DNA of 64,000 bases from Callorhinchus milii (Eukaryota): NCBI RefSeq assembly GCF_018977255.1, contig NW_024704742.1, forward strand, positions 84,880,001 to 84,944,000. The letters run 5' to 3'. The translations under genes were made by a program, and so were the position numbers. A model generated the notes under the pieces. The model worked only from the letters and a program-made list of their open reading frames with translations. It searched no databases and was not told where the DNA came from. Position 1 is the first letter of the stretch, and every line of letters starts with the position of its first letter. Below, piece after piece: positions 1-64,000 of this stretch.

Positions 1-950
1 TGGGGCACTGCTGGAGAGTAACCAGCTAAAACCACATAGCTTGCCATTGATATCTCTGTCTGGCAAGCTTTCCCATTGCTTCTCCAGCTCGGACCAGCCT
101 CCCCGTTAAGGTCAAAGTGCTTGCCTGTTATCGACAAGGCAGTCCACAAGACAAAGTCTAAGTGTAGATTAGAGAAGGAGAAACCTCTTGTGACAGATTA
201 TGGTGGCGTGACATGGCGTCATACACCGGGACCCTCTTCATGTGTGAGGTCTACAATCATGAAAGGTGGTGGGGGGAGGGGGGGGAAGAGGCATCAGATC
301 CTGACCTGTCCTCGCCCAGTGCCACACATTTACGTTCAGTCACCAAAAAGCCATCAGCAGGAAGAATCCCAACTGTTTATTCACATTTCCTAATCCAGGA
401 GGCTGACTGTAACATCCTCACTACCATCTTACCAATTTCAATTAAATACAGAAAATACTGAGCAATGATGGAAACTGTCCTTCCTCTGGATTCTTGATTT
501 CCTGTTCTCTTCCCTCTTCATAACTTTGCTTATTTATTGCAATTATTATTATTTATTTCAATACTTGGTCCTTCACGTTTGCAGATATAATGTAATAATA
601 ATCCTTGCATTTGATATAGTGCCTTATTACGTCATTGAGACATCTCAAAGCGCTTCACAGAATATATTGTACAGTGAATTGACTGTATATTATGTAGGCA
701 AAACTGGGCAGCCAATTGTGCACAGTAGTAGAAAGTTAGAGCTCATCCAGGACTTAATGTCTGAAAGGCAATCAGTCAGAACTGCAGTTGTTCTGGGAGT
801 CGAGGTTAGAGTCAGAGAGATAAGAGTTTGGTGGAAGTGGACCCTGTGCCTATGGATGACGATAGAGGATGGAGCATAGAACCCAGAGGAACAACGCACG
901 TGACTGTGTGGGAGTGGGAGGCAGAGAGGGGATTAGATCTCTTTACTCAC

Positions 951-1137
951 CAGATATTTTGGTTGATATTTGTACAGAGGCAGAAAGCTGCTCTGTAAAA
1001 GCTGTAATGTTCACTGTATAATTAGTCCCCGGCTGTAGGTCTAAACAAACCGCTGGGGAGATATCTGCAGTGGTGTAGTTAAACAATTCTGCAGTAAAGA
1101 AATCTCTTTGGTAGATTCTTTTCCCCCAGACCTGAAA
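951..1137 (-). CDS. SUSD1: SUSD1 exon (FN3-like, second half)
   Basis: tcttccag| 187 nt |[68 protein letters not shown]. Confidence 0.9.
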
Positions 1138-4100
1138 CTGGAAGAGAAAATATCTTGTGGCAAATACTCTGGAAAGCAAACATTGCATTCAGTTTTCCTG
1201 AACTTAACAGAAATTACAGGCTGCATACATTTTATAAGCAATCCTTGCATTTGGATTTCATAATAATAATAATAATTCTTGCATTTGATATATCACCATA
1301 CCACGTCTTTGAGATGTCTCAAAGCGCATCACAGAATATAGTGTAAAGTGAATCGACAATATATTTTTATGGGCGAAATGCGGCAGTCAATTATCATCAG
1401 CAGTGAGTATCATTTAAGTATCTATGGATAGTTACATATTAACAATAATATAATAATAAATAATCCTTGCATTTGATATAGCGCCTTATCACCTCGTTGA
1501 GACGTCTGAAAGCACTTCACAGGATACACGGTAAAGTGTAGTGACAGTGTATTTTGTGGGTGAAACGCGGCAGTTGATTGCACACAGCAGCATTCCACAA
1601 ACAGTGGTGGATTGAGTGATCAAATTATTATTTATTATTTTGAAGGGATTATTACTCCAGGAAAGCGATCCGCCAATCAACTAACAAACAGGTTCCTTAC
1701 TGTTAGGTAAACAGAGATGCGTGTGTATGAGAAGTCTGGAAACTTGCCCAACATTTCGCCCTGCCCAGCCGGGAATCGAATTGAACCCGGGTCCTCTCGC
1801 TTCCGAGGTGAGCGCTCTTACCGCTACACTATGGTATAAACTTCACGAGAATAATTCTCACACTCACAATGGTAGCAATGGTGCTGTTGTGCCAGGCCCA
1901 ATCTCCTATTCAGTGGTGGACTGACTATCCGGAAAATTGGGAAAATCTCCCGAATGTCCCGTGATTGACCGCCGTACCCCCATCAAATCGTACTCCTATT
2001 TTACTCCACAATTCCCAAGCCTTTTTGGGGAGTCAGCCATTACTGAACCCACTACTTATAAATACAGCACATGAAAATGGCGCCCACAATCGTTTTGTGT
2101 CAGCCCCACAAAAGGTTAATCCTCCAGCTGTCTACACATCACAACTTTAAAGCCATGCAGATAATTCTGACTCATTATTTTCCATTCTGAATTTGCACTG
2201 CAAATGTGTGTTTGTTTTTCTGTCTCAGCCTACTTTTGGTTTCACAGTTACTCACAGCCCCAGCCCTAAGGTCCTAAGGTCAAACCCCTTCACATGTATT
2301 CTCGTACATTGGAGAAATTCCTCCTTCACAATCCTCTTTGATCGTGCCTTCAGTCGCCCTCCCACCTCTCTGCCTTCCCTCACCTCTACCCTACCCCTCC
2401 CCGTGCTCGGGTTCTGACCCCTGACCGTCCAGCGCCTTCAGATGTCCTCGCGACGTGAAAGGCACTCTATAAATGTAATTTTGTTGTTGTTGTTGATCTA
2501 ACAGTAATTAATAGTACACACTCCATTCCTCTAACATTGAGGACCATCCCTCTACCATTGCTAAAACTATAGATCTTTTTGTTACCCACTTGCAAGGTGT
2601 CTTGTACAAAATGATTATACAGTATACAAAATCAGCTTGCTTGCCCTCACCAGGTATGTGTCCTTGGATATTGATTGCATTCGGTCCCTCTTCCACTTCA
2701 AGCAGGAGTTGTTAAACAGAATAACATTAAGATTTGTTTTCTTAACTGGAAACAAAATTTTTAAAAAAAGGAAACAGTGTAAATTGGTAAAAACAGACAT
2801 TGCTGGTAACAACAATCCGAATAATACATTGCTGGAGACTGATATACAGTAACTCAATCGCTCAACATAGCATCAATGTCAATCGCAACAATAATAACTT
2901 GCATTTATATAGTGTCCTTCACACCGGCTAGAGTCTTGGAGCACTGTACTAGGCTGTTCACAAAGTCCTGTTACCCCCATGTTTTTCTTGGATATCAATT
3001 GCATTATCAGTTAAAGTCAGTGCACTGACCACAACTGAAACGTGGAAGAATGATGATAATTGTATTTAGAAATACTTAATTGTATTCAGTACAAGTGTTT
3101 AACTGTATTCAGGCTTCCAGAGGATCAGTGTGTGTGAGAGCCATCATTTTCATGGCAGATAATGATCCTTCACTTTGTTCAGTAGCACATCTTCAGTAAC
3201 ATGATGGAGTCACAAGGTGAAATGCATCTCTGACAACTTGTTTCAGCTCCTCCATTGCCTTAGATCACTATTTTGTAACGGGGGTAACAGAACTTTGTGA
3301 ACACGCTGTACAGTAGCCGAGCAAGGGAGAGGGAGGAGGTGACCATAGGCATGGTTGAAGAGGTAAAGTCTTCAGGTGGGATTTAAAGATAGGTGGAAGA
3401 GGTGAGATGGAGGGATTGAGACAGAGATTGAGATTCAGAGATTATGTGCATAGTGGCTCAAGGCAAGACCACCAGAGGAGAACAAACACTCTCCTGCTGG
3501 AACTGTGAAGCCAGGGGTAAGTTAATGTTTCACCCAGTTCCTAATCCCCAGTTCTGGATGTATTTAGTTTAAGAATGTGGTTACCTTTACATAGCAGAGT
3601 CACTTCTTTCCACCTCCCTCCTTCAGTGCAGACAGACACGTTCTTCCCTGACACACTGACAAATCCATCCTGACATGTATACTGTACAGCACTCCCTAGC
3701 TTGCTGCTGTGGTTCCAGATCAGTACTGCATTCGGGATTGTTGGTGGGTTCCCACAGTTAATCTCTTTAAAAGAAACATCACAAATATGTTTGCCCTTCA
3801 CTTATGAATAGTTTTATTAATACAAGTTGAACTGCAAACAGCCATAGCATGTTTTTATATAACATAGTCAATGCTATGCTGTCACATTGCAGTGATATTG
3901 CTGGTCGCAAACTGACTGTAGCCCATTAGATACACCCAGTCACACCACTTTACAGTATATCCTGTGAAGCGGTTTGAGACATCTCGACAATGTGATGAGA
4001 GTCTATATCAAGTGCAAGGATTGTTATTATATCACACTGTGCTTTCCTGCATTCAGCTCCCACAAAGACCTGTCAGTGTGCGAGTCTTAAATTCAGTCTT

Positions 4101-7100
4101 AATTCGGCAGCTGGTTTACCACAGGACCCAGAAAGAACTGCACAAAATAAGTCTTTCAAATTAAAATGGAAATCAAAATGGTTTCCAAATGTTTGCACCA
4201 TCATATATTTTTCGCCCACAAAATATACAGTCAATTCACTTTACAGTATATTCTGTGAAGCACTTTGAGATGTCTCGAAAGGCACTATATCAAATGCAAG
4301 GATTATTATTATTCTTTTTGGACAATGGCCTTAAACCTAAGAACATGAGAGATTTAGAGCCCCAACTCACTATTGCTTTTTCATTCATTATCTTTTCAGC
4401 GTGATTTAATACCAAATTCCGTGCAATCTTTTATGCACTAATACCTCGTGAGCATTAGTTGAGGACGAAGCCAGTAACAATCAACTACTACCGGACTGGA
4501 AAGTACTTCATCTTTGCCGCTATGTGAAAATAAATGGGCTAAATATAACAATTTACACTTATACAACACCTTTCACATCGGGAGGATATCGCACAGTGTG
4601 GGTTGGTAGACCGAGCTCTAGGAGAGTTGGGGGAGGGGGTGCACCGAGGGAAATAAATAGGTGTTGGGGTGGATTTGAAGACATGGAGGGAGGGGCAAGG
4701 TGGAGGGATGGCAATCCAGGGAGCAGGGCCAAAATTGTTGAAAGCGATAGTGGGACAGATGAGGCGAGGGAAAGGAAATTAGCAGGCTGATAAACTTAAC
4801 ACATAATTGTGTTATTCAATAATACAATTGGTGCAGAAGTCTTGGCACAATATTCCCGGGAACATCAGTCTAAGTCTGTTTCATACAGACAAAAATACAA
4901 CTTACCTTTACAAATCAGAGCAGCTCCTTCCCACCGTCCTGTGACTGAGCAGACTGATATGCTGTTTCCCCCCTCGTTTCGATACCCAGGTTTACAGTGA
5001 TACCGGATTTCACTCGTATGGGTCGTGTTTCTCACCAATGGCAGCCATGCATTTGGCACCTGAGCTGGAGGCCCACAGTCTATAACTGGAGTTAAGAAAG
5101 GAATTGGGGAAATGATTAATAATAATAATAATCCTTGCATTTGATATAGCGTCTTATCACATCGTTCAGACTTCTCAAAGCGCTTCACAGGATATATTGT
5201 AAAATGGATTAACCATGTATTTTATGTGTGAAACGCCGCAGCCAATGATGCACAGTAGATTGCACCCCTAGCAACCTTGTGCAAACCTTCACACGTACAT
5301 ACAACAGAAGCTTTTTGCAGGAATCTAATCTCACATCCCTGAATCCTCTTCAACAACAGAGCCCAATGTGGATAAATGGACAAGTGAATAATTGGTGTGC
5401 ATATAACTGGCATTCTACTGTATCTGAATCCTTTGGTAATATTTACTGACTGTTATCTTCTTCTGATCAACTTCGGATTGTCACATAACATGTGTTCAGT
5501 ATTTATGGTACAGCTGTGAATACCTTCAGTATCAAAGTGATCTACAGCAATTGCATGAAGCTGCCTTGACATCTGCAATGACACTTGCCATTCACTGTTA
5601 ATGTCACACAATGGCAGTTCCCAAATTAATCTAGATCTATTTCTTAACTGTTTTAAACCATACATATGTGAAACTATCTAATTTGATTTCAAGATTCAAA
5701 AGCATGGTGATGAATTTCCACATCTTTCAGACACACCGGATGACTAAAAACACAATCTCTTTCACCAACTCGAGAGTCTATCTAACGGATTACGTCAGTT
5801 AGATAAGTAATTACATCAGTGATTAGATCAGCGATTGTAGCTCAATGTGAACAGGTACCTAAAGCTAAACATGTCACAAACACATTCTAAAAAAGTTAAC
5901 ATTTTGCATTAAAAATAATCAAACAATATTAAAGATTGTGCATTAGAAACTAAATTAGAAACCTTTGCAAATCAATGTGATGTTTTCCCACTGCCCCTTC
6001 ACTGTGCATACAGAAATGTTCCTTCCTCCTGCACTGTAAAATCCTTCCATGCACTCATAGTAGACTTGGCTCCCGAGACTTGTGGTTTGGTTACGGATCA
6101 CGTTGGCATTCTGCACTCCCGGTGGCGGGCCGCAATCAAGTTCTACACAAAAACACAATATGGAATTAGATCAAACACTCTAAATACTCCAACACTCAAA
6201 AACTTGGTTCGAAGGGAGTTTGTCCCGGTGTCCTGGCCAACAATCCTGGCTAGATAAATGCATCAAAAAAAACACAAAATACTGCAGATGCTGGAAATCC
6301 GAAACAAAAACAGAGAGAGCTGGGAAAACTCAGCAGGTCAGGCAGCATCTAAGGAGAAAGGAAAGTGAGTGAACGTTTCGGGTCCATGACCCTTCATCAG
6401 AACGGTCGTGGTGAAGGGTTATGACGAAGGGTCGTGGACCCGAAATGTTGACTCATTTTCCTTTCTCCATAGATGCTGCCTGACCTGCTGAGTTTTCCCA
6501 GCTCTCTAGATAAATGTGTCATTTATTTCAACACTGTTTGTGAGACTGACATGCAGAATGACTACTATGTTCGCACAGATTCATCACACTTGACAATAAT
6601 TGCCTGTAATGTGCTTTGAAACCTTTGAGGTGATAAAGCACTATACAAACACAAGTTCTTGCTTGGTGGATACCTAAATACATAGTTATATCCTGTGTGA
6701 CCCCAATGGCCAATTAACATAATAATAAGAATTCTTGCATTTGATATAGTGCCTGTTCACGTCTTTGAGATGTCTCAAAGCACTTCACAGAATATACTGT
6801 AAGGTGAATTGACTGTATATTTGTGGGCGCAACACAGCAGCCAATTGCGCACAACAGTGTCCCACAAAGAGTCGTGGATTGAGTGACCAAATTATGAGTT
6901 TTTTTTAAGGGATTATTATCCATGGAAAACAATCCACTGATTGACCAGTAACCAGGTTACTATTTACTGCTAAATAAACAGAGGTGTGTAGAATAACAAA
7001 AGTTGCCTAGATTCCATGAGTGTCTTGTGGCACTTAAGAACGCAAGAACATAAGAACAGGGTGAAACGTTGGACAAGTTTCCTTACTACACATGCCTCTG

Positions 7101-10100
7101 TTTATCTAGCAGTAAGTAGGAATCTGCTTGTTAGTCGATCGCTGTATCGCTTTTCCAGGAGTAATAATTCCTACAAAAATAAATTTAAAATTAATTTGAT
7201 CACTCAATCTACGACTGTTTGTGCGACACTTCTGTGCGCAATTGGCTGCTGCATTTCGCCCACAAAATATTCAGTCAATTCACTTTACATTATATTCTGT
7301 GAAGCGCTTTGAGACGTCTCGGAGACGTGCTATAGCACTGCATCAAATGCAAGGATTATTATTATTATTATAACATGAGAATTTTCTAGGCGAAAGAAAA
7401 CCAAGTTTGCCTTCCAGCATCCTGGCAGTCGCTTGACATATCATGTCCCAAACTATATACTGTATCCCAAGATATTATTTTCTAGCAGAAATCTATCTAA
7501 TTTGTTCTTGAAACAAAAAACGCTTCCACTGTCTCTCAAGGGAGCCTGCTCTATAAGTTTACTACTCGTTCGCTGAAGTAGTGTTTCCACAGTTTTCCGC
7601 AGAAATAGGTCCAACTTCATGCAGCAGAAACCAACAATACCGAGCTCACCCTATAACACTGCGCCAATTGCACAAAATAGAAACTGCCCTCGATAATAAT
7701 ACAATGAAAACAATCTTTACAATTTGCCAAGTTTATTTGGCAAGCTGCCTTATGAAGCCAAAACATCTCAAGAGATTCAAAGAGAACTGCTTTTCCATTG
7801 AAGTGACTGTGCATCTTGTCGGGAAATGTGGAGCTTGGTAATGCTTGGAGTAATGAATGTGTGATGTTTTGCCAGGACAGCTGCAGTGTTCTGACTCAGT
7901 TTAATCTTCTGGAGAGTGGAGATGGCAATGCTGGAGAGGAGAGAATTGCATACTCTATCATTGAGATAACAACAACAAATTACATGAGTACAGTGCATTT
8001 CACATCAAGGGGGATATCCCGAGGCTCTGGACAGTCAGGGATTCACACCCGAGCTGGTGGAGCGAAGTATGTAAAGGTTTCAGCAGCAAGGAGGTTAGGT
8101 AAGTGTAGACAGGGGCTCAATGGGGGGGAGGGGTAAGCAAAGAAGAAAGTGGGCAATGATCCAGAGATGGAATTACCAATTGGGTTTGAACCTCGGCTCA
8201 AGGTCAAGAAGAACGGCAAGGGTGAGGATTAGAAAATAAAATCCAAGGACTAAATTCAGCCTCCACATGCACCAAACTGCTGATTGCTTACAGTGAAGGA
8301 CATGGTCACAGTGACTAGCGCACAACCATAGCCACCTGGACCTCTGTCTATCCGTAGGGCCGGAATCCACACCAAATTCTCATCCAAACACTTACACTGG
8401 GACAAATATGAGGGACTATGACAAAAAAATTGCAGCCCAAAAACAAGGGGATTGAGTATCAGTGACATTTAACATTGCTCATCTCTATTGATCTGCTGAG
8501 CATTTATTCAAAGTTCCCAAACTGCCCAATATGGAACTTGTTATCAGCTGTCGGTAGGTATCCTTCTGGTTATCAGACCAGCCATTGCATTGAGCCAATC
8601 CTTCCTGAATCGTATGATATCAAGAAAGAAAACGATGCTGGTGGTTGAACAGCCTATAACGTGAAGCTCTGCGCAAACAACTTTAACAATTATACACAAC
8701 TACAATAAATATCAGCAATTTACAGAGACCTCTGATCACATGGGGCCCAGCAATTCACAGTGCATTACTAGTGCAGTAGTAGTGGGCGCCATCTCGTGTT
8801 TCTACAAGAAATAACATGTACTTGTACCACTTAACAACCAATTCACTTCAGTAAAGCATAAAAAAACTAACAACCAGAAAAGGCCATTTATCCAACAAGC
8901 TCACTCCTTCTAAGACAGCGTATAACCAACCCTTCACTCCTCTTGCTATGGTGGGGAGGGCAGGGGTAGAGTTATCATGCACTGTCACCGGGTGTTGTGA
9001 ATATTTTCTATTCATCTTCGTGTACTCCTCTTTAACTTGCCTTTGATCATCCTCCTTCCCCCACCTACCCTCCACCCTCCCCGATCCTGACCCTCAGCTC
9101 GGGTCCGAAACACTGATTGTCCAGCGCCTTGGGACGTCGTCCTCCTGACCTGAAAGGCGCTATACAAATGTAATTGTGCTTTTGTGTTGTTGTCGCCTTT
9201 GGTCACTTTCCTCCCCCTCCCCCTGGCCCGGCCCTGGGATCTGCAACTGTGAAGCGCTCTGAGACGCCGTCCGGCGTGGAGGGCGCTTTATAAATCCAAG
9301 TTGTTGTTGTTATTGTAGCACGTTTATCATAGGAAATCTCATTTAAAGTATATCATGATAATTCTGGTGCCGCTGATAGAGCCCTGCACATCAACCCTCA
9401 TTGTCCTGTTTAAAGCAGGTTTAGAGACATCCTGGGACACAGACCTGTACACTGGAGACTCGCTCCTTCCCACTGTCCCCGGGCAGAGCAGATTGAGGTG
9501 TCGTTCCCACTGACAGCCACGTAGCCAATCTCACACCGGTACACAGCTGTATTGCCGTAGGTTGTGTTACCGAGCAGGTACCACCCTGTTTTTGGGACAG
9601 CCGGTGGTGAGCCACAGTCAACAGCTGAGGAGACACAAAGATATTGGTTTAGTCTATTTTTTGGTGTTTCTCCTAAACTTATAAACAAGATGTATCTCTC
9701 ATCCCTGACATGTTACACAATGAGATGTTTTTTCCGATGTAATGGAATTTCTGTGATTTCCAAGTTCAGTGAATGTGTCTGTAACTCCCGTTAACTGTGC
9801 TCTGATAACACCGCTTGATCATTAAATGATCATTTGTAACAAGAGCCACTAACAAATCACTGGAGCCATTCACAATAGGATTGGGCTCTGGGTGGAGATG
9901 TGGTATGTTATCTACAGCAGCAGAAGGCCACAGTCAAGTTCCAAACAGCATAGCCATGTCTGTCCTTCACAACACTGGAACAATGTGGCTGGGTGGGCGT
10001 GCAAGCCTGTGCAAGCCTTGTACCTGGAACACTATTGCAAGCATTTTAATACTGCATTCAACTCACCAGCTCTTCAACAGACAGCTCACATGCAACTATA

Positions 10101-13100
10101 ATAATCCATGCATTTGTTATAGCACCTTTCATGTCAGGCGGACGTCTCACAGGATGTACTGCAAGGTGTAGTGACTGTGTTTCGTAGGAAAATACCTATC
10201 ACCGAGAGGCTGAAATCTCTCGGTTGTCAAACAACAAATAACAAATTACATTTGTATAGCGCCTTTCACGTCGGAAGGACGTCCAAAGGCGTTTGACAGT
10301 CAAGGATTTGGACCCGAGCAGGGGGTTGGGATCAGGGAGTGGAGGGCAGGGAGGGTACAGGTAAGTGGGTGCCCGAAGGCACGGTCGAAGAGGAGGGTCT
10401 TGAGACGTGCCTTGAAGGAGGCAAGGGAGGCGAAGGGACTGTGGGATGAGGTTCCAAAGGGTGGGGGCAGAGAGCCTGAGGGACCGAGCCAATAGTGGGG
10501 CAGGCAGGGTGAGGGACATGGAGCAGGCCTGCTGAGCGGAGAGGGTGGACACGTTGATATGGAGCTGTACACTGGAGCTATACACTGCAGACAGTGTTGG
10601 AGGATAATAATTAGGAAAAAGCTTACAGTCTTGGGTGAAAGAGAGTTTCTGTTAATGGGCAATTGTCTACAGAAAAGCTAACATGACCGAGAGAACGATT
10701 AGCACGAGGGCAAAGCATAATAATAATAATAACGTTTGCATTTGGTATAGCGCCTTATCATGTCGGACAACAGCAATAACAAAATTACATTTGGTATAGT
10801 GCCTTATCATGTCAGACAACAACAACATCAAAATTACATTTGGTGCATTACATTTGTGCCTTATCACATCGGACATATTCTCAAAGCGCTCCATACGATT
10901 TTACTGTGAAATGAAATAATAATAATAATCCTCGCATTTGATATGGCGCTTTTCACGTCTTCTCGACGTCTCAAAGCGCTTTACAGAATAAACTGTAAAG
11001 TGAATTGACTGTATATTCGTGGGCGAAACGTGGCAGCCAATTGCACACAGCAGTGTCCCACAAACAGTCGTGGATTGCAAATGACCAATTTACTATTGTT
11101 TTGTTTTTGGAGGGATTATTATTAGGCGTGTGGAGTAAGAAAACTGGCCCATGGTTCCGTCCTGCCTGGAATTGAACCCAGATGTCTCGCTTGCAAGCCA
11201 AGTGCTCTAACCACTGAGCTACAGGACTCCACTTGACTGTATTTGTTGGAAAACACAGCAACACAATTGCACACAGCAATATCCCACAAAGGTTAGGGTT
11301 AGGAGTGAATGATCAATTTTATTTGGGGGCTTGTTGGCCAGGACACCAGAGGAAACTCCCTTCTCTTTTCGAATAGTGTCATGGGACCTTTAACATCCAC
11401 CTGAACAGGCAGACGGGACCTCAGTTTAACGTCTCACCTGAACGACAGCACCTCTGACAATTCAACACACCCAGCACTGCATTGGGCTGTCAGCTTATGT
11501 GAGTTCAAGTCACGACTAAAAGGCGAAAGTGCTATCACTGAGCCAAGCTGACACTAGCATGCACAAGAGCAAGACGTGTGCCAATAGCTTGGGGGCTGTG
11601 CCGATTGTTCGGGTGGGTCGCAGGCTTACCAGTGAGTTCCTCTGGGACCTTATCAGTATTTCCATCAGATCCCAGTTCCTGTACACAGGAAATCAAGCTT
11701 CATTTAGACTTGCTTGCGTACTTCAGTGACAGGGAAGCTGAACTTACTGCTCAACATGATGTTGCTGTGCTTCTCTTTTGTAAAGTCTAAAAGGACAGTG
11801 AGTGGCTCTGCAAGGTAAGAAGACTCCCTAATTTGTCACAAAATCTAATATTTATGCTGCCATAACTGGTTCCAAATACAGAACCAGAACCAGTTATACG
11901 AGTGATTTTTACATCTCGGCTGAGTATGTAGATTAACACACCTTCAACCTTCAGGCTGGCAAGGAATAACCACACAAAGTGCTGTATGTTTTTTAACACA
12001 GGAACACAGGAAAAGGAATAGGCCATTCAGCCCCTCAAACCTGTTCCGCCTTCAATTAGATCATGACTGATCTGTACGTCAACTCCAAATAACACGTACA
12101 AGTACAGGTAAGGATCCTTGGATGTGAACCTTTTCAATGTATTCCATGCCTGTCCATATACTCCAGAACGGGACTGAATTTCAGACACCATTTCATTAGC
12201 AATATAGAGATGACTGAGGATTGTACCAATTGACCCTACCTGGATGATCTCCATTCTACTGATTTGGCAGAATTTGGCAAAATATACTCGTAGCAAGAGA
12301 TGTGTAATGGTTTGACTGCTGGGGAACATCACACATTGTCCAGTTTAAAGCATATGTAAGAAATATTCTGGTGCACAGACCTGTACACTGGAGACTCGCT
12401 CCTTTCCACTGTCCCCGGGCAGAGCAGACTGAGGTGTCGTTCCCACTGACAGCCATGTAGCCAATCTCACACTTGTACACAGCTGTACTGCCGTAGGTTG
12501 TGTTACCGGTATGGTACCGCTTTGTGTTTGGGATAGCCGGTGGTGAGCCACAGTCAACTTCTGAGGAGACACATAGACATTGTTTTACATTAACATTCTG
12601 TGGGTTTCTAAACTGTGGTTCACATTACATGTGTTATAATAGGATCCTTACAATATAACAGATTCAGACGCTAATCCTTCAATATAAAGAGTAGATCTGT
12701 TCAATAATGTCATTTTTTTAAATCAGCCGGGTATCTGACATTTTTGAAACCCCATCACCTTGCTTCAGACTATCCAAAACAAACTGAGAATTTTATGCAT
12801 CCCACCTACACATGTAATAATTCAATGAGATCTGTACAGTGTGCAAGTCTCAGCACAGGATTTCCCTCAAGCCAATGGCAATGACCCACAGATAGACTGA
12901 GATATTAATATAAGAGATATATAGGGATCTGGCACATGAGAAAGAAAATCAGAAAGAAAAAGTCGCCACCAGAGAACATCACATATTGCCCTGTTTAAAG
13001 CAGGTTAGAGACATCCTGAGACACAGACCTGTACACTGTAGACTTGCTCCTTCCCACTGTCCCCGGGCAGAGCAGACTGAGGTGTCGTTCCCATTGGTAT

Positions 13101-16100
13101 CCACATAGCCAATCTCACACCTGTACACAGCTGTACTGCCGTAGGTTGTGTTACTGAGCAGATTCCACACTGTGTTTGAGATAGCCGCTGGTGAGCCACA
13201 GTCAACTTCTGAGGGACACAAAGACATTGATTTACTTTATTTTTCTTTCGAAAGATAAACTTAAAAATAGAAATTATGGCTCCACACCCTGTGTGGTATA
13301 ATAGGGATCTTCCCATTAAAATGCCATCTTTCTATTTTAATAATAATAATAACCCTTGCATTTGATAGAGCGCCTTATCACGTAGTTGAGATGTCTCAAA
13401 GCCCTTCGCAGAATATATTGTAATGTGGATTGTGTATTTTGTGGGTGAAATGTGACAGCCAAGTGTGCACAGCAGTGTCTCACAAACAGTCGTGGACTGA
13501 GAGACCAAATTTTTTTAAATGATTAATACCGACGGAAAGCACTCCACCAATCGACTAACAACCGGGTTCCTACTTACTGCTAGGTAAACAGAGGCGTGTG
13601 GAGTAAGGAAACTTTTCTAAGATTTCGCCCCATCCGGGAATCAAACCATGGTCCTCTCGCTTGCGAATACTCTAACCTCTACACTGCGGGACTTCACATA
13701 GTCCCATAGAACACGTCTCAAGAACATGACACCAAGTTTTCCAGGAGAAAATAATTATTTTTACTCTTAAAGATGCCATCCTGTACATCCTGAGACATAG
13801 ACCTGTACACTGCAGGCTCGCTCCTTCCCACTGTCCCCGGGCAGAGCAGACTGAGGTGTCGTTCCCACTGACAGCCACGTAGCCAATCTCACATATGTAC
13901 ACAGCTGTACCTCCGTATCTTGTGTTACCCAATAAGTACCACCCTATGTTTGGGACAGCCGGTGGTGAGCCACAGTTAACCTCTGAGGTTGGTTTTGTGT
14001 ATATCCCACTGCCATTAAACCTACCATCAAATACCCAGATAACAACAACAACTTGCACTTATATATAGCTCCCTCCAACCAGGGTAGTGTCTCAGTGGCG
14101 GAGCCTGACTTCAAACCAGGGGGAGTGGGTAGAGGTGGCTGTAAGCATGGTCAAAGAGGAAGGTTTTCAGGCGGGACTTGACAAAAGAGAGAGAGGGGGC
14201 AAGGCGGAGGGATTGAGGGAGAGAGTTCCAGAGTTTGAGGGCGTAGTGGCTGAAAGTGCGAACTCCGATGGTGGGGTGGAGGGAGTATCTTCTCTCGCAC
14301 CTTCCGCTCACTTCATGGCTGTTTGTGGGACATTGCTGTCCACAAATTTGCTGTCATGTTCAACCACAAATACAGTGATGACATTTTACAATAAATCTTG
14401 TGAAGTACTTTGAGACATTTCAATAATGCTCTATATCAAATACAAGGATTATTATATTTGATAACTGGCATTCTGTATATATCATACGTATTAAAACTTA
14501 TGCAGTGAAACACTATTATCAGTAGTAAGTTGTTTCTGAGTAGCTTGTTTTTCCATAAGTTGCAAAGGAATCTCAAGGCCACATCTCAGTGGGTGTGAAG
14601 AGTGTCCTCGGTGGTAAATTGAAAGAAGTCTCTGATAAGAGAAGCTGCTTCAAGCTTCACAGACATAGCAAGGGACAGGCTATTTTGTCTGAAAGCAGCA
14701 ATAAATGAAATGAAAATAACTTTAAGCAACAGGTTCTCAATATGTACCCGCCATAATCGTTCGTCAAAGAGTAGCTGAAGTCACACCTGAGTATTGGTGT
14801 TAAAAAGTCTTAGAAAAGATGGAATTTGAATAGGAAAATAACTGAGCTGCTCTGAACTTCATCCATCATTGAGCAACAGTTAAGAGCTTCACTCTAATAA
14901 ACTGCAAATGTTTATGTCTCAAACAAGACCTATAGAATTTGTTATGTATTTTAACAAAATATCTCTTTTCTGTCCAAATCATATTACTTCCAAATTATTG
15001 ACAGAGTCAGAGAATTGCATGAAATGTAGACCCAAATGTTTGTCAGAAGCTTTGAGACTCTCTTTAAGTGAAGACCACCATATAGGTGCAAGTTATTGTT
15101 GTTTACCCTCAGTATGTTCCAACTTGCTTATACACTACAGGTAAATAGTAGATTTGTTTAAGATTGTAATTTCACTTATAAAAGTATCTGCGAAATATGT
15201 GAGTCTCATCACAGGATTTCCCTCAGGTCCATGCTACACAGTTGGACTGAAACGCTAATACAGTGGTTATGCAGAGATTCACCTTCAAACAAAACACACA
15301 GTCATAACACATAACATTGTATCCTGTGAAGTCCTTTGAGACGTCCTCTCGATGTGAAAGGCTTATTGTTTATTATTGTTATTTGGCACATGTGAAAGAA
15401 AATCAGAAATAAAAAGTCGCCATTGAGGAACATAACACATTCTCCTATTTGTGGGCTTTAGAAATAATCAGGGACACAGACCTGTACACTGCAGACTCAT
15501 TCCTTCCCACTGTCCCCGGGCAGAGCAGACCGATGTGTCGTTCCCACTGACAGCCATGTAGCCAATCTCACACTTGTACACAGCTGTACTGCCGTAGGTT
15601 GTGTTACCGGTATGGTACCGCGTTGTGTTTGGGATAGCCGGTGGTGAACCACAGTCAACTTCTGAGGAGACACATAGACATTGGTTTACATTAACATTCT
15701 GTGGGTTTCTAAACTGTGGTTCACATTACGTGTGTTATAATAAGATCCTCACAAGATACTACTCCTTCAATAATAGTAGTTTTGTTCTGGAATAACCATA
15801 GCCACCTGGACCTCTGTCTATCCGTAGGGCCGGAATCCACACCAAATTCCCATCCAAACACTTACACTGGGACAAATATGAGGGACTATGACAAGAAAAT
15901 TGCAGCCCAAAAACAAGGGGATTGAGTATCAGTGACATTTAACATTGCTCATCTCTATTGATCTGCTGAGCATTTATTCAAAGTTCCCAAACTGCCCAAT
16001 ATGGAACTTGTTATCAGCTGTCGGTAGGTATCCTTCTGGTTATCAGACCAGCCATTGCATTGAGCCAATCCTTCCTGAGTCGTATGATATCAAGAAAGAA

Positions 16101-19100
16101 AACGATGCTGGTGTTTGAACAGCCTATAACGTGAAGCTCTGCGCAAACAACTTTAACAATTATACACAACTACAATAAATATCAGCAATTTACAGAGACC
16201 TCTGATCACATGGGGCCCAGCAATTCACAGTGCATTACTAGTGCAGTAGTAGTGGGCGCCATCTAATGTTTCTACAAGAAATAACATGTACTTGTACCAC
16301 TTAACAACCAATTCACTTCAGTAAAGCATAAAAAAACTAACAACCAGAAAAGGCCATTTATCCAACAAGCTCACTCCTTCTAAGACAGCGTATAACCAAC
16401 CCTTCACTCCTCTTGCTATGGTGGGGAGGGCAGGGGTAGAGTTATCATGCACTGTCACCGGGTGTTGTGAATATTTTCTATTCATCTTCGTGTACTCCTC
16501 TTTAACTTGCCTTTGATCATCCTCCTTCCCCCACCTACCCTCCACCCTCCCCGATCCTGACCCCCAGCTCGGGTCCGAAACACTGATTGTCCAGCGCCTT
16601 GGGACGTCGTCCTCCTGACCTGAAAGGCGCTATACAAATGTAATTGTGCTTTTGTGTTGTTGTCGCCTTTGGTCACTTTCCTCCCCTGGCCCGGCCCTGG
16701 GATCCGTTACTGTGAAGCGCTCTGAGACGCCGTCCGGCGTGGAGGGCGCTTTATAAATCCAAGTTGTTGTTGTTATTGTAGCACGTTTATCATAGGAAAT
16801 CTCATTTAAAGTATATCATGATAATTCTGGTGCCGCTGATAGAGCCCTGCACATCAACCCTCATTGTCCTGTTTAAAGCAGGTTTAGAGGCATCCTGGGA
16901 CACAGACCTGTACACTGGAGACTCGCTCCTTCCCACTGTCCCCGGGCAGAGCAGATTGAGGTGTCGTTCCCACTGACAGCCACGGAGCCAATCTCACACC
17001 GGTACACAGCTGTATTGCCGTAGGTTGTGTTACCGAGCAGGTACCACCCTGTTTTTGGGACAGCCGGTGGTGAGCCACAGTCAACAGCTGAGGAGACACA
17101 AAGATATTGGTTTAGTCTATTTTTGGTGTTTCTCCTAAACTTATAAACAAGATGTATCGCTCATCCCTGACACGTTACACAATGAGATGTTTTTTCCGAT
17201 GTAATGGAATTTCTGTGATTTCCAAGTTCAGTGAATGTGTCTGTAACTCCCGTTAACTGTGCTCTGATAACACCGCTTGATCATTAAATGATCATTTGTA
17301 ACAAGAGCCACTAACAAATCACTGGAGCCATTCACAATAGGATTGGGCTCTGGGTGGAGATGTGGTATGTTATCTACAGCAGCAGAAGGCCACAGTCAAG
17401 TTCCAAACAGCATAGCCATGTCTGTCCTTCACAACACTGGAACAATGTGGCTGGGTGGGCGTGCAAGCCTGTGCAAGCCTTGTACCTGGAACACTATTGC
17501 AAGCATTTTAATACTGCATTCAACTCACCAGCTCTTCAACAGACAGCTCACATGCAACTATAATAATCCATGCATTTGTTATAGCACCTTTCATGTCAGG
17601 CGGACGTCTCACAGGATGTACTGCAAGGTGTAGTGACTGTGTTTCGTAGGAAAATACCTACCACCGAGAGGCTGAAATCTCTCGGTTGTCAAACAACAAC
17701 AAACAACAAATTACATTTGTATAGCGCCTTTCACGTCGGAAGGACGTCCAAAGGCGTTTGACAGTCAAGGATTTGGACCCGAGCAGGGGGTTGGGATCAG
17801 GGAGTGGAGGGCAGGGAGGGTACAGGTAAGTGGGTGCCCGAAGGCACGGTCGAAGAGGAGGGTCTTGAGACGTGCCTTGAAGGAGGCAAGGGAGGCGAAG
17901 GGACTGTGGGATGGGGTTCCAAAGGGTCAGAGCAGAGAGGCTGAGGGCCCGAGCCAATAGTGGGGCAGGCAGGGTGAGGGACATGGAGCAGGCCTGCTGA
18001 GCAGAGAGGGTGGACACGTTGATATGGAGCTGTACATTGGAGCTATACACTGCAGACAGTGTTGGAGGATAATAATTAGGAAAAAGCTTACAGTCTTGGG
18101 TGAAAGAGAGTTTCTGTTAATGGGCAATTGTCTACAGAAAAGCTAACATGGACTAGGTGCCGATTGAAGCCGCTCAAATAGGGGAACTTGTCGAAATGTG
18201 CAGCTAAATGTGGATTGGGGAGCTGTCTCTGATACTGAATGCAACACTACAGTAGGTAGAGGCTGGGAATATGTGTACACATGTTGGTGGGGTACAATTT
18301 GATTGCTCAGTCACCAGAACTCTTGTCTCTGGGTCAGAAGGTTCAAGCCCCATGTCAGGACCTGAGATGATAGTCTCGACTTGCTGCTCCCCTATCCGTC
18401 TACAAAAATGTCAGTGCACGTGACAGCATTTATTGTGAAACGTTTGAGATGTTTAAATACTGAAGTGCTTCATGTAAGTGCCACTTTTACAGCAGAAACC
18501 GTGTGCTGAAATCTAGTTCCAAGAAATGACACAACAGGGCGGGTTTAGGTTACATTTAGTAATTGTCATAACCTTCTGCACATTGCAGGACTTTCTGACC
18601 GAGAGAACGATTAGCACGAGGGCAAAGGATAATAATAATAATAACGTTTGTATTTAGTATAGCGCCTTATCATGTCGGACAACAACAATAACAAAATTAC
18701 ATTTGGTATAGTGCCTTATCACATCGGATATATTCTCAAAGCGCTCCACACGATTTTACTGTGAAATGAAATAATAATAATAATCCTTGCATTTGATATA
18801 GTGCTTTTCACGTCTTCTCGACGTCTCAAAGCGCTTTACAGAATAAACTGTAAAGTGAATTGACTGTATATTTGTGTGCGAAACGCGGCAGCCAATTGCA
18901 CACAGCAGTGTCCCACAAATAGTCGTGGATTGCAAATGACCAATTTACTATTGTCTTGTTTTTGGAGGGATTATTATTAAGCGTGTGGAGTAAGGAAACT
19001 GGCGCAAGGTTTCGTCCTGCCTGGAATTGAACCCAGGTGTCTCGCTTGCAAGCCAAGTGCTCTAACCACTGAACTACAGGACTCCACTTGACTGTATTTG

Positions 19101-22100
19101 TTGGAAAACACAGCAACACAATTGCACACAGCAATATCCCACAAAGGTTAGGGTTAGGAGTGAATGATCAATTTTATTTGGGGGCTTGTTGGCCAGGACA
19201 CCAGAGGAAACTCCCTTCTCTTTTCGAATAGTGTCATGGGACCTTTAACATCCACCTGAACAGGTAGACGGGACCTCAGTTTAACGTCTCACCTGAACGA
19301 CAGCACCTCTGACAATTCAACACACCCAGCACTGCATTGGGCTGTCAGCTTATGTGAGTTCAAGTCACGACTAAAAGGCGAAAGTGCTATCACTAAGCCA
19401 AGCTGACACTAGCATGCACAAGAGCAAGACGTGTGCCAATAGATTGGGGGCTGTGCCGATTGTTCGGGTGGGTCGCAGGCTTACCAGTGAGTTCCTCTGG
19501 GACCTTATCAGTATTTCCATCAGATCCCAGTTCCTGTACACAGGAAATCAAGCTTCATTTAGACTTGCTTGCGTACTTCAGTGACAGGGAAGCTGAACTT
19601 ACTGCTCAACATGATGTTGCTGTGCTTCTCTTATGTAAAGTCTAAAAGGACAGTGAGTGGCTCTGCAAGGTAAGAAGACTCCCTAATTTGTCACAAAATC
19701 TAATATTTATGCTGCCATAACTGGTTCCAAATACAGAACCAGAACCAGTTATACGAGTGATTTTTACATCTCGGCTGAGTATGTAGATTAACACACCTTC
19801 AACCTTCAGGCTGGCAAGGGATAACCACCCAAAGTGCTGTATGTTTTTTAACACAGGAACATAGGAAAAGGAATAGGCCATTCAGCCCCTCAAACCTGTT
19901 CCGCCTTCAATTAGATCATGGCTGATTTGTACGTCAACTCCAAATAACACGTACAAGTACAGGTAAGGATCCTTGGATGTGAACCTTTTCAATGTATTCC
20001 ATGCCTGTCCATATACTCCAGAACGGGACTGAATTTCAGACACCATTTCATTAGCAATATAGAGATGACTGAGGATTGTACCAATTGACCCTACCTGGAT
20101 GATCTCCATTCTACTGATTTGGCAGAATTTGGCAAAATATACTCGTAGCAAGAGATGTGTAATGGTTTGACTGCTGGGGAACATCACACATTGTCCAGTT
20201 TAAAGCATATGTAAGAAATATTCTGGTGCACAGACCTGTACACTGGAGACTCGCTCCTTTCCACTGTCCCCGGGCAGAGCAGACTGAGGTGTCGTTCCCA
20301 CTGACAGCCATGTAGCCAATCTCACACTTGTACACAGCTGTACTGCCGTAGGTTGTGTTACCGGTATGGTACCGCTTTGTGTTTGGGATAGCCGGTGGTG
20401 AGCCACAGTCAACTTCTGAGGAGACACATAGACATTGTTTTACATTAACATTCTGTGGGTTTCTAAACTGTGGTTCACATTACATGTGTTATAATAGGAT
20501 CCTTACAATATAACAGATTCAGACGCTAATCCTTCAATATAAAGAGTAGATCTGTTCAATAATGTCATTTTTTTTAATCAGCCGGGTATCTGACATTTTT
20601 GAAACCCCATCACCTTGCTTCAGACTATCCAAAACAAACTGAGAATTTTATGCATCCCACCTACACCCCATTTCACATGTAATAATTCAATGAGATCTGT
20701 ACAGTGTGCAAGTCTCAGCACAGGATTTCCCTCAAGCCAATGGCAATGACCCACAGATAGACTGAGATATTAATATAAGAGATATATAGGGATCTGGCAC
20801 ATGAGAAAGAAAATCAGAAAGAAAAAGTCGCCACCAGAGAACATCACATATTGCCTTGTTTAAAGCAGGTTAGAGACATCCTGAGACACAGACCTGTACA
20901 CTGTAGACTTGCTCCTTCCCACTGTCCCCGGGCAGAGCAGACTGAGGTGTCGTTCCCACTGACAGCCATGTAGCCAATCTCACACCTGTACACAGCTGTA
21001 CTGCCGTAGGTTGTGTTACCGGTATGGTACCGCTTTGTGTTTGGGATAGCCGGTGGTGAGCCACAGTCAACTTCTGAGGAGACATATAGACAATGGTTTA
21101 CATTAACATTCTGTGGGTTTCTAAACTGTGGTTCACAATACGTGTGTTATAATAGGATCCTCACAAGATACTACTACTTCAATAAAAGTAGTAGATTTGT
21201 TCTGGAATGTCATTTTGTTTGGTCAGCCGGGTGTCTGACACATGCAAAAACACATCACCTTGATTCAAAGTATCACAAAGACAAAGTTTAGATTATTTGC
21301 CCCTAAATTTCAAAGCATTTCACAAAATATACCATAAAGTGGAGTGACTGTGTACCTTGTATATCAAATGCAAGGATTATTATTATTATTATTGTGAGTG
21401 AACGCATCACTAAGACCATGCAAATTTTATGCCTCAGATTAGTCTTCACTGTGTATCAGAGCAAAATATTATATACTGTGCAATACAATGACTGTCCCAT
21501 ATCATCTAACGCCCCTCCCTCAGCTCCATGCTGTTACCACCTGACAGATTTTCCTCAGCTGGTTCCTCTTGAATAACCTAGATGGTACTGAATAACCTAA
21601 ATGGTACCTTGAGCTGGCTCCACTGGCTCCCCATCCCTCAGAGGATAGAATTCAAAATACTCGTCCTCACTTTCAAGGCCCTCCATGGCCTTGCCCCCTC
21701 CTGCATCTCTGATCTGCTGACCCCCTGTCAACCTGTCCATGCCTCTGTTCAGCAGCTCCAGCCTGCTCTATGAATCCGCTCAGCTGCCACTGCCCTTCCA
21801 ATTTCCAACCCCTCCTACCTGCCCCCCTCACACTTCGACCACAACCCATCCCTCCTTCCATACCTTTGAACTTGTCACTCCCTCCTCTTTCACCACTATC
21901 GTATCCTCCATGAAGCTCACCACCTGTTCCCTGGACCCCATCCCCACCCCTCTCCTTAAATCCCAGCTACACCTCCTTGCCCCACTACTCGCCGACATCA
22001 TCAATCTCTCCCTGTCATCTGGCACTGTTCCTTCCCCCCTCAAAGCAGCCATTACCACCTCCACCTTGAAGAAACCTTCCCTTGACCCATCACTGCTATC

Positions 22101-25100
22101 CAGCTACCGGCCTATCTCCCACCTCCCTTTTCTGTCTAAGGTCCTTGAGAAAGCCGTCGCCTTCCAGCTTCGCTCTTTCCTCTCCTCCCACTCCCTCCAC
22201 GAGCCCCTCCAATTGGGTTTCTATGTTGCCCACAGAGTACACGAGCAAGGTCACAAATGACATCCTGCTCATGTGTGACCAGGGCTCCCTCTGCCTCCTT
22301 GTCCTCCTCGACCTCTCTGCTGCCTTTGATACTGTGGACTATTCAATCCTCCTCCACCACCTCTCCTCCCACCGACTGCCTGTCCGACGTCAAGTCCTGG
22401 ACGAGGGACAACTTTCTCCAACGTTAGCAAGACCGAGGCCCTCCTGATTGGATCGCGCCAGTGCCTCCACACCTCGGGCGCTGGCAGCATCAGCCTCCAC
22501 GGCTGCACACTCAACCTCACTAAGCCAGTCAGGAATCTGGATATCTTGTTTGACCCTGAACTGTCCTTTCTTCCCCACATCCGCGTCATGACCGGCACTG
22601 CCTACCACCACCTCCGCAACACTGCCAGACTCCGCACTGCCTCACCCCTCAGGCTGCCGAAAGCCTCACCCACGCATTCATCACATCAAGGCTTGATTAC
22701 GGAAACTCCCTCCTCATCGGCCTTCCCAACTCTTCCCTTCACAAGCGGCAGATCATCCAAAACTCTGCAGCTCATGTACTCTCGCGCACCAGGCTCCGTG
22801 ACCCCATCACTCCCACCCTCACCCGACTCCACTGGCTCCCCATCCCCCAGAGGATCGAATTCAAGATCCTCGTCCTCATCTTTAAGGCCATCCATGGCCT
22901 TGCCCCCCCCTACCTCTCTGATCTACTGACTCCCTACGAACCTACCAATGTAATTTTGTTGCTGTTGTGTAGATGGTACCAACATGTAACACAGATATAA
23001 TAGAGTCATGTACACACCGAACATACAATTGCTGAGTTTAAACTTACGTCTTATTACTGGCACTCAAACAGAAAGTTGATACAAGTAACAGAAATTCAGA
23101 ATGCAAAGTCATTGTTGGGACACATTACACATTGAGATCAAACGCTTTGTTACAGGAATGGCCTGCAATGAGTCTCGAGTTACAAATGTCAACTCCTTCC
23201 AGTAATCAGAAGCACCCTGCTGAACCGCTGGAACTGCGCTCCGGAGGTAGAAGGTGGTGGGAGCAAAGTTCCGGTACTCCCATTTGTCCCACAGTTGTTA
23301 TTAAAGAAACCTATTGGAAATTGTTGTGTTTTAGTCGCCTATATCCAGTTCGAGTTGGCTTTAGTGACACAGACCTGTACACTGAAGGTTCGCTCCTTCC
23401 CACTGCCCCCGGGCAGAGCAGATTGATGTGACTTCTCCTTTGAAGAGCACATAGCCATCTTTACATCTGTACACAGCTTTACTCCCATAAACCGTGTCAT
23501 GTTGCGGGTACCACTCCGTATTTGGAACACCTGGTGGGGATCCACAGTCAACAGCTGAGGAGACACAACACCATTAAAGTTTCTAAATGGAATTACAATA
23601 GTAAATACAGAAGAACAACAGCTTGCACTTATATATATATAGCGCTCTTCACATGGGGCAGGGCCTTGGAGCATTTAACCGTCTGGCACTAGTACGGTCA
23701 AAGAGGAAGGTCTTCAGTCATGATCTAAAAGAGGGGGCAAGGTGGGGGCATTGGGGGAGAGAGTTCCAGAGCTTTGTGGTGTAATGGCTGAAAGAACAAC
23801 ACTTTCAGAGACCGCAAGGCAGCAGAACAATATTATATATTAAAAAAATATAATTAGGTTCCAGGTTGTGAATGCAATTTCACTACAGACATAGCGAAGT
23901 ATTTTGTTACACCCACAAGAGTGATCTTGCTTAGAATTATGGAAAATTATTCAATTCGGTCTATATTTGGAAGCCGGTTTCTTTTACAGAAAAAATGTCA
24001 CCTCCAAATTAAGACTGAAATTCAGAGTTTTCCACAATTCATTCAAATTCTTAGATTTGAAAGTAAAATTGGCCTGACAGGTTGATTTTTGTGCACTGTG
24101 CCAAAAAGTCAGAGATGTAAAATTGAGTTTAGAGATTTTAGAGAGTGATGGAGAAACACCTGGAGAGTAAACATATTAATGGATATGGTGGGAAAGCAGG
24201 AGATGGGATAAGATGTTTGTATGTGAGCCATGAATTAGACTGTGCATAGTGGGTTCAATGAATGGAAATAGCCTTCTCTTGTTCCTAATTTCCTATTATT
24301 ACTGACTGAGCCATCCAAAGAGCTATTCAGTCTCCCTTATCAAAAANGAGTCTGCCCCTCCCAAAAATAATGAGATTAGCTTTACCTCACACCACTGACA
24401 CACAAACATTAACATTAAGAGTTGTCCAGGATTGAGATGAGCAACAGAAAATCAGAACATCACACATTGTTTTGTTAAAAGCTGGTTTAGAAACATCCTG
24501 AGACACAGACCTTTACACTGGAGACTCGCTCCTTCCCACTGTCCCCGGGCAGAGCAGACCGATGTGTCGTTCCCACTGACAGCCCCGTAGCCAATCTCAC
24601 ATCTGTACACAGCTGTACTGCCGTAGGTTGTGTTATCCGGCAGGTGCCAACCTGTGTTCTGTATATTCGGTGGTAAGCCACAGTCAACAGCTGAGGAGAC
24701 ACAGACAATTTTTAATTTTTTTATAAAAACGGGCTATGCTGTTCTTTAATAATAACAATAATCAAAATAGGCTAAAGTTGCATAATTTATAAGTTTTGAC
24801 CCAACTTTTTGTCCACGGAAGAGAAAATAATCCAACAAGTTGTGTGGCCTTTACCAAAATTGAAAATGAGAGATAACAACAGTTGCAGGTGAACCTTTAC
24901 CCAATACTGACACACAGAGACATCCCCAGACACACTACCAGCTTCAGGCTTTTATTAATCTATCCATCACGTGAAAGACATTCTAGTTAAAACGGTGATC
25001 AGGAGGGCATACAGCTAAGAGGCTGCGTATGTTAATATACAATAATAATAATTCTTGCATTTGATATAGAGCCTTATCACATCTTTGAGAAGTCTCAAAG

Positions 25101-28100
25101 TCCTTCACAGAATATACTGTAAAGTGGATTGACTATATTTTGTGGGCAAAATCTTTCTCCAATAAGATCCAGTGAAATGAAGTCCCATATCATAGCAGTG
25201 TGAAAAAGTCCCATGGCTCCATAAATGGTCACAAGGAAGTTATTAGTTGACTTCATGGCTGACTTTAGCAGGTGAACTATTTGTGTATAAATAGAGGAAG
25301 CACATACATGCAAACGTCTAAGTGGTAACACAGCTGTGGACTCGAGCAACATCCTCCAAATTTCTCATTGTACAGGACGTCATCTGAACTCCTTGATGTG
25401 TCACTGACTCGGAAATTGCTCCCAGCTATGCATAAACTTATATTTACACATTACAGAATTTTATACATCAAAAAAGTTTTTCCTCAGGGTCAAAGTGAAT
25501 TGTGGAAACAGGATACTTCACATAAGGCACACTTTACTGAGTCACAAGAGTGATTTCCTAATATCATTGCTCAAAAGAATATCCTGTTTTGCCTTACTTA
25601 AGCGTATCAGAACGGACACATGTGAGCGAAGGAAAAAGAGAAAGGTCCACAAAGGAAATAGGCTGATTGCACAGCCAGCGTATCTGCGCAAACCATCAAT
25701 GGAGATCAGAGTACAAACCAATCTGACAACTAATCAATAGGCACTTTAATAACCAGGCGGAAGAATATAACACAATCTGCTCCAAAGATAAAATAATTGC
25801 TGTCCCAAAAAGACCCGAATTCCCACCTCGCCCCTCCTCAAAATATACACACATAAGTTTTATTCACCACTATCGGCAGTCGGGCCTGCAGCTTCTCTGC
25901 CCCCACCCTTTGGAACTCCATTCCCTTCGCCTTGCTTCCTCCCTTGTCTCCTTCAAGGCCAATTTCAAGAACCTCCTCTGCAACCACGCCTTCGGTCACC
26001 CTCCTACCCAGACCCTCCTTGCCTTCCACGCCTCCTGATCCCAAACCCCAGCTCGGGTTCCAAATCCGTCATTGTCCAGAACCTTGGGACATCCTCCCAA
26101 TGTGAAAGACGCAATGAAAATGTAATTTGTTGTTGTTGAATTCATAGAATCATACAGCACATAAGGAGGCCAATCGGCCCATCGTGTCTGTGTCGGCTCT
26201 TTGAAAAGAGCTATCCAAATCAATCCCACTCCCCCGCGCTCACCCCATAGCCCTGCAAACTTGTCCTCCCCAAATTATAATCTAATTAATCTAAGTATTC
26301 ACTGGTGCTCACAGCAACTAAATAAAAGGGAGGAGATGGATGCTGAATTTTCCCTGTAACTGCAAATAAATCACCCACCAGGCAGGGAGAACTCACTCTA
26401 ATGGCTACTGCTAACTCTGGACTTCAGGGATCGACTTGGTTTCATTTTCCTCAATTCAAATGTTAAAGGTTGTCCATTAATGATTTTCTCCTGGATTAGG
26501 ATGATCCCCATTGTTAGTGGATTAAGAAAGTAAACCTAGAAAATACTTTCAGGGCTGCCAGGCAGCAGCACAAAAGGGTATAGGTTCAATGTACATTTGT
26601 TAACAAAATAAAGTATAGCCTGGCTATTAATAATAATAATAGTGATCATAATAAGTCTGAGAAGCACATCTCTCATGTGAGCTTGCCTGCCCTCTGTGGG
26701 GAATGGGTCCCAGACTGGAAACAATACTATTATTGTGCAAATGAATTTCACGCATCTGTTTGGGCCATTCTCTTTCAGGTGATGGGCTGGTATATCTCAC
26801 TTAATGCACATGAACATTAGTATTTTTTTGTCTCAGATTTCAAGGCAAATTTCAAGTTCATATTTCACCCAACCAGCTAAGATTTCCACTTTTGACAAAA
26901 TTGATAAAATAGTGAAATGCTAATAATAATCCTTCTATTTGATATGTTGCCTTATCGTGTTATCAAAACATCTCAAAGTGCTTTACAGGATTTTATTGTG
27001 AAGTAATGACTGTTTATTTGTAGGCAAACACGGCAGCCAATTTGCACGCAGCAATGTCCCACAAACAGCCCTGAAGTGAGTGACCAATTTTACTTTGGGG
27101 GATTGTTGTTCAGGACATCAGGAGTAACTCCTTTCTCTTTTTGAATAGTGCCATGGGATCTCTCAGTTTAACATCTCATCAGAAGGATGGCACCTCTGAC
27201 AATGGAACACACCCCCAGCACTTCATTACAGCCTGGACTCTATGGGTTCAAAAACCCGCCATAGGGATTGAATCCATTACCTTTTGACTGAGAGGCTGAC
27301 ACACATAACTTGGTTACCCAAATTTTCCTCTGGTAACTGCACTGCTCACTACTGGACTTGACACTATCTTCTACAAAGCAAAGAGAAGCAAAACTTCATA
27401 CAATGAAAGTAATCAGAGATCAGTATACATACTTATGCAGTGACTTCCGTCATTGGGAGTGAAGGACGACATATTATTGGATGGTCTATAACCTGTACTA
27501 CATGTACAATAAAAGCTGCCATGTGTATTGTAACAAGCCGCATGGTATCCACAGACCAAGCGACCGGCTTTAATCTGGCATTCGTTTTTATCTGTGAATT
27601 GAACACACAAAACACACACAAACACATTAATGAACAATTTTCACAGCATAATAATAATCCTTGCATTTGATATAGCACATTGAGACGTCTCAAAGCGTTA
27701 CACAGAATATATTGTAAATATGCTTCAAACATCCAGATAACAAGGACCGATCTCAATCATAGGCTGTCTATACACTCGGCTGCATGTCTAGCTCCTTGCT
27801 GACAGATGTATAGAAAGTTCATTATACCTCTGAGTGGATTCCAAGAATTCCAAGACCAGAAGCTCTTTGAAGGTGGTCCAAGTGATATTGTAAGAATGAA
27901 TCAAACGCAGTTAATGTTCAACATTTGATCCCTTAAATCACATTAGTCGTAAACTAAGTGATCACCTACCTACATGAAGCCAACATTGGTTCCACTGAGC
28001 ATTGGGACTTCTGGCTGGGCAGGGCAGCTGGCTGTATATTGAAAGTTCAGTTATTTTACAGGCCAAATGTTCCTTGGTGTTTATGGTGCACATTTGGATG

Positions 28101-31100
28101 AACACAATAAAAAATGTATCTTGGAGCAAATGACCACATCATCCATAGGACAGCACGGCTAAAAATGCAATGTCCTCCCTTGTCACGGAGCAAACACATT
28201 GTGCATTGGAGCTCCAGAGTGTTGCGTTACAGAGGAATGGGACTTGGATATCAATTCAATTTCCTACAATACTGACCCCCTCTCCTCTTTGCAGGAAAGT
28301 CCAGTGACTGTGTGTTTTCATAATGGGCAAATCTATCAGGCACTGGGCATCAATGGGAATTTCTCAGTGTGTTTGTTTTTAAGGGGTCTAAAGGCAGAAA
28401 TATGTAAGATTATTGGAAGAGAGATTACAGTGCGTAGGTTATGTGATGGCTTAGCACCCACAGGCCCATTGTAACAAGATAGACAAGGAGGATTTGCATC
28501 CATAATTCCCACACTGAAGGATTGGCTTTATACATGCCATTCAGGATAGGCTGGGCTGGAACTGGGCTGGGATCAGTGAGCTAGCTGCTCACGTGTATTC
28601 TGGCACATGACTTACACAGCACCATTGGCAGTGACCTGGGAGCAGATCTTCTTGGTACAATATTTGTTAAGAAAATTCAAATAAGGGAAGAAGGAGCTGA
28701 ACATTTAAATCTCTTATGAAAACAAAAACAAAATAATACGAATAAGTAGAATAATAAATGTAAATTCAAATTGCCTTCACTCTTCCCTCCTCCTCCCCAA
28801 CTCCAAAAAATATTAATTCGACTCTGGTTGTCTAATTTTGGGACTAACATTTTTATATTGTTATTGGCAGGTTTTATTGGCAAGGTAATATTGGATTGAA
28901 CAGTTAACAGAACCAGCCTGTTTCCTGTAGCTTTAGCCTCAGCTATTCCTTCACAGTCACACCACAGAAATAACAAATGCAAATTCTTGACAAATATCTC
29001 ACCGGAACAGAAATTCCTTCCATTGCCACTGAATCCGTAGTTGCAGATACAGGTTTTGTAGTGACCTCTGTCGTGGCATGTAGCGTTTCTGTGACACGTG
29101 GCACACACATCTCTGATTGAGTCCGTTGCTACAGCTATGCCTGAAAGAAAGCCATAGGCACTTAACAGTGAAATGGGCTTCACATTGCTTGTTCACCACC
29201 CTCCTTACGTGGTCTCATCTGAAGCCAATGGCACACTGAGTTAGTACCTCATTCAAGTCATTATGCATCATGTGTAAACAGAGAGTGTGGGCTAACTAGT
29301 CAAAAGGAATGTCCACCACCAGTCAAAGATCATTGTATAATTGTAGCGATTTGCCCACAAAATATACAGTGAATCCACTTTACATTATATTCTGTGAAGC
29401 GCCTTTGAGATGTCTCGAAGACATGATAAGGCATTGTATCAAATGCAAGGATTACTATTATTATTAATATTGTATACTTTGCCTGAGTATGTTACTAGGA
29501 GCAAACGTGTCACAGCAATTTTACAATACCACTAAAAATGGAACATTCCGAACTGCTTTTAAACACTGAAAAATGTTCTGAAATGATTATTTCTTTGACC
29601 ATCTGGGTCAACAGTATACTGTCCATTGTATTGTCTCAAAGATCTGGTCATTTCCCTTCAGAGGAGTTAGGGCTAGACTTAGACTCAAAAAAGCAGTGAA
29701 TAAAGAGGAGTGCACAGCAAATACAGCTGCAAAACCTCCCTTTGTATAATTCTATAGCTTCGCCATTTTGCTCAGAGATGCATTTGGAGTCCGGGCATTG
29801 ATCCTGCTTTGGTCAGAAGCCTCAATACGAAAAATAAAAAGGAAAAGAACATTTGTGTATCCCAAAGCATTGGGTGGCAGGGAAGGAGATGGTAAGAATG
29901 GCTTGTGTGAAAGTCCAGTTGGAAAAATGCTACAACAGAGTTCTCACGAGAGTCATTTCTGTTTGACTTTGCATTTCCCCTGTTCAAAGAGCACTAACGC
30001 TGCTGGCGGCAGTGGTCATTAAGCTGTTTCATGCTCTGTCATGACAATATACAAGTCTGGGAATTAACATAGAAACATTTTACATTGAGATTGAAGAAGG
30101 ATATAAAAGCAATAGTAACAGTGCACTCGCTGTAGATTCAAAGTTGGATTGTTAAAATAATAATATTAGTAATAATATGAATAATCCTTGCATTTGATAT
30201 AGCACCTTACACGTCAGGAGGTCGTCTCAAAGAACTTCACGGGACTTACTGTAAAGTGCAGTGACTGGGTATTTTGTGGGCAAACAAGGCAGCCAATTTA
30301 CGTAAAGCAATATCCCACAAATAGCCATGGAGTGAACGATCATTTTTTTTCTCTCTTGGGGGTTTGGCCAAGTCACTGGGAGAAATTCCATTCTCTTTTT
30401 TTGAATATTGCCATGGGATTTTTAATGTCCACCTGAACAAGCAGACATTGGTTTAACATCTCACTCAAAGGATTGGGCCACCAATAATGTATCACTCCCC
30501 ATCACTGTATTGGAATGTCAGCTAAGACTATGTGAGTTCAAATCCCAACGTGATGAATCCACAACCTTCTGCCTCAGAGGCAAGAGTGCTAACAACTGGG
30601 GGGCCGTCCTTCGGATGCAATGTTAAACCGAGGCCTGACTGTTAAAGTGCTAGTTAAAAATCTCATGGCACGATTCAAAAAGTATTTCTCTCAGTGTCCT
30701 GGCCAATAATTCCCCACATAAAATTGGTCATTCATTTCATGGCTGCCACATTTGCATACAGATAAAGTCACTATACTTTACAGTACATCCTGTGATACAC
30801 TTTGAAGTGAGGAAATTCAGTAAAATATTCAATGCCCAAATTCCCAGGAGCAAATAAAAATCTTCGGTGAGTTTTATATATCCTTCAAAGTGAGCGATGT
30901 CAATCCTGGGAAATGAACTTTCTCCCATATAGTCCACCCATTCCCAGTCCAGGTCCTGCATGGTTAGACACAAAACAAAGCTCTCACTCGATTCCCATCC
31001 TTGCTATCGCTCTGTTCTACCCCATCCTCAGGAGAGCAACAACAACAAATTACATTTATATAACGCCTTTCACGTCAGGAGAACATCCCAAGGTGCTGGA

Positions 31101-32735
31101 CAGTAAGGGATCCACACCTTCTTCTGTACTCATGTGATTTGTCACTTGCCTCCTTGAGTATGGGGCCAATTCAGTTTCATTCACAGTACTGTAGTGTTAA
31201 ATTAAGAGTATTTCAGTGCTATAAACCCACATTCACTGGTGTGTGGATTGAGATTGCCCCAGACTCAATCCCATAGGAGTTTTAAAGCCAACCCACAAAG
31301 GAAGCTTTCTTCCATTATTCTGGTCTGGACTTGAATTTGGGTGCTATATTCTGGATCATCATCATCACAATAATAAATAATAATCTGCAAAAAGTAGCCG
31401 TTTTTGGAATATATTAAGAAAGTATATTAAGAAAAGTAACATCCATTCATATGTAACGTGGCAGTGTTATTGGTCTGGTTGACCCATCACTGAAAGCCAT
31501 TTAGAAACTATCTCTGCAGAGTGATTTAAACTGTAATAACATAATAATAATAATAATCCTATACAGTATACTGGGTTATACATACTTAAGTCAAAGTGGA
31601 CTGCACTAGGTTAGTTGTCAGTTGCAGGATATGATCATGAACAGGAGGACGCAATATTCCTTCACTAAATTGTTTGACCACCAGCTACACTACAAGATAT
31701 CAGCTGCAAATGACTGTATTGACACGTGTTTTACAGCACAATGTGCTCAAGGAATTATTTTGCAATTGGTAAGCAGAATTCTAAGAGAATCCCAAAACAA
31801 GTACAAATCTTTATAATAATATAATAATAATAATGCAGTATTTATCAAATGCAGCCGAAACCCTCGAGCATGTGTTGCTCACCTCCCGCCTGGTTTACTC
31901 AAATGCACTTCTCGCTGGTCTCCCCAGCTCCACTATTCAAAAGCTCCAGCTCACTCAGAACTCTGCCGCCCACATACTGACCTGGACCAAACTCCGTACC
32001 ACATCTCACCAGGTCTGGCCAGGCTCCACTGGCTCCCCATCACCGAACAGATCGACTTCGAGATTCTCACACTCCTCGTGTTCAAATCCCTTCATTCTCT
32101 GACACCTCCCTACCTCTCCGACCTCCACATTCCCCAATCCACCACCCAGCGCCTCCACTCGACTGGCACCGGCCTCCTCCTCGTCCCTCGTATCCTCTGC
32201 CCTATCATCGGAGGTCGCAACTGAATTCTGCTTTCAGCCACTATGTCCCAAAACTCTGGAACACGCTCCCTCAATCCCTCCGGCTTGCCCCTTCTCCCCC
32301 CTTTCAAGTTCCGCCTGAAAACCTTCCTCTTCAACCGTGCTTACGGCTACCTGCCCCCCCAACCCCAGCTCAGAGTCAGGCTCCACCACTGTTAAACGCC
32401 TGCATGAAGGGTGCTATACAAGTGCAAGTTGTTGTTTTTGTTGTTACGTTCATTAGATTCCCTTTAAAAATAACACATTATTTTTAGTTATAACATTTTT
32501 CAAAACTATCTAAATACAGACACTCCTGTGGCTCTCATACGGAAGTTTAGGACACACATCAACTGCAGGATGAAGAATGACATATAAATGTAATATTAAG
32601 TAAACAGAGTTATTTTCACAGTCAAAATTGATTGGACTCACGTTGTAAATGCAGAAGGCTGCAGGCGATCAGCAGGACACTGCGGTGTAGTGTGTGGAGA
32701 GTGGGGCTCCTGCCCCTGGTCACCTCTGCCCTCAT
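951..32735 (-). CDS. SUSD1: Sushi domain-containing protein 1, multi-exon gene span (18 coding exons in window; 3' end lies left of the window)
   Basis: Exons join in frame with GT/AG ends: signal peptide, EGF (DVCATCH...[15 protein letters not shown]), cbEGF (DKNEC...FTPNDGSHC), 13 sushi, then LFNNSCLKW and [15 protein letters not shown]. These match the human SUSD1 motifs as I recall them; adjacent to PTBP3 as in mammals. Confidence 0.93.
1447..1832 (-). mobile_element. tRNA-derived SINE (related subfamily)
   Basis: Head tagtgtagcggtaagagcgctcacc...gggttcaattcg; shared body and (ATT)n tail. Confidence 0.8.
2651..2745 (-). CDS. SUSD1: SUSD1 exon after the sushi block (FN3-like, first half)
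   Basis: tttccag| 95 nt |[38 protein letters not shown]; phase 1 in, phase 0 out. Confidence 0.85.
3585..3764 (-). CDS. SUSD1: SUSD1 sushi/CCP exon S13 (resembles mammalian sushi 2)
   Basis: tcttttaaag| 180 nt |[66 protein letters not shown] (EINCGNPP...NHSSxLG motif). Confidence 0.92.
4906..5085 (-). CDS. SUSD1: SUSD1 sushi/CCP exon S12
   Basis: ctccag| 180 nt |[66 protein letters not shown]. Confidence 0.9.
5963..6142 (-). CDS. SUSD1: SUSD1 sushi/CCP exon S11 (resembles mammalian sushi 1)
   Basis: tgtgtag| 180 nt |[66 protein letters not shown] (SLGSQV motif). Confidence 0.9.
6261..6505. mobile_element. Palindromic Penelope-like short insertion with 11-bp target-site duplication, nested in a SINE
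   Basis: Inverted arms 6314-6399 and 6422-6507; ctagataaatg at 6250-6260 and 6506-6516; family assignment from recollection of chondrichthyan repeats. Confidence 0.7.
9445..9624 (-). CDS. SUSD1: SUSD1 sushi/CCP exon S10
   Basis: 180 nt, [64 protein letters not shown]. Confidence 0.88.
10228..10545 (-). mobile_element. L2 LINE 3' fragment (duplicated at about 17690-18010)
   Basis: [16 protein letters not shown] motif and tail. Confidence 0.8.
10915..11230 (-). mobile_element. tRNA-derived SINE (same family; duplicated at about 18770-19085)
   Basis: Same head (ggagtcctgtagctcagtggttagagca) and tail as 38349-38662. Confidence 0.85.
12381..12560 (-). CDS. SUSD1: SUSD1 sushi/CCP exon S9
   Basis: 180 nt, AG/GT; same peptide as S4. 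Confidence 0.87.
13029..13208 (-). CDS. SUSD1: SUSD1 sushi/CCP exon S8
   Basis: 180 nt, [64 protein letters not shown]. Confidence 0.87.
13338..13695 (-). mobile_element. tRNA-derived SINE between S7 and S8
   Basis: Shared body (gtttacctagcagtaagtaggaacc) and tail. Confidence 0.8.
13803..13982 (-). CDS. SUSD1: SUSD1 sushi/CCP exon S7 (weak acceptor)
   Basis: 180 nt, aaaaccaacctcag| ... |[66 protein letters not shown]. Confidence 0.78.
15482..15661 (-). CDS. SUSD1: SUSD1 sushi/CCP exon S6
   Basis: 180 nt, [64 protein letters not shown]. Confidence 0.87.
16908..17087 (-). CDS. SUSD1: SUSD1 sushi/CCP exon S5
   Basis: 180 nt, [64 protein letters not shown]. Confidence 0.87.
20236..20415 (-). 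CDS. SUSD1: SUSD1 sushi/CCP exon S4
   Basis: 180 nt, [64 protein letters not shown]; appears identical to S9. Confidence 0.87.
20894..21073 (-). CDS. SUSD1: SUSD1 sushi/CCP exon S3 (apparent mosaic)
   Basis: 180 nt, [64 protein letters not shown]. Confidence 0.87.
21600..22950 (+). mobile_element. Degenerate, internally deleted L2-clade LINE (ORF2 reverse transcriptase fragments)
   Basis: Frameshifted RT motifs: [22 protein letters not shown]...[46 protein letters not shown]. Confidence 0.9.
23375..23554 (-). CDS. SUSD1: SUSD1 sushi/CCP exon S2 (most divergent array member)
   Basis: tctcctcag| 180 nt |[66 protein letters not shown]. Confidence 0.88.
24511..24690 (-). CDS. SUSD1: SUSD1 sushi/CCP exon S1 (expanded array)
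   Basis: tctcctcag| 180 nt |[65 protein letters not shown]; 4 Cys plus Trp. Confidence 0.88.
26925..27300 (-). mobile_element. Deu-domain-type SINE (similar copies at about 11230-11555, 30180-30600, 33520-33830, 35085-35345, 48730-49070)
   Basis: Conserved core (aaagatcccatggcactattc..aaaagaga.ggagtt..tcc.ggtgtcctggccaa) plus family tail. Confidence 0.65.
27433..27591 (-). CDS. SUSD1: SUSD1 exon 3, calcium-binding EGF-like domain
   Basis: ttcacag| acceptor, 159 nt, A|GTATGT donor; [53 protein letters not shown]. Confidence 0.93.
29003..29140 (-). CDS. SUSD1: SUSD1 exon 2, EGF-like domain 1
   Basis: ctttctttcag| acceptor, 138 nt, G|GTGAGA donor; [45 protein letters not shown]. Confidence 0.93.
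31850..32445 (+). mobile_element. L2 LINE 3' fragment
   Basis: [29 protein letters not shown]-terminal motif; ends gctatacaagtgcaagttgttgtt. Confidence 0.85.
32642..32735 (-). CDS. SUSD1: SUSD1 coding exon 1 (start codon, signal peptide [31 protein letters not shown])
   Basis: ATG at 32735 in gcaATGA context; hydrophobic stretch; C|GTGAGT donor, phase 1, joins the next exon in frame (C+GC = R, then IAVATDS). Confidence 0.78.
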
Positions 32736-32865
32736 TGCTGACTCTGACACTGACACTGAGCCTCTGTGGTTGCTTTGCTCCTCCTTATATTCACTGGTAC
32801 AGAGAGTGCCTGCCTGCCTGGCTGTCGGTCTGCTGGCTGCTCTGCATCTGGAGATCTATGATAAG

Positions 32866-32882
32866 TGTGTGTGTGTGTGTGT
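32866..32882. repeat. (TG)n microsatellite just upstream of the SUSD1 start codon
   Basis: Direct reading. Confidence 0.8.
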
Positions 32883-34052
32883 TTAAACCAGTGGGGAAAC
32901 TTGGAAAAGTAGTGAAAATAAAAAAAAGTTATTTGTAGCTTTGTTATCAATTTGGAGCTGAAAATAAATAGGCTGCTGTTTTGTGATCTACTCAGACAGC
33001 ACACAATGAGTCCCACTGCAGTTTGCAAACACTCTCATTTTTATTTGGCTACCTGTCTTATATATTACAATAAGGCGGATGTTTCTATTTAAGGAGGGGA
33101 AGAATTAATATCCATAATGTTTTTACCATATTAGGCTTGACTGTAATTGTGTGATTCACAATTTCCTGTAGTATTTTTACTTAGGAGGGAGGGAGAGGAA
33201 ATACAGTACAGTAGAAGACCAGCTGAGAGGAGCTTTGATGTTAGCAGCCAAAGCAGTGAGCTTCACAGTACAATATACAATGGGGCTTGAGAGGCAATTC
33301 TACTGTTACAGTTTTAGATCCTTTCACATCTCTTCCAGATTCTTGGATTTTGTTTACGCATTAGACATTTTCTTTGCATATCATTTATTGTAAAATGTTA
33401 GTTGTGTGCAAACGTAAAGCTGAGAATCATATATTTTTTCCTACTGTAATTATCATAATAATCCTGGCAATTGCATTTAATATTGTTGCAACTGATTCAG
33501 CACCTGATCAACTCATCGAAACGCCCCAAAGTGCTTCACAGGATATACTGTAAAGTGTAGTGACTGCATTTGTAGGCGAATCCAACAGTCAAATTTTTGC
33601 ACACAGCAATGTCCCACAAACAGCCATGAAGTGAATGAAAAATTTGATCTGGGGAATTATCAGCCAGGACACTGGGAGAAACTCCCTTCCCTTTTCCAAT
33701 AGTGCTTTAATGTCTTTAACGTCCACCTGTACAGGTAGACAGGACCTCAGTTTAATATCTCATCAGAAGGATGACACCTCCAACAGTGCAGTACCCCAAC
33801 ACTGCACTGGAGTGTCACCTTAGACTATGTAGTGGAGTCTCTTAGCATAGTCCGCATCACCCCCTCCTTTGCTTCCTTCAAGACCCATCTCAAGACCCTC
33901 CTCTTCAACCGTGCCTTCAGTCATCCTCCTTCCCTCCCTGCCCTCCATCCTCCCTGATCCTGACCCCCAGCTCGGCCCCGAAACACTGATTGTTCAGCAC
34001 CTTGGAACGTCCTCCCGACGTGAAAGGCGCTATACAAATGTAATTTTGTTGT

Positions 34053-34360
34053 TGGTTAGTGCACTTGCCTTGCAAGTGAGAGGACCCGGGTTCAATTTTG
34101 GTCCAGGTGAAACCATAGGTAAGTTTCTCCATACGCCTCTGTTTACCTAGCAGTAAGTAAGAACTAGTCAATTGGCAGTTTGTTTTCCGGGTATACCACT
34201 CAATCCACAACTGTTTGTGGGACACTGCTGTGCGCAATTGGCTGCTGCGTTTTTGCCCACAGAATACAGTCAATTCACTTTACAGTATATTGTGTGAAGC
34301 GCTTTGAGACGTCTCAACAACGTGATAAAGCACTATATCAAATCAAGGATTATTATTATG
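34053..34360 (+). mobile_element. tRNA-derived SINE directly after an L2 3' end (33860-34052)
   Basis: ggttagtgcacttgcc...gggttcaatt head; family tail. Confidence 0.8.
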
Positions 34361-37300
34361 AATTCAACCTTCTGATTCAGAAGAAATGGAATCGAATAAA
34401 TTTTTGAAGAAGAATAATATAACATAAAAGGGTGTGAGGAGCAAGCAGGTTATTGAATGTTAGAGCAGGGAGCTCCAGTTGAGAAGCTAGCACCATCTTA
34501 AACTCGATGGGCCGAATGGCCTCCTCTGACTGTGATTTCTATAACCTATCCTTCACGAACGCCACAGTGATCTGTTTCAACAAATTAAAATAAAGTTTTG
34601 TTCAAAAGATTTCAGAAGCTCCTCAGATCATTTCCAACCTTTTATCAAGTATCACCTTGCAAAACAGGTCATTCGTTGTTCATTTCTTCCTTCCTCCAAC
34701 CCTCCCTGCATCGTAATGTCATGTCTCAGGCACTATTTTCCAGTTCCTGATAGGAAACGTCATGTGTGCAATTTGGATACCAAGTTCTTAAAGAAGAAGT
34801 TCCCGAATGGGGCTTCCGTAAACATGTACATCTTACGCAATATCAAAGCCTTATCTGCCAGGAGGAACATCAATAAGGAAACTGACAAAGGAGAATTTCT
34901 TAAACATTGGCAATGAAATAAAGGCAATGAGGAGTGAAACCCAGAAGACGTCAAGCTATTTTAGATGGAGCAGAGAGGCTTGTTCCAGCATACTACAGAT
35001 AGAAACCCCTGCAGTTGCTGAGATCAGGTACTCTGTGATGTAGGGAGAGCATTTGGGACCTCGATTTCATAAACATCTCATAAACTGAGGACCCTTCTGC
35101 CTGTTCAGGTGGACATTAAAGATCCCTTGGCAGTATTTGAAAAGAGAAGAGAGTTTCTCTTTCCTGGTGTCCTGGCCAACAGTCCCCCAAACAAAATTGG
35201 TCACTCACTCCACGACTGTTTGTGGGACATTGCTGGCTGCCATGTTTCACCCACAAAACACAGTCAATCCACTTTATAGTATATCCTGAGAAGCGCTTTG
35301 AACCATCTTGATGACATGATGAGGCACTATATCACATGCAAGGATTAGAACTGCTCCCATAGATAAAGCCACATGTATAGTGTGGTGATCAAGGACTGTG
35401 GCCTCCTGTGGAGATACATGCTGGCATTCACTTGTGGAGCATTTTTGTTTTAGGGCAAAGGGTGTTCTGAGGTTTCATTATTGTTCTGTCAGGGATGATG
35501 ATGGAGAGCAACCCAATCGGAATGAATAACATATGTTCTCCAAAATGTCACCCCTAGATGCCAAGTTTGGTAAAATTACACACATGATAAAGACGTTCAG
35601 AAAAACGACAAACGGACTGATAACACAAGAGTAAACAACAACAAGCTTACATTTGTACAGTGCCTTTCACGTCGGGAGGACGTCCCAAGGCGCTGATAAA
35701 GAGCTTGACCAGAGAACATAAATGAGACATCTCCATTTGGAATTATTGATCTTTCAATGGGCGACAGAGGAGAAAGAGTATTGATGGGTTTGACTAAAAA
35801 GCCCCAAATTAATATTCTGGATCTACCCAAAGGAAGGCCGCCAATCACAGAGGCCAGAGTCCTGCCCTTTGCTTACACTAAAATTAAGATTGAAGCTTCT
35901 CTGTGTGTTTGGCATATGTCTGTTGAACCAGCATTGAAAAATACTTGAATTAACTTTTTCCAGCATCTTCTAATGGTGAAACAGTTGAAAGGACCTACAG
36001 TGATTCTTTTTGTTGGAGAAAGCAGCAACTATTTTTGGCACAGCTAGGTACCACAAACAGCCATGAAGTAAATGAACAATTTTATCAGAATGGTTGCTCG
36101 ACTAGGACATCAGGAGAGACTCCCTTTCCTGTTCAAATGGTGTCGGGGGTCTTTATCGTGCACTTCAACAGCAGGCAGGCAGGTAGGCAGGTCATACATG
36201 AGTTTTTAATGTCTCATCCCATGAACTGACAAGAAGCATGAACTTTCCAAGACTAAATGTTATGTATTAAGGGGACAGATTGAAGTAAATTTGAAATGCA
36301 TCCTGTGGAATTACTGTTTCTGTAAACAAAAATGTTTTTAAAAATGACTGTGTCTGTAAATCGTTACCAATAGGAATATTGCTTTTCGTTTTAAAATATG
36401 TTTATAGTTTTGCTTTGACATATATATTGCTTTGACAGTATCTTCCAGCCCATCGGTCACAAAAAGCCATTTATCAGTCAGAATTGATTGCCCAGCTGCC
36501 TGTAGAGGTAGTTATCTTTGTGCAACTTAGGACTTGGGATTCCGTCAGACTGCGGATATGAAATGCACATGGAGTTCAACTGAGTGAAACCACTACATTG
36601 GCAGGTCCCATTTCCTGTTTCCTGGCTCCAGTACTGGTTTGGTAATCTGAAGGCTGATAACAGGGGAGATTCCTGCCACCGTCTCATTTATGTTAGGTCC
36701 CCACCCTAAACTCTGGGCGTATGCTGTGAATGAGATTAGCCTATCAAATGCTACAGTCAGACATTCAAACTCTTGAACTGAAAGAGACTCCCACAAACAG
36801 TCGTAGATTGAAAATGACCAATTATTTATCGTTTTTGGTTTTGGAGGGATTATTATTAGGCGTGTGGAGTAAGGAAACTTGCCCAAGGTTTCGCCCTGCC
36901 TGGAATTGAACTGGAATTGAAAAAGCCATTGACTCTTTCACAGCCCCATTACTTTTTACGTTGTCCAGTTTTTAAACTTAATTACATTTTAGATTTTGTG
37001 TTTCTGTGTTTGGTTACTAATTAAGGTAATTGCTCAATAACAATCTATAATAATAACAATAAACCTTGAATTTGATATAGCACCTTTCACATCAGGAGAA
37101 TGCCCAGTCAGCATTTTGAAATGTTCTACCAATGTGAAAGATGCTATGTGAACGTCAATTGGATGGTATACAAGATCCACACGCTCAGTGACAACTTACT
37201 TAATGCCCTAGCACCTCCCTACCTCTCAAACCTTTGCTCAGCTGGCTCCAGCCTTCTGCACATCCCTCGTCCCCTCCGCTCCACCATCAGCGGCTGTGCT

Positions 37301-37869
37301 TTCAGTCACTATACCCAAAACTCTGGAGCTTCCTTCCTCAATCCCTCTGCCTTGCCTCTCTTTACTGTCTTCAGATCACCGGAAGACCTCCCTCTTTGAC
37401 CATGCCTACGGTTACCTCCTCTTTCATAGAATCATAGAATAATAGAATTATACAGCACAGAAGGAGGCCATTCAGCCCATTGTGTCTGTGCCAGTTCTTT
37501 GAAAAGAGCTATCCAAATCAATCCCATTCCCCCGCTCTCTCCCCATAGTCCTGCAAAAAAAATTCTCTCTGGCTCAGTGTTACTTTCCACCATTGTCAAG
37601 TACTCTGAGACACTGCACGACATGAAGGATGCTATATACATGCAAGTTGTTGTTGGACAGTAATTGGATACAATTAAATCTAAAATGTGGGATGGATTGA
37701 TAGTCCAAAAGCTAATCGTGTTCAAACATTTTCAAATTCCCTTAATTGTATAATTAACCACTCAAAAGGGAATTTCAGAATCACCTTTTTGGGTTTCAAG
37801 CCTTTACCCGAGGCATGTAAGTTTGGAGAATAACTAGAGAGTGCACACTGATGGACATGACAAAGCAGT

Positions 37870-38110
37870 AGGAATCAGGCATGTGTTGTTCGAATTTGGA
37901 ATGATCTGCCTGAAAGGGCAGTGAAGTCCGATTCGATAACAGCTTTTAAGAAAGAACTGGATAGGTATCTGGGGAAGATGGGTTTGCAGGGTTATGGGGA
38001 GAAAGCTGGTGATTGGGGTTAGTGAAAGTGACTTGCTCTGTCAAAGAGCCGGCACAGACTCGATGGGCCGAATGGCCTCCTTCTGTGCCGTAACATTCTA
38101 TGAATCTATG
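37870..38110 (+). mobile_element. CR1-clade LINE 3' end
   Basis: tggaatgatctgcc...tttaagaaagaactggataggtat...gatgggccgaatggcctccttctgtgccgtaa(cattctatg)n. Confidence 0.75.
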
Positions 38111-38348
38111 AAAAATGTGTGGCCTGGTGGTCCTAACATATTATTAATATTTAACGGTTGAACGGTTAATGGGTAAATTTATTTGCTGATACCCATAATG
38201 GGGTCCAATCTGCGGTATTTGCATTTCGCCTACAAAATACAGTCACTGTGCTTTACAGTGTATCCTGTGAAGTGCTTTGAGGTGTCCTCCCAATATGAGA
38301 GGAACTATATCAAATGCAGTGATTATTAGTTGTTATAATTTAATTATT

Positions 38349-38662
38349 TAATAATAATAATAATACTTGCATTTGATATAGCGCTTTTCACGTCGGGAGG
38401 ACGTCCCAAAGCGCTTCACAGAACACACTGTAAAGTGAATTGACTGTATATTTGTGGGCGACCGCGGCAGCCAATTGCGCACAGCAATGTCCCACAAACA
38501 GTCGTGGATTGAAAGTGACCAATTTATTATTGTTTTTGGTGGGATTATTATTAGGCTCTGTGTGGAGTAAGGAAACTTGCCCAAGGTTTCGCCCTGCCTG
38601 GAATTGAACTCAGGTCTCTCACTTGCAAAGCGAGTGCTCTAACCACTGAGCTACAGGACTCC
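38349..38662 (-). mobile_element. Full-length tRNA-derived SINE with L2-like 3' tail
   Basis: - strand head GGAGTCCTGTAGCTCAGTGGTTAGAGCA...GAGTTCAATTCC (A/B boxes); tail ...AAAAGCGCTATATCAAATGCAAG(TAT)n. Confidence 0.88.
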
Positions 38663-38747
38663 ATGGAATTTATTAATGAGAATACCTGAATATGCATCAC
38701 AGATGGAAAGAGCTCAGTGCACTGGCAGCCTGATGGTTCAAGGCTTA

Positions 38748-39122
38748 TTATAATAATAATGATAATAATAATCCTTGCATTTGATTAAACTCCATGTGGT
38801 TAAGATGTCTCAAAAGAGCTTCACAAAATACATTGTAAAGTAAGTTCATTGTGTATGTTGTGGAGAGAAACTTGGCAGCCAATTGCACACAGCAGTGTCA
38901 CACAAACAATTGTGGACTGAGTGACCAAATGTTTTTTTAAGGGATTATTAGCCCCAGAAAGCAATCCACCAATCAACTAACAACTGGGTTCCTACTTACT
39001 GTTAGGTAAACGGAGGCATGTGGAGTAAGAAAACTTGCCTAAGGTTTTGCCCTACCCAGAAATCGAACCTGGGTCTTCTTGCTTGCGAGGAATGTGCGCT
39101 TACCCCTATGCTATGGGGCTTC
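38748..39122 (-). mobile_element. tRNA-derived SINE
   Basis: Shared head, body and tail with 1447-1832. Confidence 0.78.
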
Positions 39123-39929
39123 AACTATGGGCTATGGGACTTAAGAACATAAGAATTGCTTGACGAAAGAAAACCAAGCAATTAACATAACGTAACAACA
39201 TAACTTGTAGGAGCAGGAGTAGGCCATTCAGCCCTTCGAGCCTGCCCCGCCATTCAATCATGGCTGATCTTCTAATCTACCTCCAGCTAATTGCTTTCGT
39301 CAAGCAATTCTTATGTTCTTAAGTTTGCCTTCCACCATCCTGGCAGTCGCATGCACATGTCATGTCCCAAACTATACACTGTATCCAAAGATACTAATAA
39401 CTGAAGAAATCTATCTTTTTTTAAAGAATCAACACTTTCTTTCTGCTTCTCTTTAGAGACATAATAATAATTATATAATAATAATTGTTGCATATGATAT
39501 AGCGCCTTATCAGGTCTTCTAAGACTTGCAAGGTGACAGTGGCTGAACCTGAAATGAGAATAATAGTCAGTGTAAACGGGGGTGGGGGGCGGGTGGTGGG
39601 TGGAGGTGGAGGGAGCTCCAAAGCCACAGGATTCTGAGAAACCTTTTCCCTTCCCAGTAACCACAACATCTGCAAAGGAAGGATTGCTCACAATCCGTGG
39701 AGTACACACATCATCAGCTGATTGAGTGACACTGGGATTTCTAAGGTTTCTTTTCGGTGGCAGAGTATAGAAAGACAATAATTTTATAGCGGCTTAATTA
39801 CATCGAAACATGTCAAAACACTTCACAATTAGTTATCAAATTTGCCAGCTGTTTTTGGAGGTGACCACAATTCCCATTTGCATCAGCAAGTTCACATGAA
39901 CAGGCATTAGGTGATTATCGAATGTGGAG

Positions 39930-40290
39930 TGCTATAGTGTATTGGTTAGAGCACTCGCCTCACAAGCGAGAGGACCTGGATTCAATTCCCGAGCGGGGGA
40001 AAACCTTAGGCAAGTTTCCTTACTCCACATTGCTCTGTTTACTAGTAGTAATTAGGAACTCAGCTGTTAGTTGATTGGTGGATCGGTTTCCCGGGTGTAA
40101 TAAACGCCCCCCAAAAATTTGGTTGCTCAATCCACGACTGTTTATGGGACACTCATTGCTCTGTGCACAATTGGCTGCCGCGTTTCACCCACAAAATATA
40201 CACTTTACGGTATATTTTGTGAAGCACTTTGAGAGGTCTCAACAGCGTGATAAGGCACTTTATCAAATGCAAGGCTTATTATTATTACAA
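39930..40290 (+). mobile_element. tRNA-derived SINE
   Basis: tagtgtattggttagagcactcgcc...ggattcaattccc head; tail aaggcactttatcaaatgcaaggcttattattatt. Confidence 0.8.
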
Positions 40291-40489
40291 TATACAGAGC
40301 ACTGTCAGCCAGGACACCAGGAGAAAAAAAAAAGACCCTTCTCTTTTTGAAAAGTGCTATGGGATCTTTAACATCCAGGTGAAGAACAGACAGATGGGAC
40401 CTTCGTTTAATGTTTTATTTGACATCTTAAAACAAAGTTACACAGAGGATTTTTTTTTGGCGGGTGACACCTAACATAAACATATAATC

Positions 40490-40980
40490 TACAGCCCGTG
40501 TCCTCCCACGCACCAGGCTCCGTGACCCTATCACCCCCATCCTTGCCCTATTCTCCTGGCTTCCCATCACACAGAGGATACAGTTCAAGATCCTGGTCCT
40601 CACCTTCAAAGCCCTCCGCGGAATTGCTCCCCCCTACCTCTCCGACCTCCTAACCCCCTACCATCCTGCTCGCTCCCTCCGTTCAGTGGGCTCCAGCCTG
40701 CTTCATGTCCCCCACCTCGCCCGCCCCACCTTTGGCGGGCGAGCCTTCAGCCACTCTGCCTCAACCCTCTGGAACTACATCCCGCAGCCCCACCACCAAC
40801 ACCCCTCCCTTGCCTTCTTCAAGAGTCGTCTCAAGACCCTTCTCTTCGACCGTGCTTTTGATCACCCTCCTTCCCCCCCTGATCCCGAAACACAGCTCTG
40901 GTCCGAAATACTGACTGTCCAGCACCTTGGGACATCCTCCTGACGTGAAAGGCACTATACAAATGTAATGTTGTTGCTGT
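40490..40980 (+). mobile_element. L2 LINE 3' fragment
   Basis: GGRAFSHSASTLWN...FKSRLKTLLF motif; tail gtgaaaggcactatacaaatgtaatgttgttg. Confidence 0.85.
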
Positions 40981-43117
40981 ATGAAACAGGCTTTGATTTT
41001 AATGATGAGAATTAACTACATAACTCCCCAGTAAGTTTGTCGCTCTCTTTGGTTATGAGATTACCTTCACAGATGATCTTTAAACAGTTAATATACACTT
41101 CACTTATGGTAAAATCAGATTGGATCCCAAAGCTTTTAAGATATTCCAAACCTGGTGTATGAATCAATTACTGACATAGTGCCGTTCAGGATAAGAGTAG
41201 CATTTGTGGTTCTTACGTTTGTGCTGCTTATTGCAGTGCATCTACTCTATATATCTTAATGATATATTTATGGTTATTAGAATGCATAACACCACTTTGC
41301 TGTATTAGCCTGTTGGCCCAGACAAAGTGGTACAGTATTGTTGTGGAGTGGGAAAGGCAGCCTGACGGTGGAGCTAAAATACTGCTGACATTATAGAAAC
41401 CAAGAACGACTAGTTTAACTGAAATGCTCGTCCCTGGAAGCCTCAAGCTATACAGCTTTCTTTGTGCCACAACGTTTACTAGTGTCGGCTGCTTCACTGG
41501 AACGCGACACAATACTTTGTCCGAGATGTGGTGGCAGCTCCCACAAACACCTCAGAATCATTTAAACATCCAAACTAAATGGCAATAGTTTCCGCCTGCC
41601 CAGCTCAATGCAAATGGAGTGCCTGTTTTCAGCAAATGGAAAAAGATCAAACAGAGTTTGTGCCGAAACCTCAAGTTTCCTTACTTTTGTTTACCTAGCA
41701 GCAAGTGGGAACCCGGTTGTTAGCCTTTTTTGCACCGTCAATTTCTGAAGGTGGTGATATCCTGGTGCAACTTTGCAGAGGTGTTGGCAGTCCTTCTGTA
41801 CCTCACCTGGCTATTCTTCCACACGTTAGCACACTAAACAGGTGGCCGGCCACTTGACTTGCAGCCCACATACTCACTTGATGTAATTTATGTGTAATTT
41901 TTGGTAGGGAGTCAGTAGGTAATTATCAGAGGCCTGAAAATCCACATAGCCTTAACCACAAAGACCACATTGTCCTGAAGTGTAAGATTGTGCAAAATTC
42001 TTACCAAGTTCAGTTTGAATTCGAAAGCTGTTTTTCCACAATAGCTAAAAAGTACTCAAATAGGCCTTCTCGGGAAGACGTCTCAAAGCACTTGACAATG
42101 CTGGATGGGCACTCAAGCTGGGGGTGGGAGCCGGCGGGGGGCGGGGATGAGGGGGGGTTACAGTCAGAGAGATAAGTTTTGAGATGTGTCCTGAATAAGG
42201 AATTCAAAAGTCTCCAATAGCCAGTAGCAGACCTCGAAGTGAGTTTAGGTGGAACTTCTTTACTTAGAGGAGTATAAATGTGGAACATGCTTCTGGAAAC
42301 TGTAGATAAGCAAAAAGCATCAACATGTTTAAGAGGTATCAAGGGAGAAGGGAACAGAGGAATAAAGAGGAATAGGAAGGTGAGGCTCATGCAGAGTATA
42401 AACACCGGCATGGACTAGTTTCTATGCCATTTTATTTAATTCCTTGTAAGACAAAATGGCCTTTATAGGTTACGACGTGGTGGAATTTTTAGGTATTAGT
42501 TTCGGGACTTTGGTTGTGTTTTGTTTCCTCTTTAATCCAGACACAGAATCTAATTGTAGTACTGTATCTCTATCATCACCCTCCCCAAGATAAGCTAACT
42601 CAAGTACAGAGCAGGAAGTGATTCTGGGCCCTCCCTGTTCTTCCTGCCTTTCATCTGTATTATCTGATATATTAAGCCACTGAGCCATGATCAGTCTCAG
42701 ATTGCTAATACCCAGTGAAAATAGCAATTTAACCCCCTTTATAAGTGATGCTATTAATCGGGGTGGGGGGGGGTTGAAGGGAGAAGCAGTGAAAGGAAAC
42801 CAAGAGAATGAAACATGACCATTCAAAAATATTTGTGTGTGTGTGGTGCGGGGAGGGGGGGGTGGGGGGAGGAGGGAAAGGAGGAAGATAATTGTTTTGT
42901 TCCCACCTTCACCCCAAATATTAGAGCTGTTTCAATGGTCATTTTTTTCCAGTTCCTCAATACCTTATAAAGCCAAGAAAGCTAAGCTTGGATAGTTTTC
43001 AATGTCATTCTCTGCTTTCTTCTTAGGTCACACTGTTCCCTGGCAGAGGAAGGCAGGTGAGTGACTGGCTACTCGACTTCTGCCAATCAGCTCTATTCCA
43101 GAACCAGACCAAAAAAT

Positions 43118-43745
43118 TGCATTATACAGTGCCTTTCACATCAGGAGGACATCCAAAGGTGCTGGACAGCTGCACCCAAGCTGGGGTTGGATTCAGGAGG
43201 GGTGTAAGATGACGAAAGAGAGGAAGGTCTTAGGACCTTGAAAGAGGCAAGGGTGAGCCGAAGGGACTGTGGGATGCAGTTCCAGAAAATGGGGCAGATA
43301 AGCTGAAAGCCCGACTGTCAATGGTGGGGTGACCAGCACAGGATGTGAAGCAGGCTGGCTCTGCCAAGGGAGTTACTGGGTTAGTAGGTTTTGAGGAGGT
43401 CGTAGAGCTAGGGTGGGGCAAGGCTTTGGGGGATTTAAAGGTTAGGACGAGGATCTTGAACTCAAGCTGCTGGGCAATGGAAAGCCAGTGGTGCTTGGCG
43501 AGGATGGGGATGATAGGCTTGTGGAGTCTAGAGCAAGAGGACACTGCAGAGCTCACTGTAGAGTTCTTAATGGTGGGAAAGGGACAAGCTGGGAAGTCTG
43601 GCAGAGTTATGATAGTCAAGTGATGAAAGTGATGAAAGCATGGAGCTGGGAGGGGATGGGCGGGGCATTGGAAAGTGGGCAGAGATGGTTGGTGGTGAAG
43701 AGGAGAAGTCTAGAGTTGTTCTTGACATTCAGGATGATCCTGGAA
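43118..43745 (-). mobile_element. L2 LINE 3' fragment
   Basis: [19 protein letters not shown]...RAFSLSAP on - strand; family tail. Confidence 0.8.
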
Positions 43746-45649
43746 AACGATAATTTGGGTGATGCAAGTAGGTGTAAAAGCAACCTATGGTGATTTACTC
43801 AAATTTTTCCTCCCTATAGAAAAATGCTCAGATCTTCCCAGAGTGCAAAAAAACCCTATAAATTCCACTTCAGGATGTTGTCACCATCAAGCCCAATTCA
43901 AATATATTTTTTAAAATGTGCATCAACCCTCCTCTCTGAAATGAACAATGCAACACAACAAAGGAAGAAAAAAGGAGTGATATACAAATTTCAGCACTTT
44001 TTTTGTTAATGGTTTACAATATGTACCAGAGCAATAGAATTAATGTAATGTGTTCACATTTACTTCAGTTCCTTACACAGCCTCAGCACGGGCATATATT
44101 CCTCTACAAGAAATAATCCTGACTGGCTGCTAGCAGGCTTATTGCATGGCATACACAAGCCTGAAGTGTTTTGTAAATGCAAGTTGCAGTGACAGAAGCC
44201 TAAAACTTTGCATTCATATTGAGTTACACAACTAAGTTTTTTTCTATCTGGCTGCTGGAACAAGCTTCATTTGGATTGGAGGTTGTCTTGTGAATGTGAA
44301 GCATTGTATCAGTTTCCATTTCTAGTTCTCAAGTTAGGTGCCAAGCAAGTGCAGAAAGAGCCAACTCACATTACAAGGGAGGTATTAAAACTCCGTTGTA
44401 ACATGAGTTGGCTCTATCTGCACTTGCTTTACTTTCTGCATCCTTTAAACAGCATTTTAAGAGTTATTTAAAAAAAACTCATGCCATATTCTTAACCAGG
44501 ATGTCATGGACAAACATGAACCAAGGTGGGAAAACATCCACAAAATGTTTAATGAAACTCTTAGAAGCAATTTACGGCACTCGTGAGCTTTGGAAGGCTG
44601 GCAGCCAATGTGTGATATAGGGATCCTGAGAAGAAATATCCCCCTCCTTCCGCTCTTTTAGATTACAACTGAAGATCTTTCTCTTCAACCGTGCTTACGA
44701 TCATCTCCTCCCTCTCTCCAGCTCGACATCAGGCTCTGCCACTGTTGAGCGCTTCGAGTTGCTGCCCCATGTGAATGGCACTATATAAATGCAAGTTGGT
44801 GTTGTTGAATACGTTAAAATAAGATGCTCACCAAATGGTTCAGTTAGCAAACTCACTGATCCGTAGAATAAAGCTCCCAAGGGAATAGAACCCCTCCCAG
44901 TCTATGTTAATTAGCTAATCTCAGCCAGTCACAATCCCACCTCAGATTGCTATTTTGTACGTTCTGGTTGAAAATATCTTGTTAAGATGATCGGCTTGGT
45001 TATGTTTCTGCCCAGTCGAACAGTCTCCAGCCATTCAATTTCTATGCGTTTGTATGAAATTGGCTTGGAGTGAAACACTTTGTCTGGCCCCTTAGCTCAA
45101 CTAAATCAGTATATTTAGTTTCAGGATAATAGAAAATTAGAAAAAAACAGGGTGAGAATTTTTTTAAAAAATGTGTAAAGTGAGAGAAGGTACAATGTTT
45201 TATGCAACTCCATTTTATGTGAGACCCTGCCACACATAAAGGGTGCTTAGAAATGCAAGTTGTTGTTGATGTGGATCCGTGTCTCCAAACACCTTGTATC
45301 TTCTCCCCATACACTACTTTTCCCAAATCTCATCCATTTTTATCACAGTGAAGCACAGCCTGACAGATTCCCACAGAGTGAGGACTGGACTCTTGCATAT
45401 CTCTTAATACGACAGTTCAGAAGCAGATGCAATAGTACACAATGCAACAGACACAGACACTATAGCTGTGAAATATTTATACTTTTTTTAAAAAAAGCAA
45501 AATGTTATTCCAGCAGACGGGACTGAAAGTTGTGAGGGAGTGATTAAAATAAATGGAGACAAGTTAATAGATCCAGAATAAAGAAAGGACAGAGAAAAAG
45601 TAAAAGTGCTAGACAAAGAGGCAGGAAGATCAAGAGAGATGTCATGGCA

Positions 45650-45655
45650 TTTATT
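45650..45655 (-). terminator. Candidate polyadenylation signal (AATAAA) of PTBP3
   Basis: + strand tttatt; downstream on - strand is U/CU-rich (cttttactttttctctgtcctttcttt). Confidence 0.5.
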
Positions 45656-46936
45656 GAAGGCATGCTACAATTAGAGTTGTTAGGAAAGATTAAGCAATAG
45701 TATCAAGGCCATACAAGCAAGTACACACAATGAAAGAAATGGAACATAGTATACAGAAACATGCAATAGCCAATTAGAAAATATCCTTTTTAATATTTCA
45801 TCTTCTGTTTGCATTAAAAACAAATCATCTGAACAGAAATGGAATCCATTTGTTTTTTCCCACATTGACACAAACTGCTTTACAAATGAAACCCGGTACT
45901 GTGGCTTATCAAAATATACAAGACAATCAGTTTTCATATAAAAACCAGTTTGTACTTTTTTCTTGTTCCCAAAAAACCTCATCAGATAAAAAAAGTTGTT
46001 ACAAATATTTACAGCACTTTCATTTTGTCAGCTGAACATCCTTACTAACTCAAAAAAGCAGGAATTTTAAGAACAGACCAAGTACATGATTGACAGAGGG
46101 GAAAAGCAGTACGTACCTGCCAACCTCACAGCACTACTGAGGGACTCAATTTATGATGAAAGGCAGCTCAACTAAGGTGGTTGGTAGCTGTAACAATGCG
46201 AGTCTAAATTGCACAGCCAAATGTATTCCAGCTGCAATGCAAAGGTTGTATAAGACTCATGTAGATTTTACTGTTAGGAATGCTATATTGTTTTGGTCAG
46301 GGTACATCACTTGAGAACTAATTTCCCACCACCAGTGCTGCTTGTGAATAGACCAGGGCTCTCTGGAAATTTCACAGTTGTAAGTCTATAAGCAGTATTG
46401 TGAATAAGTATAGATCTGCCTTTCCCCACTCAATAATATAGGGGCAAAGCAGAACAGCTGTAGCTCTCTGCTTCCACTCCTTAGAAAACTGGTTCCAGTA
46501 CTGCACTCCTTGGTGAGCGTTGCACAAACATGTTGGACTTTACAAAGATAAAACGGATTTGCACTTAAGTTTGTGCAGGATTCAGGCTCAAATAGTGAGG
46601 ATACAACTGCGATTCCTGCAATTACTTTTAAGGGACCATTCATTTGAAAAACAAATTGAGATTGCGTTCAATGTCCAGTAAGTGAGATTGGCAGATCCGT
46701 TTTGTGTAAATTAGTGAGCATCTGATATTCTCTCTTTTAGAGCTGGGTGTAAACTAACAAACCACGTCACTACAAAACAACCAAAATAAAATATTCTTTC
46801 TCACGCTCTTTCCTTCTCTATGGGATTACATACTCAAAATTATGTTTGTAATAATTTTCTATTCTAGATAGATATAACAAGAGAAAATATGAAAACTAGA
46901 AGGAAGAGGGGGAAAAAAGACCCATTAAGACGACTA

Positions 46937-46957
46937 AAGGCACATAAACTTTGGTCC
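46937..46957 (-). promoter_or_regulatory. Clustered miR-133 (GGACCAAA), miR-9 (ACCAAAG) and miR-124 (GTGCCTT) seed sites
   Basis: - strand reads GGACCAAAGTTTATGTGCCTT. Confidence 0.55.
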
Positions 46958-47867
46958 GGTTTTGGTTTTCTCTGAAACCCTGAAATAAAAGCTGATATTT
47001 TCACCTTAACATTCACTAGTTTCTACTTTTTTCAGGAGTTGATACCTCTTATAATTCCTTCTGGAAAGTATGAAACAGTCTTGTATTTAGGAAATCAGTA
47101 CAGTTCTAACCATGGTTTAATGAAAGCTTTGCTAAGTCTGTGCAGCTGTGAACTACTCTTTCAGAATGGATGGAAGAGTTAAGGACTTTTTTTAAAAAAA
47201 ACCTAGTCTGGCAGTTACAAATATTTAGTCCTTAACAAAAGGCAAGCATAAAATGTTGAATGTTTAGCCGTGGTCTCTAAACAAAACAAACATTTTAAAA
47301 TATCAGAGACATAAAACCCAGCGCTGAAACATTCAAAAAAACAAAAGGTTCTACTCCCTCAAAATAACTGCCGATCACATCAATGAAACCTTTGTAAAAT
47401 TAACACGGATAACTTCACACTACAGATCATCAGCAAAATAAATGAAATATTTTAAGGTAACATTTTACAAACCCTTAGCACACAGATTGAAAATTTAAAC
47501 CACCAAGAATCGTGCAGATACCAAAGCAAATAAGCAACCTCTGGGGCTAAACACACCAACACCCATTGCTCTCATCTTCGGTCCCATTCTACAGCAAGAA
47601 TATTATACTGTAATTCTCTGGAACTACTGTGCATGTTTGCAAGGTTGTGGTTGCCTGAGGAAGAAAGAGGAAGTTGGTGTTTTTTCTTTCCCATCTGTGC
47701 ACATTTTCCATAAAAAAAATAACTGATCGAACTTGCAAAAAAACACAAAAGAAAATACATCTAAAATCTACGAGACAAGAAGAAATACTCCCAAAAAGAA
47801 CCCACCATACATGTACTGGATACCTCAAACAAAACCACTAATCTATTAATTGATTATAAGCACTTAA

Positions 47868-47875
47868 TAAGGCAC
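47868..47875 (-). promoter_or_regulatory. miR-124 8mer seed site (GTGCCTTA) in PTBP3 3' UTR
   Basis: + strand taaggcac; PTB-family mRNAs are established miR-124 targets. Confidence 0.6.
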
Positions 47876-48383
47876 GTGATAAGAATTAAATGAGTACACA
47901 GTAAATAGGAAACTGATAAATTTTCCGATTATATTTTAGTGGTATGAAAACCCATGAAGTTTAAGAGTCTTTTTCAAAAAAAATTACCAAAATATTTTTA
48001 AAAGTATGACAAATTTAGATCTCGACCTGATTTTTCTCTCTCAAGACTGTAAACTTTTTTTAAAAAAAACTCTTAATCACTTAACCGACTTTACTGGTAA
48101 GTGATCGGAATTATGGCTGTTGACTGCTTGCAACAAACCACCCTCCAAAAAATAAAGGAAAAGTATATTAAGCTTAAGTTTAAACTGAAGAAAATGTATA
48201 GCAAAGTAAAAGTGTGTCAGCAAATTGGATAAATCTGTGTCACTGTTGTGTGTTCAACCTAAAAGATCATTAATCTACATGTCTCTTGCAGGCATAGTTG
48301 GTCATTGGTACTTGAGTCTCTGTCTAAAGGCTAGTTTTCCACATTGTGGTCCCAGTCTGGAGAGAAACACCAGAAGAGGAAAA

Positions 48384-48516
48384 TTAGATTGTAGATTTAG
48401 AAAAGGAAACTCTGAGATGGTGATTTTCTCCAAGGTCATGGTTGTGAAGATCAATAAGAGCATGGATTGCTTCTTCAAGAGAGGCTAACTGGATAAGGGC
48501 CATCTTGCGGTCCTTC
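48384..48516 (-). CDS. PTBP3: PTBP3 last coding exon
   Basis: cattgcag| [46 protein letters not shown]. Confidence 0.96.
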
Positions 48517-51500
48517 CTGCAATGGAGAGAACAAACATTAGTTTTATAAGTTACTAATGTCAGCAGCATCTTTGCACCTTGTATAATCTTTAAAGTAACT
48601 AGTGCTCCAAATACTATTTGTTGATTTAAATAATAAGAGTAATCCTTGTATTACTATTATTTAACTCAACAAATAGTATTTGAGCATTTGAGAAAAGGGC
48701 TGGCTCTCCATTAGTTACATTGATGCTAAGATAATAATCCTTGCATTTGATATAGTGCCTTATCGTGCTGTCGAGGTGTCTCAAAGCCCTTGTTATGATT
48801 TTACTGTATTAGAAATTGTAATGACAGCCAATGTACACCCTGCAATGTCCCACAAACAGCCATGAAGTGAGTGACTAATTTTATTTGGGGATTGTTGGTC
48901 AGGACACTGGGAGAAATTCCTTTTTCGAATAGTACCATGGGATCTTTAATGTCCATCTGAATAGGTAAACGTGACCTCAGTTTTATGCCTCAAAGAACAG
49001 CATTTCCAACAATGCAGCGCACCCACCCACTGGAGTGTCTGAAGTCTAGTTAGAGTTCAAAGTCCCCACTGTTGGGAAAACAATAGGATGTGTATTCTGG
49101 ACAGATAAGATCAAAAGGATAGGCTAAAGCTCAGCCTAGAGGCTGAGAGGTTGGGTTTCTCCAGGCTTCTATCAAAGGTACTTTTCTGCTAGTAACTAGC
49201 TCAAGGTGGCCTGCCTTTCCGCATGTTTATTTTGTCCATTTAACTTCTTTACTTAAAGCTACATAATGTTCCCAAGTTATATACTGACCATGAGAAAAGG
49301 AAACGGCAAGACTGCAAATTTATCTACTCTATAATCCAATGCATTTCTGTAATTCTATATTGCAATATTACATAGTTTATTTTGAAGAGAAACAATGAAA
49401 ATGATGCGAGTATTTTTAAAAACAAATTGTGCCATCATGCAACTCTTTCTTTTACAACTTCACACATGCAAGGTTTTTCTTCAGTAACAGAGGATTCAAG
49501 TAGAATTACAGGAATGTATTATATTGTAGAATAAATCTTGGACCAGTAGACTACTCTTGAATTACACTGAAGGTAAACTGATGACACTATTCAATGGAAA
49601 GCAACACAACAAAGCTATCTTACAGGAAAAATTTGAAGGCCTTCACTGTAGCTCCAATGCTTCCAAACAGATTCTTCAGATCATCATCTGTTATTGAAGG
49701 TCTGTAAACAGATAAACAGCTCATTAAAACAGACATAACCATTCCAGAGAGAAAACAGATAAATCATGAAATCAAATGTATGATGGAACAGATCTCACGT
49801 ATAATAGTTTTGGGAAACACAAAAAAAGGCACAGAGTAGCAAGTGGAATATGGTCTTTCCATTGAGCTAGCCAGAGTGCTGCATGGCCACATCAGACCTA
49901 ATGTCTCGAGTACACCAATATTAATAGCCCTTGGGTGAGGGACCAAAAGCAAACCACACATACATCTCCTGTACCAGTAGAAGTAAAATGAAGGAATGAA
50001 TTTGCTTTTTTTTTTAGCGGGGGGGGGGGGGGGGGGGGGGGGGGAGATACTTCATTTGTTCGATCTAATTTTTCCCCAAAAATTACTCACATGAGTTCCA
50101 AGTCAGAGTTTGAGGATACTCACGGAATATTGGAGAGGTGGAGAGTAGATGATGGAGGAAAAATGTTTTGGAAGTTCTTGGAGCCTGGTTTCTTGAAACG
50201 ATGAAGTGGGGAGGTGCTGTAATCCTTAGTTAGACCCTGGTCCTCGTGTCCCTCCCGAGGAAGCTGAACAATCTGATGCTTCGATAAAGTCACTCGAATC
50301 ACCCTGCCATATGCCTTCTGTCCATTCAGATGACTCATGGCTAAAGAGAAAACAAGCAACTCAATTTGTATAACTAAGCTAATATCCAGAAAGTTCAGTT
50401 GAACCTGAAAGAAGCTATATAGTTGCACCAATACCTAAGCCAAGAGAGCACAGGCAATAACCTTGGTCCCCAGCCACAAATGCTTAAATTCCATTGCTGT
50501 GTTAGATCTAAATTGTATATAGGGATTGCATTTCCAATTTAAGCATTGTAAAAAAACAGAGCTAGGATGAACCGTACTGACAACCATGTTTGTGCATCAC
50601 ATGCCAGTGTTAATTATCATCAATAAATTACTGTGGTAGGTTATACTCGTATTGTGTTTCATCAGCCTTTGGCTGCAGTCATTCTCTCTTTTTCCTACTC
50701 AACTGAAGATGTCAATTCATTCTGGATTACAGTACCACATTATTCATGTGAGAGTTTGTAGTGTGAACGTAAAGAGGCCTTCAACCGTGCAGTAGTGTAC
50801 GACAGCCAAGCCCAATGATATGTGACCCAACATATTCAGGATTTAGGAAGCAGACTTTAACAGCTGTCGTAATTATTAGCTACTTAGCATATACTATGCC
50901 TGGGTGGTGTGGCGGGGCGGAGTAGAAAAGGAAAGAAAAGGGCAATGTCTCAAGATAAAATCTTTGGTTTGTAAATAATTTACTAGAATTTACCTTTGGT
51001 CAAGGGTTATAATTGCAATCGATGACTTGCATGATAGCCACTCACAATATAAGAGTGGCCATCACTTTCACAAAGTGCTTGGAACAACAATTACACAAAG
51101 AGCCAAAACAAGCATTTATATTGAGCCCTTCATGCAGGCAGCATCTCAGAGTCCTTAACAGTAGGGTAGTTTGATGCTGAATCAGGGAGAGAGGGGAAGT
51201 GACCATAGGCACGGTCAAAGAAGGAGGTCTTCAGGTGTGGTCTGAAGACTGACAAGGAAGGAGGCAATATGGAGGGACTAAGGCAGTGAGTTACACAGTT
51301 TTTGGACCTAGTGGCTAAAAATACAGCCACTGGTGGACAAGTGACTTGCAGGAGGGGCTGAAGCCCACTGAGCAAAAGGGGAGGGGGCTAGATAGAGGAG
51401 TGGGAGCAAGCAGGTCAGAAAGGTAGGGAGGTGTCAGGGTATGATGTGATTTGTACGTTAGTGAGGATCCTGGGGAAAAAAAAACTAAATCAATCAGTTC

Positions 51501-54500
51501 TGTATTAGGGAGACAGTAAAGGTTGGTAAAGGCTGGGGAGTTTACAAAAACAGGCAAATCTGCCCAACTAGTATATGCCAGGGTTTATTCCCACTCCTCC
51601 TATTCCCCTCTTAAATACATTGATGCTACTTGCTTCAACCATAGCTTCTGGCAATGAATTGCATATTCTCACCCTCTGGGTGAAGACGTTCCTCATGAAT
51701 CCCCTGTTACATCTTCCCAGAATTATATTATATTTACATCTCCAGTTGTAGACTCGCCAAGTGGAAACAGCTCAAATTAGGTTTGGGCTCTCTGGAGCAA
51801 GCTTCTCCCAACATCTCCATTCCATTTAGAACCCTTTCCTGCCCTTGATCGTAATCAGGGCAAGAGACTAGAAAATCCAATAGCTAACAGCTTCTGAAAT
51901 CTCCTGTCTTGGCTGCCTCCAATGATGAGGTTTGAAAAAGGTCCTCTTGGGGAAACTGCACAGCCAATTTCCTGTCCCGCCCTGCAGCTGAGGTAGACTT
52001 GGGAGGCAGCTGTCCAGCCCATCCTCATGGGTGGAAAACGTACAAGGTAGAGAAACTATAGAAGTGAATATGTATATTTCCCCAATCTCACAAACTGAAA
52101 ATTGATTACTTTCCCTCTCGTTATGGCTTGCATTTTTGCCAAATCTACATCATCCAATGCTGAGTGCCTCAGGCTGTACAGTCCTCTGCCTCTCCCTATT
52201 GTGCATAAGGCATGCTCCATTTAAAATGGAGCTCCATTTAAAATTTGCTAAAAATGTCAGACCATTCAATTGTCTATCTATTTTGCCATGAGATAATTCC
52301 CCAATGCATTTTACATTTGGAGCAAGTCTGGATTTTGAATCAAAGATTTCCCATTTTGCTTCAATCTGGAGGGAGCAGAACCAGTTTTCACTTAGGCCCT
52401 GGAGTGGATTAGGTAGCAGCACAAGGAAATGAAGTGGGGAGATCAATGGAGAAAAGCAGCAGTACAGCCTAATGGTCACATATAAAATGCAAGTGACTGT
52501 AGTTGGCCCCGTGGGATTATGTTAAGGTAATCAGTGTTCTCCACAGGAGATTACAATCACTACACACTGCAAAGCATTCCAATTAAACATCTTTGCAAAT
52601 TTTTACAAACAAGTCTCAGGTGGACAATCTACCTCAGGAAAGCAGAGAACTGTCAGCGATCATGTAAAAACTCCAAATGCATTGACATTGGAGACTTTCT
52701 ACAGCAATTTGAAAGAATCTCTTTTATATATCCTTCCTAATTAAAGATAATTTGTTTCAGTCAGGTGAATATGAAAATAACCGGTTTGCTCATTAATGAA
52801 TTATCCTGGGTGTTTCACCCACAAAACACAGTCACTACACTTTAGAGTATATTCTGTAAAGCGCTTTGAGAAGTCTCAAAGATGCGATAAGGTGCTATAT
52901 CAAATTTAAGGATTATTATTGTCCTGGTTATGATTTCATTACCAAAATATCTAGATGAGTAGATTCAAAAAGGTTACATTTCCCAATAAACTGAAAATTG
53001 GGACAAACGTCTAATGAGCGTTGATTAAAGCAGAGGAATTTGAATACTGAAACAAATTAAATACAGCAACACCGAATATCTGCATAGCAATTATTGTTGT
53101 GTCTACTTATCTTCATTAGGCTATGATGTGGAAGTGATCACAATGCTGGGACATTGGCAAATAAAAATAATCCAGTTGTGCACGTGTGCAAGATTGCTGA
53201 GATGCTATTTAATGGTGCCATGTGAGTGACTCAATTGCCAAGTAATCTTCAGCACATGCATGCAATTTCACATAGATGCACCACTAATTTTTTTTTGGCT
53301 GACAGTAGAAAAGTGTTTATTTAGCATTATACACAGTAGGATTAGAGTCAGGGAAAAAGTCAAGAGAAAGAGATGGAAACAGTTAGAGTAAATCAGAAAG
53401 AGAATGGCAGAGAGAAAGGCTGGCAGACTGGTCCTGCAGAAATTTACAATTTCCCGATGAACAATTTTTTTTGTTAGTTCGTACTGTAACCAATTTATGG
53501 CTTGCATGACTATCTGCATGGTTTGATATTGACAATGAGCCCAGCCTCATGTATTACCCAAAATTAGCTCTTATTATTAAGCATTGGAATTCCTGATCAT
53601 AATTTTCAATCACTGGTCGAGAGGATATCTTCATGTGAAAGGCTAGCAAGCCTAATTAGAAAACAGGACAACAAAGGTGAAACTGGTGAAATATCGCCTA
53701 CTAAAACCTAGTTTGTTTGTACTTTAGCTATTTAAGTCTGCATGCAAAATGGAACAGCAAATTAATAAAAGCAAACTCTTAAAACACAATTTACCATTTA
53801 ACGTTGTCAAATTGCTGAATGAACCTACCCAGCTGAGCTTGATTTGAATCTGCCATCTGCACTAAAGCATTTTCCTTTTTATTGAACAAGATCTTCACAC
53901 GATGTACATCACCATACACCCCTTCAGAACAACCAAACGGACAAAACACACAAGTTAAAATTCAGCACAAGTGCAAGAAACGGACGTAGCCTCAGTTTAA
54001 AGCAAAGCAAAGATGGTATACAAATCACAGCAGAAACAAATGAAGATCAACTTAATCATTTACTTGAGCACTTCAAACAAAAGTGTACAGATTAAAAAAT
54101 GCTGGACCATAAAAAAAGGACATTTAGACATGCATTTTAACAGTTCTGAATATAATACTCATCAATAGCATAGATGTAATATGTAATACAGAAGCAGGTT
54201 GGAATGATGCACAGAACTGACTAAAAGAAAGAAAATCAAATTTATAGTAAAATAGCAGTGCAAATGACAACATACCAAAGAGGATGAACAGCCAGTGAGG
54301 TGAAACCTTCTGTAGTAGGGGGAACAAAACAAGTCAGCACAAGATGGACCGGAGACAAACATCATCAAATTGCCCATAATCAAAGAGTAACTCAGCTTTA
54401 CAGTTGAAGGCCAGTTTAATCCATATAGCATTCGATTTGACCACAAAAAAGTACAGAAGGTTCAAATGCTGTTGGATAGTCATTTGTGGGGGAGGTTTAT

Positions 54501-57500
54501 TAATGGAGTACACATTAAGAAATAGGAGTAAATGACAAAGCAAGGCAATAAAGAATAAAATATTAAGTCAGTAAAAAAAACATTATTCAATACTTGTGTT
54601 TTCTAAATAAGTATTTATCCTATATTCACTCCCCTCTGTACACTCATAATAATCGTCACATTTGGTTTAGCCCCTTATCACAAGACATCTCAAAGTGCTT
54701 CACAAGATTTTACTGTGAAGTGCAATGACTATGTATTTATGGGCGAGTGAAGTGGCCAATTTACGCACAGCATTGTCCCACACAGCCATGAAGTGAATGA
54801 CTTTTTGGGGGTAGATTGGGTCCTGGGAGAAACTCCCTTCTCTCATCAAATATGATCCATGAGAGTGAGAAGTAAAATGATAAGACATTTTCATGGATCA
54901 CATTAATTAACTTTCTTAGTCAGCAAATCAGGAACCATACTTAAGTGGTGCAGAAAGGGCTCGGTCCTTTAGACCGGATTAGTTCAGGTTCCCTCTCCTT
55001 AAGACCCAGCCAATACAGAGACTAAAATCTCAGATGAAAATAAGTGTTCTGGGGTACTGCAGCTAATGTTTGAAAATAACTTATTGTGCCACAAAGGTTT
55101 TATTTCATTTGGGTACGGGTATAAGAGAACATTTCGGAACAATTGTTATACCTCTGGTCATCTACTTAACCAATTGATGCAACAGGCATCATGGTAGAAA
55201 TGCCTCTGTCACACCTAAAAGGTAACTATGTTAAATTTATAATAATAATACTTGCAGTTGATATAGTGCCTCAGCACTTTGTTTAGACGTCTCAGAGCTG
55301 TCACAGAATATACTGAAAAGTGAATTGACTGAAAATTTTGTGGGAGAATTTAGCCTTAAAAGAAAGTGGATACCAACTAATTTACTCACACAAATATAAA
55401 AACTGGATTTTTACAAAATTTAATCAAGCAGTGTATAAGTGATGGCTCACGTGGTGCAATTGGCTATTCTTGTGCAAATCAAAACAGTGAGTGTTGGCAA
55501 GCCATTTGGCAAGCCATTTGGCCGTAAATGCACTGAGTCCAGTTCAGTCCTCACGATGGCCACACATGCACATCTCCAGTAGGTGTCACTGGATAACGAG
55601 CAAGAAAGTTTGATTTTTCCTCCCTATCTTAAGATTGAGGTCAACCTCAGTGACCCGAATGCTTTGGCCAAGATCCATGCTAGAATCAGAAAGACCTTGC
55701 AGGTCTGTATGGCTTTGTCAACTAGCCACTGGGAAATTCCAACATGCAAGTTGTAACAAATAATCCCCATTCTGTAAACCAGTAATGGTTTTGCTATTAT
55801 TGCTTGTTTCCAAACAGTAATAAATAAAAGAAAAACAATAAAGAAAAATGTACAGCCAAAGCCTTGTTATTACAAACTAAATGTCCCTGCCAGATAGTGT
55901 TTTGTTTAAAAAAAATCAGATGGCTTATTGAATTCTGAGCACTTTTACTAAAAACTAAATAGAGGTTCTGTGAAGACTAGTGAAAACAATTACAATGTGG
56001 TTCATAATAACAAGGGTTGGCTAGAACTGGTTTGACAGATTCATGGGAAGCTGCCTCACTACAGAACAAAAATAATTAGTTAAATGGGCATTACATTGGA
56101 TAAAAATGGAACCATAAAAACAAACATTTACATATACAAGCATTGACCATTTATAGCAGAGCAGGATGGGGGATAACGATAGGCAATATTTACCTATCTA
56201 AATTGTAGAAGTTGGGTGTAAATTTATTATACTTCTGAAAAAACAACGTCCAGAGCAGGGAAGATGGACAACAGGAATTGGAGTTGCTCCAGCAGGACTT
56301 TGCAATGTGCGGACTTGTGCACATGGCAATCGGTCAAAATGACCCAAAATCCACACACTTCACAAAAGACATCAATGCTGCTTCTATATTATCATGGGTA
56401 AGTCCCAGTCCAAGTTCTAAGGTTGAATGATAAGGCACCAGTAATTTTGCAAGATAAGATACTATAACCACAACCTCAGTTCTTCTATCAATTCTTAACC
56501 CTACATGATTATAGAGCAGTGGTGGCCAACCCATGGCCCACTTCCGGCCTGTGGGGCGTCAAGAACATTCGCACAAGTCAAGTTAAATCAGTGTTCAATC
56601 GTTGGTATTTTCAGCTTTTTTCTTGATTGAATATTTCTTGATTTATGGCATAAATCAATAAATATTCAATCAAGAAAATTTAAAGGTGGGACACTGTTAT
56701 CAAGTATGGAAACAATATAGTTTCCTACAGAATTTTATTCTAAATTGTAAGAGTAGCCTACTGATTGATCTGCTCCACAAACCTTCATCCAAGTAATCCC
56801 ATTAATGTAAGTTTTAAATCTGACAGATGAATTATATGAATTTAGTGGAAGCGATGAGGCTCAAAGGGCCTCATCCTCTTTTTCATATGAATTTCCCAAG
56901 CCGAAGACTTAACATTTGGTCAAATTCTGAAAGCTGGAAGGGTTGGTAAGGATTCTGAGACATATGGGGTGATACTTAATATCTATGCATGTGGAAGACT
57001 AAATTACCTTCCCAGACAATATTAATTTTCTTAGAAGCTCTGTCAAACAATACTTATAAATACTGGAAGAGTCAGTCATATTGTACTGTGAGAATAAAGT
57101 CAAGGAATAATGCTCACTCCACCCCCCAAATTAAAATACTTGGAAGACATTTTTCTTAAGCAATGAGAAATTTAACCAGGAAGAATTTTGCAGATTCACG
57201 CTCTTTAATATCACTAACCTCTGGATTCAGGTTGCTAACCAACAGGACTGTGTTTGCTGTGCATGGTCCCATACCAGCCATTGCTAGGCGACCAGCAACT
57301 GCACCATGTGGAATCCCTAGATGTCCAAGGCCTCCTGGGACTGCCTGAACTGAGAGACCTGAAAGCAGGTGAAGATGTCTGGGTTAAGTACAACAGCTAT
57401 ACAAGGATTTTTTTCCTTTAAAAATGACTAATGCACAGAAATGTATATGAACCGTAGAATTTGATTCTCTTATCAGTAAAATGCATTTTTGTCTTATGCT

Positions 57501-60500
57501 ACAGCATGATGAATGGATATTATTCAATTTCTTTTTTAAATAACTTCATTAAACCAGGGACAAATGTTAGGAGTGACAATCTCACACACACTAACCTGCC
57601 TGTGGAAAGCCAAGAGCTGGGCCAAATCCAGCCGCCCCACTATAGGGATTGGAGATGATACCTGGTGCACCTACCATGAGAAAACAGATGTATGTAACCA
57701 ATAAAGTCAAGGAACAATGCTCACTCCGCCCAAAATTAAAATACTTGGATGACATTTTCTTTAAAAGGGAAGGCAATCCCTGGAGGATAGGGGAAAGAGA
57801 AAGAAGAAAAGCATTCAAGTTAATCAGCACAGAATAGAGTGAATCTCATGTGCAGTGATATCAGCAGTAACTGATGACCCAGAAATCAGATATGTTTTAG
57901 CAGTAACACATAGCTGTGGATCACATTCTGAAACAGCAGTCAGACTCAGTGAAATGTCATCAAACCAGCATAACCCGACTCATTCCGAAAGTCAAAATTC
58001 TAAAAAAAGAGGGAATTTGTGCAGAATTATTTTCTCCTTCAAGGGACTTTACAAGCTGCAAATCATGAATAAGGCGTTTCTGGATGGGTATTGGCAATTT
58101 GTGATAAAGGTTCTCCTAACGTAAAAATCATTGGTATTTTTGGATATCAACACAAGTTAACTCCCAACTTTTCATTGTATCTTTATAAAGACTAAATCAT
58201 TTTTTAGTGAGCATTGTAAAATAGATTCCCCCATCTATTGTGTTTCTTTCCTCCACTTGTGTTTCTTTCTCCATGAAAGGAAGTATGTTACAGTTCCTCA
58301 AGTTATTGAAAAGGTCAACTGCAGAAACTAGCAGTTTTAAATAACTTCTGGAAGCCACATGCTCTTTTTCCATCTCCTAAATGCTGCATCTTTGAGAGGA
58401 GACTGTTTGACATCACCTTGTAATGGTGCCTTCTTTTAGACAATCTTTTGGAGTGAAGGTATTCATAAATGGTTCAAAGAAACCTTTGTTTGTATTCAAC
58501 AATGTGTTGAAGTTCCAATAATAAAAAACTCTACTCTGACTATCTCACTTGATCTATTAAATAAATCCAATAAATCCAATTAAAATTGCATTGGAATACC
58601 ACATGATGAACAATAGATCATTAGTAGTCTAATCTCCTTCCATTGGTGGCATAAGAGAAGAAAAATGTAGTCTGGGTTTTTTTGTATCATTATAGTACTA
58701 CACACCATTGCCATACAAATTTGTGTGACACCAAAGTCATCTTTTGATGTAGCGATCCGTCACTAATTAACAGCAAAACAAGGTTGCTACAATGCAGTCT
58801 CAGCTAGAAATAAAAATACCCCTCCCCTGTAGCACCATAAACCGTGTAAATATTTGATAAAAACTAGAATGTAGCTGTCTGAACCACTCTGGGAAGAAGC
58901 GTCAATGTGGTCTTGTACTACCATTTACTGTATTCTAGCTAAACAAACTCATTAATATGCAATTATGTTCTGAAATGTTACCTATTCTAATGGTAAATAT
59001 GTTAGCTGATCTGAATCTAAGTGATAGTAAGCAAGTTTTTTTTATTACTTTCCCTGCCATTTTTCTCAGACAATTACTGGTTTGAAATGAGTCTGTGCCA
59101 AAAGTTTTCTGATTAATGGCTGTTTGAGTGCCACAACAGGCTAGGAAGGAGAAAATCTGCCCAGATAATGCACTCCTAGAAACCTGTGCTGGAAAGTGTA
59201 TGTATTTTTCATTCCTAATGAAATGGCTACTGATGAATGCATCTAAACAAGAGGCAAAACTCATAAGCTGATTAGGGTATACTATTTCTCTGTGTTAAAA
59301 GGGAAAAACTTTCAACCAAGAAAGCCATGCAACACTGAAAAGCTTTTTTTAAAAAAAAACAGCAAACTTCAGAGTAGAATGTTGAAATAGAGACATCAGT
59401 CACTACTTAATAACGGATTTAATAATAAACATGTAGACTTACAAGTCAATTGAACAGAAATTGTAAATAGTCCAACATAGCGAGAAAGCAGGGGACACTG
59501 GCCAGGTTAGATTCATTAGTGAAACACACAAGAAAAACAATCTCAGCCCTCACAGACACACTAGAGACAAGTTGAGGAACCAAACAACAGACAAATGTGG
59601 ATTTACTTGACATGATTTATTTACCTAGAAGTGAGGATTCCTTACCGAAAGCGGCAGCCATTGAAGTGTCCATGGGGGGCTGGCCATCGCCGGAAGGAAG
59701 ATCAAGGCGTGTGAAGTCTCGGCTTTTATCATTGTTGTATTTCACATTCAGGGCTGTCAGTTTGGAAAACTCTATACGCAAAGTACAGCAGGCATTGTAG
59801 ATATTCTGGCCATCCAGAGCCTGCAGAAAAGGTTTTTTTGGGGTGGGGACGCAAATGTGTTAACTATCTCTGCACAATCCAATCTTATATAAAATAAAAT
59901 CACTCACATTTGTTCAGTAAAATATTAATTCAATTCCAGTAGTCACCTCAAATTCAGTGAAAAGCACTGCAACAGACTGATGGCTGTCGGTCCCACTTCA
60001 GGGTTGTTAGATCAATGTTATCACTTCTGGCTTATTTTTTGGTCAGCTGGGTGTCTGACACATGCAGAAACCCATCATCATGCTCAAGAGTATCCAGAAC
60101 AAGCTGAGAATTCCATACACCCCACCTAAATATGGAATGACTGTGTCTGGAACAGAATACCCACCCTCTCCACAGAGGGATACATCCTGTTCATCTAAAC
60201 CCACGGAGTATTAGGTGCAAGCTGCTAAAAGCCAAGGATTGGGGATCCCAAGTACTGCTGGAACATAACCAATATAACCAGCATAAATGAGTATACCAGT
60301 ATAAAACAACCAGCTTGCCATTGAGATCTCTGTCTGGCAAGCATCCCCTGCTTGTCCAGCTAGGACCGCTCTATCCGGGAGGACTTTAGCCTGTAGGATT
60401 AACGGGAGCTGAGTGGGAAGAATCCCTGCCCCTCCAAGTCCTAGAGATGAGCCAGGTTGGCTGGTTCATCAACAGCAGTGGCCTGGTGCACTGCGGACCC

Positions 60501-62572
60501 CTAGGTCAGAAATCAGACAAGTGAAACTGCCACAGAGGATTGATTTGATTCTGACATTCCACTACCAAGCACATTACCTGGAGCTAGTTCATCTGCAAGG
60601 ACATCCTACTTACTTCAGAGTTTTGGGGATGTAGAATTCCCTGCCTAGTAAAGTACCAGAGGCAGCGTACCTTTGGGATTTTAAGTGGGAACTAGACAGT
60701 TATGATACGTAAATGCTTGAAGGGGGAATGGTGATAAAGCTGGGCAATGGGATTGAAATTACATCTTGCTCTCAGAGCCAGTGCAGACTTAATGGCTCCT
60801 TCTGTGCTGCAAATTTCTACGATTCACTTCATGGCTGTTTGTGGGACCCTTGCCTAGAGATTGGCGGCTGTGTTGGTCTACAAATATACAGTCACTACAC
60901 TGATTAAGTACTGTAAAATGGTTTGCGATATTTCGATGTGATGAAAAGCAATTTTTGTTTTGTATAAAAAATGCAAATGGGTGGACAAGAATTCATATCT
61001 ATGATCTTCCGCACCCTGAGCGGTCACTGTTAAGTGAGCCATAAAATAAAGGTTTTTCAACAAAGCAAAAGGAGTCACCACCAGGCCACTCCTCGAAATA
61101 GGTTACAGTCAATCTTGTCTGTGCATTCCTGGACAAGATTGACACTATTTCCACAACCCTGAGAATGATAAGTAGCACAGGGCAATGAACAGAAAGGGTG
61201 GACCTACAACCACCCACCTCAGGGGAGGTCACACCTATCAAAATTTAATCATATACCGAACAACCATTTTCAAATACCATTAGTAATACTATTTTTCATT
61301 TTAAATATAACCATGAAACAAACTCCATGAGAAAAAGATTGCCGATTATACAGATTGCGTTGGAAAGGGCAGTTTGCCCTGGAGGCAGGAATCGAAAAAT
61401 GCAGATAAACTAGTTCCACCAATGCTGCAGTGAAAAATTAAGACTGAGCTTACTGTTTTGCAGGTTACTAACCAGTTTAGCGTGATGTGCATGCATTGGA
61501 TCAGCATACTGAAGCAATGCCTGGAATTGGTTGTTCTTGGTGAAAGTGATGATTTTCAGCACGGTTCCATACTTGGTAAAGATCTGTTTGGGTTAAAATA
61601 TGGATCAGAATAAAGATAGTGAAATTGACACACTAAGCTCAATTATTCACGAATGAAATGATTCAAGTTTCAGACAGGTTTCTTCATAAAACTGAATTGC
61701 AAAAGTAAGTGATATTCTGATCTGCATCAGTTTAGATTTGCAGAACAATGCTTGGAAGCATTGGGGCAGTGTTCCACATATACTGTACATGGATTTTCAT
61801 CAATAATATTCAAGAGATAGAGAGTTGATAAAGATGGTACTATAAAAGAAAGTGGTGAACAAAAACTAGACACTTTCATACAGAGAAACTAGTGTTTTTT
61901 TTGAGGGGAGGGGGAATTTTTCTTACATCAATGCACACACAGAAAGCAACGTTGGAGACAACCTAAGTCATTTTTTTTAAAGAAAAACTCTGGGAAAACG
62001 GCCACAGTTCCACACATGATAAGCAAATCTATGTTATAACAAAGGTTCTATAATTAATTAGAGTTCACAGAGACTGATGTGGGCACTTCATGCTGGATGT
62101 TCTCTGTAATTTGCCCTCGCAGAACATTTCCTATTGATTAGTATGGATATGCTCCTACTTACTTGAGTTGGGTGGAGTTGTTTAGCTGTAATTGGTTACT
62201 TTTAGCTATTATTTGCAGCTAAGACAGTTATGTAAAACAATCCTCTGAATTCTGTCACTATTACTATATGAAAATTGTTTACTTGTAATGCTTATTTTTC
62301 ATAAATCATTCATTCAGCACTGGTGAAAGAAGCAGAAACTGAAGCAGAATTATATAAACGGAATCATATATGGTTTAACCAAATTCTCTGCTCATAGAAA
62401 TAATCCTCACCTGATGCAAGACCTCCAAGGTGACGGGATAAAAAAGGTTCTCCACAATGATGCGGAGGACCGGACTCTGACCAGCTAGCAGTGCCCCTTC
62501 AACACCGGTGCCTGACATAGCCATGTTACCAGTGTGAATTGCATTCACTGCCTGTAAAGCTGCCTGGGCTCT
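48384..62572 (-). CDS. PTBP3: Polypyrimidine tract-binding protein 3 (ROD1), exons 6-15 (RRM2-RRM4); 5' exons lie right of the window
   Basis: Ten in-frame exons (162/111/175/75/140/34/93/217/78/133 nt) encoding PTB RRM2-4, ending [20 protein letters not shown]3-type residues (GAPGIIS.PY.GAAGF, DVHRVK, DDLKNLF) and adjacency to SUSD1 favour PTBP3 over PTBP1/2. Confidence 0.92.
49624..49701 (-). CDS. PTBP3: PTBP3 exon 14 (RRM4)
   Basis: gtttacag| [25 protein letters not shown](L) |GTAAGA; 78 nt. Confidence 0.94.
50019..50044 (+). repeat. Poly-G homopolymer (G26) in PTBP3 intron 13
   Basis: Direct reading; poly-C on the transcript strand. Confidence 0.9.
50124..50340 (-). CDS. PTBP3: PTBP3 exon 13 (RRM3-RRM4)
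   Basis: ctctttag| [23 protein letters not shown]...[31 protein letters not shown]; 217 nt. Confidence 0.96.
53829..53921 (-). CDS. PTBP3: PTBP3 exon 12 (RRM3)
   Basis: gttctgaag| [37 protein letters not shown]; 93 nt. Confidence 0.95.
54276..54309 (-). CDS. PTBP3: PTBP3 exon 11 (34-nt NMD-switch exon)
   Basis: ctactacag| [11 protein letters not shown](G) |GTATGT; exactly 34 nt. Confidence 0.93.
57219..57358 (-). CDS. PTBP3: PTBP3 exon 10
   Basis: ctttcag| [53 protein letters not shown]; 140 nt. Confidence 0.93.
57596..57670 (-). CDS. PTBP3: PTBP3 exon 9 (RRM2-3 linker)
   Basis: ggtag| [31 protein letters not shown]; 75 nt. Confidence 0.9.
59646..59820 (-). CDS. PTBP3: PTBP3 exon 8 (end of RRM2)
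   Basis: tctgcag| [64 protein letters not shown]; 175 nt. Confidence 0.95.
60030..60400. repeat. Unclassified dispersed repeat (related pieces at 1-100, 12714-12810, 20570-20665, 21215-21275, 63305-63410)
   Basis: Shared tttggtcagc(c/t)gggtgtctgacacatgc..aaacc.atca and agcttgccattga.atctctgtctggcaagc segments. Confidence 0.6.
61473..61583 (-). CDS. PTBP3: PTBP3 exon 7 (RRM2)
   Basis: aaacag| [43 protein letters not shown]; 111 nt. Confidence 0.95.
62411..62572 (-). CDS. PTBP3: PTBP3 exon 6 (linker/start of RRM2)
   Basis: ctccacag| [10 protein letters not shown]...[28 protein letters not shown]. Confidence 0.95.
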
Positions 62573-64000
62573 CTGTGGAGAGAACAACGTTTTAGTTACA
62601 GAACAATATTTATCACAAGAAATTGACTGGATTTGAGGTTTGGAAGCAGAAAACTACAGACATTTATTAAAGAAAAACCTTATACACCTCAATATGCCCA
62701 ACCTGAAGAACACTTCATGTTTATGGTGGCACAATTTTATTGAATAAAATGAATGAACAATTTTTATTTGGATGATTGTTGAGTAATAATAATAAATAAT
62801 AATCCTTGCATTTGATATAGCGCTTTTCACGTCAGGAGGACGTCCCAAAGCGCTTCACAGAACACACTGTAAAGTGAATTGACTGTATATTTGTGGGCGA
62901 ACTACAGGAGAAACTCCCTTCTCTTTTCAAGAGATCTTTAACTGGCAGTCGGGACCTCAATTTAACTTTAATCTAAGGCGGCACCCCCGACAATGAAATG
63001 CACTCCAAGCATTGCATTGGCATGTCAACCCACATGGGGCTTGAATCCCAAAGTGCTTCACTGCAAAGTGCATTTACATGTGTGCATGTGTAGTGTCAGT
63101 ATATTTGCACCTGAGCATAGAGAAGTGGATGTGGAACAGAGCACAGTAGAGAGCTGATTATCAGCACTAATTTAGACTGACCTCTTTGTAGATAAAGTGA
63201 ATATGGTTGGAAATCTGTAAAATGCTAAAAATGCTTCCTGTGCCCCTCTTACTCTAACCATATAAATATATTTAACACATTTGTGCTATCAGTGGAAAAT
63301 CCACTTTTTATGGTTAGCTGGGTGTCTTGACATGTGGAAACCAACCACCATGCTTAAAAAGAGCATTCGAACCAGACAGAGTTCCACTTATATGTGCCAC
63401 CTACACAGAAAATTTCTTGTCAAGAATGTACTGCGCACTCTCTCCTTGAAGGGATGCTTCCTGCTTGCCTAATGATGGAGAGCATTTAGGGGCAGTTTGG
63501 CAGGAGCCAAGATGTGGGAATTCCAGAATGCAATGTGGGAAGAATGCCTATCCCCAGTGGCTGGTCTCCTTTCCACACGAGCCAAACTGGTTGGTCCATG
63601 ATCAGCATGCCTGGAGCACTGGGGACTATTGAATGCGCCACAGAGAGTTGAATAAATTCCAGGATTCTGTTACCAAACACATCACCTTGGAACCTGCTCA
63701 GTTCTAAGGGGATCCTTCCTCCCTCCACTCAAGGAGAATAGTCACTAGGAGGTTAAATGAGGTTGTGCACACGTTTGTAGCAGGCGCTTAAGAGCTTTTT
63801 TAGCACGAATAGATTGCATCTTTATCAACTGCAAGGCCGTAACTTCACACATCAGGAAACTTTTGTAACAGCATTGTAGTCAGAGCCTGATGCGGATAAA
63901 CGTATGTACAGATAACCAGCAATCTAATGTAATAGATTTGTAAAAGAATGATCAAATCACTTCCTAACAAAATCAATACCACATCATTTTTTTTAATTAC

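Follow-up and report, generated by a model that had tools for sequence, protein, structure and literature searches.

SUSD1 locus and its CCP exons

The window, the whole stretch of 64,000 nucleotides of Callorhinchus milii DNA that we analysed (NW_024704742.1:84880001-84944000), carries two EGF-like exons, an array of 13 CCP (sushi) exons and the first two exons that follow the array, all on the minus strand. Positions are counted from the first letter of the window and the features, including two copies of a segmental duplication, are:

29003..29140, minus: EGF-like exon 1 of SUSD1 (tblastn to shark SUSD1 residues 28-82)
27433..27591, minus: calcium-binding EGF exon 2, last before the CCP array (Pfam EGF_CA 5e-8)
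24511..24690, minus: CCP exon S1 (Pfam Sushi 5.2e-11, AG/GT borders)
23375..23554, minus: CCP exon S2, most divergent of the young set (Pfam Sushi 4.3e-11)
20894..21073, minus: CCP exon S3, recombinant mosaic (Pfam Sushi 8.6e-12)
20236..20415, minus: CCP exon S4, duplicate of S9 (Pfam Sushi 1.4e-11)
16908..17087, minus: CCP exon S5, duplicate of S10 (Pfam Sushi 1.4e-7)
15482..15661, minus: CCP exon S6 (Pfam Sushi 9.3e-11)
13803..13982, minus: CCP exon S7 (Pfam Sushi 1.9e-10, AG/GT borders)
13029..13208, minus: CCP exon S8, upstream end of duplicate copy B (Pfam Sushi 5e-10)
12381..12560, minus: CCP exon S9, identical to S4 (Pfam Sushi 1.4e-11)
9445..9624, minus: CCP exon S10 (Pfam Sushi 5.2e-10)
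5963..6142, minus: CCP exon S11, old unit (Pfam Sushi 3.2e-11)
4906..5085, minus: CCP exon S12, old unit (Pfam Sushi 4.3e-8)
3585..3764, minus: CCP exon S13, old unit, last CCP (Pfam Sushi 1.6e-10)
about 2633-2728 and 952-1143 (952..2728, edges unrefined), minus: first two exons past the array (tblastn, shark SUSD1 residues 975-1067)
15794..21105, minus: copy A of a tandem segmental duplication, S3+S4+S5 (self-blastn)
8324..13239, minus: copy B of the tandem segmental duplication, S8+S9+S10 (self-blastn)

In a pattern scan of the window, we found 13 CCP-like open frames, every one on the minus strand, at the same coordinates as the thirteen 180-nt, phase-1/1 exons described in an earlier note on this DNA. 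All 13 exons are indeed 180 nt long and of phase 1/1; the AG acceptor lies 8 nt upstream of the first Cys codon, and the last Cys codon is followed after 4 nt by a GT donor. All 13 translations show the C...C...C...W...C pattern and match Pfam Sushi (PF00084) with E values from 8.6e-12 to 1.4e-7 and scores of 32-46 bits, where the gathering cutoff is 20.7 bits. Two plus-strand matches of a loose CCP pattern are not CCPs, and tblastn of a 14-CCP shark SUSD1 against the window gave no additional CCP-like match at E<1e-3. The acceptor tract of S7 is A-rich and purine-rich and looks weaker. CCP genes usually encode a single domain per symmetric phase-1 exon; because every CCP here is a symmetric 180-nt exon, duplication, deletion, recombination or skipping of units keeps the reading frame. 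Outside a variable loop, the CCP units appear to be under purifying constraint (nonsynonymous to synonymous differences of 1.4:1 as compared to roughly 3.2:1 expected if neutral).

Judging by its relatives, the gene is the C. milii orthologue of SUSD1, the name that the earlier note had given it. UniRef A0A4W3HYT4_CALMI, a C. milii entry named 'Sushi domain-containing protein', matches the S13 exon at 100% identity. Among the matches listed for this fragment, the best long relatives are vertebrate SUSD1 proteins, with E values down to 3e-298; PF00084 and PF23144 (Fn3_PTPRU-like) are present in all of the best long relatives listed, and PF23144 is precomputed for the fragment itself. The best matches span SUSD1 from sharks to mammals, and a few are named SVEP1 yet carry PF23144. 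By tblastn, shark SUSD1 is colinear with the locus exon by exon, from EGF and EGF_CA through the CCPs and the Fn3-like region to a transmembrane-like exon. The gene extends below the window, where further Fn3-like exons are followed by the transmembrane-like exon at window positions -7451..-7549, and this hydrophobic exon aligns to the transmembrane stretch of shark SUSD1 (tblastn). When the whole genome was searched with shark SUSD1, with match counts that are lower bounds, other matches were generic CCP or EGF and the Fn3-like and transmembrane exons were found only at this locus, which argues for an orthologue and not a paralogue.

At the N-terminal end, EGF exon 1 has a weak Pfam EGF_3 match (8.7e-5, under the cutoff), and both of its edges are set by spliced RNA contigs (X1 record 7, and X3 record 23, which ends at 29140). 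EGF exon 2 is 58-71% identical to shark SUSD1 by tblastn. Using bony-vertebrate N-termini as tblastn queries, we found neither the signal-peptide (first) exon nor a third EGF exon in the window; human SUSD1 has three EGF domains.

Like the gene in the window, SVEP1 is rich in CCPs and EGFs, and several SUSD1 relatives are so CCP-rich that NCBI calls them SVEP1, a name borne by several long fish SUSD1 models. SVEP1 also includes von Willebrand A and pentraxin parts. The gene in the window is without these parts that the name implies, none was seen in the Pfam lists of the SUSD1 relatives, and the fish models named SVEP1 among those listed carry PF23144 and align to SUSD1 throughout. At a distance of 3.46 Mb, the same contig has a CCP-rich, SVEP1-like open frame of 974 residues that may or may not be SVEP1; SUSD1 neighbours SVEP1 on human chromosome 9.

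Use of the array exons in RNA

Several array exons are used in RNA. In contig X1 record 7, the intron between the two EGF exons is spliced out (27591 joined to 29003), so run X1 holds RNA. The same contig runs unspliced for 258 nt past the EGF2 donor, to 27175, so that part of the transcripts may remain unspliced or terminate at this point. Within the array, we found RNA contig pieces with 0 differences that end exactly at 24690 (S1), 23375 (S2), 21073, 17087 (in two runs) and 15661 (S6), and beyond the predicted edges the contigs continue unlike intron. In S1, X3 record 22 covers 24606-24690 without a difference, ends at the acceptor and leaves 30 letters unplaced; in S2, X3 record 21 begins exactly at the donor edge, 23375; and in S6, X3 record 16 matches 15592-15661 with 0 differences and ends at the acceptor. 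Pieces also end at 21073 in S3 (X2 record 13); because the RNA-covered part of S3 is identical in S4 and S9, these pieces are not unit-specific. The RNA pieces on S3-S5 are indistinguishable from S8-S10, and at the site that differs between S5 and S10 the RNA contigs covering it, X2 contigs included, carry the S10 letter. No piece from S7 was among those listed. The RNA contigs match predicted exon edges of S1, S2, S6 and others; in an analysis of contigs and not reads, with a joint table swamped by interspersed repeats, none showed a joint of EGF2 to S1 or ran through the whole array.

Relationships among the CCP units

The exons of S1-S10 are 83-100% identical in nucleotide sequence, except S2 at 70-76%, and blocks of 250-460 bp in their introns and flanks align at 83-94%, so the earlier description of close paralogs with shared flanks is accurate. 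Equally, S11-S13, described as old and divergent, are only 46-60% identical to one another and to the young units. Phylogeny of the individual CCP exons, in trees that rest on 59 columns and with the bootstrap unsettled in the careful tree, agrees with this division: S1-S10 form a single chimaera-specific clade (98/97 in the careful tree, 96 in the quick tree) and S11-S13 group with shark counterparts. S11 groups with Heterodontus unit 11 of 13 (97/85, careful tree); S12 groups with the penultimate CCP of three elasmobranchs (SH-aLRT 95 in the quick tree, unstarred in the careful tree); and S13 clusters with the final CCPs of elasmobranchs, coelacanth and platypus (96/84, careful tree). The best match of placental CCP1 is S11 (46%) and that of placental CCP2 is S13 (53-56%), in line with the earlier pairing of S11 and S13 with the two human sushi domains. 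In platypus, CCP2 is of the young-unit type (49-51% identity).

In the quick tree, units cluster by species in Scyliorhinus, Narcine, Heptranchias, Latimeria, Acipenser, Protopterus, Ambystoma and Anguilla, and these clusters include units that are identical within one species. Chimaera and elasmobranch young units form one group apart from bony-fish units (SH-aLRT 94). The Heterodontus units do not group together and are basal to the Scyliorhinus, Narcine and Heptranchias clusters, a placement that hints at several units in the elasmobranch ancestor. Because species-wise clustering fits independent expansions and a homogenised old array alike, it does not fix the ancestral CCP number.

By self-blastn, copies A and B of the duplicated block (~5 kb) are 98.5% identical over 2365 columns (24 mismatches and 4 gap openings) and 97.0% identical over 2463 columns (53 mismatches and 8 gap openings); the stretch that separates these two aligned blocks has a length of 501 bp in one copy as compared to 103 bp in the other. 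S4 and S9 show no difference over the exon and flanks of 100 nt on either side, S5 and S10 differ by 1 nt, and the S3 and S8 exons are 90% identical. In the alignment, S3 switches inside the exon from a 5' part that is S4/S6-like to a 3' part that is identical to S8. The lower junction of copy A, 15793|15794, is bridged by X1 record 2 (15719-15957) with 0 differences.

CCP number in SUSD1 across vertebrates

In cartilaginous fishes, bony fishes and amphibians, SUSD1 usually has a long CCP array. We counted CCPs with a local HMM on annotated SUSD1 proteins from the best 120 of 402 and the best 120 of 695 matches; these counts do not come from random sampling, since proteins with more CCPs score higher and many rows are taken up by isoforms of a single species. 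There are 9-16 CCPs in elasmobranchs, 9-11 in Acipenser (sturgeon), 11 in Latimeria (coelacanth), 12 in Protopterus (lungfish), 10 in Polypterus, 9 in Lepisosteus, 6-15 in teleosts, 9-10 in salamanders and 4-9 in frogs; individual counts include 14 in Heptranchias, Narcine and Scyliorhinus, 13 in Heterodontus and Chiloscyllium, and 15 in Sebastes. Amniotes have 2-5 (turtles 3-5, platypus 4), and the number of two sushi domains that the earlier note gave for human SUSD1 was found in 10 of 10 full-length placental proteins sampled (human not among them). Among the best-scoring 120 SUSD1 relatives, 45 have at least 10 CCPs and 7 have at least 13. When a strict per-domain Pfam cutoff was used, 9 of 12 elasmobranch records had 9-13 Sushi stretches and the other three had 6-7.

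These counts contradict the earlier proposals that the long array was gained in this lineage and that it makes an undescribed receptor variant: 10 or more CCPs, the outcome that the note itself had named as refuting its claim if typical of non-mammalian SUSD1, are common among the relatives counted, and SUSD1 with 13-14 or more is already annotated in several fishes. The related claim of a lineage-specific, apparently still-growing array holds for the S1-S10 paralogs, which are lineage-specific, and for the three-exon block, which was recently duplicated, but not for the long array itself, which is widespread. What the C. milii units record appears, from their sequences, to be turnover inside an old array. 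Because long arrays are normal in fishes and amphibians, mammals with two CCPs are the reduced case, and the contrast of 13 with 2 comes mainly from the short arrays of amniotes (2-5 CCPs).

Origin of the array and alternative explanations

Taken together, these data make it quite probable that this is the C. milii SUSD1 orthologue, that its long array is the usual one of anamniotes, and that ten N-terminal units were renewed in the chimaera lineage. The predicted product is a type I membrane protein with a signal peptide, EGF, EGF_CA, 13 CCPs, an Fn3-like region, a transmembrane helix and a short tail. Renewal of the ten N-terminal units would have proceeded by tandem duplication, unequal crossing-over and gene conversion, whereas the three membrane-proximal units, with their one-to-one shark counterparts, are old. 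In the literature searched, we found no function for SUSD1. By analogy, the array may serve as a long, N-glycosylated spacer or stalk holding the EGF head at a set distance from the membrane; it perhaps also gives repeated binding surfaces, and changes in copy number, possibly together with skipping of exons, might adjust the stalk's length.

Two alternatives concern how many CCPs there are. If copy A (S3-S5) were a false tandem duplication made by the assembly, the true count would be 10 CCP exons, and at 11 of the 16 sites that differ, the contigs of the DNA-like run X4 listed over copy A do have the copy-B letter, with none carrying copy-A letters seen among them. However, the copies differ in sequence, including the stretch between the aligned blocks, and the mosaic S3, only 90% identical to S8, would be more divergent than expected of two haplotypes; X1 record 2 also spans 15793|15794 with the copy-A letter, although run X1 may share the assembly's source. 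We regard a false copy as very unlikely. It is more conceivable, if still doubtful, that the exons are real but many are optional, with a usual protein of fewer than 13 CCPs and with S5 and S7 possibly decaying. Since all CCP exons are of phase 1/1, transcripts may skip several units, and NCBI isoforms differ by whole CCPs in Scyliorhinus (14/10), Cetorhinus (12/10), Pristiophorus (11/9) and Anguilla rostrata (10/9/7). S5 has Ser in place of Tyr at a conserved aromatic position and scores 32.2 bits against Pfam Sushi, 8 bits under S10 at 40.0, and S7 combines a purine-rich acceptor tract with the lack of a listed RNA piece. Against optional use stand the unit-specific RNA pieces for S1, S2, S6 and S10, the open frames and canonical splice sites of 13 of 13 exons, and the purifying constraint outside the loop.

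Other alternatives concern the history of the array. An ancestral SUSD1 may have had about 2-4 CCPs, to which the chimaera alone or each fish lineage separately added a rod as convergent novelties. In its favour, almost all the lineages examined show species-wise clusters of units, and the introns that flank S1-S10 can still be aligned, which makes the present units much younger than the divergence of chimaeras and sharks. However, long arrays are found in every anamniote group sampled, which excludes a chimaera-only novelty and would require many independent gains. Chimaera and elasmobranch young units group apart from those of bony fishes, the basal Heterodontus units hint at several ancestral units, and platypus CCP2 is of the young-unit type, all of which makes separate gains improbable in our view. 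CR1 keeps changing its CCP number under pathogen pressure, and a bolder reading, which we hold to be unlikely, is that non-amniote SUSD1 is likewise a fast-turnover surface receptor whose CCP number and variable loops kept changing, with copy number perhaps varying within species; amniotes would then have lost this role when the array collapsed to 2-5 units. Hints in this direction are that units were renewed separately in at least nine lineages, the recent three-exon duplication, the recombinant exon, and within-species variation that, in four cartilaginous fishes, falls mainly at positions 8-19 of the unit.

Comparison with known systems

The closest counterparts are the elasmobranch SUSD1 RefSeq models of Heptranchias perlo (1244 aa), Heterodontus francisci (1147 aa) and Scyliorhinus canicula (1195 aa), which have the same order of two EGF-like domains, 13-14 CCPs in 60-residue steps, Fn3_PTPRU-like and transmembrane parts. 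They are 55-59% identical to C. milii over the C-terminal part, and their last two or three CCPs are one-to-one orthologues of those in C. milii. In contrast, the ten N-terminal C. milii units are not one-to-one with shark units and form a chimaera-only clade with a three-exon duplicate of 97-98.5% identity. Placental SUSD1 (about 748 aa) belongs to the same family and has the same Fn3-like region, but has 2 CCPs instead of 13, and these begin near residue 178 as compared to about 130.

The earlier note had also seen convergence on CR1, factor H and the selectins. The likeness is limited to architecture and mode of growth and gives no support to an immune role. CR1 and other RCA arrays grow by multi-CCP block duplication through unequal crossing-over, and CR1 size alleles differ by one long homologous repeat; CR1 and factor H thus share with C. 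milii SUSD1 both a long tandem CCP array and growth by blocks of several CCPs. RCA proteins consist almost entirely of CCPs and have no EGF or Fn3-like domains. Membership in the RCA group fails, since the C. milii array is flanked by EGF exons upstream and by Fn3-like exons downstream, and, unlike RCA proteins, all listed sequence relatives of the gene are SUSD1. In selectins, the EGF is preceded by an N-terminal C-type lectin domain, and membership in this family fails as well: no lectin family is present among the Pfam families of 31 SUSD1 relatives scanned or in the precomputed lists of the relatives (the C. milii first exon was not found). Selectins are, however, type I membrane proteins in which an EGF is held off the membrane by a variable number of CCPs, and this likeness is the basis of the stalk role suggested here for the SUSD1 array.

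Thirteen CCP exons in an SUSD1 gene

We listed the stop-to-stop ORFs of the window (G000:C1:84880001-84944000; genome size 991.5 Mb) and scanned it for the CCP pattern. This gave 13 CCP-like open frames, all on the minus strand, numbered S1 to S13 in gene order. Every frame has an AG 8 nt before its first Cys codon and a GT 4 nt after its last, and all 13 exons are 180 nt long and of phase 1/1, at the same positions as in the earlier note. All 13 translations match Pfam Sushi (E 8.6e-12 to 1.4e-7; 32-46 bits against a cutoff of 20.7). Because splice borders and Pfam matches in 13 of 13 cases go beyond chance, the thirteen 180-nt phase-1/1 sushi exons that the earlier note had described are confirmed. 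When we searched the window by tblastn with a 14-CCP shark protein, no further CCP-like stretch was found. Each of the young units (S1-S10) carries two N-glycosylation sequons. A single N lies at 24347, in the S1-S2 intron.

S13, the last CCP exon, translates to a sequence with 100% identity to part of the 374-residue UniRef entry A0A4W3HYT4_CALMI (hereafter P0001), named 'Sushi domain-containing protein', from Callorhinchus milii; the match identifies the organism as this chimaera, the elephant shark. The best long relatives of P0001 (best 120 of 402) are SUSD1 proteins from sharks to mammals, all with Sushi and the Fn3_PTPRU-like domain PF23144, and by tblastn the SUSD1 proteins of Heptranchias and Heterodontus are colinear with the window. 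Outside the array we found the following exons:

29003-29140, minus strand: EGF-like exon (EGF1), by alignment to shark SUSD1
27433-27591, minus strand: EGF_CA exon (EGF2), Pfam 5e-8
~2633-2728 and 952-1143, minus strand: two exons after the CCP array, by alignment to shark SUSD1

The 10 kb below the window contain the other Fn3-like exons, together with a hydrophobic exon that aligns to the shark transmembrane stretch, and a genome search found SUSD1-type Fn3-like and transmembrane exons at no other locus. The gene is the SUSD1 orthologue, with the predicted layout of a type I membrane protein. According to one review (PMC9083331, section on SUSD2 and SUSD4), SUSD1 differs from the other SUSD proteins in lacking a transmembrane domain; the predicted hydrophobic exon, in the expected place in C. 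milii and sharks, does not fit this statement.

Only two EGF exons precede the CCPs in the window, and the SUSD1 proteins of chimaera and elasmobranchs alike carry two EGF-like domains there (CCPs from residue ~130). Bony-vertebrate SUSD1 has three, with CCPs from residue ~170-190; the third EGF exon has no counterpart in the window by tblastn, nor in the shark proteins. A signal-peptide exon was not found by tblastn.

CCP number across vertebrates

CCPs were counted with an HMM made from the 13 units of the window, at i-E <= 1e-3, in proteins from two relative searches.

CCPs per SUSD1 protein
Heptranchias, Narcine, Scyliorhinus: 14 each
Heterodontus, Chiloscyllium: 13 each
One further elasmobranch-like record: 16
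Sebastes: up to 15
Protopterus: 12
Latimeria: 11
Acipenser: 9-11
Polypterus: 10
Anguilla: 7-10
Lepisosteus: 9
Salamanders: 9-10
Frogs: 4-9
Caecilians: 5
Turtles: 3-5
Platypus: 4
Marsupials, birds: 2-3 each
Crocodile: 2
Placentals: 2 (10 of 10 full-length proteins sampled)

The placental figure comes from four primates and six other placentals; human SUSD1 is not among the matches listed. Human SUSD1 would have two sushi domains, in line with the four other primates. The relative lists are the best-scoring rows (best 120 of 402 and best 120 of 695), with many isoforms, and are not a random sample; among the best 120 of 402 relatives of P0001, 45 have at least 10 CCPs and 7 have at least 13, and in the second search (best 120 of 695) 75 of the 101 new proteins have 2. 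Among 12 elasmobranch records, a Pfam scan whose strict per-stretch cutoff undercounts found 9-13 Sushi stretches in nine and 6-7 in three. These counts are enough to show that at least 10 CCPs are ordinary for non-amniote SUSD1. The earlier note had presented the long array as a novelty of the chimaera lineage, and had itself named 10 or more CCPs being typical of non-mammals as what would refute it; since the length is typical for non-amniotes, that claim fails. The contrast of 13 with 2 tells us more about how arrays became short in amniotes than about invention in chimaeras. Long-form gene models of many fishes are already in public databases; in the passages returned by full-text search of the literature, we found no description of variation in SUSD1 CCP number across vertebrates.

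History of the units

The unit trees have 59 columns and a bootstrap that had not settled, and therefore only well-supported groupings are used. S13 clusters with the final CCP of the elasmobranch, coelacanth and platypus proteins (96/84), and Heterodontus unit 11 is the partner of S11 (97/85); S12 joins the penultimate elasmobranch unit with SH-aLRT 95 in the quick tree, a grouping not starred in the careful tree. Placental CCP1 is nearest S11 (46% identity) and placental CCP2 nearest S13 (53-56%), best matches that bear out the proposal that S11 and S13 are the counterparts of the mammalian sushi pair.

S1-S10 form one chimaera-only clade, supported at 98/97 among the 83 units of the careful tree and at 96 among the 141 units of the quick one. 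At the DNA level, stretches of 250-460 bp that take in the young exons and neighbouring intron align at 83-94%; such intron likeness would not be expected to survive from the chimaera-shark split, and the alignable flanks are independent support for the clade. The description of S1-S10 as close paralogs with shared flanks thus holds.

In the 141-unit tree, N-terminal units of other vertebrates also cluster by species: 12 units each in Scyliorhinus, Narcine and Heptranchias, 7 in Latimeria (support 98), 6 in Acipenser, 9 in Protopterus, 5 in Ambystoma and 3 in Anguilla (support 100). Some units are identical within one species. Such clusters might be accounted for by independent expansions from a short ancestral array; the same tree places all chondrichthyan young units in one group apart from bony-fish units (94), with Heterodontus units at the bases of other sharks' clusters, and platypus CCP2 is of the young-unit type. 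We consider independent expansions unlikely, and read the groupings as those of an old array that has a unit type open to amplification and would have been renewed repeatedly. Lineage-specific renewal of units and recent duplication in C. milii stand.

Turnover within the array

Self-comparison of the window aligned 8324-10685 with 15794-18150 at 98.5% identity and 10789-13239 with 18652-21105 at 97.0%. These two matching regions make S3-S4-S5 (copy A, 15794-21105) and S8-S9-S10 (copy B, 8324-13239) copies of each other, and show a tandem segmental duplication in the array. S4 and S9 are identical over the exon and 100 nt on either side, while S5 and S10 are one base apart, a change that turns a conserved aromatic residue into Ser and lowers the Pfam score by 8 bits. 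S3 is mosaic in make-up: the upstream flank and approximately the first 115 nt follow S4/S6 (1-2 differences, as compared to ~18 to S8), whereas the final third of the exon and the intron after it match S8 without a difference. Such a switch is the trace of unequal crossing-over or gene conversion that broke within the exon.

If copy A were an assembly artefact, the duplication would fall. At 11 of 16 sites, the listed contigs of X4, a DNA-like sequencing run, that were placed over copy A have the letter of copy B, and no copy-A contig is among the X4 matches listed. Against this, the copies are separated by 77 mismatches and 12 gap openings, the aligned blocks lie 501 bp apart in one copy and 103 bp apart in the second, and a contig of X1, a run read as RNA, covers 15719-15957 with 0 differences and spans the junction 15793|15794. 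An artefact is, on this evidence, very improbable, and we retain copy A as a probable duplicate.

The locus is a tandem CCP-exon array evolving by unequal crossing-over, a known kind. The earlier note's 'still growing' holds as mechanism, given the recent three-exon duplicate and the mosaic S3, but not as trend, as the same process can delete units. With symmetric exons, a dated-looking three-exon duplicate and a visible breakpoint, the array is a clean small example of a modular ectodomain changing length.

On the plus strand, 21582-22929 in the S2-S3 intron has long open frames, weak reverse-transcriptase matches (RVT_1, E 0.003, below the cutoff) and very high contig depth in all runs; a retroelement probably inserted there and has since decayed. 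A short interspersed repeat also occurs in SUSD1 introns, with near-identical ORF translations. Examples, on both strands and seen as ORF translations, are:

4073-4404
6714-6956
7200-7373
10901-11089
13332-13514
18756-18944

Expression of the locus

None of the runs listed is on record as RNA; X1-X3 were provisionally taken as RNA by their share, 0.07-0.12 (7-12%), of sampled words of 900-9700, where exons make up ~11%. Their contigs were placed on 13300-29300. X1 record 7 joins 27591 to 29003; the EGF1-EGF2 intron is removed, and RNA is therefore present. Repeats swamped the joint and loose-end tables (4863 further joints, 5903 further loose ends), and exon use in the array was read from contig pieces ending at exon edges. 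Such pieces, with 0 differences, end exactly at predicted edges, and the contigs continue for 20-55 letters unlike the intron:

24606-24690: S1 acceptor, unit-specific
23375-23445: S2 donor, unit-specific
20987-21073: predicted exon edge
two pieces ending at 17087: predicted exon edge
15592-15661: S6 acceptor, unit-specific

Two X2 contigs placed on S5, one of them a piece ending at 17087, have the S10 letter at the sole diagnostic site. There are also unspliced pieces (20987-21137, 20030-259), and no piece for S7 is among the matches listed. X1 record 7 (27175-27591 and 29003-29140) extends 258 nt beyond the EGF2 donor at 27433 into the intron, a sign perhaps of intron retention, of pre-mRNA or of a short isoform that stops ahead of the CCP array. 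Neither an EGF2-S1 joint nor a full-length transcript was seen in X1-X3 contigs over 13300-29300.

Annotation of the locus

The sole C. milii protein found for the locus is the 374-aa P0001 (UniRef A0A4W3HYT4), which begins ahead of S12 in a frame derived from an intron, runs on past the S13 donor and is without S1-S11; the window positions concerned are 3553-3609, 2597-2692 and 952-1167. P0001 is a fragmentary, partly mis-spliced model, and the C. milii annotation could therefore be improved; protein searches with S13 and P0001 as queries gave no full-length C. milii SUSD1 model among the matches listed.

NCBI gives the name 'SVEP1' to several of the long SUSD1 models from fish (P0004, P0005, P0006, P0008, P0009, P0021, P0045 and others). 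These models carry the SUSD1-type PF23144 and align to SUSD1 throughout, and the misnaming was probably caused by their many CCPs. A 974-residue stop-free frame lies 3.46 Mb from the window (G000:C1:81420211-81426357, minus strand); its CCP run is ~30% identical to shark SUSD1 units, and the frame is a candidate for the giant CCP exon of SVEP1. This identity would fit the SUSD1-SVEP1 neighbourhood on human chromosome 9.

Constraint and possible role

In all four cartilaginous fishes examined, unit variation within a species is concentrated at positions ~8-19 and 34-38. In C. milii, nonsynonymous to synonymous differences, summed over unit pairs that are not independent, stand at 3.8:1 in loop codons 7-24 and 1.4:1 elsewhere, ratios that argue for purifying selection on the CCP fold and a near-neutral loop. 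Positive selection on the units was considered and rejected, as the pooled loop codons are close to neutral. Nonsynonymous differences do far outnumber synonymous ones in some unit pairs; S4 and S5, for instance, differ by 15 nonsynonymous changes and 1 synonymous change, which is not significant with 59 codons (rough binomial estimate ~0.08).

The papers listed and the passages retrieved, including those from PMC9083331 and PMC11959081, give no function for SUSD1; human association studies tie it to thrombosis and ALS, which places this example of array length change in a gene with human disease associations. From the sequons, the loop variation and the examples of selectins and CR1, we infer that the CCPs might serve a membrane protein as a glycosylated stalk whose length can be adjusted, and that the repeated loops of this stalk could also bind ligands.

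Follow-up and report, generated by a model that had tools for sequence, protein, structure and literature searches.

The CCP exon array of SUSD1 in the chimaera Callorhinchus milii: exchange between repeats and a narrow island of divergence that may be kept by selection

A stretch of 64,000 nucleotides of the chimaera Callorhinchus milii (contig NW_024704742.1, positions 84,880,001–84,944,000; termed the window below and numbered from its first letter) contains an array of CCP (sushi) exons and raises the question of which forces keep one part of these repeats uniform and let another part differ. A preliminary description of the locus had answered with diversifying selection over the N-terminal half of each repeat and gene conversion acting on the C-terminal half only.

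The array consists of ten exons of 180 nt (S1 to S10; minus strand, within 9445–24690, phase 1-1), each of which encodes one CCP of 57 amino acids. Of the 13 CCP exons of the window, eight were submitted to Pfam and all eight passed as Sushi domains (PF00084; 34–46 bits, cut-off 20.7); C2, C29, C44, C57, and W50 are invariant in all 13, and the predicted model of the CCP has a pLDDT of 89 and an all-strand fold. Exons of the window match the RefSeq SUSD1 model P0121 at 92–100%, the best protein matches are annotated as SUSD1 or SVEP1-like and contain the PF23144 domain, and S1 and S2 are exact matches to database entries of C. milii. The architecture is that of SUSD1, namely EGF, CCP array, and PF23144, with top matches bearing this name, and the ten array exons are genuine CCP repeats of SUSD1, a chimaera cell-surface protein gene. 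Its first coding exon (32640–32735, minus strand) encodes a leader with a signal-peptide-like N-terminus, as judged by eye, and matches residues 1–32 of P0121 at 100% in tblastn. An EGF-like exon (29004–29147, minus) was assigned by comparison with P0121, the EGF_3 match being weak and below the cut-off, and a second one (27428–27595, minus) matches P0121 residues 77–132. Beyond the array lie three older CCP exons on the minus strand, S11 (5967–6137), which is not part of the homogenised array, S12 (4910–5080), and S13 (3589–3759), followed by further SUSD1 exons, the next near 2746. RRM exons at about 50.1–50.4 and 62.4–62.7 kb, on the same strand as SUSD1, are presumably PTBP-like. SUSD1 is described as adjoining PTBP3 and UGCG (10.1101/2020.08.30.274191). 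We found no established SUSD1 ligand in the portions of the literature covered and no description of this array in the open-licence literature, in which a gene list inside a selection scan could escape such a search.

The ten repeats (all minus strand) differ most visibly in a patch of six residues, codons 12–17. S1 (24511–24690) carries GWHLPD (24635–24652), S2 (23375–23554), the most diverged exon, EWYPQH (23499–23516), and S3 (20894–21073) KRYHTG (21018–21035). S6 (15482–15661; TRYHTG) is a near-copy of S3, and S4 (20236–20415) has its 5′ half and 5′ intron in common with S3 and S6 and is identical to S9 (12381–12560). GWYLLG is found in S10 (9445–9624; patch at 9569–9586) and in S7 (13803–13982), where two Leu codons carry four silent changes, and S5 (16908–17087) is a copy of S10 with a single difference at 16985, Ser for Tyr33. 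S8 (13029–13208) is a mosaic with a 5′ part of its own, which is of the S3 type from 13093 into the intron; its differences from S3 cluster at 13155–13188 and 13094–13105. The peptides quoted in the preliminary description were all found at their places, except that S1 follows DCGLP rather than DCGSP and that S6 was not listed. Its count of ten repeats holds for the exons, but only about six types are independent (S4 equals S9, and S5 and S10 are one base apart).

This redundancy arises because 8324–13093 (copy A: 3′ end of S8, S9, S10, and introns) and 15794–20958 (copy B: 3′ end of S3, S4, S5, and introns) are a recent duplicate with 1.27% intron substitutions; a single exonic change was observed where 5.3 were expected (P=0.031). 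So small an intron difference would also be seen if two haplotypes had been assembled in tandem, with S8–S10 and S3–S5 as alleles; in addition, the array of the older model P0121 is shorter and includes a hybrid of S3 and S8, and the letter of copy A stands at 11 of the 13 single-contig differences that were listed for copy B. Such an artefact is nevertheless extremely unlikely. Runs X1 and X4 both cover the stretch with S6 and S7 that separates the copies, a contig of X5 spans 15794 without differences, and the order of repeats in P0024 (S4-type, S10-type, S9-type) requires two copies. Depth, which is only a hint, points the same way: single contigs in the duplicate reach about 9–13 in X1 against 3–8 for most single-copy contigs, and about 20–22 against 8–13 in X4, where some duplicate contigs have 11–14. 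The result on codons 12–17 is independent of the duplicate.

At the amino-acid level, pairs of the nine distinct exons differ on average by 0.30 in the N-terminal and by 0.14 in the C-terminal half (permutation p=0.005), and the excess persists without the four Cys, the Trp, and two Gly (p=0.028). The preliminary description was thus right that the N-terminal half differs more, but a division into halves is too coarse: the excess lies in codons 12–17, which carry 32–40% of all non-synonymous differences, and a second variable patch, codons 33–37, belongs to the C-terminal half (pN 0.24). The most conserved stretch is formed by codons 18–32. Many differences are radical, as had been noted, since 79% of the 29 residue pairs at codons 12–17 score negative in BLOSUM62 against 45% of 31 pairs outside both patches, and the recurrent N-glycan sequons were also recovered (N18 in eight and N39 in nine of the ten repeats). 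In the predicted model, read at the level of secondary structure, codons 12–17 lie where strand 2 ends and the hypervariable loop begins.

Exchange between repeats is supported by several lines of evidence: the PHI test on the exons gave p=0.002–0.012, S3 and S8 have their 3′ end and intron in common, mosaic exons occur, and silent divergence is about 0.10 in both exon halves against 0.24–0.27 in the flanking 3′ intron, a difference to which constraint on silent sites may contribute. Most copies in the array have no long homology to one another outside the exons. The recombination homogenises both halves. For 21 pairs, pS is 0.101 in the N-terminal and 0.096 in the C-terminal half, and likelihood tests for different silent rates of the halves were non-significant in 18 of 18 fits (p=0.16–0.85). 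S3, S4, and S6 share the 5′ half together with about 130 nt of the 5′ intron, their 3′ introns being 22–26% apart; pS is 0–0.06 in this half and 0.17 in codons 38–58. A conversion limited to the C-terminal half was rejected on these grounds, and of the proposal that the remainder of the repeat is converted, the recombination stands and the restriction does not. The 21-nt stretch that had been quoted as almost invariant even at the DNA level has one silent allele against 3.6 expected, a deficit that is not significant (P=0.13). Codons 42–57 have an ω of 0.16–0.31, and what keeps the C-terminal end invariant, in sharks and rays as well, is purifying selection on the fold and not conversion.

Diversifying selection across the N-terminal half did not emerge from the tests. 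Its ω is 0.75–1.23 and never significantly above 1 in six of six fits; for codons 4–20, ω is 1.2 (95% range about 0.8–2), with a test that detected ω=2 in 23 of 25 simulations. The site-wise dN/dS check that had been suggested, carried out with our own implementation of M1a/M2a, M7/M8, and M8a/M8 and with S9 dropped as identical to S4, was mostly negative: six of seven tests were non-significant and the seventh gave p=0.045, all under the assumption of a single tree, which recombination violates, and with a fixed tree shape for M7, M8, M8a, and part of the site fits. The reading of the preliminary description as a whole, which has in its favour the greater protein variation of the N-terminal half, the 3′ end that S8 took from S3, and an ω of 1.3–2.7 at codons 4–20 in the seven youngest exons, is therefore largely refuted and highly unlikely, given the equal silent divergence of the halves, the 5′ homogenisation of S3, S4, and S6, the lack of a significant ω, and a C-terminal motif that is kept across sharks and rays.

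A narrower version of the selection idea survives, namely that divergence at codons 12–17 exceeds the expectation for a neutral exon. After correction for scanning, their peak is significant under M1a in four of four exon sets (P≤0.01) and against a fully neutral exon in three of three (P≤0.004); with the silent rate at its upper bound, the neutral scan gives P=0.04–0.06. In 11 pairs chosen for differing patches, pN is 0.51 and pS 0.285 at codons 12–17, compared with a pS of 0.06–0.135 elsewhere and an intron divergence of 0.24. For six sets of sites picked on the basis of shark variation or the model, all 48 ω estimates exceed 1 (1.26–2.56 with a shared silent rate), with p<0.05 in only two of 48 tests and in none when each set had its own silent rate. 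Like the site models, these tests and the scans presuppose one tree, contrary to the recombination observed. The silent rate at codons 12–17 itself is raised at p=0.03–0.36, significantly so in one of four sets (p=0.032), and this leans on S7.

Selection that keeps several patch types in the array is in our view the best explanation of this island, and to the explanation as a whole we give about an even chance. It competes with a neutral account, quite plausible if short of an even chance, in which renewal of the array, exchange, and purifying selection hold equally, codons 12–17 and 33–37 are just freely changeable, clustered mutations and conversion tracts stopping at existing mismatches pile up differences locally, and the product is a length-variable glycosylated stalk. 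With its own silent rate, codons 12–17 have an ω close to 1 (0.87–1.64, p≥0.52), the site tests are mostly negative, M1a places about half the codons at ω=1, and the silent changes of S7, four within two neighbouring Leu codons, point to clustered mutation or to great age. A hypervariable loop is moreover reported for almost all sushi domains (PMC2151080). Against neutrality, pN at codons 12–17 is about twice the intron divergence, although the codons on either side are homogenised, and with the silent rate as fitted the scan rejects a neutral exon. CpG decay as a cause of the island was considered and found unsupported (3 of 19–24 non-synonymous alleles in codons 4–20, without S2, are CpG-type). 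The distribution of patches counts against the selective reading, since one type occurs in four modules (S3, S4, S6, S9) and GWYLLG in three, so that modules need not differ.

SUSD1 proteins of other fishes, as annotated in the databases, place the array in a wider context. The number of CCPs is 8–16 across 14 proteins from sharks and rays, 12 in lungfish, and 11 in sturgeon, and SUSD1 of sharks, rays, and bony fishes resembles the chimaera gene in EGF exons, CCP array, PF23144, and hydrophobic C-terminus as well as in variable stretches (7–17, 30–41), a quiet C-terminal end, and sequons. In 13 of the 14 arrays from sharks and rays it is again the C-terminal end that varies little, and the site-variability profile recurs in these arrays (rho 0.65); it also tracks the variability of CCPs in general (rho 0.49), which fits the neutral account, as do runs of identical modules in rays and catsharks. 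The chimaera modules differ in forming a group of their own, and KRYHTG, GWYLLG, and VWNLLS are not shark consensus types. In a quick tree, a branch with SH-aLRT 95 parts the nine distinct modules of the window (plus four long-branch rows) from 127 of 128 array modules of sharks and rays, and all nine have their nearest neighbour inside the window. There are no one-to-one partners among shark modules, and we therefore conclude that renewal of the array postdates the split between chimaeras and sharks. No second chimaera sequence was present among the 120 matches listed or in a search of short proteins (31–100 aa), in which none of three candidate homologues passed. A first estimate of shark rates from reciprocal best hits and global alignment of the tail, in which residues 7–17 appeared slower than the post-CCP tail in three of four usable pairs, was discarded, since reciprocal best hits are biased towards conserved modules and dissimilar isoform ends were included in the tails. 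With collinear matching and local alignment, residues 7–17 outpace the tail 1.2- to 7-fold in all seven pairs that have one, and residues 30–41 are about as fast; these are rates at the protein level, and neither pass separates relaxed from positive selection.

Comparable arrays are known from other genes. The zinc-finger array of PRDM9 consists of intragenic tandem domains that undergo concerted evolution and vary at few positions, and strong positive selection acts on its known DNA-contact sites. Like the SUSD1 array it combines intragenic tandem domains, concerted evolution, and few variable positions; it lies in a single exon, whereas in SUSD1 each module is one exon and the site tests are weak. 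The RCA regulators (CR1, factor H, CD55, CD46) share the CCP fold and give the best structural and profile matches, but with about 20–25% identity and another architecture and locus the likeness is one of fold only. Dscam shares tandemly duplicated exons, discussed as candidate variable epitopes, and positive selection among its paralogues was likewise not demonstrated; its exons are mutually exclusive and show no gene conversion, whereas those of SUSD1 recombine and are annotated as consecutive (PMC3236188). Exon–exon joints were absent among the 15 joints listed of more than 10,000, the run contigs being rich in interspersed repeats. Database isoforms of sharks, which are predictions, skip modules. 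One contig of X6 begins exactly at the acceptor of S5 (17087) with 30 other letters, one below the bridging threshold.

Another parallel is offered by paralogues such as exon 5 of the human red and green opsins and RHD/RHCE, for which a divergence peak under gene conversion is reported (PMC3924837; RH through the title of a reference). There, paralogues homogenised by conversion retain a narrow peak of differences that includes silent sites, to which the silent excess at codons 12–17 may correspond. They differ from SUSD1 in that its paralogues are exons of one gene, its peak measures 18 nt, its introns are more diverged than its exons (the reverse in opsins), and its modules are not known to differ in function. 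The peak at codons 12–17 would be an instance of this pattern, with selection as its cause at roughly balanced odds.

Under the selective explanation, an array of symmetric one-domain exons would expand and turn over through unequal crossing-over and gene conversion. Exchanges, visible as mosaic exons and probably conversions, would resolve inside the exons and level silent divergence across the two halves. Purifying selection holds codons 18–32 and the strands at the C-terminus that contain Cys44, Trp50, and Cys57, and the protein end is invariant because these strands are held. The 18-nt island is more diverged than the rest, most likely because selection for several patch types removes conversions that would overwrite them, so that linked silent changes accumulate; codons 33–37 would be a weaker second patch. 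The product may be a glycosylated rod of like-shaped domains that shows a few different small patches to an extracellular partner, either a host ligand or a microbe, and the six-residue patch may be a candidate binding site kept different by selection. A bolder version, which we regard as unlikely, would make SUSD1 of cartilaginous fishes a diversified recognition receptor with selected six-residue patches, in which crossovers within the conserved part of the exon reshuffle patches and make module number vary from one individual to another, and in-frame skipping, allowed by weak GTCTGT donors on symmetric exons, yields many isoforms facing a fast-changing microbial ligand.

If the island is neutral, the locus would represent ordinary concerted evolution of a CCP stalk. 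If it is selected, the six residues of each module together with codons 33–37 would form a candidate binding surface for which natural patch swaps exist, and SUSD1 would add to the known divergence peaks under gene conversion one that is intragenic, lies at the level of exons, and recurs in sharks and rays.

The array comprises ten CCP exons (S1-S10) on the minus strand, each of 180 nt with one CCP domain and phase 1-1 borders; it is followed by three older CCP exons (S11-S13) at 3.6-6.1 kb and preceded by a leader exon and two EGF-like exons. The donor after the array exons (e.g. 9439-9444 and 24505-24510) is GTCTGT in nine of ten and GTCTAT in S7, that of S11 (about 5957-5962) is GTTTCT, and S12 and S13 have GTAAGT and GTAACC. 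We take the donors of S1-S10 and S11 to be off-consensus, and as the 180-nt exons are symmetric, in-frame skipping would be allowed; module skipping is present in predicted shark isoforms. The S2-S3 intron (21700-22950) contains what is presumably a broken LINE-like element with reverse-transcriptase-type ORF pieces, which occurs in high copy in public runs.

A profile search gave 171 matches among 5907 candidates. Most of the 120 matches listed are named SUSD1, and S1 and S2 are present exactly in two Callorhinchus milii entries among these 120 of 171. The RefSeq SUSD1 model (P0121) aligns to exons of the window at 92-100 %. Upstream of SUSD1, and likewise on the minus strand, a PTBP-like gene is represented by RRM exons at 50120-50434 and 62375-62653, in keeping with the order PTBP3-SUSD1-UGCG given in 10.1101/2020.08.30.274191. 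The C-terminus of P0121 is a hydrophobic stretch as judged by eye; SUSD1 is described as expressed in brain and without a transmembrane domain (PMC9083331), whereas another source mentions such a domain, and a believed link to coagulation factors (PMC11959081). Literature searches at title level turned up no publication dealing with the SUSD1 array or how it evolved; SUSD1 proteins are already annotated in databases, and the kind of evolutionary pattern seen here is known.

Variation had been assigned by the preliminary description to the N-terminal half of each CCP. That half is the more variable one (0.30 vs 0.14, p = 0.005), but a split into halves is too coarse, as the peaks lie at codons 12-17 and 33-37, the latter in the C-terminal half, and a literal half-and-half model, with diversifying selection in one half and conversion in the other, is improbable. 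With residues counted from the Asp preceding the first Cys, pN/pS in 11 exon pairs with different patches was 0.14/0.11 (codons 0-11), 0.51/0.285 (12-17), 0.03/0.06 (18-32), 0.24/0.09 (33-37) and 0.04/0.135 (38-58), the pairs being non-independent and their choice by patch difference inflating the value at 12-17. In the same pairs, divergence was 0.24 in the first 48 nt of the 3' intron; unrelated DNA differs by 0.47. The AlphaFold model of the database protein P0028 (pLDDT 89) has strands at 11-14, 24-29, 33-37, 41-44, 50-51 and 56-59 and a loop at 15-19. A hypervariable loop is described as general to CCPs in two sources (PMC2151080, PMC2276370); in the model, codons 12-17 are predicted to span the last part of strand 2 and the first part of this loop, and codons 33-37 to form a strand. 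In S7, Leu15-Leu16 (13930-13935) is encoded by TTA TTG against CTG CTC in S5, S8 and S10, i.e. four silent changes in six bases.

Gene conversion specific to the C-terminal half was not borne out: silent divergence was 0.101 in the N-terminal and 0.096 in the C-terminal half (21 pairs), and unequal silent rates between halves were detected in none of 18 codon-model fits (p 0.16-0.85). Omega was 0.16-0.31 at codons 42-57 against 0.9-2.7 at 4-20 (p ≤ 0.002, codon models). Of the 14 shark and ray arrays, 13 likewise are quieter at 42-57 than at 7-17, with a nearly unchanged consensus; this reflects purifying selection on the fold. Recombination between repeats was confirmed (PHI p = 0.002-0.012, 23 informative sites). 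S8 is a mosaic of a 5' part of its own and a 3' end with intron from S3; S3, S4 and S6 have a common 5' half, preceded by about 130 nt of shared intron, and each has a different 3' intron. At 0.10, silent divergence of both halves is below the 0.24-0.27 of the neighbouring intron, consistent with whole-exon conversion, an effect to which silent-site constraint could add. P0121 has five array modules only, five being missing relative to the window, and one of its repeats joins the N-terminal part of S3 to the 33-37 patch of S8 (window 13106-13154 and 20971-21019); possibly it represents a short allele formed by crossover within codons 18-32, where 49 bases are identical, or else a collapsed assembly or model. 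The feature first described is thus real but narrower than claimed, with conversion misassigned to one half.

Site-wise tests of the suggested diversifying selection were significant in one case and non-significant in the other six (p = 0.20-0.95): p was 0.71, 0.47 and 0.20 with nine exons, 0.95 and 0.38 without S2, and 0.24 and 0.045 with the seven youngest exons, where site 12 was flagged. Omega at codons 4-20 was 1.21 (about 0.8-2) for nine and 1.67 (0.8-3) for seven exons, and a simulated omega of 2 was recovered in 23/25 and 16/25 runs, respectively, so that strong selection across the whole segment is unlikely. Six prior site sets, defined by shark variation or by the model, always gave omega 1.26-2.56, with p < 0.05 in 2 of 48 tests and, with a local silent rate, in none of 48. 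For codons 12-17, a window chosen post hoc, omega was 2.1-4.5 if the silent rate was shared and 0.9-1.6 if the window had a silent rate of its own. This local silent rate is 2-4 times that of the rest, an excess significant in one of four exon sets. After correction for the scan of every six-codon window, the concentration of differences at 12-17 had P ≤ 0.01 under M1a and, against a wholly neutral exon, P ≤ 0.004 (fitted silent rate) or 0.04-0.06 (its upper bound), all these nulls assuming one tree. Selection on the six-codon patch is plausible but unproven.

In opsins, selection against overwriting of a functional site under gene conversion has been described (PMC3924837), and the array resembles that case in having a short island, rich in both replacement and silent differences, with homogenised sequence around it. 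By this analogy the island would be the trace of selection against conversion overwriting codons 12-17, a reading to which we give about an even chance. Tolerant surface positions together with clustered mutation and mismatch-limited tracts could also leave an island; the site profile tracks generic CCP variability (rho 0.49) and the same patch types freely recur within the array, and we regard this explanation as a serious one, if short of evenly probable. In 7/7 shark orthologue pairs, codons 7-17 and 30-41 change more rapidly than the remainder of the protein (a cruder first pass disagreed), which both selection against overwriting and tolerance allow.

The newest event in the array is a duplication of about 5 kb (8324-13093 and 15794-20958) with an intron divergence of 1.27 %. 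Its exons carry one change against 5.3 expected (P = 0.031), so selection acts on them as coding sequence. Contig depth over the duplicate was mostly about double in two public runs, a hint that it is real, and it is very improbable that part of the array is an assembly artefact. A 447-nt segment (18150-18595) is found in the second copy only. At 16985, S5 carries Ser where Tyr33 is conserved; contigs of three public runs (X1, X4, X6), possibly from the S10 copy, have the Tyr base, the database protein P0024 has Tyr at the corresponding array position, so that Ser33 may represent either a private variant or an error.

The shark and ray set comprised 14 proteins out of the 120 matches listed (171 in total), three isoform duplicates and two chimaera entries being left out. 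These have 8-16 CCPs, lungfish 12 and sturgeon 11, so that a long array is not special to the chimaera lineage. The nearest relative of each distinct window module is another window module (9/9; best cross-species identity 65-73 %), and in a quick tree of 57 columns only, a branch with SH-aLRT 95 splits the window modules from 127 of the 128 array modules of sharks and rays. One module type, the fourth or fifth CCP, forms a cross-species group in several sharks (P0003, P0004, P0006, P0007, P0019; SH-aLRT 88), so that some array positions escape turnover. The array is old in kind and new in sequence.
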